DNA from: Phallusia mammillata | Taxonomy: Eukaryota | Length of the DNA stretch: 64,000 bases | Direction of reading: 5' to 3' | Assembly (NCBI GenBank): GCA_965637545.1 | Contig: OZ281500.1 | Coordinates: forward strand, 22,010,001 to 22,074,000 | Part shown: positions 1 through 64,000 of the stretch, one piece after another | How the letters are laid out: every line of letters begins with the position of its first letter | How positions within the stretch are numbered: the first letter of the stretch is position 1 | Made by a program: the position numbers and the translations under genes | Notes under the pieces: generated by a model | What the model saw: only the letters and a program-made list of their open reading frames with translations | What the model was told of the DNA's origin: nothing | Databases searched by the model: none

Positions 1-118
1 TCATAAATAACCATCCTTTGGGCCAAAAGGGCCTGGAAAATACCTTTGAACTAAGTTAAGGATGAAAAATTACAATAAACAAGTGTTTCTGAAATTTTAG
101 GTTGTTAATTGTTTAACC

Positions 119-334
119 CAGTGGTTCTCAAACTCGGTTTTCGGGGCTGCATGCGGCACCCAACTACTTATTTTGCGGCTCGCACCAGACCTCATAAAAC
201 CACCAAACATTGCTATTTTAGCTTTCAAAGTCATCTTCTTTAGTGATTTTATCAAGGTTTCGTTTTTTTGCGGCTCCCTGCACACTTAAAAAATACCATT
301 TGGCTCCGACAATAAAAAAGTTTGAGAACCACTG
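119..334. mobile_element. hAT-type MITE
   Basis: TIRs CAGTGGTTCTCAAAC / GTTTGAGAACCACTG; perfect 8-bp TSD GTTTAACC (111-118, 335-342); an empty paralogous site lies at ~590-685. Confidence 0.9.
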
Positions 335-1576
335 GTTTAACCACTGCAGTTGAATTACCAACCAAATTTATCCATTTTTTAAACCTAGTATATATATGTT
401 TTGTAACAACAATAGTTTTTTTAAACAAATTTGTTGTAATGCTAAACGTTTTTTAAGAACTTTTTTCTGACGTTTCTCCCACCAGAATGTAGGGCTTCTT
501 CGGAGCAATGAAGTGAAATAGTTGTAAGCATAAAGAAAAACGGTTGAAACGTCAGCAAAATTACAAATTATACCTTTGAACCAATTTAAGGATGAAAGAT
601 TACAGTAAACAAGTGTTTCTTTCATTTTTAGGTTGTAAATCGTTTAACAACTGCAGTTGAATTACCAACCGAATTTATCCATTTGTATATTTCCAATTGT
701 ATTTCAACTTGTGAGACAATCAAGGACAAGTATATGCAGGTAAAAAGATACATTTTAACCCTTGTTTTTTATGACAAAACTTTATTAAATTTAATTTTCA
801 GCTTGGGTTTACAATCTACAGATATAAATTTTTTTGATGTTATTTACCATTGTCATTGTTAGGTGATTTTGAAATAATCAGGAAATCAACCTAAATATTC
901 TTTACAATTGCCAGTAGAGCTCTATAAAGTTGGTATCATGCCTGGCAGCAACAGCTTATATATGAAATATTCTTTATAACTTTAGTTTTTTTTAAAAAAA
1001 ACAGGACAGTTAAATTTAACCCCAATTTTTTGAGCTAATTATTGCATTTTACCAGAATATGCAATAAACTGAATTATTTTCCGAATATGGTGTTCAGTTG
1101 AAAAGTAGTATGCAATAAAATGGAATTTGCTTTTAATCGAATTGTGATTAACCAGAATCGCCTTTACTCCAGTTTGTACAACCACTGCCTTATATTTATT
1201 TTTACCTAGTACCATAACTTAGTACTGTACCTCTAATTACATTGTGTGTCCATTGGTAATGCTAGTTCTAGTTTCCTAAACTTGCAACGTGTATAAATTG
1301 TTACAGAATCGCCTTGTTCGTCTGGTTTGCGTATTCCTGCAGTCTCTCATTCGAAACAACATCATCAACGTTAAAGAATTGTTTATCGAAGTCCAGGCTT
1401 TCTGTATTGAATTCAGTCGTATTCGTGAGGCTGCTGGGTTGTTTCGTTTGCTAAAACAACTGGACAGTGGCGAGGGAGAGGCCAGCAGACGATGAAAAAG
1501 CTTCTTTCTGTTCCTAAACTTCATGTTTATCAAATAAAACCGCGGTCGTTTGTTGTCTTAAATTCTACTTAACTCT

Positions 1577-1660
1577 AGTTTGGTTGTGGCTCGAGTGTTG
1601 TGTACTGAGGGTAAGTATTTGCCTGTGCCTTCATCAGGTCCTTGGTTCAAGTCCCACTCA
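1577..1660 (+). mobile_element. Possible tRNA-derived SINE head
   Basis: A-box-like TGGCTCGAGTG at 1587 and B-box-like GGTTCAAGTCC at 1644; no complete cloverleaf. Confidence 0.3.
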
Positions 1661-2716
1661 GTTTCTTATCTGTTTCTGATCAAACTTTGAAAGCGTTAAC
1701 CTTATCTGGCGGAAACTAGTTGGCCCGATAATACTGCACCCTCCTACCCCTTGTTCACGACCAATCGTCTATGTGTTCGTTGTCTTGGTTTTTCCTGAGG
1801 GTCCAATGTACAGCCCTGTCACTCAAGCTTTCGGGCCTAAACCGGCTTCTCAAAATTTCGGTTTCGGGCTCCAGTTTCAGGCCCGTTTACAACTCTGATC
1901 AGCGCCGATAACCGGTGCAATATGTGGTATCCGTACTCGTCCGATACTTCGGCGGTGTCGGACCAAATACCGATAGCTTAATGAACGATTAAACGTGCTT
2001 TAGCCTGCAGTTTTTGCCATAACCTTTTGCGAAAATGCACTTTACAAAGACTGTTTACCCGGTCGCCAGTGTATTACAATTGTTCGTCTCTGAAAACGCA
2101 TGAAACGTGCTGATAGAACGATTTGCCGAATCACATTTTTAATATGTGATCACTAAAGTATCGGGTATCAGATCGCAATACTTTGTGTTAAAAATATCGG
2201 CTTCTGGTATCGGTTTGAAAACTGGGTATCTCGCCATTCTTAGTGAACACCAACAGGGTGAACAACGTCAAATCATCAAAATTGTCTTTATTATACAGAG
2301 GGCAGCTCCGCAAACACAAAATCTCTTTAATACAGTAGGCTAAGTATTTACAGACAAATAAAAATAATTGCCCAAAAAGTTCAGTTTCCGCTGGAGTCAT
2401 ATAGGCCTAATTCAGGCGATAGTCAAGATCCACAATGCTAAAGATGGGTAACAATGGCAGAGTCAACCCCAACCTGACTGTCTTTTAACTTGTTGCAAAC
2501 GCGTGTCATGTAAAATAAAAATGCATGTAAAACAAGAAAAAAATCCCTTGACAACCCGCCACCGGTGATATCTTAAATCAGCCCAATTGAGCGGGAAAAC
2601 CGCAACCATGTCAACACGGCGTGTCTTTTTTGACTTACAAATTGAGTAGGCTACTTCATAAATTGCATTATCAATCTTGCGCACAAGCAAACGTTGTGAT
2701 TAATCTGGTTTCTTAC

Positions 2717-5337
2717 CATCGGAACAATCAGCTTCGTTTTCGATAAGGTTTAACCCTGTTTCTTTATTCTCTATGCTGTCAGCGTTGTGCTCAATAGTTG
2801 TAGCCGGTTCGTGTACTTTCAAAGTATTTGATTCCGTTTCTACTGAGACACATGTACCGTATTCAGTGTGGACAGCAAATTCCAGGTTGGTAACCTTATT
2901 TTGTTTCGTTGCGGCGATCGGTTCGATACATATGTGAATAACGGGTTCGCTGTCTTTAAGGAATTCTTGCTTCTTGTTTTCTACACTGATATATGGTTTG
3001 TTGCCTGTGACAAAATCTATGAGAAAATCTCTGGAAAAGTCTGGTGTGCTCTCTGTGCTGGTACCAGGTTTATTCTCGGGGTCATTGTTACCCGCTTCGT
3101 ATTCTGTGAGAAAATCTATCAGGAAATCTATGGTAAAAACTTGTATGTTTTCTTCACTGGTACGTGGTTCCTGTTTTGTGCGGGTACCCGGTTTGTTGTC
3201 TAAGAGCAAAACTTGCTTGTTTTCTGAGCTGGTACCCGGTTCATTCTCTGTGTCATTGGTACCCGGTTCGTTCTCTGTGTCAATGGTACCCGGTTCGTTC
3301 TCTGTGACAATGGTACCCGGTTCGTTCTCTGTGTCAATGGTACCTGGTTCATTTTCTGTGTCATTTGTACCCGGTTCGTTCCCTGTGTCAATGGTACCCG
3401 GTTCGTTCTCTGTGTCAATGGTACCCGGTTCGTTCTCTGTGTCAATGGTACCCGATTCGTTCTCTGTGTCAATGGTACCCGGTTCGTTCCCTGTGTCAAT
3501 GGTACCCGGTTCGTTCTCTGTCAGAAAATCTTGACTATTGTTTTCTGTGTTGGTACCGGGTTTGTTGTCTGTGTCAGCATTATCCAGTTTGTTGTCTGTC
3601 AGAAAAACTTGTTTGTTTTCTGCACTTGTACAAGGTTCGATTCCTATGTTGGCACCCGAAATTATTTTATTTGAACTGCGTTTCAGTTCGTTTTCCGAAT
3701 CTGTGCACATTTTGTTCCCAATACCCACATCGAGTGTGTTTTTAGGAACCAGTTCATTGCGCTTTGGTTCCAATAATAAAAGGGTTTCTTTCTTATCGGC
3801 ATTATCAGCTTCTGTCTCGCTGCTTCCTCCAAATAGCAAGCGGAAACTACTTGTCATGCTTGGCGCTCCATAGGAAAAAGGGGCGTTTCCACCAAAGCTT
3901 GTCGTTCTTTTAGCTGCAGAAAAGTCACAGTTACAAAAAATGAAAACATTTAAATAATGTGTCTAAGTGTGTTTTGATATCTTAACCTGTAACGAATAGC
4001 ATTGTGACTGTGTTAGTTGTTGGGTTTTGCAGATCTAGAGCTGCTTTACAAAAAAATCAAGAAATTAGAAAAACTTCCAAATGTAAATCCTAAAGATCTC
4101 GCGGATAAATTGCTGGAATCATTGTTGGGTCTGCTGATTATGGATCTGTTAATACATTTTTTTATTGTTTTCATGCAGTGTTAATTTGTCAGATAAATGT
4201 GTTGTCAATAACCACCACGTCTGTCATCAAGAAAATCGTTAAAAATACTACCCTACACTGTGATACATGTAACCTTGTTATGGGGTTACCAGACGTCCGA
4301 AATTTCCAGGACATGTTCGGAATTAGAGCGCAAAATCTGTGTCTGGAAATATTTTTTTAAAACGTTTGTAATTTCCGGAATTTTATATTTTAACAACAAG
4401 TAGCTTACCTACAATAGTTTTCACAATTCTTTTTATGTGGGATAAAACGTGTACATTATAGCGGCTGTCCGTTTTATTTTGATGTACGATGCACGTACCG
4501 CGTATTCAAGCGACTTCGCGTCTCAACAGCTGACAATACTCTAAAAGGACCTGACCGGATCTTGTAACATTTTTCGTTTTGTATCTTATTTAGAAACAAA
4601 ACTGCACTTTTTCCTCTGTGATAGTAATAATATTTATGAAAAATAGCACTTTTTTGATTGGTAACGTGTAACACATGCCTTATAATGCATTGTAACGAAA
4701 CTTTGGTGTCGCCAATAATCGTTATTGAAACCGTCCGGAATTTTGCCTATGCAGGTATGGTAACCCTAGGGCCTATTGAAGGTGCCATACCGAAACAGCC
4801 GGTCACCAAGCATTCACCATATGGCAAGGCGTGGCCGACAGAAATCTAGCCTACGCTGGGATTCTTACCCACGACAAATCGTTTTGCAAGTTTCACAGGG
4901 AAAGGATCCAGATAACAGAAACTTTACAGCTATTTTGAACAGCTGTTCACTTACCTATTTGCAGTAAGAAGGCTTTCGAATGCGTGTGGCCGTGTATATC
5001 CACGTCTGCTCCTCATTTTTATCGAGTATCCATCGTTGGTGGTTGTAAACTGGCGAGAAGGCCAGTACGTAACCATATCCACTTCAACATTTTTCACCTT
5101 TCCCATCTTTTCAAGCACTCGAAACATGTACAGCCTTCTGTTGTCGATGCTGTAATATTTTCCATCGCGTATTGCTACGTCCATTCGGGGTATTTGGTCA
5201 GCAGACGTTTTGCCAGCTAATATATCGTCTATTGTTTCATTTACACTCTTACCCCTTCGAAACTTCCAGTTAATGCTGTCTTGCATAAATCTTATTTCTG
5301 ATGGAGCTAAACTTTTTTTCGAGTTAAAATCAAACAT
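2717..5337 (-). CDS. PB1: ParB/Srx-fold toxin-like domain + FG-containing/acidic TENEPG-repeat tail (partial spliced model)
   Basis: Exon 1 5337-4955 (YSIDNRRL; phase-2 donor AG|GTAAGT); phase-2 acceptor at 4145 (SIISRPNNDSSNLSARSLGFTFGSF, donor unresolved); large exon 3913-2717 in frame with ORF 2700..3857 (phase 1/1); terminal exon not found. Confidence 0.7.
3200..3520. repeat. 30-bp coding minisatellite (TENEPGTIDT-type decapeptide)
   Basis: About 10 tandem units of GGTACCCGGTTCGTTCTCTGTGTCAAT-type sequence; translation visible in ORF 2700..3857. Confidence 0.9.
4770..4885 (-). mobile_element. Degenerate copy of the tRNA-headed SINE-like element, in PB1 intron 1
   Basis: Shares CCAAGCATTC..CCATATGGCAAGGC..AAATCTAGCC..ACCCACGACA with 48240-48402 and 21560-21690. 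Confidence 0.55.
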
Positions 5338-5465
5338 GTTTGTGGTCTGATAACTGATGCTACGTTATGCCAATGTGATTTCCTTCATGAACGAACCAAG
5401 CCTTCCTAGGCCCGTTCAAACTCTCCACCCCGTATAAGCAACACATCGGCGGAACAGTAAACAAT

Positions 5466-5476
5466 GGGAAAGTCCC
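5466..5476. promoter_or_regulatory. kappaB-type site upstream of PB1
   Basis: GGGAAAGTCCC, ~130 bp upstream of ATG 5337. Confidence 0.55.
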
Positions 5477-5975
5477 GACAGCGAAACTTTACAGCAATCT
5501 CGCCATCCTGAGTAAAACCAACAGAGTGAACGACATCAAAATTGTCGTTATTATACTGAGGGCAGCTGAAGGCGTAAAATAACAATTACTTCAACAAAAG
5601 AAGCACAGAATCTCTTTAATACAGCAAGTATTTACAGACAAATAAAAATAATTGCCAAAAAAGTTCAGTTTCCGCTGGAGTCCATCGTTTTAAGCTTTTT
5701 CAGTTGTGGCTCATCTGCAAAAAAGGCATATAATTCAGGCGATAGTCAAGGTCCTCAATGCTAAAGATGGGTAACAATTGCAGAGTATTACTATGCTGGT
5801 AGCTTAACTCTCTTAAAAACGATATTTACTTTTTGTGCTAATTAATGTGCAGGCGTAGCCTAGTAACTGTAGGTAAAACGCTTAGTTCCATAGCACCTAT
5901 TTCCACGACATTTGCCATTGTATAAGCATGTTAGCAAACCAAAGAGCCAATATTGTTGAATTCTTCCAAAGCAAG

Positions 5976-8900
5976 TTACATATTTCGCCATCTGGGTACA
6001 ACAGTTAGATCATCAGCTTCTTGTTCAAAGAACAAACCTTCGATTTCAATGTTGTCCTCCAGTTGTCTTTCTCTCATGTACATCTCCCATAGACATGACA
6101 GTTGTCTTTGATTCTCTCCGAGGACACTTTTCAATGCAGCCAAGTCGTCATTTGCTTCATCTAAAAAGGTTTATAGGCTGAGATCGAAATAAATTGAAAA
6201 CAAGTCCGACTTCATTGTGTTGTACCAGTTTACAACGGTGCAAGCATTTTCAAGTGCATGTAAACTATACAAAATGCCATCTTGACCACCTACTCCCGAA
6301 ACCGCAACCCTTCAACAGTGAGATCTCAAACCAGCCCAATTGGTGCGGAAAAACCGCCATCTTGCCAACACTGTATGTAACACTATTTACGTGCACACTT
6401 AAACGGAGCGTGTGATATTGCGGTTAGGCTATCATGATAAGTCTATTTGACTTCTGTGCTGGCACACGGTTTGTAGAACCAAAAGGTGTTGTAAAGAGGC
6501 TTTTTTGACTTTTACAAAACGCGTAATTCATAAACTGTATTATCAATCTCGCTAACATGCGATCGGTATAAGCCAATATCTTACCATCGGAACGATCCGC
6601 TTTGTTTTCGATAGTGTTTGGCCTGGTCTCTTCCTTCTTTGGCCTTCTAGTTTCTGGCCTATTTGTTGTAGCCGGTTCGTTTACTTTATAAGTTGTCGGT
6701 TCCGTTTCTGCCGTGGCCTCTATATCGTTTCCAATGTGGACAGCAAATTCCAGGTTGGATACGATATTTTGTCTCGTTTCGGCAATCGGTTCGCTGTTGG
6801 TATCCGGTTCCTTCTCTGTGAGGAAATCCTGCTTGCTTTGTGAACTAGTACCGGGTTCGCTCTCTGTAGTACTGGTACCCGTTTCGTTCTCTGAAATACT
6901 GGTACCCGTTTCGTTCTCTGTGTCCCTGGTATCCGGTTCGTTCTCTGTAATACTGGTACCCGCTTCGTTCTCTGAAATACTGGTACCCGTTTCGTTCTCT
7001 GTGTGACTGATATCCACTTCGTTCTCTGTAATACTGGTACCCGGTTCGTTTTCTGTGTCAGTGGTACCCGGTTCGTTCTCTGTAATACTGGTACCCGGTT
7101 CGTTCTCTGTGTCAGTGGTACCCGGTTCGTTCTCCGTAATACTGGTACGTGGTTCGTTCTCTGTGTCAGTGGTACCCGGTTCGTTCTCTGTAATACTGGT
7201 ACCCGGTTCGTTCTCTGTGTCAGTGGCACCCGATTCGTTCTCAGTATTACTGTTACCCGGTTCGTTCTCTGTGTCAGTGGTACCCGGTTCGTTCTCCGTA
7301 ATACTGGTACGCGGTTCGTTCTCTGTGTCAGTGGTACCCGGTTCGTTCTCTGTAATACTGGTACGCGGTTCGTTCTCTGTGTCAATGGTATCCGGTTTGC
7401 TCTGTGCCAGGAAAACTTTCTTGCTTTCTGCACTTGTACCCGTGTAGTTTTCTGTGTTACCACCTGTAATGGTCAGAGCAATATTATTCGAACTATTTTT
7501 TGGTTCGATTTTCGTGTCAGTGCACATTTTATTGTCAATAACTACATCCAGTTTGTTTTGGGGATCCGGTTCTATGCGCTTCGATTCCAAAAACGAAAAG
7601 ATTCCTTTCTTATCATTAACATCAGTTTGGGTCATGCTGCTTCCTCCAAATGAAAAGCTGGCGGGATAAGCATCCTTAATGCTGGGAAATTTGAAGCCAC
7701 TTTCAGTGCTTTTTGGGAATAGATCATTTCCTAGTTTGCTGGCTGCTCCAAGGGAAAATGGGGTTTTGCCACCAACGCTTGTCGATTGTTCAGCTGCAAA
7801 AAAACAATTATTAACAAATCTGAAGGTATTTGCAAAAGTGGTAAATCCAATTATGTTCATGTTTTATTGTTTTATTGCTAGAGTTGTATTAATCCCAAAC
7901 GAGAAAAACATCAGTGGCCTTAAAATTAGGTTTAGTTTTCATTACCTTTTGAGAATGGGGAACTTCCAAACTGAAATACTGAAGATTTTGCACTTAAACT
8001 GTCGGAATCTTTCTTGGCTTTGTCAATAACTACATCCAGTTTGTTTTGGGGATCCGGTTCTATGCGCTTCGATTCCAAAAACGAAAAGATTCCTTTCTTA
8101 TCTTTATCATCAGTTTTTGCCTTGCTGCTTCCTCCAAATGAAAAGCTGGCCGGATAAGCATCCTTAATGCTGGGAAATTTGAAGCCACTTTCAGTGCTTT
8201 TTGGGAATAGATCACTTCCTAGTTTGCTGGCTGCGCCAAAGGAAAATACGGGTTTGTCACCAACGCTTGTCGATTGTTCAGCTGCAAAAAACAATTATTA
8301 ACAAATCTGGGTATTTGCAAAAGTAGTAAATCCAATTTTGACAGCGTCAGTTTTGTGTTTAATTGAGCTAGAGTTGTATTAATCCCTAACGACAAAAACA
8401 TCAGTGGTGTTAAAATTAGGTTTAGTTTTCATTACCTTTTGAGAATGGAACTTCCAAACGAAATACTTGAGCTTTTGCACTAAAACTGTCGGAATCTTTG
8501 TTGGCTCCGTTGTTTACCCATCTGTCAATACATAACGAATTTTTCATACTCTCCCAATAAAGTATTATCGTTTTTAGCCTAATTCCTCTCGCTGACAATT
8601 TATGGCTTTCTCTCTTTTTTTGCTCTGCAGGCTTGTCTGCGTTTTTCAGTGTTGGGCAAAACGTCAGCAAAAAATTGCAAGTTCTTCAAACCAACGCGTG
8701 TTTTTGTGGATTTACTTTTACTTTATCAACTCGTTTGTGGCATAAGACTGTATGTATACACGCAGCTTTTTTAATGATCACATTACTAGTGTGCTTACCC
8801 CGGTGGAGGTCTAAGATTCTCGAAGGTATGGTCACGTGCGTAGCCACCTCTTCTCATATGCACAGAATATCCATCGTTAGTAGTTGTAAACTTTTTATCA

Positions 8901-9166
8901 TCCCAGCGCCACCACCCGCTTAACAACTTGACTTTTACCCTTCTAATTTTTCCTAACTTTTGCAGGCACCGATACATGTACAACCTCCTGTTGTCCAGGC
9001 TGTAGTACTTTCCATCGCGCTGCACTACTCTCATTTCGTTAAACCGACGATCGTACGAACCTGTGGCCATTTGGTCTATCACATCGTTAATTGAACGGCC
9101 ACCGTAAAACTTCGAATGAATATCTTTTTGAGTGAATCTTATTTCTGACGGAGCCAGCTGTATCAT
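5976..9166 (-). CDS. PB2: ParB/Srx-fold domain + FxFG region + acidic TENEPG repeats + helical terminal exon (~727 aa)
   Basis: Exons 9166-8799, 8521-8436, 8281-7946, 7793-6585, 6160-5976; all GT-AG, phases 2,1,1,1 consistent, no internal stop; total 2184 nt. Confidence 0.75.
6850..7390. repeat. 30-bp coding minisatellite (TENEPGTTDT/TENEPGTSIT alternating)
   Basis: Visible tandem units; translation in ORF 6424..7860. Confidence 0.9.
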
Positions 9167-9235
9167 CTTCCTGCCTTACAAAGCGTCTTTGAAACTGACT
9201 TTAGTTTGTATGCTACATCGGCTTTGGGCCCGATC

Positions 9236-9246
9236 GGGGAATACCC
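9236..9246. promoter_or_regulatory. kappaB-type site upstream of PB2
   Basis: GGGGAATACCC, 70 bp upstream of ATG 9166. Confidence 0.5.
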
Positions 9247-10022
9247 GACGAGCGGACCAGAGTTTCCTATCCGTTTTGGTTCGGTTAAGGTTAATTTTGT
9301 TTCACGCTTTGTTGATGATGTGCCTTGTGGTCGTGTTTTAAAAGCTATGAAACGTGGATGAACCTTCACGCAAGGCCGACACACTATAAATTAAACCGTA
9401 TTTTATTACTATTCGTATTTGCAGAAAGAAAACTTTTCTTTTAAATACATTTGTTTTGGCGAGTTTATGGGGTTTATTAGATTTAAGTTTTTATGTCCAG
9501 GTTATGTCCACGCCTTTTTTGATGTACGTCTGTTGCATCAACTTTTTGATGACTTATCACAACTGTTTCAACGCCAAAAGCAGTGTATTCGTGGGCTGCT
9601 GGGTATTAGTTTGCTAAAAAAACGGACAGTGGCAAAGGAAGGCATGTCGGGTTTATAAAATTAGCCAGATTTAAGTATCCTTCCTGTCCTCACAAGGTGG
9701 TGGGTTAAAAACCCTTCTTGTCTTTTTGTCAAACCTTTTTCAAAGGAAGTGGTAAAGATCCTCACACAATTAAAGGTTTTAATCTGTTCTGAAGGCTTAT
9801 TTCGGGAGGAAATGGCCCAAGCGAGTGCTAAATGACGGAACAGCTGACATTCTAGTTTGTTTTAATTTCGCTCCTGTATCCATTTAGACATTTTGTTATT
9901 TATGGTACAAACTATAGAGATCAAATCAGTCCTTAAATGGTACCACGTTTGTCACTACATGGTGCACCATAGATACTCAGCTATAACACTGAGCTTTTAG
10001 ACTTAACAAGATAGCTCTATCA

Positions 10023-10442
10023 CAGCGGTTCCCAAACTGGGGTCCGCGGTCCTTTAGGGGTCCGTGAGGCAATTCTGGGGGGACCGCGAAGCGGTTGAAG
10101 TAATTTTATGATCTTATTTGGCATCAGTTTGTGCCACTAAATAAGTTTAAATCAAAGTAGAATTGAGAATCAACTGTCTCCATTGCTTAACAATAGCCTT
10201 TATTGAATGACAACTATCAAAAATGTAATTGTTCGCGCACAATTGTAGTGCATTTGTCTTGTCTGTGATGTCACAAGCTGTGTTTGGATGACTTTTATGC
10301 GCAATTTTGCATAACTAGCTAAAATCCTGAAATCAACTTTCGTTTTTATGAAATACATATTTAGGCTTAAGGACCGCGAGCCCTCAAAATGAAGGCAAAG
10401 GGACCGTTTTGAAAAAAATATGAAAAAGTTTGGGAACCGCTG
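10023..10442. mobile_element. hAT (Charlie-like) MITE
   Basis: TIRs CAGCGGTTCCCAAAC / GTTTGGGAACCGCTG; perfect 8-bp TSD CTCTATCA (10015-10022, 10443-10450). Confidence 0.92.
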
Positions 10443-10825
10443 CTCTATCAGAACCTTTGTATAATTTGAGTTCTAATTTATTGTCTGATATCCTCCAATA
10501 AAATTTCATTATTTCAGTTGCCACAGAAGATGTTTAACATAATTTAAAAAACTATTAGGTCTTTTAAATTCCTTGGTGATAAGACGCCACAACTATACTC
10601 TAAGTTAAAAAACGCGTTGATTGTAACAATCTGTTCTACACGCACAATGTCAATCTAGCACAAGCACACAATCAGTCAAATGTAACTATTGGTGGACTAT
10701 TTGCACTTTTTTCGTTTCATCGATGGTGATTTGCCTGGAATTAAAAATCGTATTTAGGCTATGTGAGCTTGGATTCGTTACCCAAGATTTAAGATCAATT
10801 TGTACATATTTTTGTTCATTTACAA

Positions 10826-12003
10826 TTAAGACGTGCGAGTAACACCAAACGTACGTTGTTTGTCTCTCTTTTTTGTTCTCCCGTCCAGAGTTTCAGCTTC
10901 TTTGCCAATGGCGTCTTCCGAATCTGCGTCCGGACTGTTTTCACTCATTACATTTTCGAAATCGAGACTTAATCCAGTCTTAGCGGACCTGTTGATGCAC
11001 AGTAATATCTTACGTCAGCTACTGTTTTTTTAAATGCCCCACTGTCCAATATAACGATGTAAATGGAAATCGTTGTTGGTCAAAATATATGATAATAATT
11101 AATTAATGTCTATGCGTTTTTGCACCGAAAAGTTTTATTTAATTTGTTATTGGTTGCATGTATCAATATCACTGTAATAAACCATTAGGTTTGTAGCTTA
11201 CTCTAGAGGACGAGTGTGGTTCTCGAGTGTTTCACATACATAACCATTACTTTTCTTCGCTTGCGATGGACCTGCAACTATAGAACAGAAATAGCGGGAT
11301 TTTGACTTAAAGGTTGGTACGCCATTTCACGGTTATAACAAGTTATACAATTAAATAAACACCTTGTCTGCCTTCCGATCTAAGATTGTAGCCCCCTTGT
11401 ATCTTTGCCGTCAGCCGATCCTCACACTCAATAGCATTTTCATCGACATTTACATTGTCAGACCCTGGACGACCCCTCCCAGTTCTTAAACTCGGTCTAT
11501 TGTTGTTCGTCTTTCTTTTAGTTCTAGCCAATAAAACAGTAAATCGTTGTAAAGGTAAACAAGTAACGTCGTCACAAAATCGCAACTTACCCATGCAGAG
11601 GATTAAGGTTGTCGAAAGTGTGGTCATGCGTTTCTGTACCATCTACAAATTCTACAGAAACCCCATCGTTTTTTGTCGTAAATTTATTCTTATCCCAATC
11701 CTTAATCATCTCGACTTCTATTGTTTCAATTTTGCTCATCTTTTGCAGGCACCGATACATGTAGAGTCTCCTATTGCCCCAACTGTAGAACTCTCCTTCC
11801 CTATTGGTTACTTCCATTGGGTCGAAGTTTGTCTTGCACGAACGTTTGGCCATTTGCCCTACTGCCTCGTGAACGTTAAGACCATTATAAAACTTTGCAG
11901 AAATAGTCTTTTGAGTAAATCGGATTTCTGACGGGTATTTTTTTCTCATTTTTCTCCCTCGACTCTTTTTATCTGAATGATCCACTTTGGTCCTCCGAGG
12001 CAT
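10826..12003 (-). CDS. PB3: basic N-terminus + ParB/Srx-fold domain (YSWGNRRL) + basic/acidic tail with GGYNLRS motif (~268 aa)
   Basis: Exons 12003-11591, 11523-11363, 11271-11202, 10988-10826; phases 2,1,2 all frame-consistent; total 807 nt. Confidence 0.75.
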
Positions 12004-12725
12004 CTTTTCCAGTCGCACAGCCTAAAAGTTGGGACTGACACTGACTTCAAATTGTACTCTTCGTCAGCTTTATTAACCGCCTACCTGACGTCAAGTTCCT
12101 AGGGGAGATTGCCATTGTTCCTAGGGGAGATTGCGAGTACCTGACGTCAAGTTCCTAGGGGAGATTGCCATTGTTACAGGCTTTGTTAAAGAAACGACTT
12201 GTTGATATTGTAACTTCAGGAAGTTGCGCGCCTGACGCTGGCGTTACACTAGAACTGATCTCATTTCCTGAAACGCGTGGATGTATTGAACACGAATAGG
12301 TAGTAATCAATACTGCGACGGCCACTGAAGACACAATTAAGGAAACCAATAAGACTGCACCAAGTTCATTCACCATGAAGCATGTTTAAATTCAAACGGT
12401 TTTCTGTAAAGGTAATACAGAATAAGTGGCATACTCAATTACTTTCACGCCTAACGAAACGATTACCAAAGTTTTGGGCCTTCAGGGTTAACAGACAACC
12501 AAACGTACGGTATCGGCAGGTGATTCTACACAAATAATATTCATCTGTTCCAGTATACAGCAACTGGTACAGTTTTAATATGCAATAAAAACGCGGCTCA
12601 CGCGGTGATGTCAAGGTATGAGCAGTTACACAGCGGCCAACCTTCGTGATGACAGCTGTGAATAACCATTCTTGAATCTGACCCTACGGTAGTTATAAAT
12701 AAGCTATTGCTGCCAGGCATAGCAG

Positions 12726-12807
12726 CAAGTTTATAGAGCTCTTCTGGCAAATGTAATTTGATTGGCCAGATTTGCCTTACATTTGCCAGAAGAGCTCTAT
12801 AAACTTG
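12726..12807. repeat. Perfect 31-bp inverted repeat with 20-bp spacer
   Basis: 12726-12756 CAAGTTTATAGAGCTCTTCTGGCAAATGTAA is the reverse complement of 12777-12807. Confidence 0.9.
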
Positions 12808-12840
12808 ATACAGTAATATAGTGTGGTGTTTTGCGTCAAA

Positions 12841-12905
12841 GGCAGACCGCCAGAAAATTTGGCAGAAATATCATTTTGAGTGAACCGGATTTGTGACGGA
12901 TACAT
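12841..12905 (-). pseudogene. psi-A: truncated 5' fragment of a PB3-like exon 1
   Basis: ATG 12905 reads MYPSQIRFTQNDISAKFSGGL, then homology is lost; upstream sequence resembles the PB3 leader. Confidence 0.8.
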
Positions 12906-13441
12906 TAGTTTTATTTTACTGGTCATATTTTTCGTTTCGTTTAAACTGCCTGAAAGTTGGAACTAAAACTGACTTTAACCTGCCTACTCCAAACGTTTGA
13001 TGTAGGCTTTGTTTAAGACTAATATCACAAAGATATTTCTAACCGCTAAGTTGTCACGCAAGGACGATGAATGTAACAACTTACACATTGTAAATGTAAA
13101 AAATGCAGAAATATAGGACTATATACAAACCATTAAACGGACGAAAACAACAGACTGATAACAGGTTTCGTTTGTGAGAACAAAAAAGGTTGCCAAGCGC
13201 AGAACGGATTAATTACAAGCGTTTGTTTGATGGACAACAGAATTTGTCTGGATTATGCGAAGATCCGGATTACCCGATGCCGATTAGTTAAAGCCTTACC
13301 ACATTACAAATCATTTATACCTCGAGTTTTATATGAATTAGACAAAGATCCCGATTAACCGAATCCGGCTTAAGCGAGGTTTACTATATTTTCAAAACCC
13401 AACGTAACCAAAACACCAATAATACTCCAAAAAATCTTGTC

Positions 13442-13807
13442 TTACCTTGGTGTATAAAGAAGACTGTTGAAAGTATGTGGTCGGGTATGTCCTCCTCTCA
13501 TTTCTATTGAGTATCCGTCATTTTTGGTGGTAAACTGGCTGGTCTGAATAAACGATTTTGTAATAACTTCGACTGTCTTTAACTTTCTTATCTTTTCAAG
13601 CACTCGAAACATGTACAGCCTTCTGTTGTCATAACTGTAATATTTTCCATCTTTTTCCGCTACTGCCATTCTTGGTAATTGATCAACAGACGTTCTGCCA
13701 GCCAGTATATCGTCTATTGTTTCATTTACACCCTTACTTCTTCGAAATTTCCAGTTAATGCTGTCTTGCATAAACCTTATCTCAGACGGCGTTAATGTCA
13801 TCAACAT
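13442..13807 (-). CDS. PB4: ParB/Srx-fold exon 1 (downstream exons not found)
   Basis: ATG 13807; YSYDNRRL; phase-2 donor AG|GTAAGA after 13446; near-identical to PB5 exon 1. Confidence 0.8.
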   Translation of the reverse strand: MLMTLTPSEIRFMQDSINWKFRRSKGVNETIDDILAGRTSVDQLPRMAVAEKDGKYYSYDNRRLYMFRVLEKIRKLKTVEVITKSFIQTSQFTTKNDGYSIEMRGGHTRPHTFNSLLYTPR

Positions 13808-13868
13808 TTTGGTGACTACGTCTTGTACCACCAAATAAATTAAGTTTTAACACAACGTTGAACAAAAA

Positions 13869-13879
13869 GGGGAATTCCC
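13869..13879. promoter_or_regulatory. kappaB-type site upstream of PB4
   Basis: GGGGAATTCCC, 62 bp upstream of ATG 13807. Confidence 0.6.
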
Positions 13880-13982
13880 ATATACAAATCTGTACTTTTG
13901 AAGGAGTATTGTCTGTTTCTTGTTTCGTTACAATGGCGACTTGTTTATCTAGTTATGGACAATTGTGCTGAACGGCACCGGG

Positions 13983-14277
13983 GGTAGAGCTACTAACACC
14001 ATACTTTTCGCCTGATCCAAAAGTGCTTAATTTTCGAAACGGTATATCTCAAAAAATGCTAACAGTTAGGGCTATTAGGGTTGGGGTAAGGTATTAGCAC
14101 TTAAAATTCAATAAAACTAACCCAAGAAATTAGTTACCAATGTAAAAGTTTTATGTAAATATTTCCCAACCCCACCCATTTATAGCCGCTAAATAAATAA
14201 TTCAGCTCTTTACGCCACCTATCGAAAATTAAGCACTTTTGGATCAGGCGAAACGTATGGTGTTAGTAGCTCTACCG
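13983..14277. mobile_element. MITE with long TIRs and 9-bp TSD (Mutator- or Merlin-like)
   Basis: ~55-bp TIRs starting GGTAGAGCTACTAACACCATAC; 9-bp TSD GGCACCGGG at 13974-13982 and 14278-14286. Confidence 0.85.
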
Positions 14278-15126
14278 GCACCGGGAAGTTTCAAAAGGTA
14301 TAACGGGTTGACCTCTACCCAACATAGCGGTCTATACTTGTCCGATATTCGGCGGTGTCGGACCAAATACCGATACCTTAATAAACGAGTAAACGTGCCT
14401 TAGTTTGTAGTTTTTGCCACAACCTTTTGCGAAAATGCTCTTTACCCAATCGCTAATGCATCACAATTGTTCGTCTCTGAAAACGTATAAAACGTGCCGA
14501 TAGAACGATTTGCCGAATCCGCAATTTTTTATATGTGGTCACTAAAGTATCAGGTGTCAGATTGTTGAATATATCGGATTGAAAACTGGGTATCTCGCCA
14601 TCCTTAGTGAAAACCAACAGGATGAACGACATAAAATGGTCAAAATTTACTTTATTACGCAGAGGGCAGCTCCGCAACACAACAATTACTTCAACAAAAA
14701 AGCACAAAATCTCTGTAATACAGCAATTATTTACAGACGAAGAAAAATAATTGCCCAAAAAGTTCAGTTTCCGCTGAAGTCCATCGTTCTAAGCTTTTTC
14801 GCTTGAGGCTCATCTGCAAAAAGGCATATAATTCAGGCGATAGTCAAGGCCCATAACGCTTAAGATGAATGACAATTGCAGAGTAATACTAAAGCTGGTA
14901 TATCTTAACACTTTTAAAAACGATATTTCTTTTTGTACTAACTACTAAGTAATATGCAGGCGTAGTCTAGTAAATACACTTAGTTTCATTGAAACTATTT
15001 CCACGACATTTAGCATTGTAACTTATAAGCATGTCACCTAAGCAAAGAGCCAAATTTGTAACTTATAATGTTCCGAAATAAGTTATATTTTGCCAGCTGG
15101 GTACATGAGTTTAGATCATTAGATAG

Positions 15127-18100
15127 TTATTCAAAGAACAAACCTTCTATTTCAATGTTTTCCTCTTGTTGTCTTTCTTTCATGTACACCTTCCTTAGAC
15201 ATGACAGTTTTCTTCTTTCCAATGTTGCAAGGTCGTCAATTGCTGCACCTTAAAGGGTTTGAAGGGTAAGACCGATAAAGGGATGGGGGTAAATAGCCCG
15301 TGTTCCTAGGCTAAATTCTCAAATACCGCAACTTTGTTGTCAAAACAAGTCAAATTTTACTGCCTTAACTGTTTGCAAAATGCCTTCCGCAACCAAACCG
15401 CCAGCCGGGCAACTTTGTATGTAACATTGCCGTGTAATATTATTTACGTACTCTTTCAATTGCGCACTTAAACGGAGCGTGTAACAGTTTTGTTGTCATG
15501 TTTATTTGACTTCTGTGCTGGCCCCCGGTTTGAGGAGCCAAAAGGTGTTGCAAAGAGCTTTTGTGACTCTTACAAAACGCGCAATCCATAAACTGTATTA
15601 TCAATCTCGCTAACATGCGACCGGTGGGCTATAATCCAATATCTTACCTACGAAACGATCCGCTTTGTTTTCGATAGTGCTTGGCCAGGTCTTTTCCTTC
15701 TTTGGCCTGCTAGTTTCTGGCCTATTTGTTGTATCCGGTTCGTTTACTTTATGTGTTTTCGGTTCCGTTTCTGCTGTGGCCTCTGTATCGTTTCTAATGT
15801 GTACAGCAAAATCCAGGTTGGGTACGATATTTTGTCTCGTTTCGGCAATCGGTTCGCTGCTGGTATCTGGTTCGTTCTTTGTGACAAAATCTTGCTTGTT
15901 TTGTGAACTAGTTCCGGGTTCGCTCTCTGTAGTACTGGTTCCGGTTTCGTTCTCTGTGTCACTGGTATCCGGTTCGTTCTCTGAAATACTGGCACCCTGT
16001 TCGTTCTCTGTGTCAGTGGTACCCTGTTCGTTCTCTGTAATACTGGTACCCGGTTCGTTCTCCGTAATACTGGTACCCGGTTCGTTCTCTGTAATAATGG
16101 TACCCGGTTCGTTCTCTGTGTCACTTGTATCCGGTTCGTTCTCTGTGTCACTGGTATCCGGTTCGTTCTCTGTGTCACTGGCACCCTGTTTGTTCTCTGT
16201 GTCACTGGTATCCGGTTCGTTCTCTGAAATACTGGTACCCGGTTCGTTCTCTGTGTCACTGGTATCCGGTTCGTTCTCTGTGTCATTGGTATCCGGTTCG
16301 TTCTCTGTGTCACTGGTATCCGGTTCGTTCCCTGTGTCACTGGTATCCGGTTCGTTCTCTGTGTCACTGGTATCCGGTTCGTTCTCTGAAATACTGGCAC
16401 CCTGTTTGTTCTCTGTGTCAGTGGTACCCTGTTCGTTCTCTGTAATACTGGTACCCGGTTCGTTCGGAAATTTGAAGCCACATTCAATGCTTTTTGAGAA
16501 GAGCCCGCTTTCTAGTTTGCTGGTTGCTCCAAAGGAAAGTAGGGTTTTGCCAGCAACGTTTGTCGATTGTTCATCTGCAAAAAAACAATTATTAACAAAT
16601 CTGAAGGTATTTGCAAAAGTAGTAAATCCAGTAAATTTGTTTTGATTGATTTTCGCCAGCATATTTTTATGCATTGAGTGCTTTCTGCTTCTGAGATTGT
16701 ATTTTATTGTTACCCTCGCCATCTTTTTCTCTTTCCCAATGGGAACGTTTCCAACTTTTCGCCGTAAGTATTTGTAGGTCCTAAAATAGGCATAACTTAA
16801 AAGACTTGGCTTACATAGATTAACTTTTATTTACCTCTTTTCTTTTTCGCTTTTGTCTTTTTTTGTCTTGTTCTAACCTCATGTTCATCCCCATGTTCCG
16901 TCGTTTCTTGTTGTTTAGTTTTATAACAGTCCATGGTCTTTGCTAAATCGTCGTCTTTGTGCACCTCATCTATTTTTGGCATGGATAAGTTTTCTTTTGT
17001 TCCCGATTCCTCTTGTTGCTGTTTCAAGTTTAGGTCTCTCGGGGTATCTGCATCAACATGACAACGTTACATCCATTTCTTTTGAAATGTTAGTTGTATA
17101 TGAACCATCGAAAAAAACAAACCTGTGCTTCCAACGTTTGTATGAAGCAAAGTAGACCATGGGCTGGATGAAAGATTGTCTGATAGTGCCTGGCTGTTTT
17201 CTTCAAAGGAAAAACTGCTGAATTGTGAACTCCCAAAGCTGAATTCATTGGTTTTCGAGCTAAAAACACTTTCCGTCCTGCTGGAAGCCGCAAAGGAAAA
17301 TAAGGAACTTCCACCAAAGCTTGTAGATTGTCCAGCTGCAATAAATACAATTTATAACAACACAATGTAACGAAGGTATGAGGATGTTAGTTCAAATCGT
17401 GAAAAGTGTCAAAAGTGATTGATATACTTTTTGTCTTAAGAAAACAGACTTACAAAGTGGTCAGACTTTAGTACGTTTTTGGTATTTATCTAACAGACTT
17501 TGACAAAGCATTACCTTTTGTGGAAGCTGCACAGAATCTTCTTTCTGGGACCAGGTCGTTCGCAATTAAATTGTTGGAACATGTGCTGATTTCAGATCTG
17601 TTAATGTACAACAATGTCAAAAATATTTACATTACAAATAAGGTGATAGGTGTCAGCTACAAAAAAACCTTAAAGTAAACCTCGGTTAATCCGGACCTGT
17701 TTGATGGACAACAGAATTTGTCCGGATTATGCGAAGATCCGGATTACCCGATGTCGATTAGTTAAAGCCTTACCACATTACAAATCATTTATACCTCGAG
17801 TTTTATATGAATTACACAAAGATTCCGATTAACCGAATCCGGCTTAAGCGAGGTTTACTATATTTTCAAAACCCAACGTAACCAAAACACCAATAATACT
17901 CCAAAAAATCTTGTCTTACCTTGGTGGATAAAGAAGACTGTTGAAAGTATGTGGTCGGGTATGTCCTCCTCTCATTTCTATTGAGTATCCGTCATTTTTT
18001 GTGGTAAACTGGCTGGTCTGAATAAACGATTTTGTAATAACTTCGACTGTCTTTAACTTTCTTATCTTTTCCAGCACTCGAAACATGTACAGCCTTCTGT

Positions 18101-18281
18101 TGTCATAACTGTAATATTTTCCATCTTTTTCCGCTACTTCCATTCTTGGTAATTGATCAACAGACGTTCTGCCAGCCAGTATATCGTCTATTGTTTCATT
18201 CACACCCTTACTTGTTCGAAATTTCCTGTTAATGCTGTCTTGCATAAACCTTATCTGAGACGGAGGTAAGGTCATCCACAT
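15127..18281 (-). CDS. PB5: ParB/Srx-fold domain + FG-rich exon + charged/basic exon + acidic TENEPD repeats + helical terminal exon (~639 aa)
   Basis: Exons 18281-17920, 17597-17515, 17335-17123, 17047-16835, 16574-15648, 15248-15127; phases 2,1,1,1,1 consistent; total 1920 nt. Confidence 0.75.
15920..16465. repeat. 30-bp coding minisatellite (TENEPDTSDT/TENEPGTSIT)
   Basis: Tandem units visible; translation in ORF 15610..16722. Confidence 0.9.
17673..17860. mobile_element. Tc1/pogo-type MITE in PB5 intron 1 (truncated copy at ~13217-13385)
   Basis: TIRs AGTAAACCTCGGTTAATCCGGA / TCCGGCTTAAGCGAGGTTTACT flanked by TA at 17671-72 and 17861-62. Confidence 0.7.
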
Positions 18282-18414
18282 TTTTGTGACTACGTCCAGT
18301 GATTTATGAATATATTCAACACAACATCAACCGAAAAAATACCTACTGAACCAGAAGGACCACCAAATGAATTAAATTCAACACAGCACAGTCAAAACAT
18401 CACTGATCAAAAAA

Positions 18415-18425
18415 GGGGAATTCCC
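18415..18425. promoter_or_regulatory. kappaB-type site upstream of PB5
   Basis: GGGGAATTCCC, 134 bp upstream of ATG 18281. Confidence 0.6.
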
Positions 18426-18719
18426 ATAATCGAATCTGTATTTTTGACGTTAGATGGTCTGCTTCCTGTTTCGTCACAATGCCGAGCCTGCTGTTATATG
18501 TTGGTATGTAGATACATTTTTGCTTGACGATAACAGCATGTTTCAAAGAGTCTTGCAGGTTGACCTTCACCCAACACAGCGTTTCGTGGACAGTGTTATG
18601 CTGCTCTTACAAATGTACAATAGTGGTTTTCAAGTATGCAACACTATTTTGAAGTCAAAAAAACGGCATGTCATAAATTTATGCAGTCAGCTGACTTTGA
18701 CGTAACAAATAAAAAAGTT

Positions 18720-19062
18720 TCGAAATGTTTTTGTTAAAAATCACATGAATAACCGGCTATTCTTAATCATGCAGTAAATTGGTAGTTGTAGATTTTTCAC
18801 TATTTCGATTGTCAGCTACGCTGATATACGGTTTTTGTTTTATTATATCGCCCATCTTTTGCAAGCTCAGATACAATTAAGCCTTCTAATTCCAGCTGTA
18901 ACACTTACCATTGCGAAACGAAACTCTCATGTTGTTAAATTTAATCTCGCATGAATCTGTCATCATCTGATCTATTATGTTGTTTATGTTACGGTTGCCA
19001 TTAAACCCCCAATGAATATCGTTTTGAGTAAATCTAATTTCTCATGTAGCTAATTGTAACAT
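18720..19062 (-). pseudogene. psi-B: decayed PB2-like exon 1 (absent from ORF track)
   Basis: ATG 19062 reads MLQLAT*EIRFTQNDIHWGFNGNRNINNIIDQMMTDSCEIKFNNMRVSFRNGKCYSW, then frameshifts in the DNRRL codons; TGA at 19044-19042; 3' end approximate. Confidence 0.85.
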
Positions 19063-19138
19063 CTTCCTATCCTGTAAAGCTGCGTTATAAATTGGTCACA
19101 ACCCACAATACGTTTGTTTTCTGCAGCAGGGCCTAATT

Positions 19139-19149
19139 GGGGAATTCCC
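19139..19149. promoter_or_regulatory. kappaB-type site upstream of psi-B
   Basis: GGGGAATTCCC, 77 bp upstream of ATG 19062. Confidence 0.55.
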
Positions 19150-20758
19150 TGGAGCCAAACAAGAGTTTCCTTTCGCTTTTGGCTTGAATGACGCGTTATT
19201 ATTGAACTCATTGCACATGATAATTGAAGTTACAACCATGTGGGTGTGTTTTAGAAAGGTATGGATCCGCACGACCAAACGGAACTCGTTCGCAAGGACT
19301 ATCCACTCTGCTTCGTAACCTTGCCAAATGCCATTTTTAAGCCCGCCTGTTTAGCCGACGTATTTATCAAACCATAAGTAGCCTATGTGTTTTTTCATGA
19401 AATTAAAATAAACTTAGTCAACGAAATCAACCGCGCATACATACGTTGTGCCCGCTGTGGGAAAAGTTACACTATGCATTGCGAACATTTCAACCTTACA
19501 TTTCAAACACAACCACAACCAAAAGACTGGGAATTGCAAAATAAACAACAGTGACTTTCGAAATTAATAATTAAAAAAATCGGTTACACCTCTTGTGTTG
19601 CCCATGCTGGATAGCAAGCGCCAAGCTTCATTTTTTAACCTTGTGGCTACTTGCCAAAGTGTTTTTAACAAAAGTTTGAATACATAACAAAAGAATGCCA
19701 AAGAGCCCAGATCAAAACCAAAAAGCCCGACCCGATTTTCAACTCTTTCAAAGAACTATCTGCTTTAAAATAGTATCCACAAAAAAAAAAATAAACAAAT
19801 AAATTTTATTTCATAGATAGACGGAAAACAGAGAAAATAAAATAGGTAAAGTAAATACAAATATCATTGATAGAAATGCTGTTCTCTAACTGTTGCAGAA
19901 TGTTGAACTTGACTTGTATATTCTGCAAAAATAGGAATTTTCAATTTTTGTGTACTTTTTATATTTCTTCTTTTTTATATTTACAAGTGTGTTGTTGGTT
20001 GACTCAGAGACGCGTAACTAAAACAAACAGGCAATTGTTGCTTCGTGTACATAATATACTATCGCAAACATAAAGCAAGTAAGAGGTTAAAAACATGTAC
20101 TGGAAAAACATAAATGTAGTTGTATCTATGTAAACTAAAAGCATGCTTGTATGTCAAAGTCACACTAGGGCTTCTGGTTCGGGCCTTTCTTGTTTCTTCG
20201 CTGGCGACTTGGCTGCAAAGAAAAATTATTGAACTTTGTATTTCCTGTCAGCAGTGTAGATTTAAACGGGATTATATTTTCTCCAAAAATTGACCTTTTC
20301 TTATGAGAAAAAGTGCAATGGAAAATGGTCTGCGAAAACCACGTGGTTGTAAATACAACAACACAACAAATAAATAGGACCTGTTTTGTAGAATGCGCAG
20401 CGGCTTTTAACTTGGAAACCTTCCTTGTTAGCAAATCAATTTTGACCCAACAAAAGGGGTTACATAGCACCCATACACCAATCCTCGTTTAGGGACGAAA
20501 GTAATCGGTGTAAAGGCAGAAGGCGAGCCTGGAACAAAAACAACAACGGGTCGTTGTGAATACGAAACCGCAGCAAATATGCTGGCTCAACTGTACAATA
20601 CGCACCACCTAATTAGGAGAAAGGAGTTTAAGGGGCTTGGAGCCGAAAAACAATGATGGTAATAGATCTCAATGATTTTAATAAAAGTTCATCATTCACT
20701 AATGTTGCATTGTCCGCCGAAAATTAAAATAACACAAAAAGAGAAACAGAAATGTTAC

Positions 20759-22173
20759 CTGGTTTGCTCTGTTGATCTTTTTCTGTCTTTCCATCTTCCG
20801 TAAGATCCGGTACTTTTCAGTAATTTTTAAGAACCGTTTCTCTCTTTCGGTAAGGTCTTTATCCAATACAATGATGTCCTGGTTCAAAATTCCTTAAACA
20901 AACAACTTTATGTTTGAATGTTACAACAAAATAACTTTTTGGTTGTCACCTTTTTTCTGAAACTTTTTTTTTCGTTTATTTAGCACGCCGAAAACATCAT
21001 CACATATCCCATTCTATTGTGGATGGCAACGTTTTTAAGCTGATGTAAGGCAACTCTGCAGTAACATATGGATTTCAAGAGATCATTACCATTCTGTAAA
21101 GTTTCCACGACTTTGTCCAAAGTTTCTTCATTTTTTACTTTCTCTTCCTTTTTCAATATATCCGGGTCATTTAGATGAACTGCATAAAAATAAATTCTTT
21201 TACATTCTTGTTACATATGATTTTGCTTTATCATGCATACTAAGCTTACATATTTTGTGAAATAAATAATTCTCAAATCTCAACCTCTTTGTGTGTTTTC
21301 TGTGTTTGTTGTTGCATTGTTCTCTTTGCTGCAGCCAGGCTTTGTCTATTGTGTTCGTATCAACTCGTTCTCTGTACTTTCAAGTTTTTCCACCTCTGCT
21401 ACTTTAACCTGTTTGTTTTCTGGGCTTGGTTTACTTTTTTCCGTGTCGACCCTGCGATAAATTATATTTCAAACAATAAAGTTCCAGTTAAGATGATAAC
21501 TTGGATCAACCCTGAAGCGTCTATGCAGACCAGCGATCACGACACATTCATACATAAATCACAGTACGCCAGGTACATTGAAGGCGTTATACTGAATCAG
21601 CCGGTCACCAAGCATTCCCATATGACGTAGTCTACAAAAATCTAGCCTGTGGTGGGATCCAAATCCACGACAAGAGTCTTTCCGGGACTCGACTAAAGTT
21701 TTGTGTTAATCGTTTTGCATGCTGCACACCAAAAGGGAACCAGAATACCTGTAACAGTAACTTTACAGCTATTTTGAACAGCTGTTCACTTACTTAATTG
21801 GAGTAAGAAGGCTTTTAAATGCGTGTGGCCGTGTGTATCTACGTCCGCCCCTCATTTTTATGGAGTATCCATCATTGGTGGTTGTAAACTGGCGGGAAGG
21901 CCAGTGCGTGACCATGTCCACTTCAACTTTTTTCAACTTTCCCATCTTTTCAAGCACTCGAAACGCATACAGCCTTCTATTGTCGAGGCTGTAATATTTT
22001 CCATCGCGTTTTGCTACTTCCATTCGTGGTATTTGATTAACCGACGTTCTGCCATCAACTACATCGTCTATTGTTTCATTTACAATCTTACCATTGCGAA
22101 ACTTCCAGTTAATGCTGTTTTGCATAAACCTTATTTCCGATGGAGCTAAGTATTTATCTAAGATGTTTCCCAT
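20759..22173 (-). CDS. PB6: ParB/Srx-fold exon 1 + charged tail exons, with an in-frame stop in exon 2
   Basis: Exons 22173-21794, 21451-21285 (TAG at 21348-21346), 21179-21090, 20892-20759; phases 2,1,1,0; 3' end unresolved. Confidence 0.6.
21560..21690 (-). mobile_element. Degenerate tRNA-headed SINE-like copy in PB6 intron 1
   Basis: TACGCCAGG..GAAGGCGTTATAC..CCAAGCATTCCCATATG..CTAGCC..CCACGACAAGAGTCTTTCCGGGACTCG matches 48240-48380. Confidence 0.65.
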
Positions 22174-22906
22174 GTTTGTCGTCTGGTAACTGATGCTACG
22201 TTATGTCAATGTGACTTAGCTCATTCAAACTTTTTGCCCCAGATAAGCAATACACCAACGGAACAATAGACAAAGGTCAAGTCCCATAAGCGATTCTTAA
22301 CTTTCTTGTTTCGTCACAATAGCGACAGCTAAAACTAGGACTTGAAGTTTTTACCTGCCAAGTGTTCGTAATCAGAAAGATATCGTGTTTTATTCAAATA
22401 CAATATGTTTATCGTCTGTCTCTTGTAGTGTCACAATAACCGAAAGCTAGTCACTTTACTGTGGCTGGGAACAGTTTATTGCGTCACAATCTGGAGCTAT
22501 TGTTTAGGGTTAGTTGACTTTAGGCAGGCACCAACTCAACGAAGTCTTCCTGAAAAATCTATTGCATTGACCATGTTTATGCATACATAAGTGGAACGTA
22601 TTTTAGCTATAAACTATAAAACAAAATACAGAAACTCTAGCACAACGAACATTTACAGACAAATTCACGAATGTGGTAAAGTGGAAAGTGGTGCAACAAG
22701 GTAAATGCCAGGTCTTCTTCTATGTTGCTTTACCTGCAAAGAAAGAGATTTTTAAGCACATAGCCTAAGTTTAAATTAATGCGAAAGTATGGTGGATACT
22801 AAATCTTTTGGAATGTAGGTTGTATTAAGGTGTGTAACCATATGTTTGCGATTTACCGTGATGTTTAATGAATAAACTGTACTAAGTCTTACCTGATTAA
22901 GGGCTT

Positions 22907-23263
22907 TTAAAAAGTGTGATCCCTTGTAATGTCGTTTAAAACCTGCACTGAATAGCCATCGTTTTTTGTTGTAAACTTGCTGTGATCCCAAAAAATATTC
23001 AATTCAACTTCAACTCTGTAGACCACTCCCATCTTTTCCAGCACTCGAAGCACATAAAGCCTTCTGTTGTCCAAACTGTAATACTTGTCAATACTTCTTT
23101 GAACTTTTATTTTATCGAAAGCATATTTTACAGACAATCTTCCGGCAGCTATATCGTCTATCATTTTATTGACATTGCGGTGACCATACATCTCACAGTT
23201 TATAGTGTCTTGAGTAAATCTAATTTCCGAAGGGTACAACCGGATTATTTCACCGTCAGACAT
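22907..23263 (-). CDS. PB7: ParB/Srx-fold exon 1 with a stop just before the conserved donor
   Basis: ATG 23263 (MSDGEIIRLYPSEIRF); YSLDNRRL; TAA at 22909-22907; phase-2 donor AG|GTAAGT still present after 22893. Confidence 0.75.
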   Translation of the reverse strand: MSDGEIIRLYPSEIRFTQDTINCEMYGHRNVNKMIDDIAAGRLSVKYAFDKIKVQRSIDKYYSLDNRRLYVLRVLEKMGVVYRVEVELNIFWDHSKFTTKNDGYSVQVLNDITRDHTF

Positions 23264-23349
23264 CTTTACGAGGTTCTGTGTTAGCCTACAACGACTGCCA
23301 ACATAAGCTTGTTCACGGTAATGTACTGCCAACAAACTATTGTTTCGGA

Positions 23350-23360
23350 GGGGAATACCC
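23350..23360. promoter_or_regulatory. kappaB-type site upstream of PB7 (IRF-like AGTTTCACTTTT at 23375-23386)
   Basis: GGGGAATACCC, 87 bp upstream of ATG 23263. Confidence 0.5.
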
Positions 23361-24144
23361 TTCAACAGGACAAGAGTTTCACTTTTACTTTTGTCAAATG
23401 GCTGTATTTTATGAAAACCAGCAGTGTTACCCTGTCACAAGCTTATCTATTTAGGGTTAAAGTGAAAACCTGTTGTTATGTGATTTCCTTTAATGAATAA
23501 AACGTTGGGGTTTAGTGTTTGAAGTCAATATTCACTTGTTCATCCCGCTCTATACTTGTTACTGATGTTTCCTTAAAGCCAAGATAAAAATACTGGCCAA
23601 CGACAAGCTAACTGTGGTCTTGAAACTTCTATGTATTTTTGCCAAGGTTCTGCAGTCGGAAATTATGTATTATATAGGTGCTTGCTAGGGATTTGACAAC
23701 CAGTTCATACGTAATAGCGTATGGAATTCTTGGTGACGGAAATCGAAGTTATGTTGGACGTTTTTGGTATCTTGTATTGTTTCAACGATCAGAAGTTGTG
23801 GCTGCGGACAGCTTACTGGGGTTAATGTTCAGCTTTTGCGTAAGGTTTAAAAGCCGGACACAAAAACCACAAACACTTTCTCGAATCAGTCTGACTGAAC
23901 AAAAACGAACGAGGATAATACAACTACAAACCTAAACCTTGGTTGTAATTCTGTTTGTTCATTTTACAATACAAGGGCGAAGCTTATGTTACCACAACAT
24001 GATGGTGACTGAGTGCAAATGTTTAACATTCCAAATTTGAAGTGTTAACTGACAGTGATTTGTTGACGTTTTTCTGCCACATACCTTTTCAATGTAAAAA
24101 AAAATCTTTACTACACGATATCAAAAATTACTAGGAAATGAGTT

Positions 24145-25088
24145 TTATGATCGTTTGAGATCGAACAGCGAAGACGTGTGTCCTGGGACGTACGCCATCT
24201 TAGAATGCGGTTCTTAAAACAATAACAGATCAATTGTTATCTGAATTCACAAACCATCCATTAATTTTTTACCTAGTTTCTTTATTTTTAGCCTTTTCAT
24301 TTTGTTTCTTCTTTTCTTTGCTTTTTTATCCACAACAACGGGTTGGTCTTCTAAACAGGGACGTTTAGCGGAAACAGATCCTTCTGATTCTTCTTGTTGA
24401 TTAGGGCGTTTATTGGAATTTTTTTCTCCCGATTTTGTTGTGGATTCTCTGTTGATAAAGTTGAATTGTCGAGTTACAAAGGCGTTTAGACGCCTAGGTC
24501 TCATTTAGTGAATTAGTACCCAAAATGTTCAAACCTTTTGCAAAAATTGGTTTACTGGCACAAAAGCTTTCGGTTTCCACTTTTCATGCACCGAAACGTA
24601 AAAAAAATTGGTAACAACTAACGCAGTATTCATTTAACAATGGTCTCAATCTATTTTATTTTGCGACCCTCTTTATAAGGATTTTCCATAACAATATAAA
24701 GAAACACTGCGTTAAATCAATAGTTTTACCCAGACGGTGGCAAAAGACTATCGAAGGTGTGGTCCCTTGTTTCATCGAATCTAACTCTAACTGAATAGCC
24801 GTCGTCTTTTGTTGTAAACTTACTACTATCCCATGAACATGGGAAATATACTTCCACTTCTTTCAGTTTACCCATCTTTTCCAACACCCGAAATACGTAA
24901 AGTCTTCTATTGTCCAAACTGTAATACTTTATATCGCGTACTGCCACTTTGATGTTATCGAACTCAGCTTCGATTGACGTTCTGTCTGCCGCTATATCGT
25001 CCGCTATTGAGTTGACATTTTCGAAAAAGGAAAATTCACGTTGAATAGTGTCCTGAGTAAACCTGATCTGAGACGGTGCTAACCTCAT
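24145..25088 (-). CDS. PB8: ParB/Srx-fold domain + lysine-rich NLS-like tail (~215 aa)
   Basis: Exons 25088-24730, 24493-24273 (SAKRPCLE..KKAKKRRNKMKRLKIKK), 24212-24145; phases 2,1. Exon 2 could instead read through to the stop at 24247. Confidence 0.7.
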
Positions 25089-25882
25089 TTTTCTGCTTTA
25101 GATTTAGGCATTTTTGTATGAAAAAACTGGGCAACAAACACAATTGGTAAGCCACAATGAGCAAAAGCTTAAGATCATTATTGTCAGCTGGCACAACTAC
25201 ACCGCTGTTCAATACCCCAACAAAAAAAAAAAGCTTTTGTTTGTTTTCGGGTGTATTAGATTTCATTTTACAGATGTTGGGTGTGTATTGTTTTCGCAAT
25301 TTTTACCTTGTCCCAACATTTCAGCTAAATGTGTTATATTGCTGGCAAAGCCATTGTCATTAAATTCACTTCTAACGTATATTTAGACTGTTTTATGAAG
25401 AACAGGTACAAAGCATAAATCATTTATGCTTTATACTTTGTACCTCTAAATATACTACTGATAAGAAGCAGAATCTTTTTTACATTCTATTGTCTGCGGG
25501 AGATTCCTTAGGTGACAAAAGTTTTTCAGCATAATTGGGATTTGGGATTTAGAATTTGTGTGAAACAACTAAACGCCATTTTTTAGTGGGAATGGGTTTA
25601 GTGTCTTGTTGTTGACACTGCGTTTGACAAGGCATAAAAATTAAAAAAAAGGAAAATAGCTTTTAGTTTTAATAACCCACAACAGATTTACATTACATAC
25701 GTATTGAAAAAAATACAATAAAGGGGGTTTCAGGCGTTTGAAACGGACTAAAATATGTTAACTATGTAGCTAAGACAATCTAAAGAGAATTTCCCAAAGC
25801 GAAAAGAACCATACGAAAATAAGTTCCACAAAAATTTATTTTTAAGCGCTGTGATAACATCAGCGTAAGCATGAACTGCAGT

Positions 25883-26626
25883 CTACGGTTTCACGTCATA
25901 CATATGGCTGGGATCAGGTTCACTTTTGCGCTTCTTTTCCAACGGTTTATCTGTAAAAACATCAACCACGACTTTAGGCTTATACCAACGATGTTCTCAA
26001 ATACTCCAAGTTCAATACCTTCATTTTTGCTGTGTTTATTTTTTCTCTTACTTTTCTCCTTGACTTTTACGTCTTGATATTTTTGCTCCTCCAGGGCAAC
26101 TTGTTGTTCTGTTGGAAAGCTTCTGTACGTTGAACAGTATGCAAATAAATTCGTAATGACAGCGAGAAATTTTCACACTGATTAAACGTTGGTTTAATTG
26201 CTTACGTGTATTGTTTTGTCTTACAGTATAAGACACAAATTTTAATTGGTTCTCTTACCTTACTGGGGTTGGATCACTTTCATGGTTCCTGGTTTCGTCG
26301 CCTAAAACTTTTACCGATTTGCCGTTGTTTTCTGTTGTAAATTTACTATCGTTCCAGTTTATCAATTCAACTTCCACCTGAGATAGTGTTCCCATCTTTT
26401 CCAGCACCCGAAATAGATAAAGTCTTCTGTTGTCCCAACTGTAATAGTACTTGTCATGTATTGCAACTTTGATATTATCGAGCGCACCGTTAATGGATAT
26501 TTCGCCTGCTGCTATACTGTCTATCATCTTATTAACGTTGCGATTCTCGTGCATCTCACTATTTATGGTGGCCTGAGTAAACCTAATGTTTGACGGTTTT
26601 AACCAGATCGTATCCCCGACAGACAT
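25883..26626 (-). CDS. PB9: ParB/Srx-fold domain (YSWDNRRL) + short basic tail with KKRK (~179 aa)
   Basis: Exons 26626-26259, 26122-26019 (alternative donor after 26052), 25950-25883 (DKPLEKKRKSEPDPSHMYDVKP*); phases 2,1. Confidence 0.7.
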
Positions 26627-26706
26627 CTTGACAAGGTTGTTCACAGATAACTGACAAAATGTCCTTGTTCAATGTACTGAACGGACCGAAGAACCATTGT
26701 TCCTGA

Positions 26707-26717
26707 GGGGAATACCC
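26707..26717. promoter_or_regulatory. kappaB-type site upstream of PB9
   Basis: GGGGAATACCC, 81 bp upstream of ATG 26626. Confidence 0.5.
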
Positions 26718-27512
26718 TTCAACAAAACAATGGATTTATTTACACCCATCTCAAATGACTGTGACTTATCAATACCCTATTACGCTGTCACACCTTCGTG
26801 CTCGCAAAACGTATAGTATACTTGGCGTAGTTTAGTAAAGATTTTATATTCTAAACGTGTCAGCATTTGGAAAAAAGCTGTTAGCAGGTGGAAATAAAAA
26901 AAAAATTAATGACCCTCTAGCAAATGGGACTCATATTTAACGTTGTTTTATTGTTCCTACGATTCGTTGCATAAACCATATCAGTATCCAACAGAACCAA
27001 CAGAAACGTACGCATGTTTTTGTCACATTACTTCCCATTTGTAGCACAATCGTTTTACAAGTTACCTTTTAGATCGAACGTTATATCAACCTCAATAAGC
27101 AAGAAAACAAAATCTTTTTTGGGTAGCAATGATTGTTTCTGTATGCTGTTAAAGCAGAGACGGCAACGTGAAGAATCATATGGAAAAATATCATAATGAT
27201 TGTATTGTAAGTACAAATATTTGGAACATACAGTATACACATACGCAATTACACGTACAATATCAGTTGTTAATTTAAAACTCTGTCATAGACGGCAGAT
27301 GCAGAGAGGCGGTCACAATGCAAAACGCTATGTACTTAAATACTCCGTTCAATTTTATGCTCGAAAAACCATTTAGTGATGCATGCAACCTTTTTTTCCA
27401 AAAAAATACGAGGAATGTCACAGACAAATACCCAGTCAAGCATTGCGTGTGTTCATTTTGGTGCTGGATGTAAAGTGATTACTGTTGAAATTAACATTTT
27501 GCATGTTCAGCA

Positions 27513-29359
27513 ATGCTTTGGTTGGCACCATCGAATATTCGGTTTACCCAAGACTCCATCGATAGTTTTTTATATGGTTGTCGATATATCCACACGATTA
27601 TAGACGATATAGCATCAGGAAAACTGTGGATAGAAACTGCCTTTGACAACATCAGAGTTGCAAAACGTGATGGAAAGTATTACAGTTTGGACAATAGAAG
27701 ACTTTACATATTTCGTGTGTTGGAAAAGATGGGTAAATTGAGACATGTGGAAGTAAAAATGACCAATCGTTGGAACAGTGAGAAGTTTACAACACTAGAC
27801 GACGGCTATTCGATTGAAGTTAGAGATGATTGCACCAGGGACCACACCTTTGAGAACCTTCTTCCACCGCGCAGGTAAAATCCAAATTATTCAAAATGCG
27901 GCGTTCGTTTTTCATGTCTCATACAAGTGTTGGTAAGTAATACAATTAGGCGGTTATATTTTAGGTTTTTTATTGTTGGTGACAATTATGCTACAGTAAC
28001 GTTTTTGCATTTTTCGCATGTTATGGTCAGATTGTAAAGTTGACGTCTTGCTTTACAGTACGCCAATGAAAACGGAAAAGAAAGCCGAAGTCAATACGAC
28101 AAAAGTGGAAGAAATTTGCAATGACAAAAGTAAGTCTCATTCAGTCAGATTGCACATCTATGGGCACAGTGTCTAAAACCTGTTTAAGCAAATTTCACGC
28201 GTAAAGAAACTAAACTTGCATTGAAACGCTCCATAAAAAGCTAGTTTCAACAAACGAAACATGGGATAGGTTAGTTACGATAATAAAAAGTTTTCATAAC
28301 AAACCAGGCGTCGCGGTGGATAATGCTGCGGCTTCATTGGATCGGAAAGAGCCATTTTTCGCCAAACAGATTGAACACAGCGAAATCATTGAAGATGAAT
28401 TGAATGCAGCATCAGGGAACAAAACGGTTGAATGTACAGAAAACAAACCAAGTGACGTTGACAACGAATCGGGCTCTTTTAAAGAAAATAAAGCGAGTAA
28501 TGTCACAGGAAACGAAGTAAGTGAAATTAAAGAGAAAAAAACTGCTGCAACTACGGAGAGCGCCCATGATATAGCCAAGGAGGGGAAACATAATGATGCC
28601 ATAAAAAACGAACCTGATAAATTGTCAGTGGACAAACTCGACGGGAGTGCAGAAAATACAGTAGGTGAAAAGGTTACGAAAATCGAGCAAGATACATTTA
28701 CGCTTCAAGATAATAAACAAGTAAAGTTCGCGGTAATTGAATCTGCATCCGAATTAGAACCGGTTCCAGTTGCAAAAAGCATACTGCACGAATTCACAAA
28801 AAACAAACCGGACATAGTTTTAGATAAAGAGGACCAACAAGTTTGCGACTCCCTGGAATCGGATACAAACTTCCAGAAATCGGAACCAGATTCTTTGGAA
28901 ACTGCTAAGGAACCTCAGAATTCGGACATAAACTTCCAGGAAACGGCTGAAAACCTCTACAAATTGAATAGTAACTTTCAAAAATTGGCTAAAAACCCAC
29001 ACAAATCAGAAGAAAACATACATGAAAATTTACTGGATTCGGATAAAAACTCACAGGAGTCTAAGGAAAACCTACATGAAACGAATGAGAACCTTCAGGA
29101 ACCGGATAATATCCCGTTGGAACCGGATGCAATCCAAACGACTGAACCGGATATTGTAACTATTACGACTAAAATTAGTCAAAAATGCTTTGAGCTAAAC
29201 AAAGTGCAAACCTTCATAGATAATAGTGCAACCTGTTTGGTATTCGATGGTAAAGAGTCTGCTGACGTAGATGGCTTAGAGAGCTCCGTCACCGAGTTTG
29301 AAAAAAATGATGACGGATCGCCAGAAGCAAAACGGAGAAAAATTTGCTACGAAGATTAG
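27513..29359 (+). CDS. PB10: ParB/Srx-fold domain + acidic disordered region + C-terminal NLS PEAKRRK (~494 aa)
   Basis: Exons 27513-27874, 28059-28129, 28308-29359; phases 2,1; total 1485 nt. Confidence 0.8.
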
Positions 29360-29686
29360 TTAAAGTGACTTATCAAATCTCTATGTAGTTATTCTTGTAC
29401 ATACATGTTATTTGTAGAGGTTTTGTATAGCATTGCCAGTTTAACGTGTATATAGGCCCAATTTATCGCGTACCTAATGATCAGTTGCACTGATATGATT
29501 TATTTTGCTGAGGAAAAGAGCGCGTGACGAAATAATAGCAATAACCATAGAAATATGCCCGGGTTTGCCGCCCCTTAACAGCCATAGCGAAACAGAACAG
29601 TGCACACCTTGATTGCCTCGCCCACAGCTACGCCTCAAAACACATTAAAACCCATTTTGTGACGGTCGAACTCCCGTTTCGGTGTC

Positions 29687-29697
29687 GGGTATTTCCC
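29687..29697. promoter_or_regulatory. kappaB-type site upstream of PB11
   Basis: GGGTATTTCCC (reverse complement GGGAAATACCC), 110 bp upstream of ATG 29807. Confidence 0.5.
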
Positions 29698-29806
29698 TTT
29701 GAAAACAAAAAAGGACGAGCAATGTCACAGACAAATACGCAGTGATTTAGTTAGTTCACTCGTTATGTTTCAAAGACGGTTGGATTTTGGTAGTTTGGCG
29801 AATAAT

Positions 29807-31516
29807 ATGGTTTGGCTGGCACCATCGCAAATTAGATTTACCCAGGACACTATTAATCGTGAATTATACGGTCATCTGAATGTTAACGATATGATAGATG
29901 ACATAGCGGCCGGCAGAAAGTCAGTTACAACCGAGTTCGAAAACATCAAAGTTGCAGAACGTGATGGAAAGTATTACAGTTTGGACAACAGAAGATTGTA
30001 CATCTTTCGTGTATTGCAAAAGATCAGAAAGCTAGAACGTGTGGAAGTAATTATGAGTCCTTGGAACAGTGGGAAGTTTACAACAAAAAACGACGGCTAT
30101 TCGATTAAGGTTTTAAGAGATAGGACTAGATTTCACACTTTTGACAACCTTTTGCCTCCACCAAGGTAAAAATGTTTAAAATGTCCCTTAAACATTTTTG
30201 TGTTCGTCTGATTTAAACGGGTGTCTTACTTGCTTTGCAGTACGGCAGTAAAATTTGAGAACAACGTTAGCAATGACGGTACAAGACCCGAAAAGCGCAA
30301 AATGGAACAAAAAACGATTGTCAATAGTGAGTCGAAATCAGTCGAACATACTGTGTACATAGATGTTAATTGCACTCATTTTAATTTCACTAACTGAAGG
30401 CACTAACCTTACACCAAAACGGTCCATAAATAGCCTGGTTTTGACGTACTTAAAATGGGATAGGTTTGTTACGATATTAAAAATGTTTTTTGAACCAAAC
30501 CAGGCGTCGCGTTGAAGAGAGGTGCGGTCCCACAGGAGTGGAAAAAGACGATTGTCGCCCATCAGACAATCGAACGCAGCGAGATCATTACAAATGAATT
30601 GATTGCTACATCGGGGAACAAAACGGTTGAATCCTTAGATAACAAGCCAAGTGATGCCAATACCGAATTGGTTACAATCAGAGAAAACGAAGCAAGTTAT
30701 GTCACAAGCAGCAAAGCGAGTAAAATTACAACGAATGAAGGTACGGATTCTACAGAAGACATGGCTGCTGCATTTGGAAAAGGAGCTGTTGAAATACAGG
30801 ACGTCCCAGATATATCCAACGAGAGGAATTTAAATTATGCCATAAATGACGAACCGGGTAAAATGGCAGTTGGTGAGCTAGATGCCACTACCGAAGACAA
30901 ACAAGGTGATGACGTCACCAAGGAAGAACCGGATATGCTCACTGCTAAAGAGAACGAACTGGTAAAGGCCAAGACATATAAATCTATATCCGCAAAGTTG
31001 GAACCGGTTCCGGCTTCGAAAAGCGAACTTCATGAATCCATAGAGAAAGAACCGGGTACAGATGCAGATAAAGAGAACAAACAAATTTGCGTCTCCAAGG
31101 ATTCGGATACAAACTGCCAGGAATCGGGTGAAAACTTCCAGGAATCGGATATAAACTTTCAGGAATCGGATAAAAACTCTCAGAAGTCAAAGGTAAACGC
31201 ACAGGAAACAAACGAGAGCCTTCAGGAGCCAGATAAAACCCACCTGGAACCGGATCAAAACTTCCAGGAATTGGATGTAAACCCACACGAACCGGATGCA
31301 ATCATAACACATAGTCCGAAGATTACACCAACTATGGCTGAATTTACAGAAAAATACAGTGAGTTTAACAAAGTGGAAATGGTGATGGATAACAGTAGAA
31401 CCCGTTTTTCATCCAGTAATGATGTTTCAGCTAACGTAGATATGTCCAAGAGTTCTGTCACCAAGTTGGAAAGAAATGATGACGGACAGCCAGCAAAAAA
31501 ACGTACAAAAATTTGA
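29807..31516 (+). CDS. PB11: ParB/Srx-fold domain + acidic disordered region + C-terminal NLS PAKKRTK (~485 aa)
   Basis: Exons 29807-30165, 30241-30326, 30504-31516; phases 2,1; total 1458 nt. Confidence 0.8.
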
Positions 31517-32984
31517 AACGAATAATAGCTAAAGTGACATGTCCAAATCTATTGTACATACATGTTACTTCTATAGGCCTGTACTCGTATTATCGCCAAA
31601 TTCTGTATGTATATTAATGATCAATTGTACCGATTTATTTTATTTTGCCTGGCAAAGGATTGCAAGGCGAAAAGTAACAGTAATAAAGTAGAAATACATA
31701 TCGGTGTTGTCTTTAGCCTATTCTGTGCTCCTGTATACATTCCAAACAAAAAAATAACTCTATTTGGGCGAATATGAAAAGATAGCAAAAATGCAACGGA
31801 GAGTTGCGGATGGTAAATAGATTCCAGTGTGGGACTTTCAATAATAATTAACCCAGTATGCCATTGTTGCGGAATTCCACGAATAATAGTTATTTTGGTT
31901 TTATTGCGTCATCTGTTGGTTCACACATTATCTGACAATGGCAATTCAAACAGATTTCAAACCAAAAGTTGATACTTGGCCAACAAACGAATTCGGTGTG
32001 CGTCATTTTTTTGCCTGAATCAGTCAGTTATTTTAAAGATTAGGTTTCGGGCGAAGAGTTCGTTGCGATTCCGCCGAAACCGAATCATTTACGAATACAG
32101 ATTTAAAGCGCACAACATTCCTTTGTCTGCTTTATAAGGTGCCATACAACCTTTAAATTACGCAAGAACAAAATTCGCGCCATCTATTACGATTTTTAAA
32201 ACATTATTGTTTTTGCCCACTCTAGACATAACGTCAATAATTGAAGCAGGCTGGCGAACATGACGTAGGTAACCTTCAAACCTATAGACCTAAAACGAGA
32301 ATTAAACACAATTCTTCTGTAAACATCAATGTTTATCTGGTAGTAAAACATGTGTTTGAAAAACATGTACATGTCAAAGCGTATAGCGAACGGCTTCGCG
32401 TGATATTATGGATGATTTGATTGATTCCGAATTTGCTGGGCTAAAACTACCGAATGTTCGGTTTCGGTGCGCACCCGATTTAGCGGATGCAGGGCATCAC
32501 CACGTCAAATATAAAAAAAAACGTAAATAATTTTGTTGTTGATAGTTTTAAAGCAGTGGAAGAAATTTCTTTTTGTTTTAATTATCACAACAGAACGTTT
32601 GAATTAACAAAAAAAAACAGTTTACAATACTTTTTAAATAAATGTAGACTGGAAAATATCGGAAAGTCAAATGAACGACTGCGTGTTTTAAGCACATTCT
32701 TTCTTAACTATTCCGTCTAATGTTGATTCCCTGTCGTTGCTTAATTAGAACTAACAATGATCGTTTTAACATGTCATTGAGTATGTTTGTGGACACTGTG
32801 GCACAATGCAAAACGTGGCCTAAAGATGGACAAAATAACTTTGTGCAAAGCGGTGGGTGAGTAAAGAGAAGGTTACCAGTTGTTGCTGAAAACGAAACCT
32901 GTACCAATCGCACTCGCGCATTGTTCAGACAAGACACCCTGGGCGAAACCCAATTCACGGTGGTACAACACTTGTTTCGATAAC

Positions 32985-32995
32985 GGGTATTTCCC
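32985..32995. promoter_or_regulatory. kappaB-type site upstream of PB12
   Basis: GGGTATTTCCC, 106 bp upstream of ATG 33101. Confidence 0.5.
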
Positions 32996-33100
32996 TCGAA
33001 AACAAAAAAGGTCAAGCAATACCACAGACACAACATTGTGAACGGTTTAGTTTGTGCGTTGGTGTGTTCTGTGCACTGTTGGGTTATCAACTTGGGCACT

Positions 33101-35382
33101 ATGGTTTGGTTGGCTCCATCACAGATTAGGTTTACCCAGGATACCATCCATTCGGAATTATGGGGTCGCAAAAATGTCAACACAACGATAAACGACATTG
33201 CGTCAGGTTCAAAGTCAGCTTATGATTTCCAAAACATTAAGGTTGCAAAACGTGATGGAAAGTACTACAGCTTGGACAACAGAAGACTTTACGTGTTTCG
33301 GGTGTTGGAAAAGATGGGAAAACTGAAAGAAGTGCCAGTAAATATGACTTCTCTATGGGAGAGTAGTAAGTTTACAACAAAAAACGATGGCTACTCCGTT
33401 GAAGTTAGAGATGGTTCCACTCGGGATCACACCTTTGAGAATCTTCTTCCACCACCTAGGTAAAAAATTAGTTTTAATGAACGTATCGGCTACTAATATA
33501 TGAAACTGAATACACCTGTTACTTGAGTAAAATATAAATATATATTATTGCTCATACTAAAGCAAATTGGAACATTACGTGTTTACATGTCTTTGTTAAA
33601 CTTTAGATGTTTGTGATTGTTATTGTTAATCATTTTGCAACTTAGTACAAAAACATATGATATGTAAGTGTAAAGATGTATCTTTGTGTGCTCGCGGGCT
33701 TTGGTTAACGCATGTCTGTTACTCCCAAGCTTTCCTTGTTTTAAAACAGTTGATTAAAACATTGTGCTTGATACGTTTTATTTAAGCGGGAACGTAATTA
33801 TTATTGGGAACAACACTAAGGTATTCATGCCAGACAACGGCAAACTCATTCATACGTATCTCGCCTACGTTGTGCCTCACGGAAGTGGTGACAAGCTTGT
33901 TTGCATCCTTAAGCAGACGCGACGTAACATAATAGTGACTCTTTGTGTTGCAGTCCACCAGCAAAAGAGGAAAGCGTAATTGACAATGACAGCACTGAAA
34001 CCAGTTCACTGAACAGCGAAAAAAACTGCAATAACGAAAGTGAGTTGGTCCAGTTTTATGGGGTTAAACATTTGGAGGCATGGGCGCCGGCACATAGGGG
34101 CGAGAGGGGCATGCCTATGTGTACATAATTAATTAATACATTAATCTCTCCATGTAATTAATAATTTGTCAAAATTTGTCCGCCTTCTTGGAAAAGATTC
34201 TGCCGGCGCCCTTGTTTGCTATTCCAAAGGACAGACCCTGTTTAAACACACATTAATTGGGGCCTTTCATATAGTTCCTGCCTAAATAAATCATAAGTAG
34301 ATCGCTTTAAACTTACTTAAATTTGGATATAAACTTATGTTAGGTATTTTGTGTTTTTAATCATACCAGGCGTCACTGTGAAGATCAGTACGGAGCATAA
34401 TGATGAAAACGGGCTAAGTGTGGTCGAGAACAGCGTAACCAAAAATGATGACTCTGACAAAGTGAATGAGAACAACATTGGTGAAACCATTGAAAACGAG
34501 TCCAGTGGTGTTACCGAAGAAGTCGAAGCGAACCTTATTGCGGATAAAGAAGCAAGTGAAACTGCAGTAAACCGAGAGGTCATTGTTGCAGAAGTTAAAA
34601 CAGTTGGATTTGAAAAGGGATCAGTAACAGAAAGCGATTTACACGAAGCAAGAGAGAGTCGACTGACTGATGTCATTGAAAACGAACCAGATAAACTGCC
34701 AACGAATCAAATCAGTGAAATTGCAAAAGGGAATCCAAATAAGATAATGGCAGACGAACCGGGTGGAGTTAAAGAGGACGAACCGGATGCTACTGGAGAA
34801 AACCAACCAGAGAAGGCCACGTTAATGGAACCTGAATCCACAGAGTCGAAATCAGAGCCAGACACGAAAGGTAAATCGCATGAAGCAATTAATAACGAAC
34901 CGGGAACAAGTGCAAATTCAAAAAAAATCAATAATGGCGTTGTAGAATCGGAAGGAATTTATGTGGCTTTGGATGAAAAATTCGGAAAATCTGATAAAAA
35001 CTTCCAGAAATCGGAGCAGAAAAACACAAAGGGATCGGACGAAAGTTGCAAAGAATCTGATATAAGCATCTCAGGTTTATATGATAACTTTCAAGGATCG
35101 GGTAACAGCTTCCAGGCTGCGGATGAAAACTTTAAAGAACAGAATGAAAGCAGTGAGGAGCCAGATGCCAATAATCAGATGCCGGATCTTTTCACATTAC
35201 TGGGCATTAAAAAGAAGATAGCAAGTATTGTAATTGAAAATGGAAAATATTATGTACTAGGCGAGGGTGAATCCCCTAGTGACCTAGATGATTCTACTGG
35301 CACCGTCACTGTGTGGAAAAGAAAAGATGAGAATTGCTCTCCTCCAGCAGCAAAGCGAAGAAAAACTGATGATGATTATTAG
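33101..35382 (+). CDS. PB12: ParB/Srx-fold domain + acidic disordered region + C-terminal NLS PAAKRRK (~485 aa)
   Basis: Exons 33101-33459, 33954-34039, 34370-35382; phases 2,1; total 1458 nt. Confidence 0.8.
34079..34214. mobile_element. Small TIR element in PB12 intron 2
   Basis: CATGGGCGCCGGCA ... TGCCGGCGCCCTTG; no clear TSD. Confidence 0.45.
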
Positions 35383-35825
35383 CTCAAGTAACTGTGGATT
35401 TGTTCTTGTAAATACGCTCTACATTTCGAAGCCCAAGTTGCAAATAATTGAAAGAAGTCTTGAACTAGTAGTATTGTGTAACTATGAGACTTTGCTGAAC
35501 AATTACACTTATGTTTTTGTTTTAAATTATTTGTAGCATTGTATTTCTGTAAGATTTTGCCGAACAACAACACTTTAAACAAGTTTTGAATTAGTTGTAG
35601 TATTGTGTAATGGTGAGATTTGCTGAACATTTACACTGATGTCTTGCGATTCCGCTTTAAACCTTAGTGGTATGTTTTCTTTTCTAAATCGTTTTCATTT
35701 TGTTTGTGTGAAATTTTTGGGGACATTTGTCTTTATCACCACTTAGATGCCGACCAAAAGTAGTGAAGTTCTTTGAAACTAGTCAATCTCTGAGAGGTCT
35801 GTATTGTTGAAAGCAAAACCCTTTG

Positions 35826-35990
35826 TAACGTTTAGCCACCGATTATTGTGCGATGGTTACAGCACCCTGCGACAACAAAGAGTGGTGATACTTTGGTTTC
35901 GCGATTGGGGCTTCCCCAAGTCCACGTGATCTTTTGTGACGTTTCAGGTTTACAAGGTCGGCGCTTTAAAAGTGACGTTGCATATCCAAA
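35826..35990. repeat. ~170-200-bp conserved element; further copies at ~40340, ~44560, ~51345, ~58350
   Basis: Core TTTAGCCAC[CT]GATTATTGTGCG..CACCCTGCG..GGTGATACTTTGGTTTCGCG in five copies; boundaries approximate. Confidence 0.7.
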
Positions 35991-37644
35991 TAAGGGCATT
36001 CATTCCATTGATATTAAATGAGTTTATTTAAATGAGTTCAAGTGCAAAACGGATTTTACAAATAGTACGAACAACCATCGGTACGCATACACTTTTTTAG
36101 CGATATTCTATGGACAAAATCTGGATAGAAATATTTATTCCGATGACAGTAATTTAAAGTTGTAACATACAATTTTTGAAACTATAAATTGCAAAAACTA
36201 CCAAGAAACATTTTGAAAATACGAAGTACGAAAATCAATTTTACGAAATAATGCAACATTCTATTTTGTTACGAGGTGTAAAATTGGGTAACCTGGGCTT
36301 TGTAAAGTTAATGTCGACATCTGATCTTGGCTGAGCTGGAATAAAACTTTCATTGCCAGTCACAAACGAGTTCCTCGACCCCTTCTTCCTGTATATTTAA
36401 CAAATATAGCCTATGTTTCCCTACAGTTTGTTAAAGTTAAATGTATTAATCCCACAGCAACGTTAGAGGTTTGGTACTGGTGTCAGTAAGAAAACTATGG
36501 TCAAATCAAAAGCACTACAAAACTTAGCTTAGACTATTTAAAACGTTCAGCTTAAATTCTGCTGGATTATTATTAATATTACTTTACATCAGTTTTTTGG
36601 ACCAATCCTGGCCCCACAAGAGGTGGGTGCAGCCGGTGCGCTACACTAGAGCACATAACAGTCTAAGGTTCCCTATCTTATTGGTTCTAAGAATATCTAT
36701 TGTTTCTGTTTCTGTAAAGCTGAACCATTTTGGTGTAATTGCTCAGTTTTGTATTTTGGCTTTCTCTTTTCATATAAATGAGGGCCAATCGAGTTATGGC
36801 CAGTCTTCAAATGGGGGCAAAAAATGTCAAGCAACAACACATGTTTTCCCCTCCAGGGCTCTGGATCAAGATAAACAACCTTGATTATACTTAGTATATC
36901 TCTACACCGCCCAGATGCAGTGATGGAAGAACCACCACTTTTCAGCGGAACGATCTGGTTTTTATCCCGAAATATTACCCTCAATTATAACTAAGCAACA
37001 GAAATAAAAACCGGAATCGAAGACTACGTCAAAAAACTATACACGGATCAGTTTATAAGTTTAATGAGGAAAAACGGCCAAAATAGACATAAAAGCGACA
37101 TACTTTATTATTCAAACTTTCGGCAAATACATGCTATCATCATTGATTTTGCGTCAATTAGGGCCGTTGAGAGTACGAACCATACTCAGGTTTCTAGCAG
37201 AAAGCTGTTCCGACAATATTTTTTACCCGTTTGGCTTTTTTACCACTGCCAAGATGTCATTTGAGCGTCCTATATCATTTTCATATACCGTTGTTAAATT
37301 TTATCCCTATGTTCTTTTGACCAAAGGTGTGTCTAATTTTTGACGTAATCTTCACTAAGATAATCTACCTTAGTTGTGGAGAATTCATGGTACGGTCTCT
37401 TGAAGTTGCTGAGATATTTTGCGAACTTCCAAGCTTGTAAATGTGTTCTTCATGCTTGCACTTTCTAACAGAGGCGCTGTAAGCTTCGTTGTACGTTTTC
37501 AGTGTGCTGCATTGACAGTAAAACACAAGAAACTTTAATTCTTACGTGTTGGGCAATTTATGCAAATAGGGCATATGTCGTATCCAGAAATTAAAAAAAT
37601 AATAATGTGGCGGAATTGGGAAAACGCACAATTGCACAAAAGCC

Positions 37645-39857
37645 TTAAACGTTCAAATTACAACTTAAAAGGGGTTTACAAATTATGCAACTGCACCAGT
37701 CATCTAAATCGTACTCTGTGTTAACACTTTTAACATTTGGTCTTATTTTGGTTGGAGTGAAGAAAATGTTCGTTGTATTGTTTTTCGTGTCATCCAAAGC
37801 CGAATCCAACATCGTAATGTTATAAGTAAGGCGATTATTTTTTGACCTAAACAACGAAAAAAATTTGACCTACAAATTGATAATTTTGACATATTTTGAC
37901 TTTAAAAAACAATTCAAGTAGTTAAATTACGCATTATTGTTCAAAAAGTTAAAATATGGCTTGGCTAATCTAACTAGAGCGAAAGAATGTGCAAAAGTCT
38001 AACAGAAGGGCAAAAATCTGAACACAGACCTAACTTATTCTGAAAAGGGAATGAGCTAATTAAAAATCATTGCCAAAAAACTGCAGCTAAGACACAACGA
38101 AAATTATTCAATACATTTGTCTAAACGAAAGATACATGAAGTATCTAAAACAAAACCGAAGCTAGAGCTGCACCTAATCTCCAGCTGCCGTAAAATGACT
38201 TGGGACCTACCAAAACTTTGCACGTTTTGAGGTGTGTTGAGCATCACGCCATATCAACCTAATTATTTCACTCACTTGATGATTTATGATTCGCAATAAT
38301 TAGGCAATGGGCCAATTATAACAGTATAAAGTAGGCTACAAGATGTAAAACGAATAGTTTGCTGGCAGTGCAACCTCTACAAAACCACGACAATGCAGTT
38401 TGTAAACGATTTTACCTTTGTAAAAAATTTTGACTTTGTAAAAAATTTTGACAAAATTTTGACTTTTTTTGACAAGTCAAAAAATAATCGCCCTAGTTAT
38501 AAGTAACGTAAATAATGTTTCATTGAATTCTAAGTTTAAAGGCATCACTATCAATCGGAGCTGTTGTCCAAGTGTCAACAAGAAAATGAGTTTTGTAAAG
38601 CCACCTTCGGCTGATTCAAGGCGTTTACTATCTTCTAATTTAGATGAAAAACGTTTATGTAATTATTAGAAATGTATGACTAAAAATGTATTAGGTTGCA
38701 GTTTACATTGATATTTTTTACATTTAATGTATTTAGTACAAATGGTTACGTACGTATTTTCAAACAAAAATTCAGTTTGATTATAGTAGGTTTATAAATA
38801 CCACACTTTCCTCTGTCGTCGCTTTTATTTAATTGGTTTGCTTTACTCTGTAAATCGGAAATTATACGTGTCTTTTGTGATTTAATAGGGTAAATTACTG
38901 ATAAGTAACTGACTTTAAAGCAGGTTACACCTGCGCGCAACTGATCTTAGTACCCAGAATAAGTTTCCACGCTTATTTAAATATCTGGCATGACAATACG
39001 CACAGTTTGACATTGGATGAGCTACACCAGTGGTTCCCAACCTTTATTGACGAATTTCTCACTTAACAAAGAAAAACGTTCTCATACCTCCCCAATAGAC
39101 AACATAGTTGATGCTAAACCATACAAAGAAATTAAAAAATGGGTCCTTGATTAACTTCACAGGTTACATGTCCAGAACTAAAGTGTCTATTTACAAACCA
39201 CATGTATTAGTAAATTCCTCCCCTCAACTTTCAAAATTATCCAAGGGTGGAATTCTACCCCGGTTGGGAACCATTAAGTTACACTATCCTTTTGAAGATA
39301 AGCCACACAATCAAACAAATTAGCTCATATTGTGTGCCTTTTATGGTACTTCAACGTCTAACATTGTCTTTTGTTTCATTTTTACTGCAAGTTTACTGGC
39401 TTTTTTCTATTACTTTTGCTGTGAAAACGTACCTGCTGCGTTGCGAAGAACTTACAGCCTTTTCAGAAGATGGCCTTGAAGGCGTAGAGTAACTTCGCAA
39501 TCTTTCAAACGTATGCTCATATGTCCTTTGCTTGTAACCTCTCATATAGATGCTGTAACCGTCGTTGTTTGTTGTGAACTTGTCAGACACGAAAATTACA
39601 TCAATTTGTCTTAGCTTTCCTCTCTTTTCCAGCACACGAAACACGTAAAGACGCCGGTTGTCCAAGCTGTAATACTTGTTATCTCGAATGCAGACACGAA
39701 TTTTTGGAAAATCTGATGCTTTCATTAAACCTCTTTCGATTTTCTTTATAGCCTCATTGACACTTCCACCATGCGTGAATGTATGTCCAATGGTGTCTTG
39801 AGTGAATCTAATTTCGCTTGGAGCTAACCGTATTTCATTATTACCGATATACGCCAT
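37645..39857 (-). CDS. PB13: ParB/Srx-fold domain + CaaX-class tail with frameshifted CaaX
   Basis: Exon 1 39857-39433 (phase-2 donor AG|GTACGT); exon 2 37846-37645 (phase-2 acceptor) ends WCSCIICKPLLSCNLNV* instead of WCSCIIL*. Confidence 0.65.
39028..39276. mobile_element. hAT-type MITE in PB13 intron
   Basis: CAGTGGTTCCCAACC ... GGTTGGGAACCATTA; near-TSD AGCTACAC / AGTTACAC. Confidence 0.75.
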
Positions 39858-40761
39858 TTCCAAAACATAAAATCATCTGCAATCTTTTCTGACTAGATGT
39901 GATCCAACTTTGAACAGTCGTAGGTAAATGAATCCTCAGCTAAAAACCGCCCACCATCAGATACAAAGTTTTCTTATTAAATCGTCATAGACCACTTATG
40001 TGTAAAGAGGGGGTATGACGTTTTTCCTGTTGTCAGTGTGAAGATCGCTTCAGTCCAGAACAAGCTTTTGCATATGGTGGGCCAAGACAAAAAACATAAC
40101 GAATAATCTGTCAGTTTAATGTTAAAACCGGTAGTACCGGTTTCGTTTTAGGAAATATCCATGTCACTATTTGGTGGTGAAACTGGCGTTTAAAACATTT
40201 TATATTGTGTTATGACGTTATAGGTTATGATAAACGCCAGTTATGAAAGTTAAGTACTTTCGTAAAAGATAAACTTACCAATACTACGTGTAGTGCATTG
40301 TAGAAGTCACATTTAAAACTGACGTTACACTTTATAACGTTTAGCCACTGATTATTGTGCGATGTTTACAGCACCCTGCGCCAACGAACAGTCGGTGATA
40401 CTTTGGTTTCGCGTTTGGGACTTCCTCAATTTTTCACGTGATTTTTCGTGACGCGACAACCATTCAGGTTCACCGGAGGTTGGACACTTAACTGTGACGT
40501 TTGCAACCTTTGACAAAGCAACTCCATTACGTTAATAGCATATTTTTTACTGCGTCATGACAATAGTTGCGACACCACTTCGAAGAAATAATATTTCTCT
40601 AGTAATTGTTAAGCAAGCAACTGGAATTTCTACACAATGGAAATAAGACCACTACGAAAATAGTAAAATGGCAAAAGCTGTGTCAAACAGCTCTTAGTAG
40701 TAAAAAAATATGCAACTTTATAAAGCTTGAATGTGCAATGCGCAACATGGAAAAACAAAGC

Positions 40762-41505
40762 CTACAAAATAATGCAACTACAGCACTTTTTTGGTTTGTT
40801 GTCAATCAACTTGTCAAAATGAGTCACATGTGTTCTTGGCTCTGAAGCCGTTGGGTCGATGTCAACTATATATGAATTCTTCAAATTCCTGCTAAAAACA
40901 GGAAAAATGTGTTTTATTCATTTGCCAAACTTGTTGCATTTGTCGAACAGTTTAGATCAGAGTAACCTTGATTGTTTGAAATTCTTTTTTGTTAAGTTTA
41001 CATAGACTTAACGCGGCTATTATATACTGCGTCTTTAATACTTTTGTTGAATTTATAATATGAAATACCTTGAACGTGAAGAACTCACAGGCGTTCTTAT
41101 AGCTTTTTCACTTAAAGGTACTGAAATGCTTCGCAATCTTTCAAACGTGTGCTTGTAGGTTCTTTGCTTGCGACCTCTCACATTGATGCTGTAACCGTCA
41201 TTTTTCGTCGTAAACTTATCAGAGTGTGGAACTCGAACTACATCAATTTGTCTCAGTTTTCCTCTCTTTTCCAGCACACGAAACACGTAAAGACGCCGGT
41301 TGTCCAAGCTGTAATACTTGTTATCCCGAATACAGACACGAATTTTCGGAAAATCTGATGCTTTCATGAAACCACTTTCGATTTTCTTTATAGCCTCATT
41401 GACACTTCCGCCTTTTGTGAATGTCTGTCCAATGGTGTCTTGAGTGAATCTGATTTCACTTGGAGCTAACCGCATTTCATTATTACTTATAGACGCCATT
41501 TCCAT
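40762..41505 (-). CDS. PB14: ParB/Srx-fold domain + polybasic-Cys CaaX tail (KPKKCCSCIIL*)
   Basis: Exons 41505-41069 and 40888-40762; phase 2; in frame to TAG. Confidence 0.8.
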
Positions 41506-42109
41506 GCAATCAGCTGCAATCTGGCTTTTTTGACTGGCTGACACCCAACTTTGAACAGTCGTAGTTAATTTCAGTGCTATCAAAATAGAACTACTAATGA
41601 GGCATATTGTGACGTTCTTCCTATCGTAATGTTGTGTGATTTACCCAATCCAAAGTACATAGTTTTGTCATAGACAACTTATGTGCAATGAGTTATTGCG
41701 TGACGTTTTTCCAATACGGTTTCGACTTTCCAAGTCGATATTGTCCCGTTTATGATTTTGGGTAGTAATAAGAATGATATTTGAAGCAGTAGCCCTCACG
41801 CAGAGAAGATGCCATTGAATTGTAAAGTCAAACTACTTTCGACATCACAAAAGAAAATATGAATTATATAGAGACCTTGATTCACACCGAGTATTATTCA
41901 AGAAATAGACATTGACAACCAAATAAATATTTACTTGAATAATTTAACAAAAAGCAAATCATGGTGTGTTTAAAAATCGTGTTTATCTTTCTACTGGCAC
42001 TGCATAATTATCTCAATAGGACATCATAGCAATTATACTTTAGAACGTCCTACCACATACTAAACAACGGTGTAATATCCTCGACGAATGGCATTGTACA
42101 TTTTATAAC

Positions 42110-43410
42110 TTATTTTGCAATTTTGGGTGCACTTGGAGCATCGGTGATTTGTTTGTTGCTTTTAGATAGAAGATACCAGGCTAATGCAAGAACTCCAAGC
42201 CCGGCCATTAGCTTGACTTTGAATGACCAACCGCCAGAGTCACTGCTGTCTTTGCGAGAGGAGCCGTCATCTTGATTAACATAATACTCATCATGATGGA
42301 CTTTGTAATCAAAGTGACACGTTTGGTAACTTTGGTAAAGTTCTGAGTCATTGTAGTAATAGTTTACGTCATAGTGGCAAAGTGTTTCGTCACAAGCCCT
42401 TGCTGACGAAACATTCCCCGTTTGTACTGGTATCTCAGGCTGTGATGATGTTTTCGGTTTCGTTGACGTGTTGCCTTGGTTACTCCTGAAGGACGAGTTT
42501 CCATAGTTACGGTCGTTGGCGGAAGATTTTTCAGATCGGTTTTGAGATCTAAAATGTATAAAAAAAATTCGGTAATCATTATAGGGAGCAAAACTTGGGT
42601 ATTGCATGATAAAGATACAGTTATTCGTTTGTAAAATTGAATTTTGTCTTTTCATTCGGTCAATTTGACAATAAATGGACAGAGCTGTCGCATTTTACGT
42701 TGCAGTTAGTTGCGTACTTTTAATAAACGTTGAAAATAAAATAACAAGTGGAAATGAAAGCAAGACAGGCTACAAAAACAAATATCTTCACAACAGTATA
42801 TTGCAGTTATAGCCTTATTGTTTACTTCATTGCACATTCAAACACTTGGCGGTAGAAAAATGCATTCGGAATAAAACTTAGGAAATATTTAGCTTTGTGG
42901 GCAGGAACTTGACCGAATGGTCTGGCGCGCCTGACCTACATACAGACATAAAAAAACTGATCGTGATTCGTCCCCGGGAGTGTCCTGGGTTCGAACCCCG
43001 TGATAAAAAGCAATATTTAGCTTAGTGTTAAATTGAACTAACCTGGTACGGGTTTTGAATGTGTGAAGTTTTGTATGCTCTCCTCGAACTTGAACAGACT
43101 GTCCGTCGTTTTTTGTTGACCATTTAAACTCGGGTAAGTGATTTACGAAACGAACAGGGATGCTGTTTATTTTGCCTTGCTTTTGTAAAACACGAAACAC
43201 GTAAAGTCGTCTGTTGTCCGCGCTGTAATACTTTTCGTCGATTCTTGCGACTTTAATAGGTTTTATATCTTCAACCTTTAAGTCGCCGCAGCCAATTTTA
43301 TTGATCAGATCATTTATAGGTTCTCCATTTTGGAAGTTTGCAGCTATGGTGTCCTGGCTAAACCGTATTTCGGACGGCGCTAGGCAGCACACATTGTCAC
43401 CGGCTACCAT
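42110..43410 (-). CDS. PB15: ParB/Srx-fold domain (YSADNRRL) + S/Y/H-rich linker + C-terminal transmembrane helix
   Basis: Exons 43410-43043 and 42548-42110; phase 2; ends VKLMAGLGVLALAWYLLSKSNKQITDAPSAPKIAK*. Confidence 0.75.
42905..43000 (+). pseudogene. tRNA-Leu-like remnant / SINE head in PB15 intron
   Basis: GACCGAATGGTCTGGCGCGCC (A-box-like) and CCTGGGTTCGAACCCC (T-arm/B-box); not a complete cloverleaf. Confidence 0.3.
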
Positions 43411-43931
43411 TATTTCTTCTTTGCAATCGATCTATTTTTGCTACACCCGCTTTTGGATTTAAAATTGACAAAACGTTTTAACATGTTAAATAAGTCACAA
43501 GTTTATATTGTGTGCATTGCAAGTAAACAGGACAAAAACACAAACGATCAAAGAATGCCAGGCACTTTCCTTTTCGACACAATTGTTTTGCTAAAAACTC
43601 AATTGCCAGTGCTATCTGCTTCCTAAACGTCAAACCACATACAGCATGTATTCTTTTGCTGCTTTAATTGAATGAGACATAAGGCAATGCAGATTGCGCG
43701 ATACATGCGGAACAAATGTAGCTGTAAGTCTGTAAGGGAACAAGACCAACAACAACTAAATGCCATGCGATACTAATGTTTTGCAGTGGTATTAAATTAA
43801 GAAGCTACTGCTTAATAATTAATAAATGGTGTTTGTTTTGTTGACACAGACACCACGAGTCGATAAAAGTTCTTCAAACAAAACAACATTTTCTATTTGC
43901 TTGTCAGTCAAATGTACACATATGCTTAGGG

Positions 43932-44147
43932 CAGTGGTTCCCAACCTATTTCGACAACTTCCTTCCCTAACAATTTAAAACATTTTCATTTCTCCCAAAT
44001 ATACTACATAGTAGATGCTAAATCATTAGAAGATTTTTTATCAATTTCGCGGGTCATATTCCCAGAGCTTAAGTGTCTGTTTACAAACCACATGTAAAAA
44101 AATCCTCCCCTCAAGTTTTAAAATTCCTCCCCGGTTGGAAACCATTG
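43932..44147. mobile_element. hAT-type MITE (same family as 39028-39276; truncated copy at ~58090)
   Basis: CAGTGGTTCCCAACC ... GGTTGGAAACCATTG; degenerate TSD GCTTAGGG / CTTTAGGG. Confidence 0.7.
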
Positions 44148-44983
44148 CTTTAGGGGAACTCTCTTCGTAAGATACGGTGGGTGAATTTACAAATTTACTT
44201 CGAATAGTTGAGGTTAGATAACACACTTTAGTGTTCTAAACGCCATTCAAATAACAAGCAGCAACAAACAAGTGCATTAAAATCACCAAACATGCCAAAG
44301 TAATCTGATGGCGAAATTTCTGTAATTTATCTCCCAATTGAAAAAACGACTTTCTGGCAATAACATAACGGTTTTTATTTTTATTTTGATCACTACATTA
44401 CATTTCTGCATCGGTCCAGCTTAAAACCGGCAGCAATAAAGTAAGCTATCATACATGGTCCTTTACTGCCACCTAGGCCCAGACTCAAAATGACAAAGTT
44501 CTTCCAAAACACGTCAACCACTGAAAGACTTGAATTGTAGAAAGCGAAACCCTTCAAACCGTTTAGCCACTGATTATTGTGCGCTGGTTACAACACCCTG
44601 CGCCAGCAAACTCTCGGTGATACTTTGGTTTCGCGATTGGGACTTCCGCAAGTTGCTGCGTGATCTGTTATGACGCGACTGTCATTTAGGTTCACCGAAG
44701 GTTGGGCGTTTTAACTGTGACGTTTCTAGCCTTTAACAAAATACATCTATTCCATGGTTTGTGTATTTTGGGAATTTGCAGAAACAATATTTGTCATTCT
44801 TTGCTACTAGTATACTACAGAGCAGGTTTAAGCAACTTAGGTTTACACAATGGTGAATAACACTATTATGATAAATGTAACGAAATGGTGAAAAGTTGTG
44901 TCACAAACTTATGGTAGTAGAAAAAACATACAAAATTGTTCAATAAAGCTTGAATATACAATGAGCAACATAAAAAAACAAGC

Positions 44984-45986
44984 CTACAAAATAACGCAGC
45001 TACACCAGTTGTCTGGTTCTTTGTCCATTGTGTCATATTGAATCACGCTTGGCCTTGGTTTTGTGAGAGTGAAGTCAACATTTGACCTTGGCTCGGTAGG
45101 AGTGATGTCAACATTTGACCTTGACTCCGAAACAGGTGAATCGACGTCCGATTCCAAGCTTTCCATATCAACCACAATTGAATTTGCCGCATTCATGCTT
45201 GAAATTGAAGAAATATTATACTTTTATGTGATGCCAAAATCTTATACCTTTGTTAAAAGAATGTAGTTTACCTTTGTAAAGTTATATGATACAATAGTAT
45301 GGCTACAAGCGTAGGCTTTTTTTTAGAATTTGTCACATTTTGCGCGACTTAAAATCTACTTTTTTGTAGAGTATTTTTTGTAGAATATATGTTAATGTAG
45401 TTAAAAGACATTTTTTTCGCAAAAGTGACAAAAGTAACAAAACACAGACAAAACATTTTGACTTTTCAAAATAATCCATTATCCTGATGAAGGTGTATTG
45501 TACGGCACGTCAAAACGTCTAATATGTCTTGCAGCAACAGCTAAAATACAAAACATACCTTGGAAGTGAATAACTTGCAGGTCTTGTGGCCAGTTCACTG
45601 AAAGGTGCTGAAATACTTCGTAATGTGTCAAACGTATGATCGTAGGTCTCGTAGTGGCGTCCTCTCACATCGATACTGTATCCGTCGTTGTTTGTTGTAA
45701 ACTTGTCAATGTATGTGACCCTAACAACACCAATTTGTCTTAGCTTTCCTCTCTTTTCCAGCACACGAAACACGTAAAGACGCCGGTTGTCCAAGCTGTA
45801 ATACTTGTTATCCCGAATACAGACACGAATTTTCGGAAAATCTGATGCTTTCATTAAACCTCTTTCGATTTTCTTTATAGCCTCATTGACACTTCCGCCT
45901 TTTGTGAATGTCTGTCCAATGGTGTCTTGAGTGAATCTGATTTCACTTGGAGCTAACCGTATTTCTTTATTGCTGGTATACGCCAT
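44984..45986 (-). CDS. PB16: ParB/Srx-fold domain + CaaX tail (WCSCVIL*)
   Basis: Exons 45986-45559 and 45197-44984; phase 2; in frame with ORF 44984..45196. Confidence 0.8.
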
Positions 45987-46719
45987 TTCCGAGATGTGCA
46001 ACCAACTGCAATCTGATTTTTCTGACTGGCTGACACCCAACTTTGAACAGTCTTAGATAATTTCAGCGCTATCAAAATAGAACTACTAATAAGGCATATT
46101 GTGACGTTTTTTCTATGGTAATGTTGTGTGATTCACCTATCCATAGTACAGTTTTGTCATCGGCAACTTATGTGTAATGAGTTATTGCGTGACGTTTTCC
46201 CAATATGGTTTCGACTTTCCAAGTCAAGATTGTCCCGTTTATGATTTTGGGTAGTAATAAGAATGATATTTGAAGCAGTAGCCCTCATGCAGAGAAGATG
46301 CCATTGAATTGTAAAGTCAAACTACTTTCGACATCACAAAAAAAATATGAATTACATGGAGACTGATTCACACTAAGAACTATTCGAGAAAGAGACATTG
46401 ACAACCTAATAAATATTTGCTTGAATAATTTAACAAAAAGCAAATCATGGTATGATTAAAAATCGTCCACTCTGGGTCCGCAAGACACTTTGCCGGAATA
46501 TAAAACTCTGAAAGCACAACTTTCCAAATTAAAAAAAAAAACACTTGCCGGGAACAATTGCTTGCAGTTGAAAGCTACCACTATTTCTTTGCGTTATTCG
46601 AGGAAAACAATGGTTAAATGAAGTGAATGTGTTTTACTATTATCTATTATTTGTCACAAATTAAACAACGGTATAAAATTCTCGACGAATGACCTCCCAC
46701 ATTTTACAATCGCTTTCGC

Positions 46720-47127
46720 TGTTTTTGCTGCACTTGGAGCATAAGTGGTGATTTGTTTCTTTAGTTTATCATATAAGATACCAGGCTGAAGCGAGACCGC
46801 CAATCCCGAAAATTAGCTTGACCTTTAATGGCCAACCAGTCACTGTATTTACGCGAAGAGCCGTCATCTCGATTAACATAATAGTCATCATGATGGACTT
46901 AAGTAATCGCAATGATGGTAACTTTGGTAAAGTGCTGAGTCATTGTAGTAATAGTTAACGTCATAGTGGTAAAATGCATCGTCATATGACCTTGATGACG
47001 ACAGAATCGCGTTTACTGGTATTTCGGGCAGCGATGTTGTTTCCAGGTTCGTTGACGTGTTGTCTTGGTAACTCCCGAGGGACGCTACGGGTCTTTGGCG
47101 GGACTTTTTTCAGATCGTTTTTGACAT
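46720..47127 (-). pseudogene. Disrupted paralogue of the PB15 transmembrane-tail exon
   Basis: Phase-2 acceptor at 47127, homologous to 42548-42110, but TAG at 47087-47085 and later frameshifts. Confidence 0.7.
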
Positions 47128-48328
47128 CTGATATACAAAACATACAATTCTTGAGTTAAGCAAGGTGCTCTGATCAAACACTAGGGCGAAACTTTTGTAT
47201 TCCATGATAAAGATACAGATAAAAATTAGGTTTGGTCTCCATTATCGATCAATTTGACACTAGACGAATTCAGTCATTCTTTTTTAATAAATGTAAAAAT
47301 AAAAACATACGTCGAAATAAAAATAAGTTAGGCTTCAACGAGCAACAACAAAAGAACCAAATTAACCTGCTGCGCTTACATGTATATTTCCAATCCCTTT
47401 TTTGCATCACCTTCGTTAAGTCTCCCCGAAGAAAACAATTAGCAAATCGGCTGGTTCCGTCGAGCATCTTATTCCCTGCTTTATTACGATCGATTGCGAG
47501 ATCTCAGATGGTAGTTCGCTGTGGAAGGTGCTGCTTGTCTTCGACAGGGCGTCTGATCTAAAAAAAACCTACGGCAGTTTTTTGCTCTTTTGTATGTGAC
47601 CAAGTTATCTAGTTCGTTTGGTATGATACAAAGCGGTTAAAAGCAGGCCACTGAGGTAAAGCAAAAACAAAAACACACTGAGGTAAAGCAAGCAGCAAAA
47701 AATATAAATGACAAGTGTAATTTGTTTATAGGGGAACAGCTGAATTTCTGGTAAATGTGAGGTCGCGGGGGTGTTTTAGTTATTTAGGGATCGTATTGCC
47801 TAAAATAGGTGCAATATAACTTTTTTTGAAAAAGAACGAGCGTGACAAAGACTTGATGTCGTGTAATTATTCTTCCTGTGCTTTTGGACCTCGATGGCAA
47901 ATTGATCTCAAGGCGATTACGGTGCTTACCCGGGCATCAAAATAATTTAGTCTGTCAGCGCTTCTGGTGTTGTTAATGTTTACTGACGTAGTAGGAATGA
48001 ACAGGGAGTTGCATGTAGTAGGCATTAGAATGAAACAATTTGATCACCTCGAGTTTATAAGTGTCTTTACAATTTGAAAAAACGCAATTCATGATATAGT
48101 GTGGTAGCCCGACATCGGTACGTGCTGCGAGTGATAGCTTGCAGGATTGATTGTTACGAAGAAGGGGGCTTTAATTAATGCGAGGTAAAGGGAATGTTTT
48201 TCTTTATTATTTAAGTTTAAGACATCCCGTGTCTTATTATAGTACGCCAGGCTCATTAAAGGCGTTATACAGAACCAGGCCAGTCTTCCAAGCATTCCCA
48301 TATGGCAAGGCTCAGACTAAAAAAATCT

Positions 48329-48402
48329 AGCCAGTGGTGGGACTCGAACCCACGACAGGAGTCTTTCCGGGACTCGCGCTCTACCAACTGAGCTACACAG
48401 GC
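48329..48402 (-). ncRNA. tRNA-like element (loop CC-GGA-AA), probably a SINE head rather than a functional tRNA
   Basis: GCCTGTG-TA-GCTC AGTTGGTA GAGC-GC-GAGTC CCGGAAA GACTC-CTGTC-GTGGG TTCGAGT CCCAC-CACTGGC-T, followed by a T7 run; C33, extra base before the anticodon stem, U:U in acceptor stem, no long variable arm. Confidence 0.6.
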
Positions 48403-48469
48403 TGTGTTTTATATAAATATAATGTCGTCAGTTTTAAATCGAGCTAGAGAAAAAGGTAAAGGCAACGAT

Positions 48470-48693
48470 TCACATTATGGGAAATTTTGTTTTAGTTAAA
48501 GTAAGGAAAACACCACCACTACTACCATCCCCCGCAGGAGTTGTTAGTATTGGGAGAAACTGTTGTCCAAAGTAGTCACTGCAGGCTTGTGATAGTTTCG
48601 TTCCAAAACACCCAGTGTTGTTCGCAGTTTGACTGGTCGTTGATACAAACCCAAGGTATTTTGGATGCGTCGATCGCTGAATTTGCTGCAAAC
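48470..48693 (-). CDS. Tentative terminal exon of PB17 (reached via 17-nt micro-exon 49100-49084)
   Basis: Phase-1 acceptor CATAG|GT in frame with ORF 48470..48691; ORF preserved in all three copies. Confidence 0.35.
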
Positions 48694-49219
48694 CTATGAA
48701 AATCTAAAACCCTTGCTTGTTAAAACGCTTGAAAGTACAAAACAGTAGATAGTTTACCTTTTTCAGGCAATAAACTGTTGTGCCACATCCAGTAATGATA
48801 ATACATGTTAACAAGCATTGATGACGCCATGTTAGTCATGTAAAAATATATTCAGTGGTTGTCAAACGCACATCTACCAGTTTTTGTTGCCATGCGTTAT
48901 GTCGTTTTTTTATTAGTTTGGTCTTTTCATGTTGTTACTAAGTGTTGTCAAGGGAGTGTCAAAAAAAAAGAACCCACGCATCCGACAACAAACCACCGAA
49001 GGAGGTATTCGAACTCATGACCCCTTTTATAAAATAGCCTTAATAATTTTATTTTTTGTGTAGTGTTAAAAGTTTTTTTTTACCATTTGGTTGCATTGCC
49101 CTGTTTTTGTTAGACTAGAAGTATATTTTTGTCATTTGCTTGCATTATTCTGTTTTATTAGATTAGAAGTATATTTTTTTAACCTTGTTATTTGAAATCG
49201 TATTTTAGAAACAACATAC

Positions 49220-49623
49220 CTTTGTTGCAAAGCATATGAAGAGTTATCTTGCAATGTGTCAAACGTATGATCGTAGGTCTCGTAGTGGCGTCCTCTCACA
49301 TCGATACTGTATCCGTCGTTGTTTGTTGTAAACTTTTTAGACGAAATATGTGAGACACAAATTACATCAATTTTGCGTAGTTTTCCTCTCTTTTCCAGCA
49401 CACGAAACACGTAAAGACGCCGGTTGTCCAAACTGTAATACTTTTTATCCTTAACGCAGACACGAATTTTTGGAAAAACTGATGCTTTCATTGAACCCCT
49501 TTCTATTTTCCTAATAGCCTCATTGACACTTCCGCCTTTTTTGAATTCGCGTCTTATGCTGTCTTGAGTGAACCTGATTTCACTTGGAGCTAAGCGCATT
49601 GTATTGTTACCGGTATGCGACAT
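49220..49623 (-). CDS. PB17: ParB/Srx-fold exon 1
   Basis: MSHTGNNTMRLAPSEIRF..YSLDNRRL; phase-2 donor AG|GTATGT; alternative upstream ATG at 49671. Confidence 0.85.
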
Positions 49624-50119
49624 TTCTGAGATTAAAAACCCAGCTACAAACCTTTTCTGACCAGCTAGCATCCAACTTATAACACTTATAGGCAACCTAT
49701 GTGCAATAAGGCGTGGTGTGACGTATTTACTATTTTAATTTTGTGTGGTGCATTCATCGGTAAAAATGTTTAGTCATAGGCAACCTATGTGCAATAAGGC
49801 GTGGTGTGACGTATTTACTATTTCAATTTTGTGTGGTGCATTCATCGATGAAACGGTTTGGTCATAGACAACATACGTAATGAGGCATAATGTGAAGTTG
49901 CTTTTAATACAGTTTCGACTTTTGTAGTGACAAGCTCGGAAATTTTTTTCTTTATCTGGTATAGTTGAAAGTAATATGAATGACACTTAAGTCGTCGTTT
50001 GTACGCGGAGAAGATCGGAATTGTAAATGTAAATTGTAATTTGTAAAATTTTGTAATCTTTTTTTCGAATTGTAATTTTTTACTACACCATGACAAGAAA
50101 ATATGAGTTATAGCCTATG

Positions 50120-50305
50120 CAGTGGTGAGATTTAGCCGGTTCGCACCGGTTCTATAGATCCGTCACGCGTAATTTTATGAGATCAGCGAGCGGTTAGCAT
50201 TACTGGTTACTCTCAATGGAAATATAACTTTTTGTAACAGAACCGGTTGAAAAATTTGACTTTTGTGATATAACCGACTGACAAAAAATTTCAATCTCAC
50301 CACTG
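50120..50305. mobile_element. hAT-like MITE (partial copies ~55375-55532 and 63913-64000)
   Basis: TIRs CAGTGGTGAGATT / AATCTCACCACTG; TSD degenerate. Confidence 0.65.
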
Positions 50306-50767
50306 GCTATATGGAAACTTTACTTTGCATTAACACGTATTTAGTAAAGGGACATTGACAACCAAACCCATATTTATTTGAAAAAAATCAATTAAGAAGC
50401 AAATTGAGATGTGTTTGAAAGTCGTCCACTCTGGGTTCTATAAGCACAACGTTCCCAAAATTGCAAAAAAAAATTATATTAAGGGGGAACAATTGTTGGT
50501 CAAAAAACAACAGTGTTAGCAAGTAAATGAGTTTTACAAGAATTACTTTTTTCCCTATTTTTTTCATAGATTTCTAGTGCCAATGTACTAATCTCATCAG
50601 AGACATCGTAGAATTTAACATCGTATCACATACTTAACAGCGACGCAAAAACCTTGACGAATTGCCTCGCACATTTTACAATCTCTTGAGCAGTTTTTGC
50701 TGCAATCGGGACGTAAATGGTGATTTGTTCTTTCCTTTATCATAGAAGATACCAGGCCAAAGCAAGG

Positions 50768-50863
50768 CTACCAAACGCGACTATTAGCATGTCCAATGGT
50801 GTCTTGAGTGAATCTGATTTCGCTTGGTGCTAACCGTATTTCATTATTACCGATATACGCCAT
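50768..50863 (-). pseudogene. psi-C: 5' fragment of a PB13 copy fused out of frame to the end of a TM-tail exon
   Basis: MAYIGNNEIRLAPSEIRFTQDTIGH|ANSRVW*; junction at a shared CAT (50791-50789). Confidence 0.85.
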
Positions 50864-51767
50864 TTCCAAAACATAAAATCATCTGCAATCTTTTCTGACT
50901 AGATGTGATCCAATTTTGAACAGTCGTAGGTAAATGAATCCTCAGCTAAAAACCGCCCACCATCAGATACAAAGTTTTCTTATTAAATCGTCATAGACCA
51001 CTTATGTGTAAAGAGGGGGTATGACGTTTTTCCTGTTGTCAGTGTGAAGATCGCTTCAGTCCAGAACAAGCTTTTGCATATGGTGGGCCAAGACAAAAAA
51101 CATAACGAATAATCTGTCAGTTTAATGTTAAAACCGGTAGTACCGGTTTCGTTTTAGGAAATATCCATGTCACTATTTGGTGGTGAAACTGGCGTTTAAA
51201 ACATTTTATATTGTGTTATGACGTTATAGGTTATGATAAACGCCAGTTATGAAAGTTAAGTACTTTCGTAAAAGATAAACTTACCAATACTACGTGTAGT
51301 GCATTGTAGAAGTCACATTTAAAACTGACGTTACACTTTATAACGTTTAGCCACTGATTATTGTGCGATGTTTACAGCACCCTGCGCCAACGAACAGTCG
51401 GTGATACTTTGGTTTCGCGTTTGGGACTTCCTCAATTTTTCACGTGATTTTTCGTGACGCGACAACCATTCAGGTTCACCGGAGGTTGGACACTTAACTG
51501 TGACGTTTGCAACCTTTGACAAAGCAACTCCATTACGATGATAGCATATCTTTTACTACGCCATGACAATAGTTGCGACACCACTTCGAAGAAATAATAT
51601 TTCTCTAGTAATTGTTAAGCAAGCAACTGGAATTTCTACACAATGGAAATAAGACCACTACGAAAATAGTAAAATGGCAAAAGCTGTGTCAAAAAGCTCT
51701 TAGTAGTAAAAAAATATGCAACTCAATAAAGCTTGAATGTGCAATGCGCAACATGGAAAAACAAAGC

Positions 51768-51894
51768 CTACAAAATAATGCAACTACAGCACTTTTTTGG
51801 TTTGTTGTCAATCAACTTGTCAAAATGAGTCACATGTGTTCTTGGCTGTGAAGCCGTTGGGTAGATGTCAACTATATATGAATTCTTCAAATTC
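51768..51894 (-). CDS. Orphan intact CaaX exon (copy of PB14 exon 2)
   Basis: Phase-2 acceptor; NLKNSYIVDIYPTASQPRTHVTHFDKLIDNKPKKCCSCIIL*; only ~45 nt of its own exon 1 survive (52075-52118). Confidence 0.55.
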
Positions 51895-53380
51895 CTGCTA
51901 AAAATAGGAAAAATGTGTTTTATTCACATGCCAAACTTGTTGCAGTGGTCGAACAGTTTAGATCAGAGTAACCTTGATTGTTTGAAATTCTTTTTTGTTA
52001 AGTTCACATAGACTTTACGCGGCTATTACATACTGCGTCTTTAATACTTTTGTTAATGTTATAAAATAAAATACCTTGAACGTGAAGAACTCACAGGCGT
52101 TCTTATAGCTTTTGCACTTTCGGGCAGCGATGTTGTTTCCAGGTTCGTTGACGTGTTGTCGTGGTAACTCCCGAGGGACGCTACGGGTCTTTGGCGGGAC
52201 TTTTTTCAGATCGTTTTTGACATCTGAATACAAAAAATACAATTCTTGAGTTTAAGCAAGGTGCTCTGACCAAACACTAGGGCAAAACATTTGTTTTACA
52301 TGATAAAGATACAGATAAAATTAGGTTTTGTCTCCATTATCGATTAATTGGACATTATACGATTTTAGCTATTCTGTTTTAAGCTGTATGTAGCGTATTT
52401 TAATAAACGCAAAAAATAAAGAAAAAATACGTCGAAATAAAAATAAGTTAGGCTTCAACGAGCAAAAGAACCACATTAACCTGCTGTGCTTACATGTATA
52501 ATTCTAACCCCTTTTTGCATCACCTTCGTTAAGTCTCCCCGAAACAAACAGTTAGCAAATCGGCTGGTTCCGTCGAGCATCTTATTCCCTGTATTACGAT
52601 CGATTGCGAGATCTCAGATGGTAGTTCGCTGTGGAAGGTGCTGCAGCACAAGCATGCTTGTCTTCGACAGGGCGTCTGATCTAAAAAAAAAATCCTACGG
52701 CAGTTTTTTGCTCTTTTGTATGTGACCAAGTTATCTAGTTCGTTTGGTATGATACAAAGCGGTTAAAAGCAGGCAACAAAAACACACTGATATAAAACAA
52801 GAAGCAAACAAGATATAAATGACAAGTGTAATTTGTATATATGGGAACAGGTGAATTTGTTTGGTTTCTGGTAAATGTGAGGTCGCGGGGGTGTTTCATT
52901 TAGGGGTCGTATTGCCTAAAATAGGTGCAATTTAACTTTTTTTGAAAAAGAACGAGCGTGACAAAGACTTGATGTCGTGTAATTATTCTTCCTGTGCTTT
53001 TGGACCTCGATGGCAAATTGATCTCAAGTCGATTACGGTGCTTACCCGGGCATCAAAATAATTATGTCTGTCATCCTTTCTGGTGTTGTTAATGTGTACT
53101 GACGAAATAGGTGTAAACAAGGAGTTACATGTGGTAGGCATTAGAATGAAACAATTTGATCACCTCGAGTTTATAAGTGTCTTTACAATTAAAAAAAACG
53201 CAATTCATGATATAGTGTGGTAGCCCGACATCGGTAAGTGCTGCGAGTGATAGCTTGCAGGATTGATTGTTACAAAGAAGGGGGCTTTAATTAATGCCAG
53301 GTAAAGGAAATGTTTTTCTTTATTATTAAGACCGGTCTCCCAAGCATTCCCATATGGCAAGGCTCAGACTAGAAAAATAT

Positions 53381-53454
53381 AGCCAGTGGTGGGATTCGAA
53401 CCCACGACAGGAGTCTTTCCGGGACTCGCGCTCTACCAACTGAGCTACACAGGC
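53381..53454 (-). ncRNA. tRNA-like element / SINE head, copy 2
   Basis: Same structure as 48329-48402, with T-loop TTCGAAT. Confidence 0.6.
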
Positions 53455-53523
53455 TGTGTTTTTTGTGTAAATATAATGTCGCCAGTTTTAAATCGAGCGA
53501 GAGAAAAAGGTAAAGGCAACGAT

Positions 53524-53747
53524 TCACATTATGGGAAATTTTGTTTTAGTTAAAGTAAGGAAAACACCACCACTACTACCATCCCCCGCAGGAGTTGTTA
53601 GTATTGGGAGAAACTGTTGTCCAAAGTAGTCACTGCAGGCTTGTGATAGTTTCGTTCCAAAACACCCAGTGTTGTTCGCAGTTTGACTGGTCGTTGATAC
53701 AAACCCAAGGTATTTTAGATGCGTCGATCGCTGAATTTGCTGCAAAC
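53524..53747 (-). CDS. Tentative terminal exon of PB18 (via micro-exon 54150-54134)
   Basis: Paralogue of 48470-48693 with one amino-acid change. Confidence 0.35.
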
Positions 53748-54219
53748 CTATGAAAATCTAAAACCTCTGCTTGTTAAAACGCTTGAAAATACAAAACAGT
53801 AGATAGTTTACCTTTTTCAGGCAATAAACTGTTGTGCCACATCCAGTAATGATAATACATGTTAACAAACATTGATGACGCCATGTTAGTCATGTAAAAA
53901 TATATTCAGTGGTTGTCAAACGCACATCTACCGGTTTTTGTTGCCATGCGTTATGTCGTTGTTTATTAGTTTGGTCTTTTCATGTTGTTACTAAGTGTTG
54001 CCAAGGGAGTGCCAAAAAAAGAACCCATGCATCCGACAAAAAAACACCGAAGGAGGTATTCGAACTCTTGACCCCTTTTATAAAATAGCCTTAATAATTT
54101 TATTTTTTGTGTAGTGTTAAAAGTTTTTTTTACCATTTGGTTGCATTGCCCTGTTTTATTAGATTAGAAGTATATTTTTTAACCTTGTTATTTGAAATCT
54201 TATCTTAGAAACAACATAC

Positions 54220-54617
54220 CTTTGTTGTAAAGCATATGAAGAGTTATCTTGCAAAGTTTTAAACGTATGGGCGTAGGTCTCGGACTGGCGACCTCTCACA
54301 TAGATGCTGTAACCGTCGTTGTTTGTTGTAAATTTGTCAATGTAGGTGACCAAAGTCACATAAATTTGTCTTAGCAACCCTCTCTTTTCCAGCACACGAA
54401 ACATGTAAAGACGCCGGTTGTCTAAACTGTAATACTTGCTACCCTGAACGCAGACTCGAATGTTTCGAAAACCTGATGCTTTCATTAAACCTCTTTCGAT
54501 TTCCCTAATAGCTTTATTGACACTTCCACCACGCGTGAATGTCTGTCCTATGTTGTCTTGAGTGAATCTGATTTTACTTGGAGCTAAGCGCATTGTATTG
54601 TTACAGGTATGCGACAT
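54220..54617 (-). CDS. PB18: ParB/Srx-fold exon 1
   Basis: MSHTCNNTMRLAPSKIRF..YSLDNRRL; phase-2 donor AG|GTATGT; alternative ATG at 54665. Confidence 0.85.
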
Positions 54618-54684
54618 TTCTAAGATTAAAAACCCAGCTACAAACCTTTTCTGACCAGCTAGCATCCAACTTATAACACTTATA

Positions 54685-55300
54685 TAGGCAACCTATGCGC
54701 AATAAGGCGTGGTGTGACGTATTTACTATTTTAATTTTGTGTGGTGCATTCATCGGTAAAAATGTTTAGTCATAGACAACCTATGTGGAATAGAGCATAG
54801 TGTGACGTTTTTACTATTTTAATTTTGTGTGGTGCATTCATCGGTAAAAATGTTTAGTCATAGACAACCTATGTGGAATAGAGCATAGTGTGACGTTTTT
54901 ACTATTTTAATTTTGTGTGGTGCATTCATCGGTAAAAATGTTTAGCCTATGTGGAATAGAGCATAGTGTGACGTTTTTACTATTTTAATTTTGTGTGGTG
55001 CATTCATCGGTAAAAATGTTTAGTCATAGACAACCTATGTGGAAAAGAGCATAGTGTGACGTTTTTACTATTTTAATTTTGTGTGGTGCATTCATCGGTA
55101 AAAATGTTTAGTCATAGACAACCTATGTTGAATAGAGCATAGTGTGACGTTTTTACTATTTTAATTTTGTGTGGTGCATTCATCGGTAAAAAATGTTTGG
55201 TCATAGACAACCTATGTGGAATAGAGCATAGTGTGACGTTTTTACTATTTTAATTTTGTGCGGTGCATCCATCGATAAAACGGTTTGGTCATAGACAACA
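54685..55300. repeat. 88-bp tandem repeat (about 7 units) directly upstream of PB18
   Basis: CATAGACAAC landmarks at 54771, 54859, 55025, 55113, 55202, 55290; only 2 units upstream of PB17 and PB20. Confidence 0.9.
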
Positions 55301-55970
55301 TACGTAACGAGGCATAATGTGAAGTTTTTTCTTATACAGTTTCGACTTTTGTAGTGGTAAGCTCAAAAATTTCCGGTTCTATAGATCCGTCTCGCGTAAT
55401 GTTATGAGATCAGCGAACCGGTTAGCATTACTGGTTACTGTCAATGGAAATATAAACTTTTGTAACAGAACCGGTTTTAAAATTTGACTTTTGTGATATA
55501 ACCGACTGCCATAAAATTTCAATCTCACCACTGGCTATATGGAGACTTTACTTTGCATTGACACGTATTTAGGCAAGGGACATTGACAACTAAACCCCTA
55601 TTTATTTGAATAAATCAACTAAGAAGCAAATTAAGATGTGTTTTAAAGTCGTCCACACTGGGTTCTATAAGCACAACATTTCCAAAGTTGCAAAAACAGA
55701 CTTACTTTTAGGAGGAACAATAGTTGGTCAAAAGAACAAAAACAACATTTTTAGCAAGTAAATGAGTTTTACAAGACTTAATTTTTATGTTTTTTCATAG
55801 ATTTCTAGTGCCAATGTACTAATCTCATTAAAGACATCGTAGAATTTAACATCGTATTACATACTTAACAGCGATGCAAAAACCTTGACGAATAATTGTC
55901 TCGCACATTTTACAATCTCTTGAGCAGTTTTTGCTACAATCGGGACGTAAATGGTAATTTGTTCTTTACT

Positions 55971-56982
55971 TTATCGTAGAAGATAACAGGCTAAAGCAAG
56001 GCCACCAAGCGCGACCATTAGCATGGTTTTGAACAACCAACCACTAGAGTCACTGTTGTCTTTACGGAGTGAACGGTCATATTGTTTATCGGAATGGTAA
56101 TAGTAAGGGGCTTCGTAATGGTGTTGTGACTTTCGGTAACTATGGTAAGGTGCTGAGTCATTGTAGTAAAATTTCGTTAGAGCAAGAAGTTTCACCTCGT
56201 AGAGTCACATTTCTGGTCTCAAACAGTATTTGCCAACGAAATGACTTTAACTGACACTTGATTACGTAGGTCGCCCATATACAAATGCATATTAGGCTCG
56301 GAATGTCTTTTTATTTGATCGTAACATTGGCTTAGCGATGTATGCATTTGTATATGGGCGACCTACGTAAACAAGTGTCAGTTAAAGTCATTTCGTTGGC
56401 AAATACTGTTTGAGACCAGAAATGTGACTTTACAAACTGAAACTTCTTGCTCTAACGTACATCTGTGCCAATTTATAGAAAAATATTAGGCTCGGAAGGT
56501 CTTTTTATTTGTTTCGTAACATTGGACTATGTACTGTGTATGCATTTGTATATATGCGACTTATGTAAACGAGTATCGGGTAAAGTCATTTCATTGGAAA
56601 ATACTGTTTGAAACCAGAAATGTGACTTTACAAGCTCAAACGTTTTCTCCCATACCTCAAAATGTCGATTTGTACGTACCTTGACCACTCTCTATGGTTT
56701 AAAAAAATAAAAATGAAAAAATATATTTGGAAATTGTACGCAGTGGTGCGTAACGCTTATTAACAATTTTCGCACTTACCATTTCGGCGAAATGATGATG
56801 GTTCCAAACTGCAGTACTTGTTTGTTCCATAATTCCATGACGGCAGTGTCACCGTTTCTTTACTTTCCAAACGTTGCGATGACGTTTCCGGTCTCGTTGA
56901 CGTGTTGCCTTGGTAACTCACGAGGGACGCGTTTCCATAGTCACGGTCGTTGGCGGCAGATATTTTAGATCGGTTTTGAGAT
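55971..56982 (-). pseudogene. Split TM-tail exon region of the psi-D unit
   Basis: Open phase-2/1 exon 56982-56780; the 3' TM-coding part (MLMVALGGLALACYLLR*) at 56195-55971 is separated from it by a fold-back palindrome. Confidence 0.6.
56175..56457. repeat. 117-bp-arm inverted repeat with 49-bp spacer, plus a diverged tandem copy at ~56486-56640
   Basis: 56175-56291 pairs with 56341-56457 with only a few mismatches. Confidence 0.9.
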
Positions 56983-57277
56983 CTAAAATAAAAAATACAG
57001 CTCTTTCGGTAAGCACTAAAGGGAACAAAGCTTTCTAATTAGATGGTAAAGATACAGTTATTCGTTTGTAAAAATGAGTTTTGTCTTTTCTTTCGGTTAC
57101 TTGGACAATAAATGAACACAAGCGTCGCATTTCACGCTTCAGTTAGTTGCGTACTTTTAATAAACGTGGAAAATGAAATAACAAGATAGGCCACAACAAA
57201 TTTATTATCTTCAAAACAGTGTACAGTATTGCAGTTGTACCCTAATTGTTTGCTTTGGTGAACATTCAAACACTTAC

Positions 57278-57577
57278 CTGGGCCGGGTTTTGAAGGTATG
57301 AGGCAGCGTATGTATTCCTCTTACTTTAACAGACCGCCCTCTGTTTTTTGTTGTCCGTTTTATGTTAGGTAAGTGATTTACCAGACGAACAGGGATGCTG
57401 TTGATTTGCCTTGCTTTTGTAAAACACGAAACGCATACAGTCGCCTATTGTCTGCGCTGTAATACTTCCCGGCGATTCTTGCGACTTTAATAGGTTTTAT
57501 ATCTTCAACCTTTAAGTAACCGCAACCAATTTCATTTCGGACGGGGCCAGGTAGCACACATTGTCACCAACTACCAT
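57278..57577 (-). pseudogene. psi-D: PB15 paralogue with a frameshifting internal deletion
   Basis: MVVGDNVCYLAPSE, then loss of the RFSQDTI..NK segment; exon is 300 nt versus 368 nt in PB15; YSADNRRL codons and phase-2 donor retained. Confidence 0.85.
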
Positions 57578-58786
57578 TATACCTTCTTTGCAATCAAACT
57601 ATGTTTGCTACACCCGCCTTTGAAATAAAAGTTGTCAAAAAGTTTAAACATGTCACATATGTCACAATTTTAATGTTGTGCATTACAAGTAAGCAAAACA
57701 AAAAGAAAAACTATCAAAGAATGCCAGGCACTTTCCTTTTGGACACACACAGTTGCCGAATAAAAACTTGGCAGTGCTATCTGTTTCCTAAACGTCAAAC
57801 CACATACAATGTATCCTTTTACTGATTTGATTTAATGAGACATAAGGCAATGCAGATTGTGCGAATCCATGCAAAACAAAATCTAACTGTAAGCCTGTAG
57901 GGAAACAACACCTGCAACTAACTAAATGCCATGCGATACTGCACTTTTCAGTGGTATTAAAGAAGCTAGACTGCTTAATAATTAATAAGTAGTATTTGTT
58001 TGGCTGGCACAGACACCACGAGTCGATAAAAGTTCTTCAAACAAAACAACATTTTCTATTTGCTTGTCAGTACATATTTTCTTAGGGCAGTGGTTCCCAA
58101 CCTTTTCGATAAATTCCTACCTTAACAATACAAACCATTTTCATTTCTCCCTAACATATTACATAGTAAATGGTAACTTTAATCTTTGCATTGCATTTCT
58201 GCATCGGTTTCCAGATTAAAACCGGCAGCAACAAAGTAAGCTATCATGCATGGCCCTTTACTGCCACCCAGGCCCTGACTCAAAATTACAAAGTTCTTTC
58301 AACACGTCAACCACTGAGAGACTTGAATTGTAGAAAGCGAAACCTTTCAAACCGTTTAGCCACTGATTATTGTGCGCTGGTTACAACACCCTGCGCCAGC
58401 AAATTCTCGGTGATACTTTGGTTTCGCGATTGGAACTTCCGCAAGCTGCTGCGTGATCTGTTATGACGCGACTGCCATTCAGGTTCACCGATGTTGGGCG
58501 CTTTAACTGTGACGTTTTAGCCTTTAACAAAAGACATCTATTCCATGGTTTGTGTATTTTGGGAACTTGCAGAAACAATATTTGTCATTCATGGTTACCA
58601 ATATGCTATAGAGCAGGTTTAGGCAACTCAAGTTTAAACAGTGGTAAATAAGACCATTAAATGTAACGAAAAAAACTACTAAAATGGTAAAAGTTGTGTC
58701 AAAAACTGATGATAGTATCAAAAACATAAAAAAATTTGCAATAAAGCTTGAATATACAATGCGCAAGTACATAGCAAAAAAAATGC

Positions 58787-59780
58787 CTACAAAATAATGC
58801 AACTACACCAGTTGTCTGGCTCGTTGTCCGTTGTGTCATATTGAACCACTCTTGGCCTTGGTTTTGTGAGAGTGAAGTCAACATTTGACCTTGGCTCGGT
58901 AGGAGTGATGTCAACATTTGACCTTGACTCCGAAACAGGTGAATCGACGTCCGATTCCATACTTTCCATATCAACCACAACTGAATTTGCCGCATTCATG
59001 CTTGAAAATGAAGAAATATTATACTTTTATGGGATGCCAAAATCTTATACCTTTGTTAAAAGAATATAGTTTACCTTTGTAAAGTTATATGATACAATAG
59101 TATGGCTACAAGCGTAGGCTTTTTTTATCAGAATTTGTCACATTTTGCGCGACTTAAAATCGACTTTTTTGTAGAGTATTCTGTTAATGTAGTCAAAAAA
59201 ACATTTTTTTTCACAAAAGAGACAAAAGTAACAAAACACAGACAAAACATTTTGACTTTTCAAAATAATCCATTATCCTGATGAAGGTATATTGTACGGC
59301 ACGTCAAAACGTCTAATATGTCTTGCAGCAACAGCTAAAATACAAAACATACCTTGGAAGTGAATAACTTGCAGGTCTTGTGGCCAGTTCACTGAAAGGT
59401 GCTGAAATACTTCGTAATGTGTCAAACGTATGATCGTAGATCTCGTAGTGGCGTCCTCTCACATCGATACTGTATCCGTCGTTGTTTGTTGTAAACTTGT
59501 CAATGTATGTGACCCTAACAACACCAATTTGTCTTAGCTTTCCTCTCTTTTCCAGCACACGAAACACGTAAAGACGCCGGTTGTCCAAGCTGTAATACTT
59601 GTTATCCCGAATACAGACACGAATTTTCGGAAAATCTGATGCTTTCATTAAACCTCTTTCGATTTTCTTTATAGCCTCATTGACACTTCCGCCTTTTGTG
59701 AATGTATGTCCAATGGTGTCTTGAGTGAATCTGATTTCACTTGGAGCTAACCGTATTTCTTTATTGCTGGTATACGCCAT
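58787..59780 (-). CDS. PB19: ParB/Srx-fold domain + CaaX tail (WCSCIIL*)
   Basis: Exons 59780-59353 and 59000-58787; phase 2. Confidence 0.8.
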
Positions 59781-60519
59781 TTCCGAGATGTGCAACCAAC
59801 TGCAATCTGATTTTTCTGACTGGCTGACACCCAACTTTGAACAGTCTTAGATAATTTCAGCGCTATCAAAATAGAACTACTAATAAGGCATATTGTGACG
59901 TTTTTTCTATGGTAATGTTGTGTGATTCACCTATCCATAGTACAGTTTTGTTATCGGCAACTTATGTGTAATGAGTTATTGCGTGACGTTTTCCCAATAT
60001 GGTTTCGACTTTCCAAGTCAAGATTGTCCCGTTTATGATTTTGGGTAGTAATAAGAATAATATTTGAAGCAGTAGCCCTCATGCAGAGAAGATGCCATTG
60101 AATTGTAAAGTCAAACTACTTTCGACATCACAAAAAAAATATGAATTACATGGAGACTGATTCACACTAAGAACTATTCGAGAAAGAGACATTGACAACC
60201 TAATAAATATTTGCTTGAATAATTTAACAAAAAGCAAATCATGGTATGATTAAAAATCGTCCACTCTGGGTCCGCAAGACACTTTGCCGGAATATAAAAC
60301 TCTGAAAGCACAACTTTCCAAATTAAAAAAAAAACACACTTGCCGGGAACAATTGCTTGCAGTTGAAAGCTACCACTATTTCTTTGCGTTATTCGAGGAA
60401 AACAATGGTTAAATGAAGTGAATGTGTTTTACTATTATCTATTATTTGTCACAAATTAAACAACGGTATAAAATTCTCGACGAATGACCTCCCACATTTT
60501 ACAATCGCTTTCGCTGTTT

Positions 60520-60922
60520 TTGCTGCACTTGGAGCATAAGTGGTGATTTGTTTCTTTAGTTTATCATATAAGATACCAGGCTGAAGCGAGACCGCCAATC
60601 CCGAAAATTAGCTTGACCTTTAATGGCCAACCAGTCACTGTATTTACGCGAAGAGCCGTCATCTCGATTAACATAATAGTCATCATGATGGACTTAAGTA
60701 ATCGCAATGATGGTAACTTTGGTAAAGTGCTGAGTCATTGTAGTAATAGTTAACGTCATAGTGGTAAAATGCATCGTCATATGACCTTGATGACGACAGA
60801 ATCGCCTTTACTGGTATTTCGGGCAGCGATGTTGTTTCCAGGTTCGTTGACGTGTTGTCTTGGTAACTCCCGAGGGACGCTATGGGTCTTTGGCGGGACT
60901 TTTTTCAGATCGTTTTTGACAT
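60520..60922 (-). pseudogene. Disrupted TM-tail exon, duplicate of 46720-47127
   Basis: Same early TAG and frameshifts. Confidence 0.65.
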
Positions 60923-62123
60923 CTGATATACAAAACATACAATTCTTGAGTTAAGCAAGGTGCTCTGATCAAACACTAGGGCGAAACTTTTGTATTCCAT
61001 GATAAAGATACAGATAAAAATTAGGTTTGGTCTCCATTATCGATCAATTTGACACTAGACGAATTCAGTCATTCTTTTTTAATAAATGTAAAAATAAAAA
61101 CATACGTCGAAATAAAAATAAGTTAGGCTTCAACGAGCAACAACAAAAGAACCAAATTAACCTGCTGCGCTTACATGTATATTTCCAATCCCTTTTTTGC
61201 ATCACCTTCGTTAAGTCTCCCCGAAGAAAACAATTAGCAAATCGGCTGGTTCCGTCGAGCATCTTATTCCCTGCTTTATTACGATCGATTGCGAGATCTC
61301 AGATGGTAGTTCGCTGTGGAAGGTGCTGCTTGTCTTCGACAGGGCGTCTGATCTAAAAAAAACCTACGGCAGTTTTTTGCTCTTTTGTATGTGACCAAGT
61401 TATCTAGTTCGTTTGGTATGATACAAAGCGGTTAAAAGCAGGCCGCTGAGGTAAAGCAAAAACAAAAACACACTGAGGTAAAGCAAGCAGCAAAAAATAT
61501 AAATGATAAGTGTAATTTGTTAATAGGGGAACAGCTGAATTTCTGGTAAATGTGAGGTCGCGGGGGTGTTTTAGTTATTTAGGGATCGTATTGCCTAAAA
61601 TAGGTGCAATATAACTTTTTTTGAAAAAGAACGAGCGTGACAAAGACTTGATGTCGTGTAATTATTCTTCCTGTGCTTTTGGACCTCGATGGCAAATTGA
61701 TCTCAAGGCGATTACGGTGCTTACCCGGGCATCAAAATAATTTAGTCTGTCAGCGCTTCTGGTGTTGTTAATGTTTACTGACGTAGTTGGAATGAACAGG
61801 GAGTTGCATGTAGTAGGCATTAGAATGAAACAATTTGATCACCTCGAGTTTATAAGTGTCTTTACAATTTGAAAAAACGCAATTCATGATATAGTGTGGT
61901 AGCCCGACATCGGTACGTGCTGCGAGTGATAGCTTGCAGGATTGATTGTTACGAAGAAGGGGGCTTTAATTAATGCGAGGTAAAGGGAATGTTTTTCTTT
62001 ATTATTTAAGTTTAAGACATCCCGTGTCTTATTATAGTACGCCAGGCTCATTAAAGGCGTTATACCGAACCAGGCCAGTCTTCCAAGCATTCCCATATGG
62101 CAAGGCTCAGACTAAAAAAATCT

Positions 62124-62197
62124 AGCCAGTGGTGGGACTCGAACCCACGACAGGAGTCTTTCCGGGACTCGCGCTCTACCAACTGAGCTACACAGGC
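62124..62197 (-). ncRNA. tRNA-like element / SINE head, copy 3
   Basis: Identical to 48329-48402. Confidence 0.6.
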
Positions 62198-62264
62198 TGT
62201 GTTTTATATAAATATAATGTCGTCAGTTTTAAATCGAGCTAGAGAAAAAGGTAAAGGCAACGAT

Positions 62265-62488
62265 TCACATTATGGGAAATTTTGTTTTAGTTAAAGTAAG
62301 GAAAACACCACCACTACTACCATCCCCCGCAGGAGTTGTTAGTATTGGGAGAAACTGTTGTCCAAAGTAGTCACTGCAGGCTTGTGATAGTTTCGTTCCA
62401 AAACACCCAGTGTTGTTCGCAGTTTGACTGGTCGTTGATACAAACCCAAGGTATTTTGGATGCGTCGATCGCTGAATTTGCTGCAAAC
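62265..62488 (-). CDS. Tentative terminal exon of PB20 (via micro-exon 62894-62878)
   Basis: Same translation as ORF 48470..48691. Confidence 0.35.

Positions 62489-64000: not shown

Follow-up and report, generated by a model that had tools for sequence, protein, structure and literature searches.

An 11-bp, kappaB-like element stands at a conserved promoter-proximal position ahead of eight PB genes and one pseudogene in the 64-kb stretch of Phallusia mammillata DNA analysed here (the window), and it recurs in front of PB homologues of two other sea squirts; comparison of paralogues and homologues shows it to be a conserved cis-element under selection. Since the 11-mer is nearly universal ahead of the PB genes and also precedes related genes of two further sea squirts, an NF-kB-like pathway probably turns the PB genes on; here we infer both the identity of the factor (NF-kB/Rel) and the inducibility of the genes from the DNA itself.

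The domain encoded by the first coding exons of the PB genes (Table 1) is a ParB/Srx-fold domain of the Tox-ParBL1 type, with relatives at the ends of polymorphic toxins of bacteria. Its AlphaFold2 model (pLDDT 91.6) has the ParB/sulfiredoxin fold, the top Foldseek matches all being Srx, ParB, Noc, KorB or SerK structures with a probability of 0.99–1.0, but with E-values of about 5e-3 and TM-scores of 0.4–0.5. The hallmarks of Tox-ParBL1, a conserved N-terminal Ser and an [NT][RT][RT] motif (Zhang et al. 2012, PMC3482391), are both present in the 20 sequences aligned, with S7 found in at least 90% of them and N60-R61-R62 invariant, and profile searching returned proteins carrying PT-TG (PF14449), PT-HINT (PF07591) or 'filamentous hemagglutinin' annotations at E-values of 1e-20 to 1e-23, which shows homology with the C-terminal domains of polymorphic toxins. 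No model of the PB domain itself was found above the cut-off in Pfam, and sequence searches of the PDB, whether started from one protein or from a profile, gave chance-level matches only. Joining the PB exons to the acidic open reading frames downstream was tried and rejected, the conserved ACCAG|GCG acceptor being out of phase with the phase-2 donor.

Table 1. PB genes, kappaB-like sites and variant or degenerate promoter elements in the window (distances before the ATG are spacers between site and ATG)
Feature	Position	Strand	Description
Twelve PB genes	4951..33463	both	first coding exons encode ~120-aa Tox-ParBL1-type ParB/Srx-fold domain
PB1	4954-5337	-	first coding exon
PB2	8798-9166	-	first coding exon
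PB3	11590-11949	-	first coding exon
PB4	13445-13807	-	first coding exon
PB5	17919-18281	-	first coding exon
PB6	21793-22173	-	first coding exon
PB7	22910-23263	-	first coding exon
PB8	24729-25088	-	first coding exon
PB9	26258-26626	-	first coding exon
PB10	27513-27875	+	first coding exon
PB11	29807-30166	+	first coding exon
PB12	33101-33460	+	first coding exon
Right-hand PB subfamily R1-R8	39393..63489	-	C-terminal extensions
PB1 kappaB-like site	5466..5476	-	+ strand GGGAAAGTCCC; gene orientation GGGACTTTCCC; 128 nt before ATG at 5337
PB2 kappaB-like site	9236..9246	-	+ strand GGGGAATACCC; gene orientation GGGTATTCCCC; 69 nt before ATG at 9166; GAAAC at -20
PB4 kappaB-like site	13869..13879	-	GGGAATTCCCC (+ strand GGGGAATTCCC); 61 nt before ATG at 13807
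PB5 kappaB-like site	18415..18425	-	GGGAATTCCCC (+ strand GGGGAATTCCC); 133 nt before ATG at 18281
psi-B kappaB-like site	19139..19149	-	GGGAATTCCCC (+ strand GGGGAATTCCC); ahead of PB2-like pseudogene, ATG-equivalent at 19062
PB7 kappaB-like site	23350..23360	-	GGGTATTCCCC (+ strand GGGGAATACCC); 86 nt before ATG at 23263; AAAAGTGAAACT precedes site
PB9 kappaB-like site	26707..26717	-	GGGTATTCCCC (+ strand GGGGAATACCC); 80 nt before ATG at 26626
PB11 kappaB-like site	29687..29697	+	GGGTATTTCCC; 109 nt before ATG at 29807
PB12 kappaB-like site	32985..32995	+	GGGTATTTCCC; 105 nt before ATG at 33101
PB3 promoter variant	12102..12169	-	three GGCAATCTCCCC copies in gene orientation, one with a mismatch; two full CRE palindromes TGACGTCA
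PB6 degenerate remnant	22275..22285	-	GGGACTTGACC; homologous position
PB8 degenerate remnant	25207..25217	-	GGGTATTGAAC; homologous position

A sequence-only reading had placed nine 11-mers about 60–135 bp upstream of the ATG, and all nine were found at the + strand coordinates that it had given, with measured spacers of 61–133 nt. The nine intact sites comprise four sequence variants, one identical 11-mer being common to PB2, PB7 and PB9 and another to PB11 and PB12, while the PB1 site contains the exact Ig-kappa/HIV decamer GGGACTTTCC, and those of PB4, PB5 and psi-B contain the palindromic decamer GGGAATTCCC. In gene orientation all nine conform to the consensus GGG[A/T][A/C]TT[T/C]CCC, and their orientation relative to the gene is identical throughout, with genes lying on both strands. 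Upstream of PB12 there is also a second GGGCGAAACCC, at 32941.

Across the 64-kb window GGGN5CCC has 12 matches against 2.9 expected, a count reached in none of 100 shuffles, and is the most over-represented of the 64 patterns of the form XXX-N5-rc(XXX); nine of these 12 matches fall within the 200 bp upstream of PB start codons, which constitute 3.75% of the window. Values of dS between PB subgroups range from 1.3 to not computable (saturated), and the element was the sole strongly conserved block in an unguided MAFFT alignment, a count of 7-mer words likewise bringing only GGGTATT and ATTCCCC above shuffles. The flanks had been described as otherwise divergent, and their identity between paralogues is indeed near the shuffled baseline, but a weaker second conserved block lies 6–20 bp upstream of the kappaB-like site. 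Because the unguided alignment and the unbiased word count both single out the element, and the paralogues are old, it is a footprint of selection and not a remnant of duplication, its position being conserved beyond what neutral descent would leave. Saturated dS and recurrence in Clavelina and Ciona homologues thus argue for a function of the element, although an intact site alone is no proof of current selection on the copy concerned, since psi-B, which is a true pseudogene and whose reading frame is broken by at least five stops down to 18640, carries a perfect one.

In its composition the element looks like a Rel-homology site. All nine window sites, and five of the six found in Clavelina and Ciona, fit the 11-bp G3-N5-C3 frame, the spacing preferred by p50 homodimers (PMC10527052). 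A match of the nine to Rel/NF-kB (p50-type) consensus sites had been reported; the strict decamer GGGRNWYYCC, read on either strand, is matched by only four of them (PB1, PB4, PB5 and psi-B), the three copies of GGGGAATACCC and two of GGGTATTTCCC being one position off, and the PB3 12-mers lie outside every standard kappaB consensus. Gel shifts have shown binding of GGGAATTCCC by NF-kB proteins of organisms as distant as protists and humans (PMC8677719), and an LPS-responsive NF-kB gene exists in ascidians (PMC8537429); the window itself contains none of the Rel genes of the species. Six of the nine sites are accompanied by GAAAC at -20 (PB2, psi-B, PB7) or GTTTC at -11 (PB1, PB11, PB12), where P=0.005 is uncorrected for the testing of all 5-mers; when compared with the IRF-type GAAANNGAAA(C), only PB7, with its AAAAGTGAAACT, resembles a full IRF site.

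Among the 12 left and central genes, four with intact open reading frames (PB3, PB6, PB8 and PB10) have no intact site. PB6 and PB8 retain degenerate remnants at the homologous position, and PB10, which is divergent to PB9, has no site of its own, that of PB9 being located 796 nt upstream of it. In PB6 the donor-like site that closes the open reading frame has lost its GT as well, and a separate GGGAGATTCC is found at 25498, i.e., at -419 from the PB8 ATG. Ahead of PB3 the three copies attributed earlier to a micro-duplication were recovered, with GGGGAGATTGCC on the + strand at 12102 and 12158 and a third copy, differing by one mismatch, at 12124, all produced by duplication of a 36-bp unit on either side of a partial copy; some 20 bp further downstream stands TAATAAA, and the repeat is no canonical kappaB site. 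In the right-hand subfamily neither GGGN5CCC nor a decamer match was found within 500 bp upstream of any of the genes R1-R8.

The recurrence of the element in other species is new here. In a sample of 14 PB homologues from Clavelina, Ciona and Styela and 18 neighbouring genes, for each of which the 400 bp before the ATG were searched, a strict site was present in five homologues (from Clavelina and Ciona) and in none of the neighbouring genes (Fisher P=0.01, binomial 3e-4), counts which are partly dependent, the three genes at the Clavelina locus L014 being paralogues. These three have GGGGAATACCC at -95, GGGGAATTCCC at -149 and GGGGAATCCCC at -104, copy 2 containing the exact decamer GGGAATTCCC; the gene at Clavelina L007 has GGGAAATACCC at -125, and that at Ciona L008 (LOC108950579) has sites at -311 (GGGAAATTCCC) and -99. 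Four of the five site-bearing homologues have an element at -95 to -149 (the range of -90 to -150 was picked after the data were seen), and two of the sequences are identical to those of the window, with the orientation relative to the gene inverted in Clavelina. In one Clavelina copy TATATAAA stands some 40 bp downstream of the element, which puts the element at about -75 relative to the predicted start. The other nine of the 14 homologues have no element within 400 bp of the ATG, and GGGN5CCC is absent from the whole of the short contigs on which the metagenome-derived homologues P0001 and P0002 lie. In the tree of homologues the deep branching of the ascidian genes was not resolved, and site presence could not be mapped onto orthology groups. 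No paper on kappaB sites in ascidian promoters was among the top literature matches, and none was found that names the Ciona or Styela homologues by LOC number.

Transcripts of PB2, PB3 and PB4 were absent from the contigs of four RNA-type runs from four studies (runs only guessed to be RNA), in which the region 8701-14700 gave dispersed-repeat matches only, and an index search returned no RNA run containing 22801-32800. This absence is compatible with silent inducible genes and equally with genes that are stage- or tissue-restricted or dead. Among the window promoters a TATA-like box is found only at psi-B and PB3, and since most have none, the site may be part of a leader or outron that is transcribed.

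The explanation that we consider probable is that a dimeric factor of the Rel-homology type, most likely NF-kB/Rel, binds the 11-mers as functional, promoter-proximal sites in the p50-type 11-bp register, and that they were kept from an ancestral PB promoter. According to it the 11-mer would already have been present in the ancestral promoter of these Tox-ParBL1-type genes, and purifying selection would have kept it in three old paralogue clades and in the homologues from other sea squirts, with the non-coding DNA around it becoming randomised. The PB genes would be off or very low at rest, until a signal releases or activates the Rel factor, which would then reach the site some 50–100 bp upstream of the transcription start, possibly helped by the CRE in PB3 and by GAAAC-type half-sites in several others.

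A selected cis-element could, however, also be read by another factor (an NFAT-type Rel-homology protein, CSL/Su(H), an Ikaros-like zinc finger or a novel ascidian factor) or by Rel in development, setting tissue or stage specificity and not pathogen inducibility. Deviation of five of the nine sites from the strict decamer speaks for this, as do the adjoining second block and the PB3 swap to a repeat plus CRE, which suggest a composite element; ascidian Rel also has a developmental role, and the missing transcripts would fit narrow tissue or stage expression equally well. On the other hand the sites bear the signature of Rel-homology dimers, with invariant G3/C3 arms, a 5-bp core rich in A/T, a dyad of 11 bp and exact copies of GGGACTTTCC and GGGAATTCCC; EBF, STAT, HSF and TEAD gave no fit in a by-eye comparison with their consensus sequences, and the TTCCCAC of CSL is not conserved across the sites, so that we hold this reading to be rather unlikely.

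Far less probable still is that the sites are functionless, being leftovers of a duplicated ancestral promoter or products of gene conversion noticed for their resemblance to a famous motif: with dS saturated between the motif-sharing clades, 11 neutral bases would have been lost, conversion tracts would have brought along their flanks, whereas these are near random, and in Clavelina and Ciona the motif stands at the same distance, in opposite orientation, and is missing from all of the neighbouring genes. Simple inheritance from a single ancestral gene would nevertheless account for the uniform orientation, for the perfect copy in psi-B and for several intact genes without a site. Least credible to us is an element that acts in the transcript (5' leader or outron), where it could form a small hairpin or direct processing, instead of serving as a DNA site. 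The general lack of TATA boxes, the frequent trans-splicing of ascidian genes and the self-complementarity of GGGAATTCCC could all be cited for it, but GGGTATTCCCC and GGGTATTTCCC allow a 3-bp stem only, the inverted Clavelina orientation suits a DNA site and not an RNA signal, and a TATA box lies downstream of the element both in PB3 and in copy 3 of Clavelina L014.

Beyond binding by a Rel-homology factor, we put forward as a tentative proposal that the bacterial-toxin-derived Tox-ParBL1 arrays (~20 copies) may be under direct p50-type NF-kB control, perhaps assisted by a co-activator resembling IkB-zeta and by an IRF/CRE partner, and may constitute an undescribed inducible innate-immune effector arm whose promoter logic would be older than the split of the ascidian orders. 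Tunicates are the closest invertebrate relatives of vertebrates, and to our knowledge direct NF-kB target promoters are hardly known in them, the natural target promoters of NF-kB from early-branching lineages or invertebrate chordates being largely unknown as well. The locus is a compact, naturally replicated test set of nine intact sites in four variants with built-in contrasts, namely natural knock-outs at the same position (PB6, PB8, PB10), the rearranged PB3 and a site-free sister subfamily, and it has counterparts in Ciona, where promoter reporters are routine. Should the sites work, a domesticated bacterial toxin domain would be tied to the NF-kB pathway and the 11-bp p50-type architecture would be in use in invertebrate chordates; should Rel not bind them, the element would be a new conserved ascidian cis-element.

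Several known systems can be compared with this one. Antimicrobial-peptide promoters of Drosophila have kappaB sites for Relish, Dif and Dorsal (Dorsal consensus GGGWWWWCCM), and the PB genes share with them a tandemly duplicated family with a kappaB site within about 150 bp of the starts, a putative effector role and, in GGGTATTCCC, a fit to GGGW4CCC. The Drosophila sites differ in being experimentally validated, usually multiple per promoter and often paired with GATA sites, whereas most PB promoters have one site only, for which CRE or GAAAC may be partners. Mammalian 11-bp kappaB sites, used by p50 homodimers with the IkB-zeta co-activator in the IL-6 and NGAL promoters (PMC10527052), have the same G3-N5-C3 register, A/T-rich core and promoter-proximal position, and their targets are silent until stimulated, a likeness that is putative for the PB genes; five PB sites, in contrast, carry T or A at positions for which the vertebrate decamer calls for R or Y, and the genes are unrelated to cytokines or lipocalins. 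The palindromic probe GGGAATTCCC, bound by NF-kB of Capsaspora, choanoflagellates, sponge, cnidarians and human (PMC8677719), is a laboratory probe and not a natural promoter, but the exact decamer occurs in PB4, PB5, psi-B and Clavelina L014 copy 2. With regard to the protein, the regulation of Tox-ParBL1 is not discussed by Zhang et al. 2012 (PMC3482391); the PB domain has in common with Tox-ParBL1 of bacterial polymorphic toxins and its eukaryotic copies the ParB-like fold, the N-terminal Ser and the N-R-R motif, and PB proteins score at E-values of about 1e-20 against toxin ends carrying PT-TG, PT-HINT or FHA modules. Unlike bacterial Tox-ParBL1, it is N-terminal and is encoded by animal genes with introns that lie in tandem arrays.

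A pattern search recovered the nine kappaB-like sites, 11-mers upstream of eight Tox-ParBL1-type PB genes and of the PB2-like pseudogene psi-B, exactly where the sequence-only reading had placed them. The 64-kb window contains 12 occurrences of GGGN5CCC, whereas dinucleotide-preserving shuffles (n = 100, of which 0 reached 12) predict 2.9. All 64 motifs that pair a trinucleotide with its reverse complement across N5 (XXX-N5-reverse complement) were compared, and this fourfold excess was the highest among them. Nine of the 12 matches lie in the 200-bp intervals preceding the PB start codons, which make up 3.75% of the window. Read in gene orientation, all nine sites conform to GGG[A/T][A/C]TT[T/C]CCC regardless of gene strand, with one identical 11-mer common to PB2, PB7 and PB9 and another to PB11 and PB12; they start at -72 to -144 from the chosen ATG (minus positions are bp upstream of the ATG unless another reference is named), and the measured spacers of 61–133 nt agree with the distance of about 60–135 bp, on both strands, proposed previously. 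Decayed versions of the site are found at the aligned position in PB6 (GGGACTTGACC) and PB8 (GGGTATTGAAC), no site was found upstream of PB10, and the right-hand subfamily, with eight genes, has none within 500 bp upstream of any member. The PB3 promoter contains three copies of GGCAATCTCCCC and a TAATAAA box, the only clear TATA-like box within the array apart from the pseudogene; the origin of this triple repeat by micro-duplication was confirmed, the duplicated unit being 36 bp long.

The 11-mer is a selected promoter element common to several ascidian species, and the original observation is confirmed and strengthened. In an unguided MAFFT alignment of twelve 300-bp upstream regions it forms the one strongly conserved block, and its two halves, GGGTATT and ATTCCCC, were alone among 7-mers in recurring across more promoters than in any shuffle when words were counted without bias. 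PB4 and PB5 have a synonymous divergence of 0.07 and PB1 and PB6 one of 0.29, and between PB subgroups the values range from 1.3 to not computable, i.e., saturated. In the tree the site-bearing genes are distributed over three old clades, each with its own support (PB1/6/4/5, PB2/3 and PB7-12); 11 bases would not persist neutrally so far, so that retention as a leftover of descent is not credible, even if psi-B, with at least five stops, still has a perfect site, which is an awkward point. Gene conversion is argued against as well, since it would bring the flanks along and both upstream and downstream flanks have an identity near that of shuffled sequences. The earlier description of the flanks as otherwise divergent holds except for the youngest pairs and a weak second footprint beside the element.

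Selection on the element was also addressed by a cross-species site test, which is new in this analysis and covers nine genomic loci from Clavelina, Ciona and Styela; these carry 14 PB-family genes, whose first coding exons were placed by tblastn. A strict site is present within 400 bp of the ATG in five of these 14 genes and absent from that interval in the other nine, compared with 0 of the 18 neighbouring non-PB genes (Fisher P = 0.01), and the probability of at least 5/14 at the background site density of the same loci is 3e-4, the three genes of the Clavelina locus L014 being paralogues and the positional window having been picked after the fact. Two of the Clavelina/Ciona sites are identical in sequence to sites of the window. 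In Clavelina the element has the inverse orientation with respect to its gene, and one copy is followed about 40 bp downstream by TATATAAA, so that it would lie at roughly -75 counted from the predicted start. That the element acts as an RNA-level signal is argued against by the Clavelina arrangement, inverted but kept, and upstream of a TATA box, as is expected of a DNA-binding site.

Coordinates of the promoter elements, pseudogene, repeats and ORFs in the window, and sites in other ascidians
Feature	Position	Strand	Detail
kappaB-like sites (starts)	5466, 9236, 13869, 18415, 19139, 23350, 26707, 29687, 32985		PB1, PB2, PB4, PB5, psi-B, PB7, PB9, PB11, PB12
PB3 promoter	12060-12180	minus	two perfect CRE palindromes TGACGTCA in duplicated 36-bp unit, TAATAAA after
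psi-B	18640-19062	minus	PB2-like pseudogene, at least 5 in-frame stops, D-N-R-R-L motif destroyed
Second footprint	6-20 bp upstream of sites		GAAAC at -20 from the site: PB2, psi-B, PB7; GTTTC at -11 from the site: PB1, PB11, PB12
Clavelina L014, three tandem genes	-95; -149; -104		GGGGAATACCC; GGGGAATTCCC; GGGGAATCCCC
Clavelina L007b	-125		GGGAAATACCC
Clavelina L007a, neighbour of L007b	-139		near-match GGGGAATTCAC
Ciona L008	-311; -99		GGGAAATTCCC; GGGGGTTGCCC
PB ORF 3' end exceptions			PB6: GT lost; PB7: stop 18 nt ahead of donor
Long acidic low-complexity ORFs after PB exons, same strand	2700-3857, 6424-8294, 15610-16722	minus	
Long acidic low-complexity ORFs after PB exons, same strand	28316-29359, 30512-31516, 34351-35382	plus	
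Dispersed repeats with contig coverage	10016-10450, 12695-12790, 13241-13330, 14040-14260		
Recent segmental duplication	45000-50200 and 58800-64000		offset 13,794 bp

The second footprint is weak, with GAAAC or GTTTC at its position relative to the kappaB-like site in six of the nine promoters (P = 0.005, uncorrected). Both words look like halves of GAAAC-N4-GTTTC, the PB7 copy, AAAAGTGAAACT, being IRF-like, and in copies 2 and 3 of Clavelina L014 GAAAACAGTTTCG is found immediately downstream of the site.

About 20 genes make up the tandem array of the window, and each of their ORFs encodes a domain of about 120 residues with the invariant blocks P-S-x-I-R-F, Y-S-x-D-N-R-R-L-Y and F-T-T-x-N-D-G. 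Its recent segmental duplication (99.8% identity between 49001-50000 and 62795-63794) results in the identical gene pairs R4/R7 and R5/R8 of the right-hand subfamily. No Pfam family scored above its cut-off for the PB domain and PDB sequence searches returned nothing; AlphaFold2, run on the aligned paralogues, gave a confident model (pLDDT 91.6), and all top Foldseek matches have the ParB/sulfiredoxin fold (Srx, ParB, Noc, KorB, SerK), these being weak (E ~5e-3, TM 0.4–0.5). A profile search gave 495 relatives, including cephalopod proteins, bacterial polymorphic toxins that match at their C-terminal ends and carry PT-TG, PT-HINT or haemagglutinin modules, and uncharacterised ascidian proteins of Clavelina lepadiformis, Ciona intestinalis and Styela clava (best identities to PB 48–54%). 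Two PB-family proteins of Clavelina, P0003 and P0004, each have two tandem Tox-ParBL1-like domains (L007:10001-12745; L011:10001-11478), and the Ciona homologue with kappaB-like sites adjoins a Macro + PARP gene (L008:2468-6111), of a type often tied to antiviral responses in other animals. Judging by its conserved Ser and N-R-R motif, the PB domain carries the signature of Tox-ParBL1, a family defined by Zhang et al. 2012 with its presence in metazoans already mentioned (PMC3482391).

PB ORFs of the window (4951-33463) close with AG/GTAA(G/A), the apparent TAA stop lying inside a phase-2 donor-like site. In the homologues from Ciona and Clavelina, a phase-2 intron is annotated at this codon (L008:10364-10372; L014:10376-10384), so that each PB ORF probably represents only the initial coding exon of a gene that continues beyond it. 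Behind six PB exons, the acidic ORFs contain 27-nt TENEPGT-type repeats and FxFG-like stretches, some ending in KRRK-type basic motifs, and probably represent further downstream exons of the PB genes, a candidate link. The conserved ACCAG/GCG acceptor, being out of phase with the donor, did not establish a junction of the PB exon to the acidic-repeat ORF.

None of the public runs recorded as RNA contains 22801-32800. Four RNA-type runs, each from a different study and only guessed to be RNA, were compared as contigs with 8701-14700 at 90% likeness. PB2, PB3 and PB4 were covered by none, coverage being limited to short dispersed repeats that give 90–99% matches to many contigs in all four runs, overlap no kappaB-like site and probably represent interspersed elements, MITE-like or other. 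The absence of PB2, PB3 and PB4 contigs is compatible with genes silent until induced, without being support for induction.

As for the factor reading the element, GGGACTTTCC at PB1 is the founding Ig-kappa/HIV kappaB decamer, and GGGTATTCCC also matches the Dorsal-type GGGW4CCC consensus. The proposed match to Rel/NF-kB consensus sites stood in part: strict GGGRNWYYCC applies to PB1, PB4, PB5 and psi-B only, the other five of the nine sites missing the vertebrate decamer by one base, which counts against a simple Rel reading. NF-kB proteins of organisms ranging from protists to humans bind GGGAATTCCC as a probe (PMC8677719), p50 homodimers favour GGGGAATTCCCC in the 11-bp register, such sites driving IkB-zeta-dependent genes (PMC10527052), and an LPS-responsive NF-kB gene is present in ascidians (PMC8537429). 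Rel/NF-kB is the best-supported reading of the factor at the predicted sites, one that we infer with moderate confidence, and immune inducibility of the PB genes would be a plausible candidate property. Elements of this kind are already known, and the one described here is a further example, which accompanies a family of toxin-derived genes that is uncharacterised.

Follow-up and report, generated by a model that had tools for sequence, protein, structure and literature searches.

A tandem gene family combining toxin-derived ParB-like domains with predicted Ras-style lipid-anchor tails

The DNA analyzed here, a single 64-kb stretch referred to as the window, carries a tandem gene family in which a ParB-like enzyme domain of toxin descent is combined with a tail of the kind that anchors Ras proteins through lipids. 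In a six-frame scan of the window, the ending C-[SC]-C-[IV]-I-L-stop occurred exactly four times, always on the minus strand, with stop ends at 40762 (KPKKCCSCIIL), 44984 (WCSCVIL), 51768 (KPKKCCSCIIL) and 58787 (WCSCIIL); the tails ending in CCSCIIL, WCSCVIL, WCSCIIL and CCSCIIL that a preliminary description had reported thus lie where it placed them. The terminal box is CIIL on PB14, PB19 and an orphan tail exon and CVIL on PB16, in each case immediately before the stop, so that the predicted tails have a cysteine at position -4, aliphatic residues at a1 and a2, and a leucine as the last residue at the true C terminus. The PB14-type exon was indeed missing from the list of open reading frames, as had been remarked, because its open frame spans only 51 codons and the list had a floor of 60 amino acids (aa).

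The two-exon gene models were derived by reading the DNA and by a scripted frame check; the joined frame was examined for stops, and the exons were searched separately. PB14 (41499..41069 joined to 40891..40762, minus strand; intron of 177 nt; 186 aa) starts at the ATG at 41499; its first exon encodes the ParBL1-like head and ends at the donor AAG/GTATTT, and its second encodes tail type A, a short linker followed by KPKK, CCSCIIL and the stop. PB16 (45986..45559 joined to 45197..44984, minus strand; intron of 361 nt; 213 aa) has a ParBL1-like head exon with the donor AAG/GTATGT and tail type B, an acidic and Ser-Pro-rich linker that leads to EPDNWCSCVIL and the stop. PB19 (59780..59353 joined to 59000..58787, minus strand; intron of 352 nt; 213 aa) is a recent duplicate of PB16, with 2 aa differences in the head, and its type B tail ends in EPDNWCSCIIL before the stop. 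Since PB16 and PB19 form a segmental duplicate (97.9%), the four endings represent just two independent tail types. All three introns are GT-AG introns of phase 2 with an AG/GTA donor and a pyrimidine-rich acceptor, and the joined frames contain no internal stop; the splice compatibility of the exons is therefore established.

The heads of PB17 (49220..49623), PB18 (54617..54220) and PB20 (63417..63014), all on the minus strand, belong to the clade of CaaX-tailed heads and have the same phase-2 donor, but their common second exon is of a truncated transmembrane (TM) type and not CaaX; a 10-nt deletion in it leads to a stop after 14 codons. Other tails also occur on paralogues in this array, which carry transmembrane, basic KRRK-type or repeat tails instead.

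Two further elements of the array are incomplete. The PB13 head exon (39433..39857, minus strand) falls in the clade of PB14, PB16 and PB19, and its candidate second exon (37645..37846, minus strand; intron of 1586 nt) is a homologous tail without a CaaX box: a 1-base deletion in a T run turns IIL-stop into IICKPLLSCNLNV-stop, so that the tail reads DDWCSCII and then C-K-P... up to the stop at 37645. The orphan type A exon (51768..51897, minus strand) is 95% identical to that of PB14 at the amino acid level and retains an intact acceptor and the CCSCIIL stop, with no head exon directly upstream. It lies within a 1332-bp duplicate (50789..52119, minus strand) that is 98% identical to 39783..41113 and that contains a head fragment of 26 codons resembling PB13 (50863..50786), the orphan tail and the intron, but no more than the final 53 nt of a head exon like that of PB14; at position 52119 the duplicate runs directly into the beginning of a TM-type second exon. 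The CCSCIIL ending previously ascribed to this exon is thus present, but the exon is a duplication fragment and does not represent a fourth gene. Some members of the family are evidently decaying, since the box of PB13 has been lost and one tail has been orphaned. PB18 was considered as the source of a head for the orphan tail and rejected: its own TM-type exon terminates early, as described above, and the chimeric frame (52205..52062) lies downstream of that stop. Direct splicing of PB18 exon 1 to the orphan tail is phase compatible but unsupported.

The head was proposed at the outset to be a ParB domain related to toxins, and both structural and sequence comparisons agree with this proposal. 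An AF2 model of the PB16 head (pLDDT 86) matched ParB/Srx proteins in all top Foldseek matches (E 5.8e-4, probability 1.0) and in all VIA-align matches with a Z of at least 3.3 (top Z values, 7.9 and 7.3), including Atu1540, Noc, ParB, sulfiredoxin, SerK, SbnI, KorB, PadC and Osa; these scores are moderate (Z below 8; E 5.8e-4). The head shares 36 to 42% identity with the C termini of an RHS protein from Paenibacillus (1430 aa) and a hemagglutinin-like protein from Kiloniella (1421 aa), and a small open reading frame follows each of these RHS and FHA-like genes. Kinship with polymorphic toxins is also indicated by a PT-TG pretoxin domain in P0129 and by an orphan cassette that has a DUF7660 gene behind it. 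The residues N67-R68-R69 are invariant in 28 aligned sequences, two of them bacterial, and S64 is at least 90% conserved; the head keeps all residues that are invariant between animal and bacterial members (I-R-F, N-R-R-L and G). Both the fold and the kinship with bacterial toxins are established by these data. Neither the heads nor the bacterial toxin ends gave a meaningful match to Pfam, NCBIfam or PADLOC: DUF6551 (E 0.007, one member) and PD-Lambda-5_A (E 0.006) were too weak to be used, and the KMT2C/D SET domains obtained in a profile search of PDB sequences (E 0.02) were at chance level and shared only the short word Y-x-x-N-R.

The Tox-ParBL1 domain was defined by Zhang et al. in 2012 by a predicted ParB fold with a conserved Ser/Thr and an N-R-R motif; it occurs at the C terminus of RHS and filamentous-hemagglutinin toxins, and metazoan and other eukaryotic members were already listed (PMC3482391). 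The head, which has the ParB/Srx fold, the [ST] and [NT][RT][RT] motif, and relatives that are C-terminal RHS/FHA modules with a downstream small gene, fits this description, on which its membership rests; the type member is NGK_2271 of Neisseria gonorrhoeae. Unlike the toxin modules, the window genes place the domain at the N terminus of an intron-containing animal gene, with a predicted lipid-anchor tail and with no partner for delivery or immunity. The core fold is shared with canonical ParB/Noc CTPases and sulfiredoxin, and in each an arginine motif opens the helix that follows the central strand; however, ParB/Noc is matched in its N-terminal domain only, and in place of the helix-turn-helix (HTH) and dimerization domains of canonical ParB there is a domain of ~120 aa with a disordered tail. 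The GERRxRA signature of ParB and the FGGCHR signature of sulfiredoxin, which includes its catalytic cysteine, correspond to D-N-R-R-L in the head, where there is no cysteine.

The combination of head and tail is not confined to this genome. Among 159 homologues from other species, 13 end in C-a-a-L/M; these belong to the tunicates Styela clava and Ciona intestinalis, to three Octopus species and to the freshwater mussel Sinanodonta woodiana, and the recurrence of the architecture in two phyla is thereby established. The best Styela protein is ~45% identical to a window protein, and a Styela homologue ends in CTIL. Because prenylated proteins are thought to make up only ~1 to 2% of all proteins (PMC11152559), this frequency argues that the ending is not due to chance. 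The joining of exon 2 to the ParB exon, on which the preliminary description depended, is supported indirectly at the sequence level: in Octopus, the head and CCVIL form a single uninterrupted open reading frame; in Ciona, the RefSeq model has an intron at the same place and in the same phase 2; and the head and CaaX box are also encoded together on transcript-like contigs. Nearly every deep branch of the animal clade, in tunicates and molluscs, has CaaX-tailed members, an observation that also enters the ancestral-anchor reading considered below.

Ras-family proteins end in hypervariable tails such as C-x-C-VLS of H-Ras, CCSACVIL of Rap2b and CCIL of RalA, and GBP1, GBP2 and GBP5 are prenylated immune proteins. 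Like the Ras-family tails, two-signal anchors in which a disordered linker leads through a basic patch or one or two palmitoylatable cysteines to a CaaX box, the tails described here are textbook CaaL boxes with upstream cysteines, plus KPKK in one type, as had been proposed; the likeness is confined to the tail, since the P-loop G domain is absent. On a reporter, as distinct from these proteins, CIIL, CVIL, CTIL and CVLL are fully geranylgeranylated by human GGTase-I, and CIIM nearly fully (PMC11152559). The head begins ~10 residues after the Met without a hydrophobic leader, as expected of a cytosolic protein, and loci for three prenyltransferase beta subunits and for an ICMT are present in the genome. 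Anchoring by lipid to cytosolic membrane faces is predicted and is well supported by sequence, given the recurrence of head-plus-CaaL proteins and the publication of CIIL, CVIL and CTIL as GGTase-I substrates. OAS1 p46, a cytosolic enzyme from a conflict-type family, is drawn to endomembranes by a C-terminal CaaX box, CTIL (PMC8357416, PMC7612834), much as is predicted here. The Styela homologue ends in this same box. GBP1/2/5 are cytosolic enzymes drawn to endomembranes by a CaaX box as well. The catalytic folds are unrelated to ParB/Srx, being a nucleotidyltransferase in OAS1 and a dynamin-like GTPase in the GBPs. The action at viral replication organelles or pathogen vacuoles that the preliminary description suggested would be purely by analogy with these proteins.

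We consider it probable (about 0.7) that these two-exon animal genes encode an anchored, toxin-derived, Tox-ParBL1-like head whose tail exon serves as an address label. Exon 1 would encode a cytosolic ParB/Srx-fold domain, of a kind that bacteria use as the killing end of RHS/hemagglutinin-type contact toxins, and exon 2, across the conserved phase-2 intron, a disordered linker that ends in a CaaL box accompanied by one extra cysteine or two and, in type A, by the KPKK patch. GGTase-I would geranylgeranylate the CaaX cysteine, the three terminal residues would be clipped and the new end methylated (RCE1 and ICMT), and neighboring cysteines would be palmitoylated; as a result, the head would be anchored on the cytosolic side of the plasma membrane or of endomembranes, in the way of H-Ras, Rap2b and OAS1 p46. 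The head most likely would use the N-R-R motif, with which its main helix begins, to bind a nucleoside triphosphate or other phosphate-bearing substrate and would cleave or modify a target near the membrane, with the tail exon as an exchangeable label. For the family as a whole we infer that the proteins are lipidated and located at membranes; that they act as enzymes and serve in conflict or immunity is inference only. The searchable literature contains no biochemical activity for any Tox-ParBL1 domain, and in the literature on this domain, PMC3482391 included, we found no description of a head with a lipid tail.

Several observations bear on whether these are functional genes and what they do. 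The heads are under purifying selection (dN/dS of 0.3 to 0.5 at dS of 0.28 to 0.57), whereas the type B linker is near neutral (dN/dS of 0.6 to 0.9); because there are only four copies, extra constraint on the last 11 tail residues was not significant within this genome. A linker dN/dS near 1, the broken box of PB13, the orphaned tail and the fact that each head frame runs 4 to 14 codons beyond the donor to an in-frame stop would suit tail exons that are relics, with heads translated alone into the intron or copies that are pseudogenes, so that no prenylated protein is made. We regard this as unlikely, since every copy, like a distant five-gene cluster on another contig (C6), retains donor, phase and acceptor, the tails lack internal stops, types A and B have an identical or V/I-changed CaaX end and otherwise little in common, and the same two-exon design is annotated in Ciona. 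It is still less likely that the C terminus is only S-acylated, metal binding or disulfide forming, as clusters such as CCSC, or CCCCC in the C6 genes, might suggest: across species, the protein always finishes exactly with C-aliphatic-I-L/M, which neither metal binding nor acylation needs, and the box matches experimentally complete GGTase-I substrates. Disulfides are improbable in a protein that is cytosolic, as the lack of a signal peptide indicates.

A more serious competitor, although one to which we give only limited credence, accepts the anchor and holds that the proteins are membrane-tethered, nucleotide-dependent switches or regulators rather than effectors of immunity or conflict. 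ParB family proteins are CTP-dependent switches, Noc binds membranes in a CTP-dependent manner, and structures of Noc and of ParB with CTP or CDP rank with the best fold matches; the tail is of the small-GTPase type, which hints at housekeeping or signaling; the architecture is kept between tunicates and molluscs, which suggests an old, retained function; and the heads are constrained. However, the nearest nonanimal sequence relatives are the toxin ends of RHS/FHA proteins and not DNA-clamp ParBs, the heads lack HTH and dimerization domains, and conflict genes are the more usual setting for large tandem expansions specific to one lineage, for decaying copies and for swapped tails.

A broader form of the preferred reading, that of an anchored, toxin-derived head, can be put forward only tentatively. 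Animals may harbor an old family of bacterial-toxin-derived ParB-fold enzymes that were ancestrally lipid anchored and whose lineage-specific arrays later swapped tail exons across one conserved phase-2 intron to yield tails of the CaaL, Cys-string-CCIM, transmembrane, basic KRRK-type and repeat kinds; the products would be compartment-addressed effectors of intracellular defense, with a nucleotide-dependent chemistry new to animal immunity. Since 2012, Tox-ParBL1 has been just a predicted toxin module, with one line given to its presence in animals. The family now gains a concrete and cheaply testable cell-biological property, the predicted geranylgeranyl and palmitoyl anchor, together with a modular gene design of one head exon with exchangeable address exons and orthologous architectures across phyla. 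If the heads are active enzymes, they would be a further case of animals domesticating bacterial toxin domains, posted at membranes like OAS1 p46 and the GBPs, and would offer a eukaryotic entry point to Tox-ParBL1 biochemistry.

Three further head-plus-tail genes of this kind lie just outside the window in the same genome, and the C6 tails consist of the cysteine string followed by CCIM; the genome overall has 4 type B tails, 3 type A tails and the 5 C6 genes ending in ...CCIM.

Within the window, which has a G+C content of 36-43%, is free of N runs, and belongs to a 240-Mb assembly (C7:22,010,001-22,074,000), 24 places encode a head domain of ~120 residues (tblastn with one head exon as the query), with the signature L-A-P-S-E-I-R-F-T-Q-D ... 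Y-Y-S-L-D-N-R-R-L-Y ... K-F-T-T-x-N-D-G. A six-frame scan for the pattern C-[SC]-C-[IVLM]-[IVLM]-[LMFI]-stop matched four tail endings, all on the minus strand, with stops that end at 40762, 44984, 51768, and 58787; these spell the same letters as the prenylation-type tails quoted in the preliminary description, which are thereby borne out. Three of the tails, from our reading of the DNA, sit about 180-360 nt 3' of a head exon. The head exon donor, AAG|GTAT, is conserved and cuts a codon after two bases (phase 2), and the tail exon opens after a pyrimidine-rich ...AG, its first base completing the split codon. A scripted frame check found no internal stop in the two-exon models of three minus-strand ParB-like genes: PB14 (exon 1, 41499..41069; exon 2, 40891..40762; 186 amino acids), PB16 (45986..45559 and 45197..44984; 213 amino acids), and PB19 (59780..59353 and 59000..58787; 213 amino acids). 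The joined models served this check only; searches and folds were carried out on single exons. The two-exon design, in which a toxin-derived ParB-fold head carries an exchangeable tail, is conserved, and tails ending in a CaaL box, the GGTase-I type of the CaaX prenylation signal, recur across species; the earlier observation is both confirmed and extended.

An exhaustive profile search returned 4509 cluster representatives at E <= 0.001. A C-x-x-x end was present in 16 of the 159 homologues examined, 13 of which had the form C-[VITSF]-[IL]-[LM], mostly with extra upstream cysteines (CCCVIL, CCCCVIL, CSCVIL, CLCVIL, CCVIL, WCKCTIL, CSCTIL, and WCGCIIM). The named CaaX homologues, from Styela clava, Ciona intestinalis, Octopus bimaculoides, O. 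sinensis, O. vulgaris, and the mussel Sinanodonta woodiana, are all annotated as "uncharacterized." Among named homologues, the nearest are ascidian; the CaaX paralogues of Ciona include XP_078481546 and XP_078481569. In O. sinensis genomic DNA there are two tandem copies, each a single unbroken ORF in which Pro/Tyr/Glu repeats link the head to a WCVIL or CCVIL end; the architecture is therefore independent of splice prediction. The Ciona RefSeq model has one phase 2 intron (AG|GTAAGT ... CAG|G) in the same place as the Phallusia mammillata genes, and two assembled sequencing-run contigs hold head and tail within one ORF. One of these contigs looks transcript derived, since its opposite strand carries 631 intron-free codons of what we take to be a GBF1-like protein. 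In the S. clava homologue XP_077973299.1, the tail of the first copy (…DWCNCTL) runs into a second head that ends in WCKCTIL; two neighbouring tandem genes seem to have been joined by read-through in this RefSeq model.

The arrangement of the tails is a familiar one: H-Ras has the same C-x-C-a-a-X order, and Rap2b has CC-S-(A)-C-V-I-L. The upstream cysteines of H-Ras and Rap2b are palmitoylated and constitute the second membrane signal. Prenylation takes place in the cytosol, and the proteins are predicted to be cytosolic because their heads have no signal peptide. The genome contains three prenyltransferase beta-subunit loci and one ICMT locus, genes that are expected in any animal. In a humanized yeast reporter, modification by human GGTase-I was complete for CIIL, CTIL, CVIL, and CVLL and nearly so for CIIM, CVIM, and CTII (PMC11152559). 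The boxes accepted in that system coincide with those carried by the genes described here and by their homologues. The reading of these tails as lipid anchors is well supported, as judged from sequence and from recurrence across species.

There are two independent tail types in the window. Type A has a short linker and then KPKK, a small basic patch, before CCSCIIL; type B has a 60-residue acidic, Ser/Pro-rich linker and ends in EPDNWCSC[VI]IL; the two have the last codons and the 3' flank in common and little else. The count is limited to two because the remaining copies are duplicates, fragments, or broken. PB16 and PB19 arose from a recent duplication: 44396..50206 is 97.9% identical to 58189..64000. 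The orphan exon stems from a partial duplication, being part of a 1332-bp copy (50789..52119; 98% identical to 39783..41113) in which a 26-codon piece of a head, the tail, and its intron are present but only the final 53 nt of a head exon remain; at 52119 the copy adjoins a different kind of exon. A fifth tail, missed in the preliminary description, belongs to PB13 (39857..39433), whose tail homologue lies at 37846..37645, separated from the head by 1586 nt of intron. When the tails are aligned, one base proves to be missing from the T run in the last codons of this one; as a result, the CaaX box has been lost and the product reads ...WCSCII-C-K-P... until a stop at 37645. Nested recent segmental duplications, namely, the 97.9% pair together with 47022..49899 and 52118..54897 (87-96%), account for the right half of the array; their left breakpoints lie inside exons and give rise to chimeric fragments such as the head pieces 50863..50786 and 57521..57405. 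Just upstream of PB18, positions 54684..55329 are taken up by a tandem repeat of 88-bp period, which matches itself at shifts of 88, 176, and 254. The array extends beyond the window, with one more type A gene (ending in CCSCVIL) and two more type B genes.

In a short tree of 66 head domains, built by a quick method, animal heads were separate from bacterial ones (SH-aLRT, 96), most deep animal branches were held by CaaX-tailed lineages, and the CaaL genes of the window formed one group with PB13 inside a starred nine-member clade. It may be suggested that the CaaX tail is ancestral. The head exons are constrained coding sequences, with dN/dS values of 0.3-0.5 between diverged paralogues at dS values of 0.28-0.57. 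Disordered tethers evolve almost freely, and the type B linker does so (dN/dS, 0.6-0.9). A V/I exchange is the sole difference in the last 11 type B residues among four copies, which are too few for significance.

The head was recognized by no model in Pfam, NCBIfam, or PADLOC. Its AlphaFold model, a confident one (28-sequence alignment; pLDDT, 86; pTM, 0.79), had leading structural matches that all fell within the ParB/Srx superfamily (Foldseek and VIA-align): Atu1540, Noc, ParB with CDP/CTP, plant and human sulfiredoxin, an archaeal serine kinase, SbnI, KorB, PadC, and Osa. Even at their best (Foldseek E value, 5.8e-4; VIA-align Z values, 7.9 and 7.3), the scores were moderate, but the list was homogeneous. 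In the alignment and the model, an invariant N-R-R opens the main helix behind the central strand, a place occupied by GERR in ParB and GGCHR in sulfiredoxin. A scan of bacterial genomes gave relatives with 36-42% identity, namely, the extreme C termini of a Paenibacillus tyrfis RHS-repeat protein (1430 amino acids) and a Kiloniella haemagglutinin-like protein (1421 amino acids), each directly followed by a small ORF; these agree with the toxin-like character that had been proposed for the head, and kinship with bacterial toxins is supported. One metagenomic homologue carries a PT-TG pre-toxin domain, and a second such homologue, an orphan cassette, has a DUF7660 gene after it. Small ORFs right after bacterial toxin ends (L003:1381-1647, L024:4302-4730, and L025:4296-4523, with DUF7660 in one) are candidate immunity proteins. 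The polymorphic-toxin domain Tox-ParBL1 (type protein, Neisseria NGK_2271) has been described as having a predicted ParB fold, a conserved Ser/Thr, an [NT][RT][RT] motif (RR in most cases), carriers of the RHS and FilH kinds, and metazoan members (PMC3482391). The head appears to match this class, as judged from the published description. The domain and its occurrence in metazoans are already known; in the literature searched for the name we found no paper dealing with the animal members, and likewise no description of the lipid-anchored architecture or its conservation.

Of the membrane-anchored, toxin-like enzyme envisaged previously, both the anchor, by sequence and cross-species recurrence, and the toxin kinship have gained support. 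We postulate that geranylgeranylation, -aaX clipping, methylation, and palmitoylation would fix the head on cytosolic membrane faces, where its N-R-R pocket may act on a nucleotide or nucleic acid substrate. Because the family has its origin in toxins and has expanded in tandem, with some copies decaying and tails exchanged, we infer that it may work in conflict or immunity. The likeness to OAS1 p46 (PMC8357416, PMC7612834) and GBPs is an analogy rather than a finding.

The tail exon can be regarded as an "address label," since the array also holds tails of other kinds. PB15 (43383..42110, minus strand) has the head donor ACCAG|GTTAGT and a phase 2 splice to an exon at ~42549..42110, which encodes a Tyr/Asp-rich linker, a C-terminal hydrophobic segment, LMAGLGVLALAWYLL, and then ~20 residues; this tail resembles a tail anchor and stands in place of the CaaX type. 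Downstream of PB17, PB18, and PB20 are copies of the TM-type exon 2 (47180..46760, 52276..52184, and 60975..60560, minus strand) with a common 10-nt deletion, through which the frame closes after 14 codons (...RCQKRSEKSPAKDP); further downstream, the former TM coding sequence is frameshifted. These genes either encode shortened soluble proteins or are in decay. The plus-strand heads at 27513, 29798, and 33110 (27513..35382) are each followed by an acidic ORF of ~340 codons with a basic KRRK/KKRTK end, possibly a nuclear-targeting tail. Behind the minus-strand heads at 4951-18281 lie ORFs with acidic repeats of the TENEPGTS type.

Genome-wide, the head profile had at least 52 matches. A second cluster, on contig C6 (G000:C6:8019400-8086700; 8.02-8.09 Mb), comprises five ParBL1 genes (L009-L013) with a phase 2 donor after the head, as in the array (AG|GTTCGT; splice sites assigned by eye in the open frames). 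Their second exons end in a run of four to six cysteines, a probable site of heavy palmitoylation, and then Q-C-C-I-M, which reads as a farnesyl/dual-type CaaX box.
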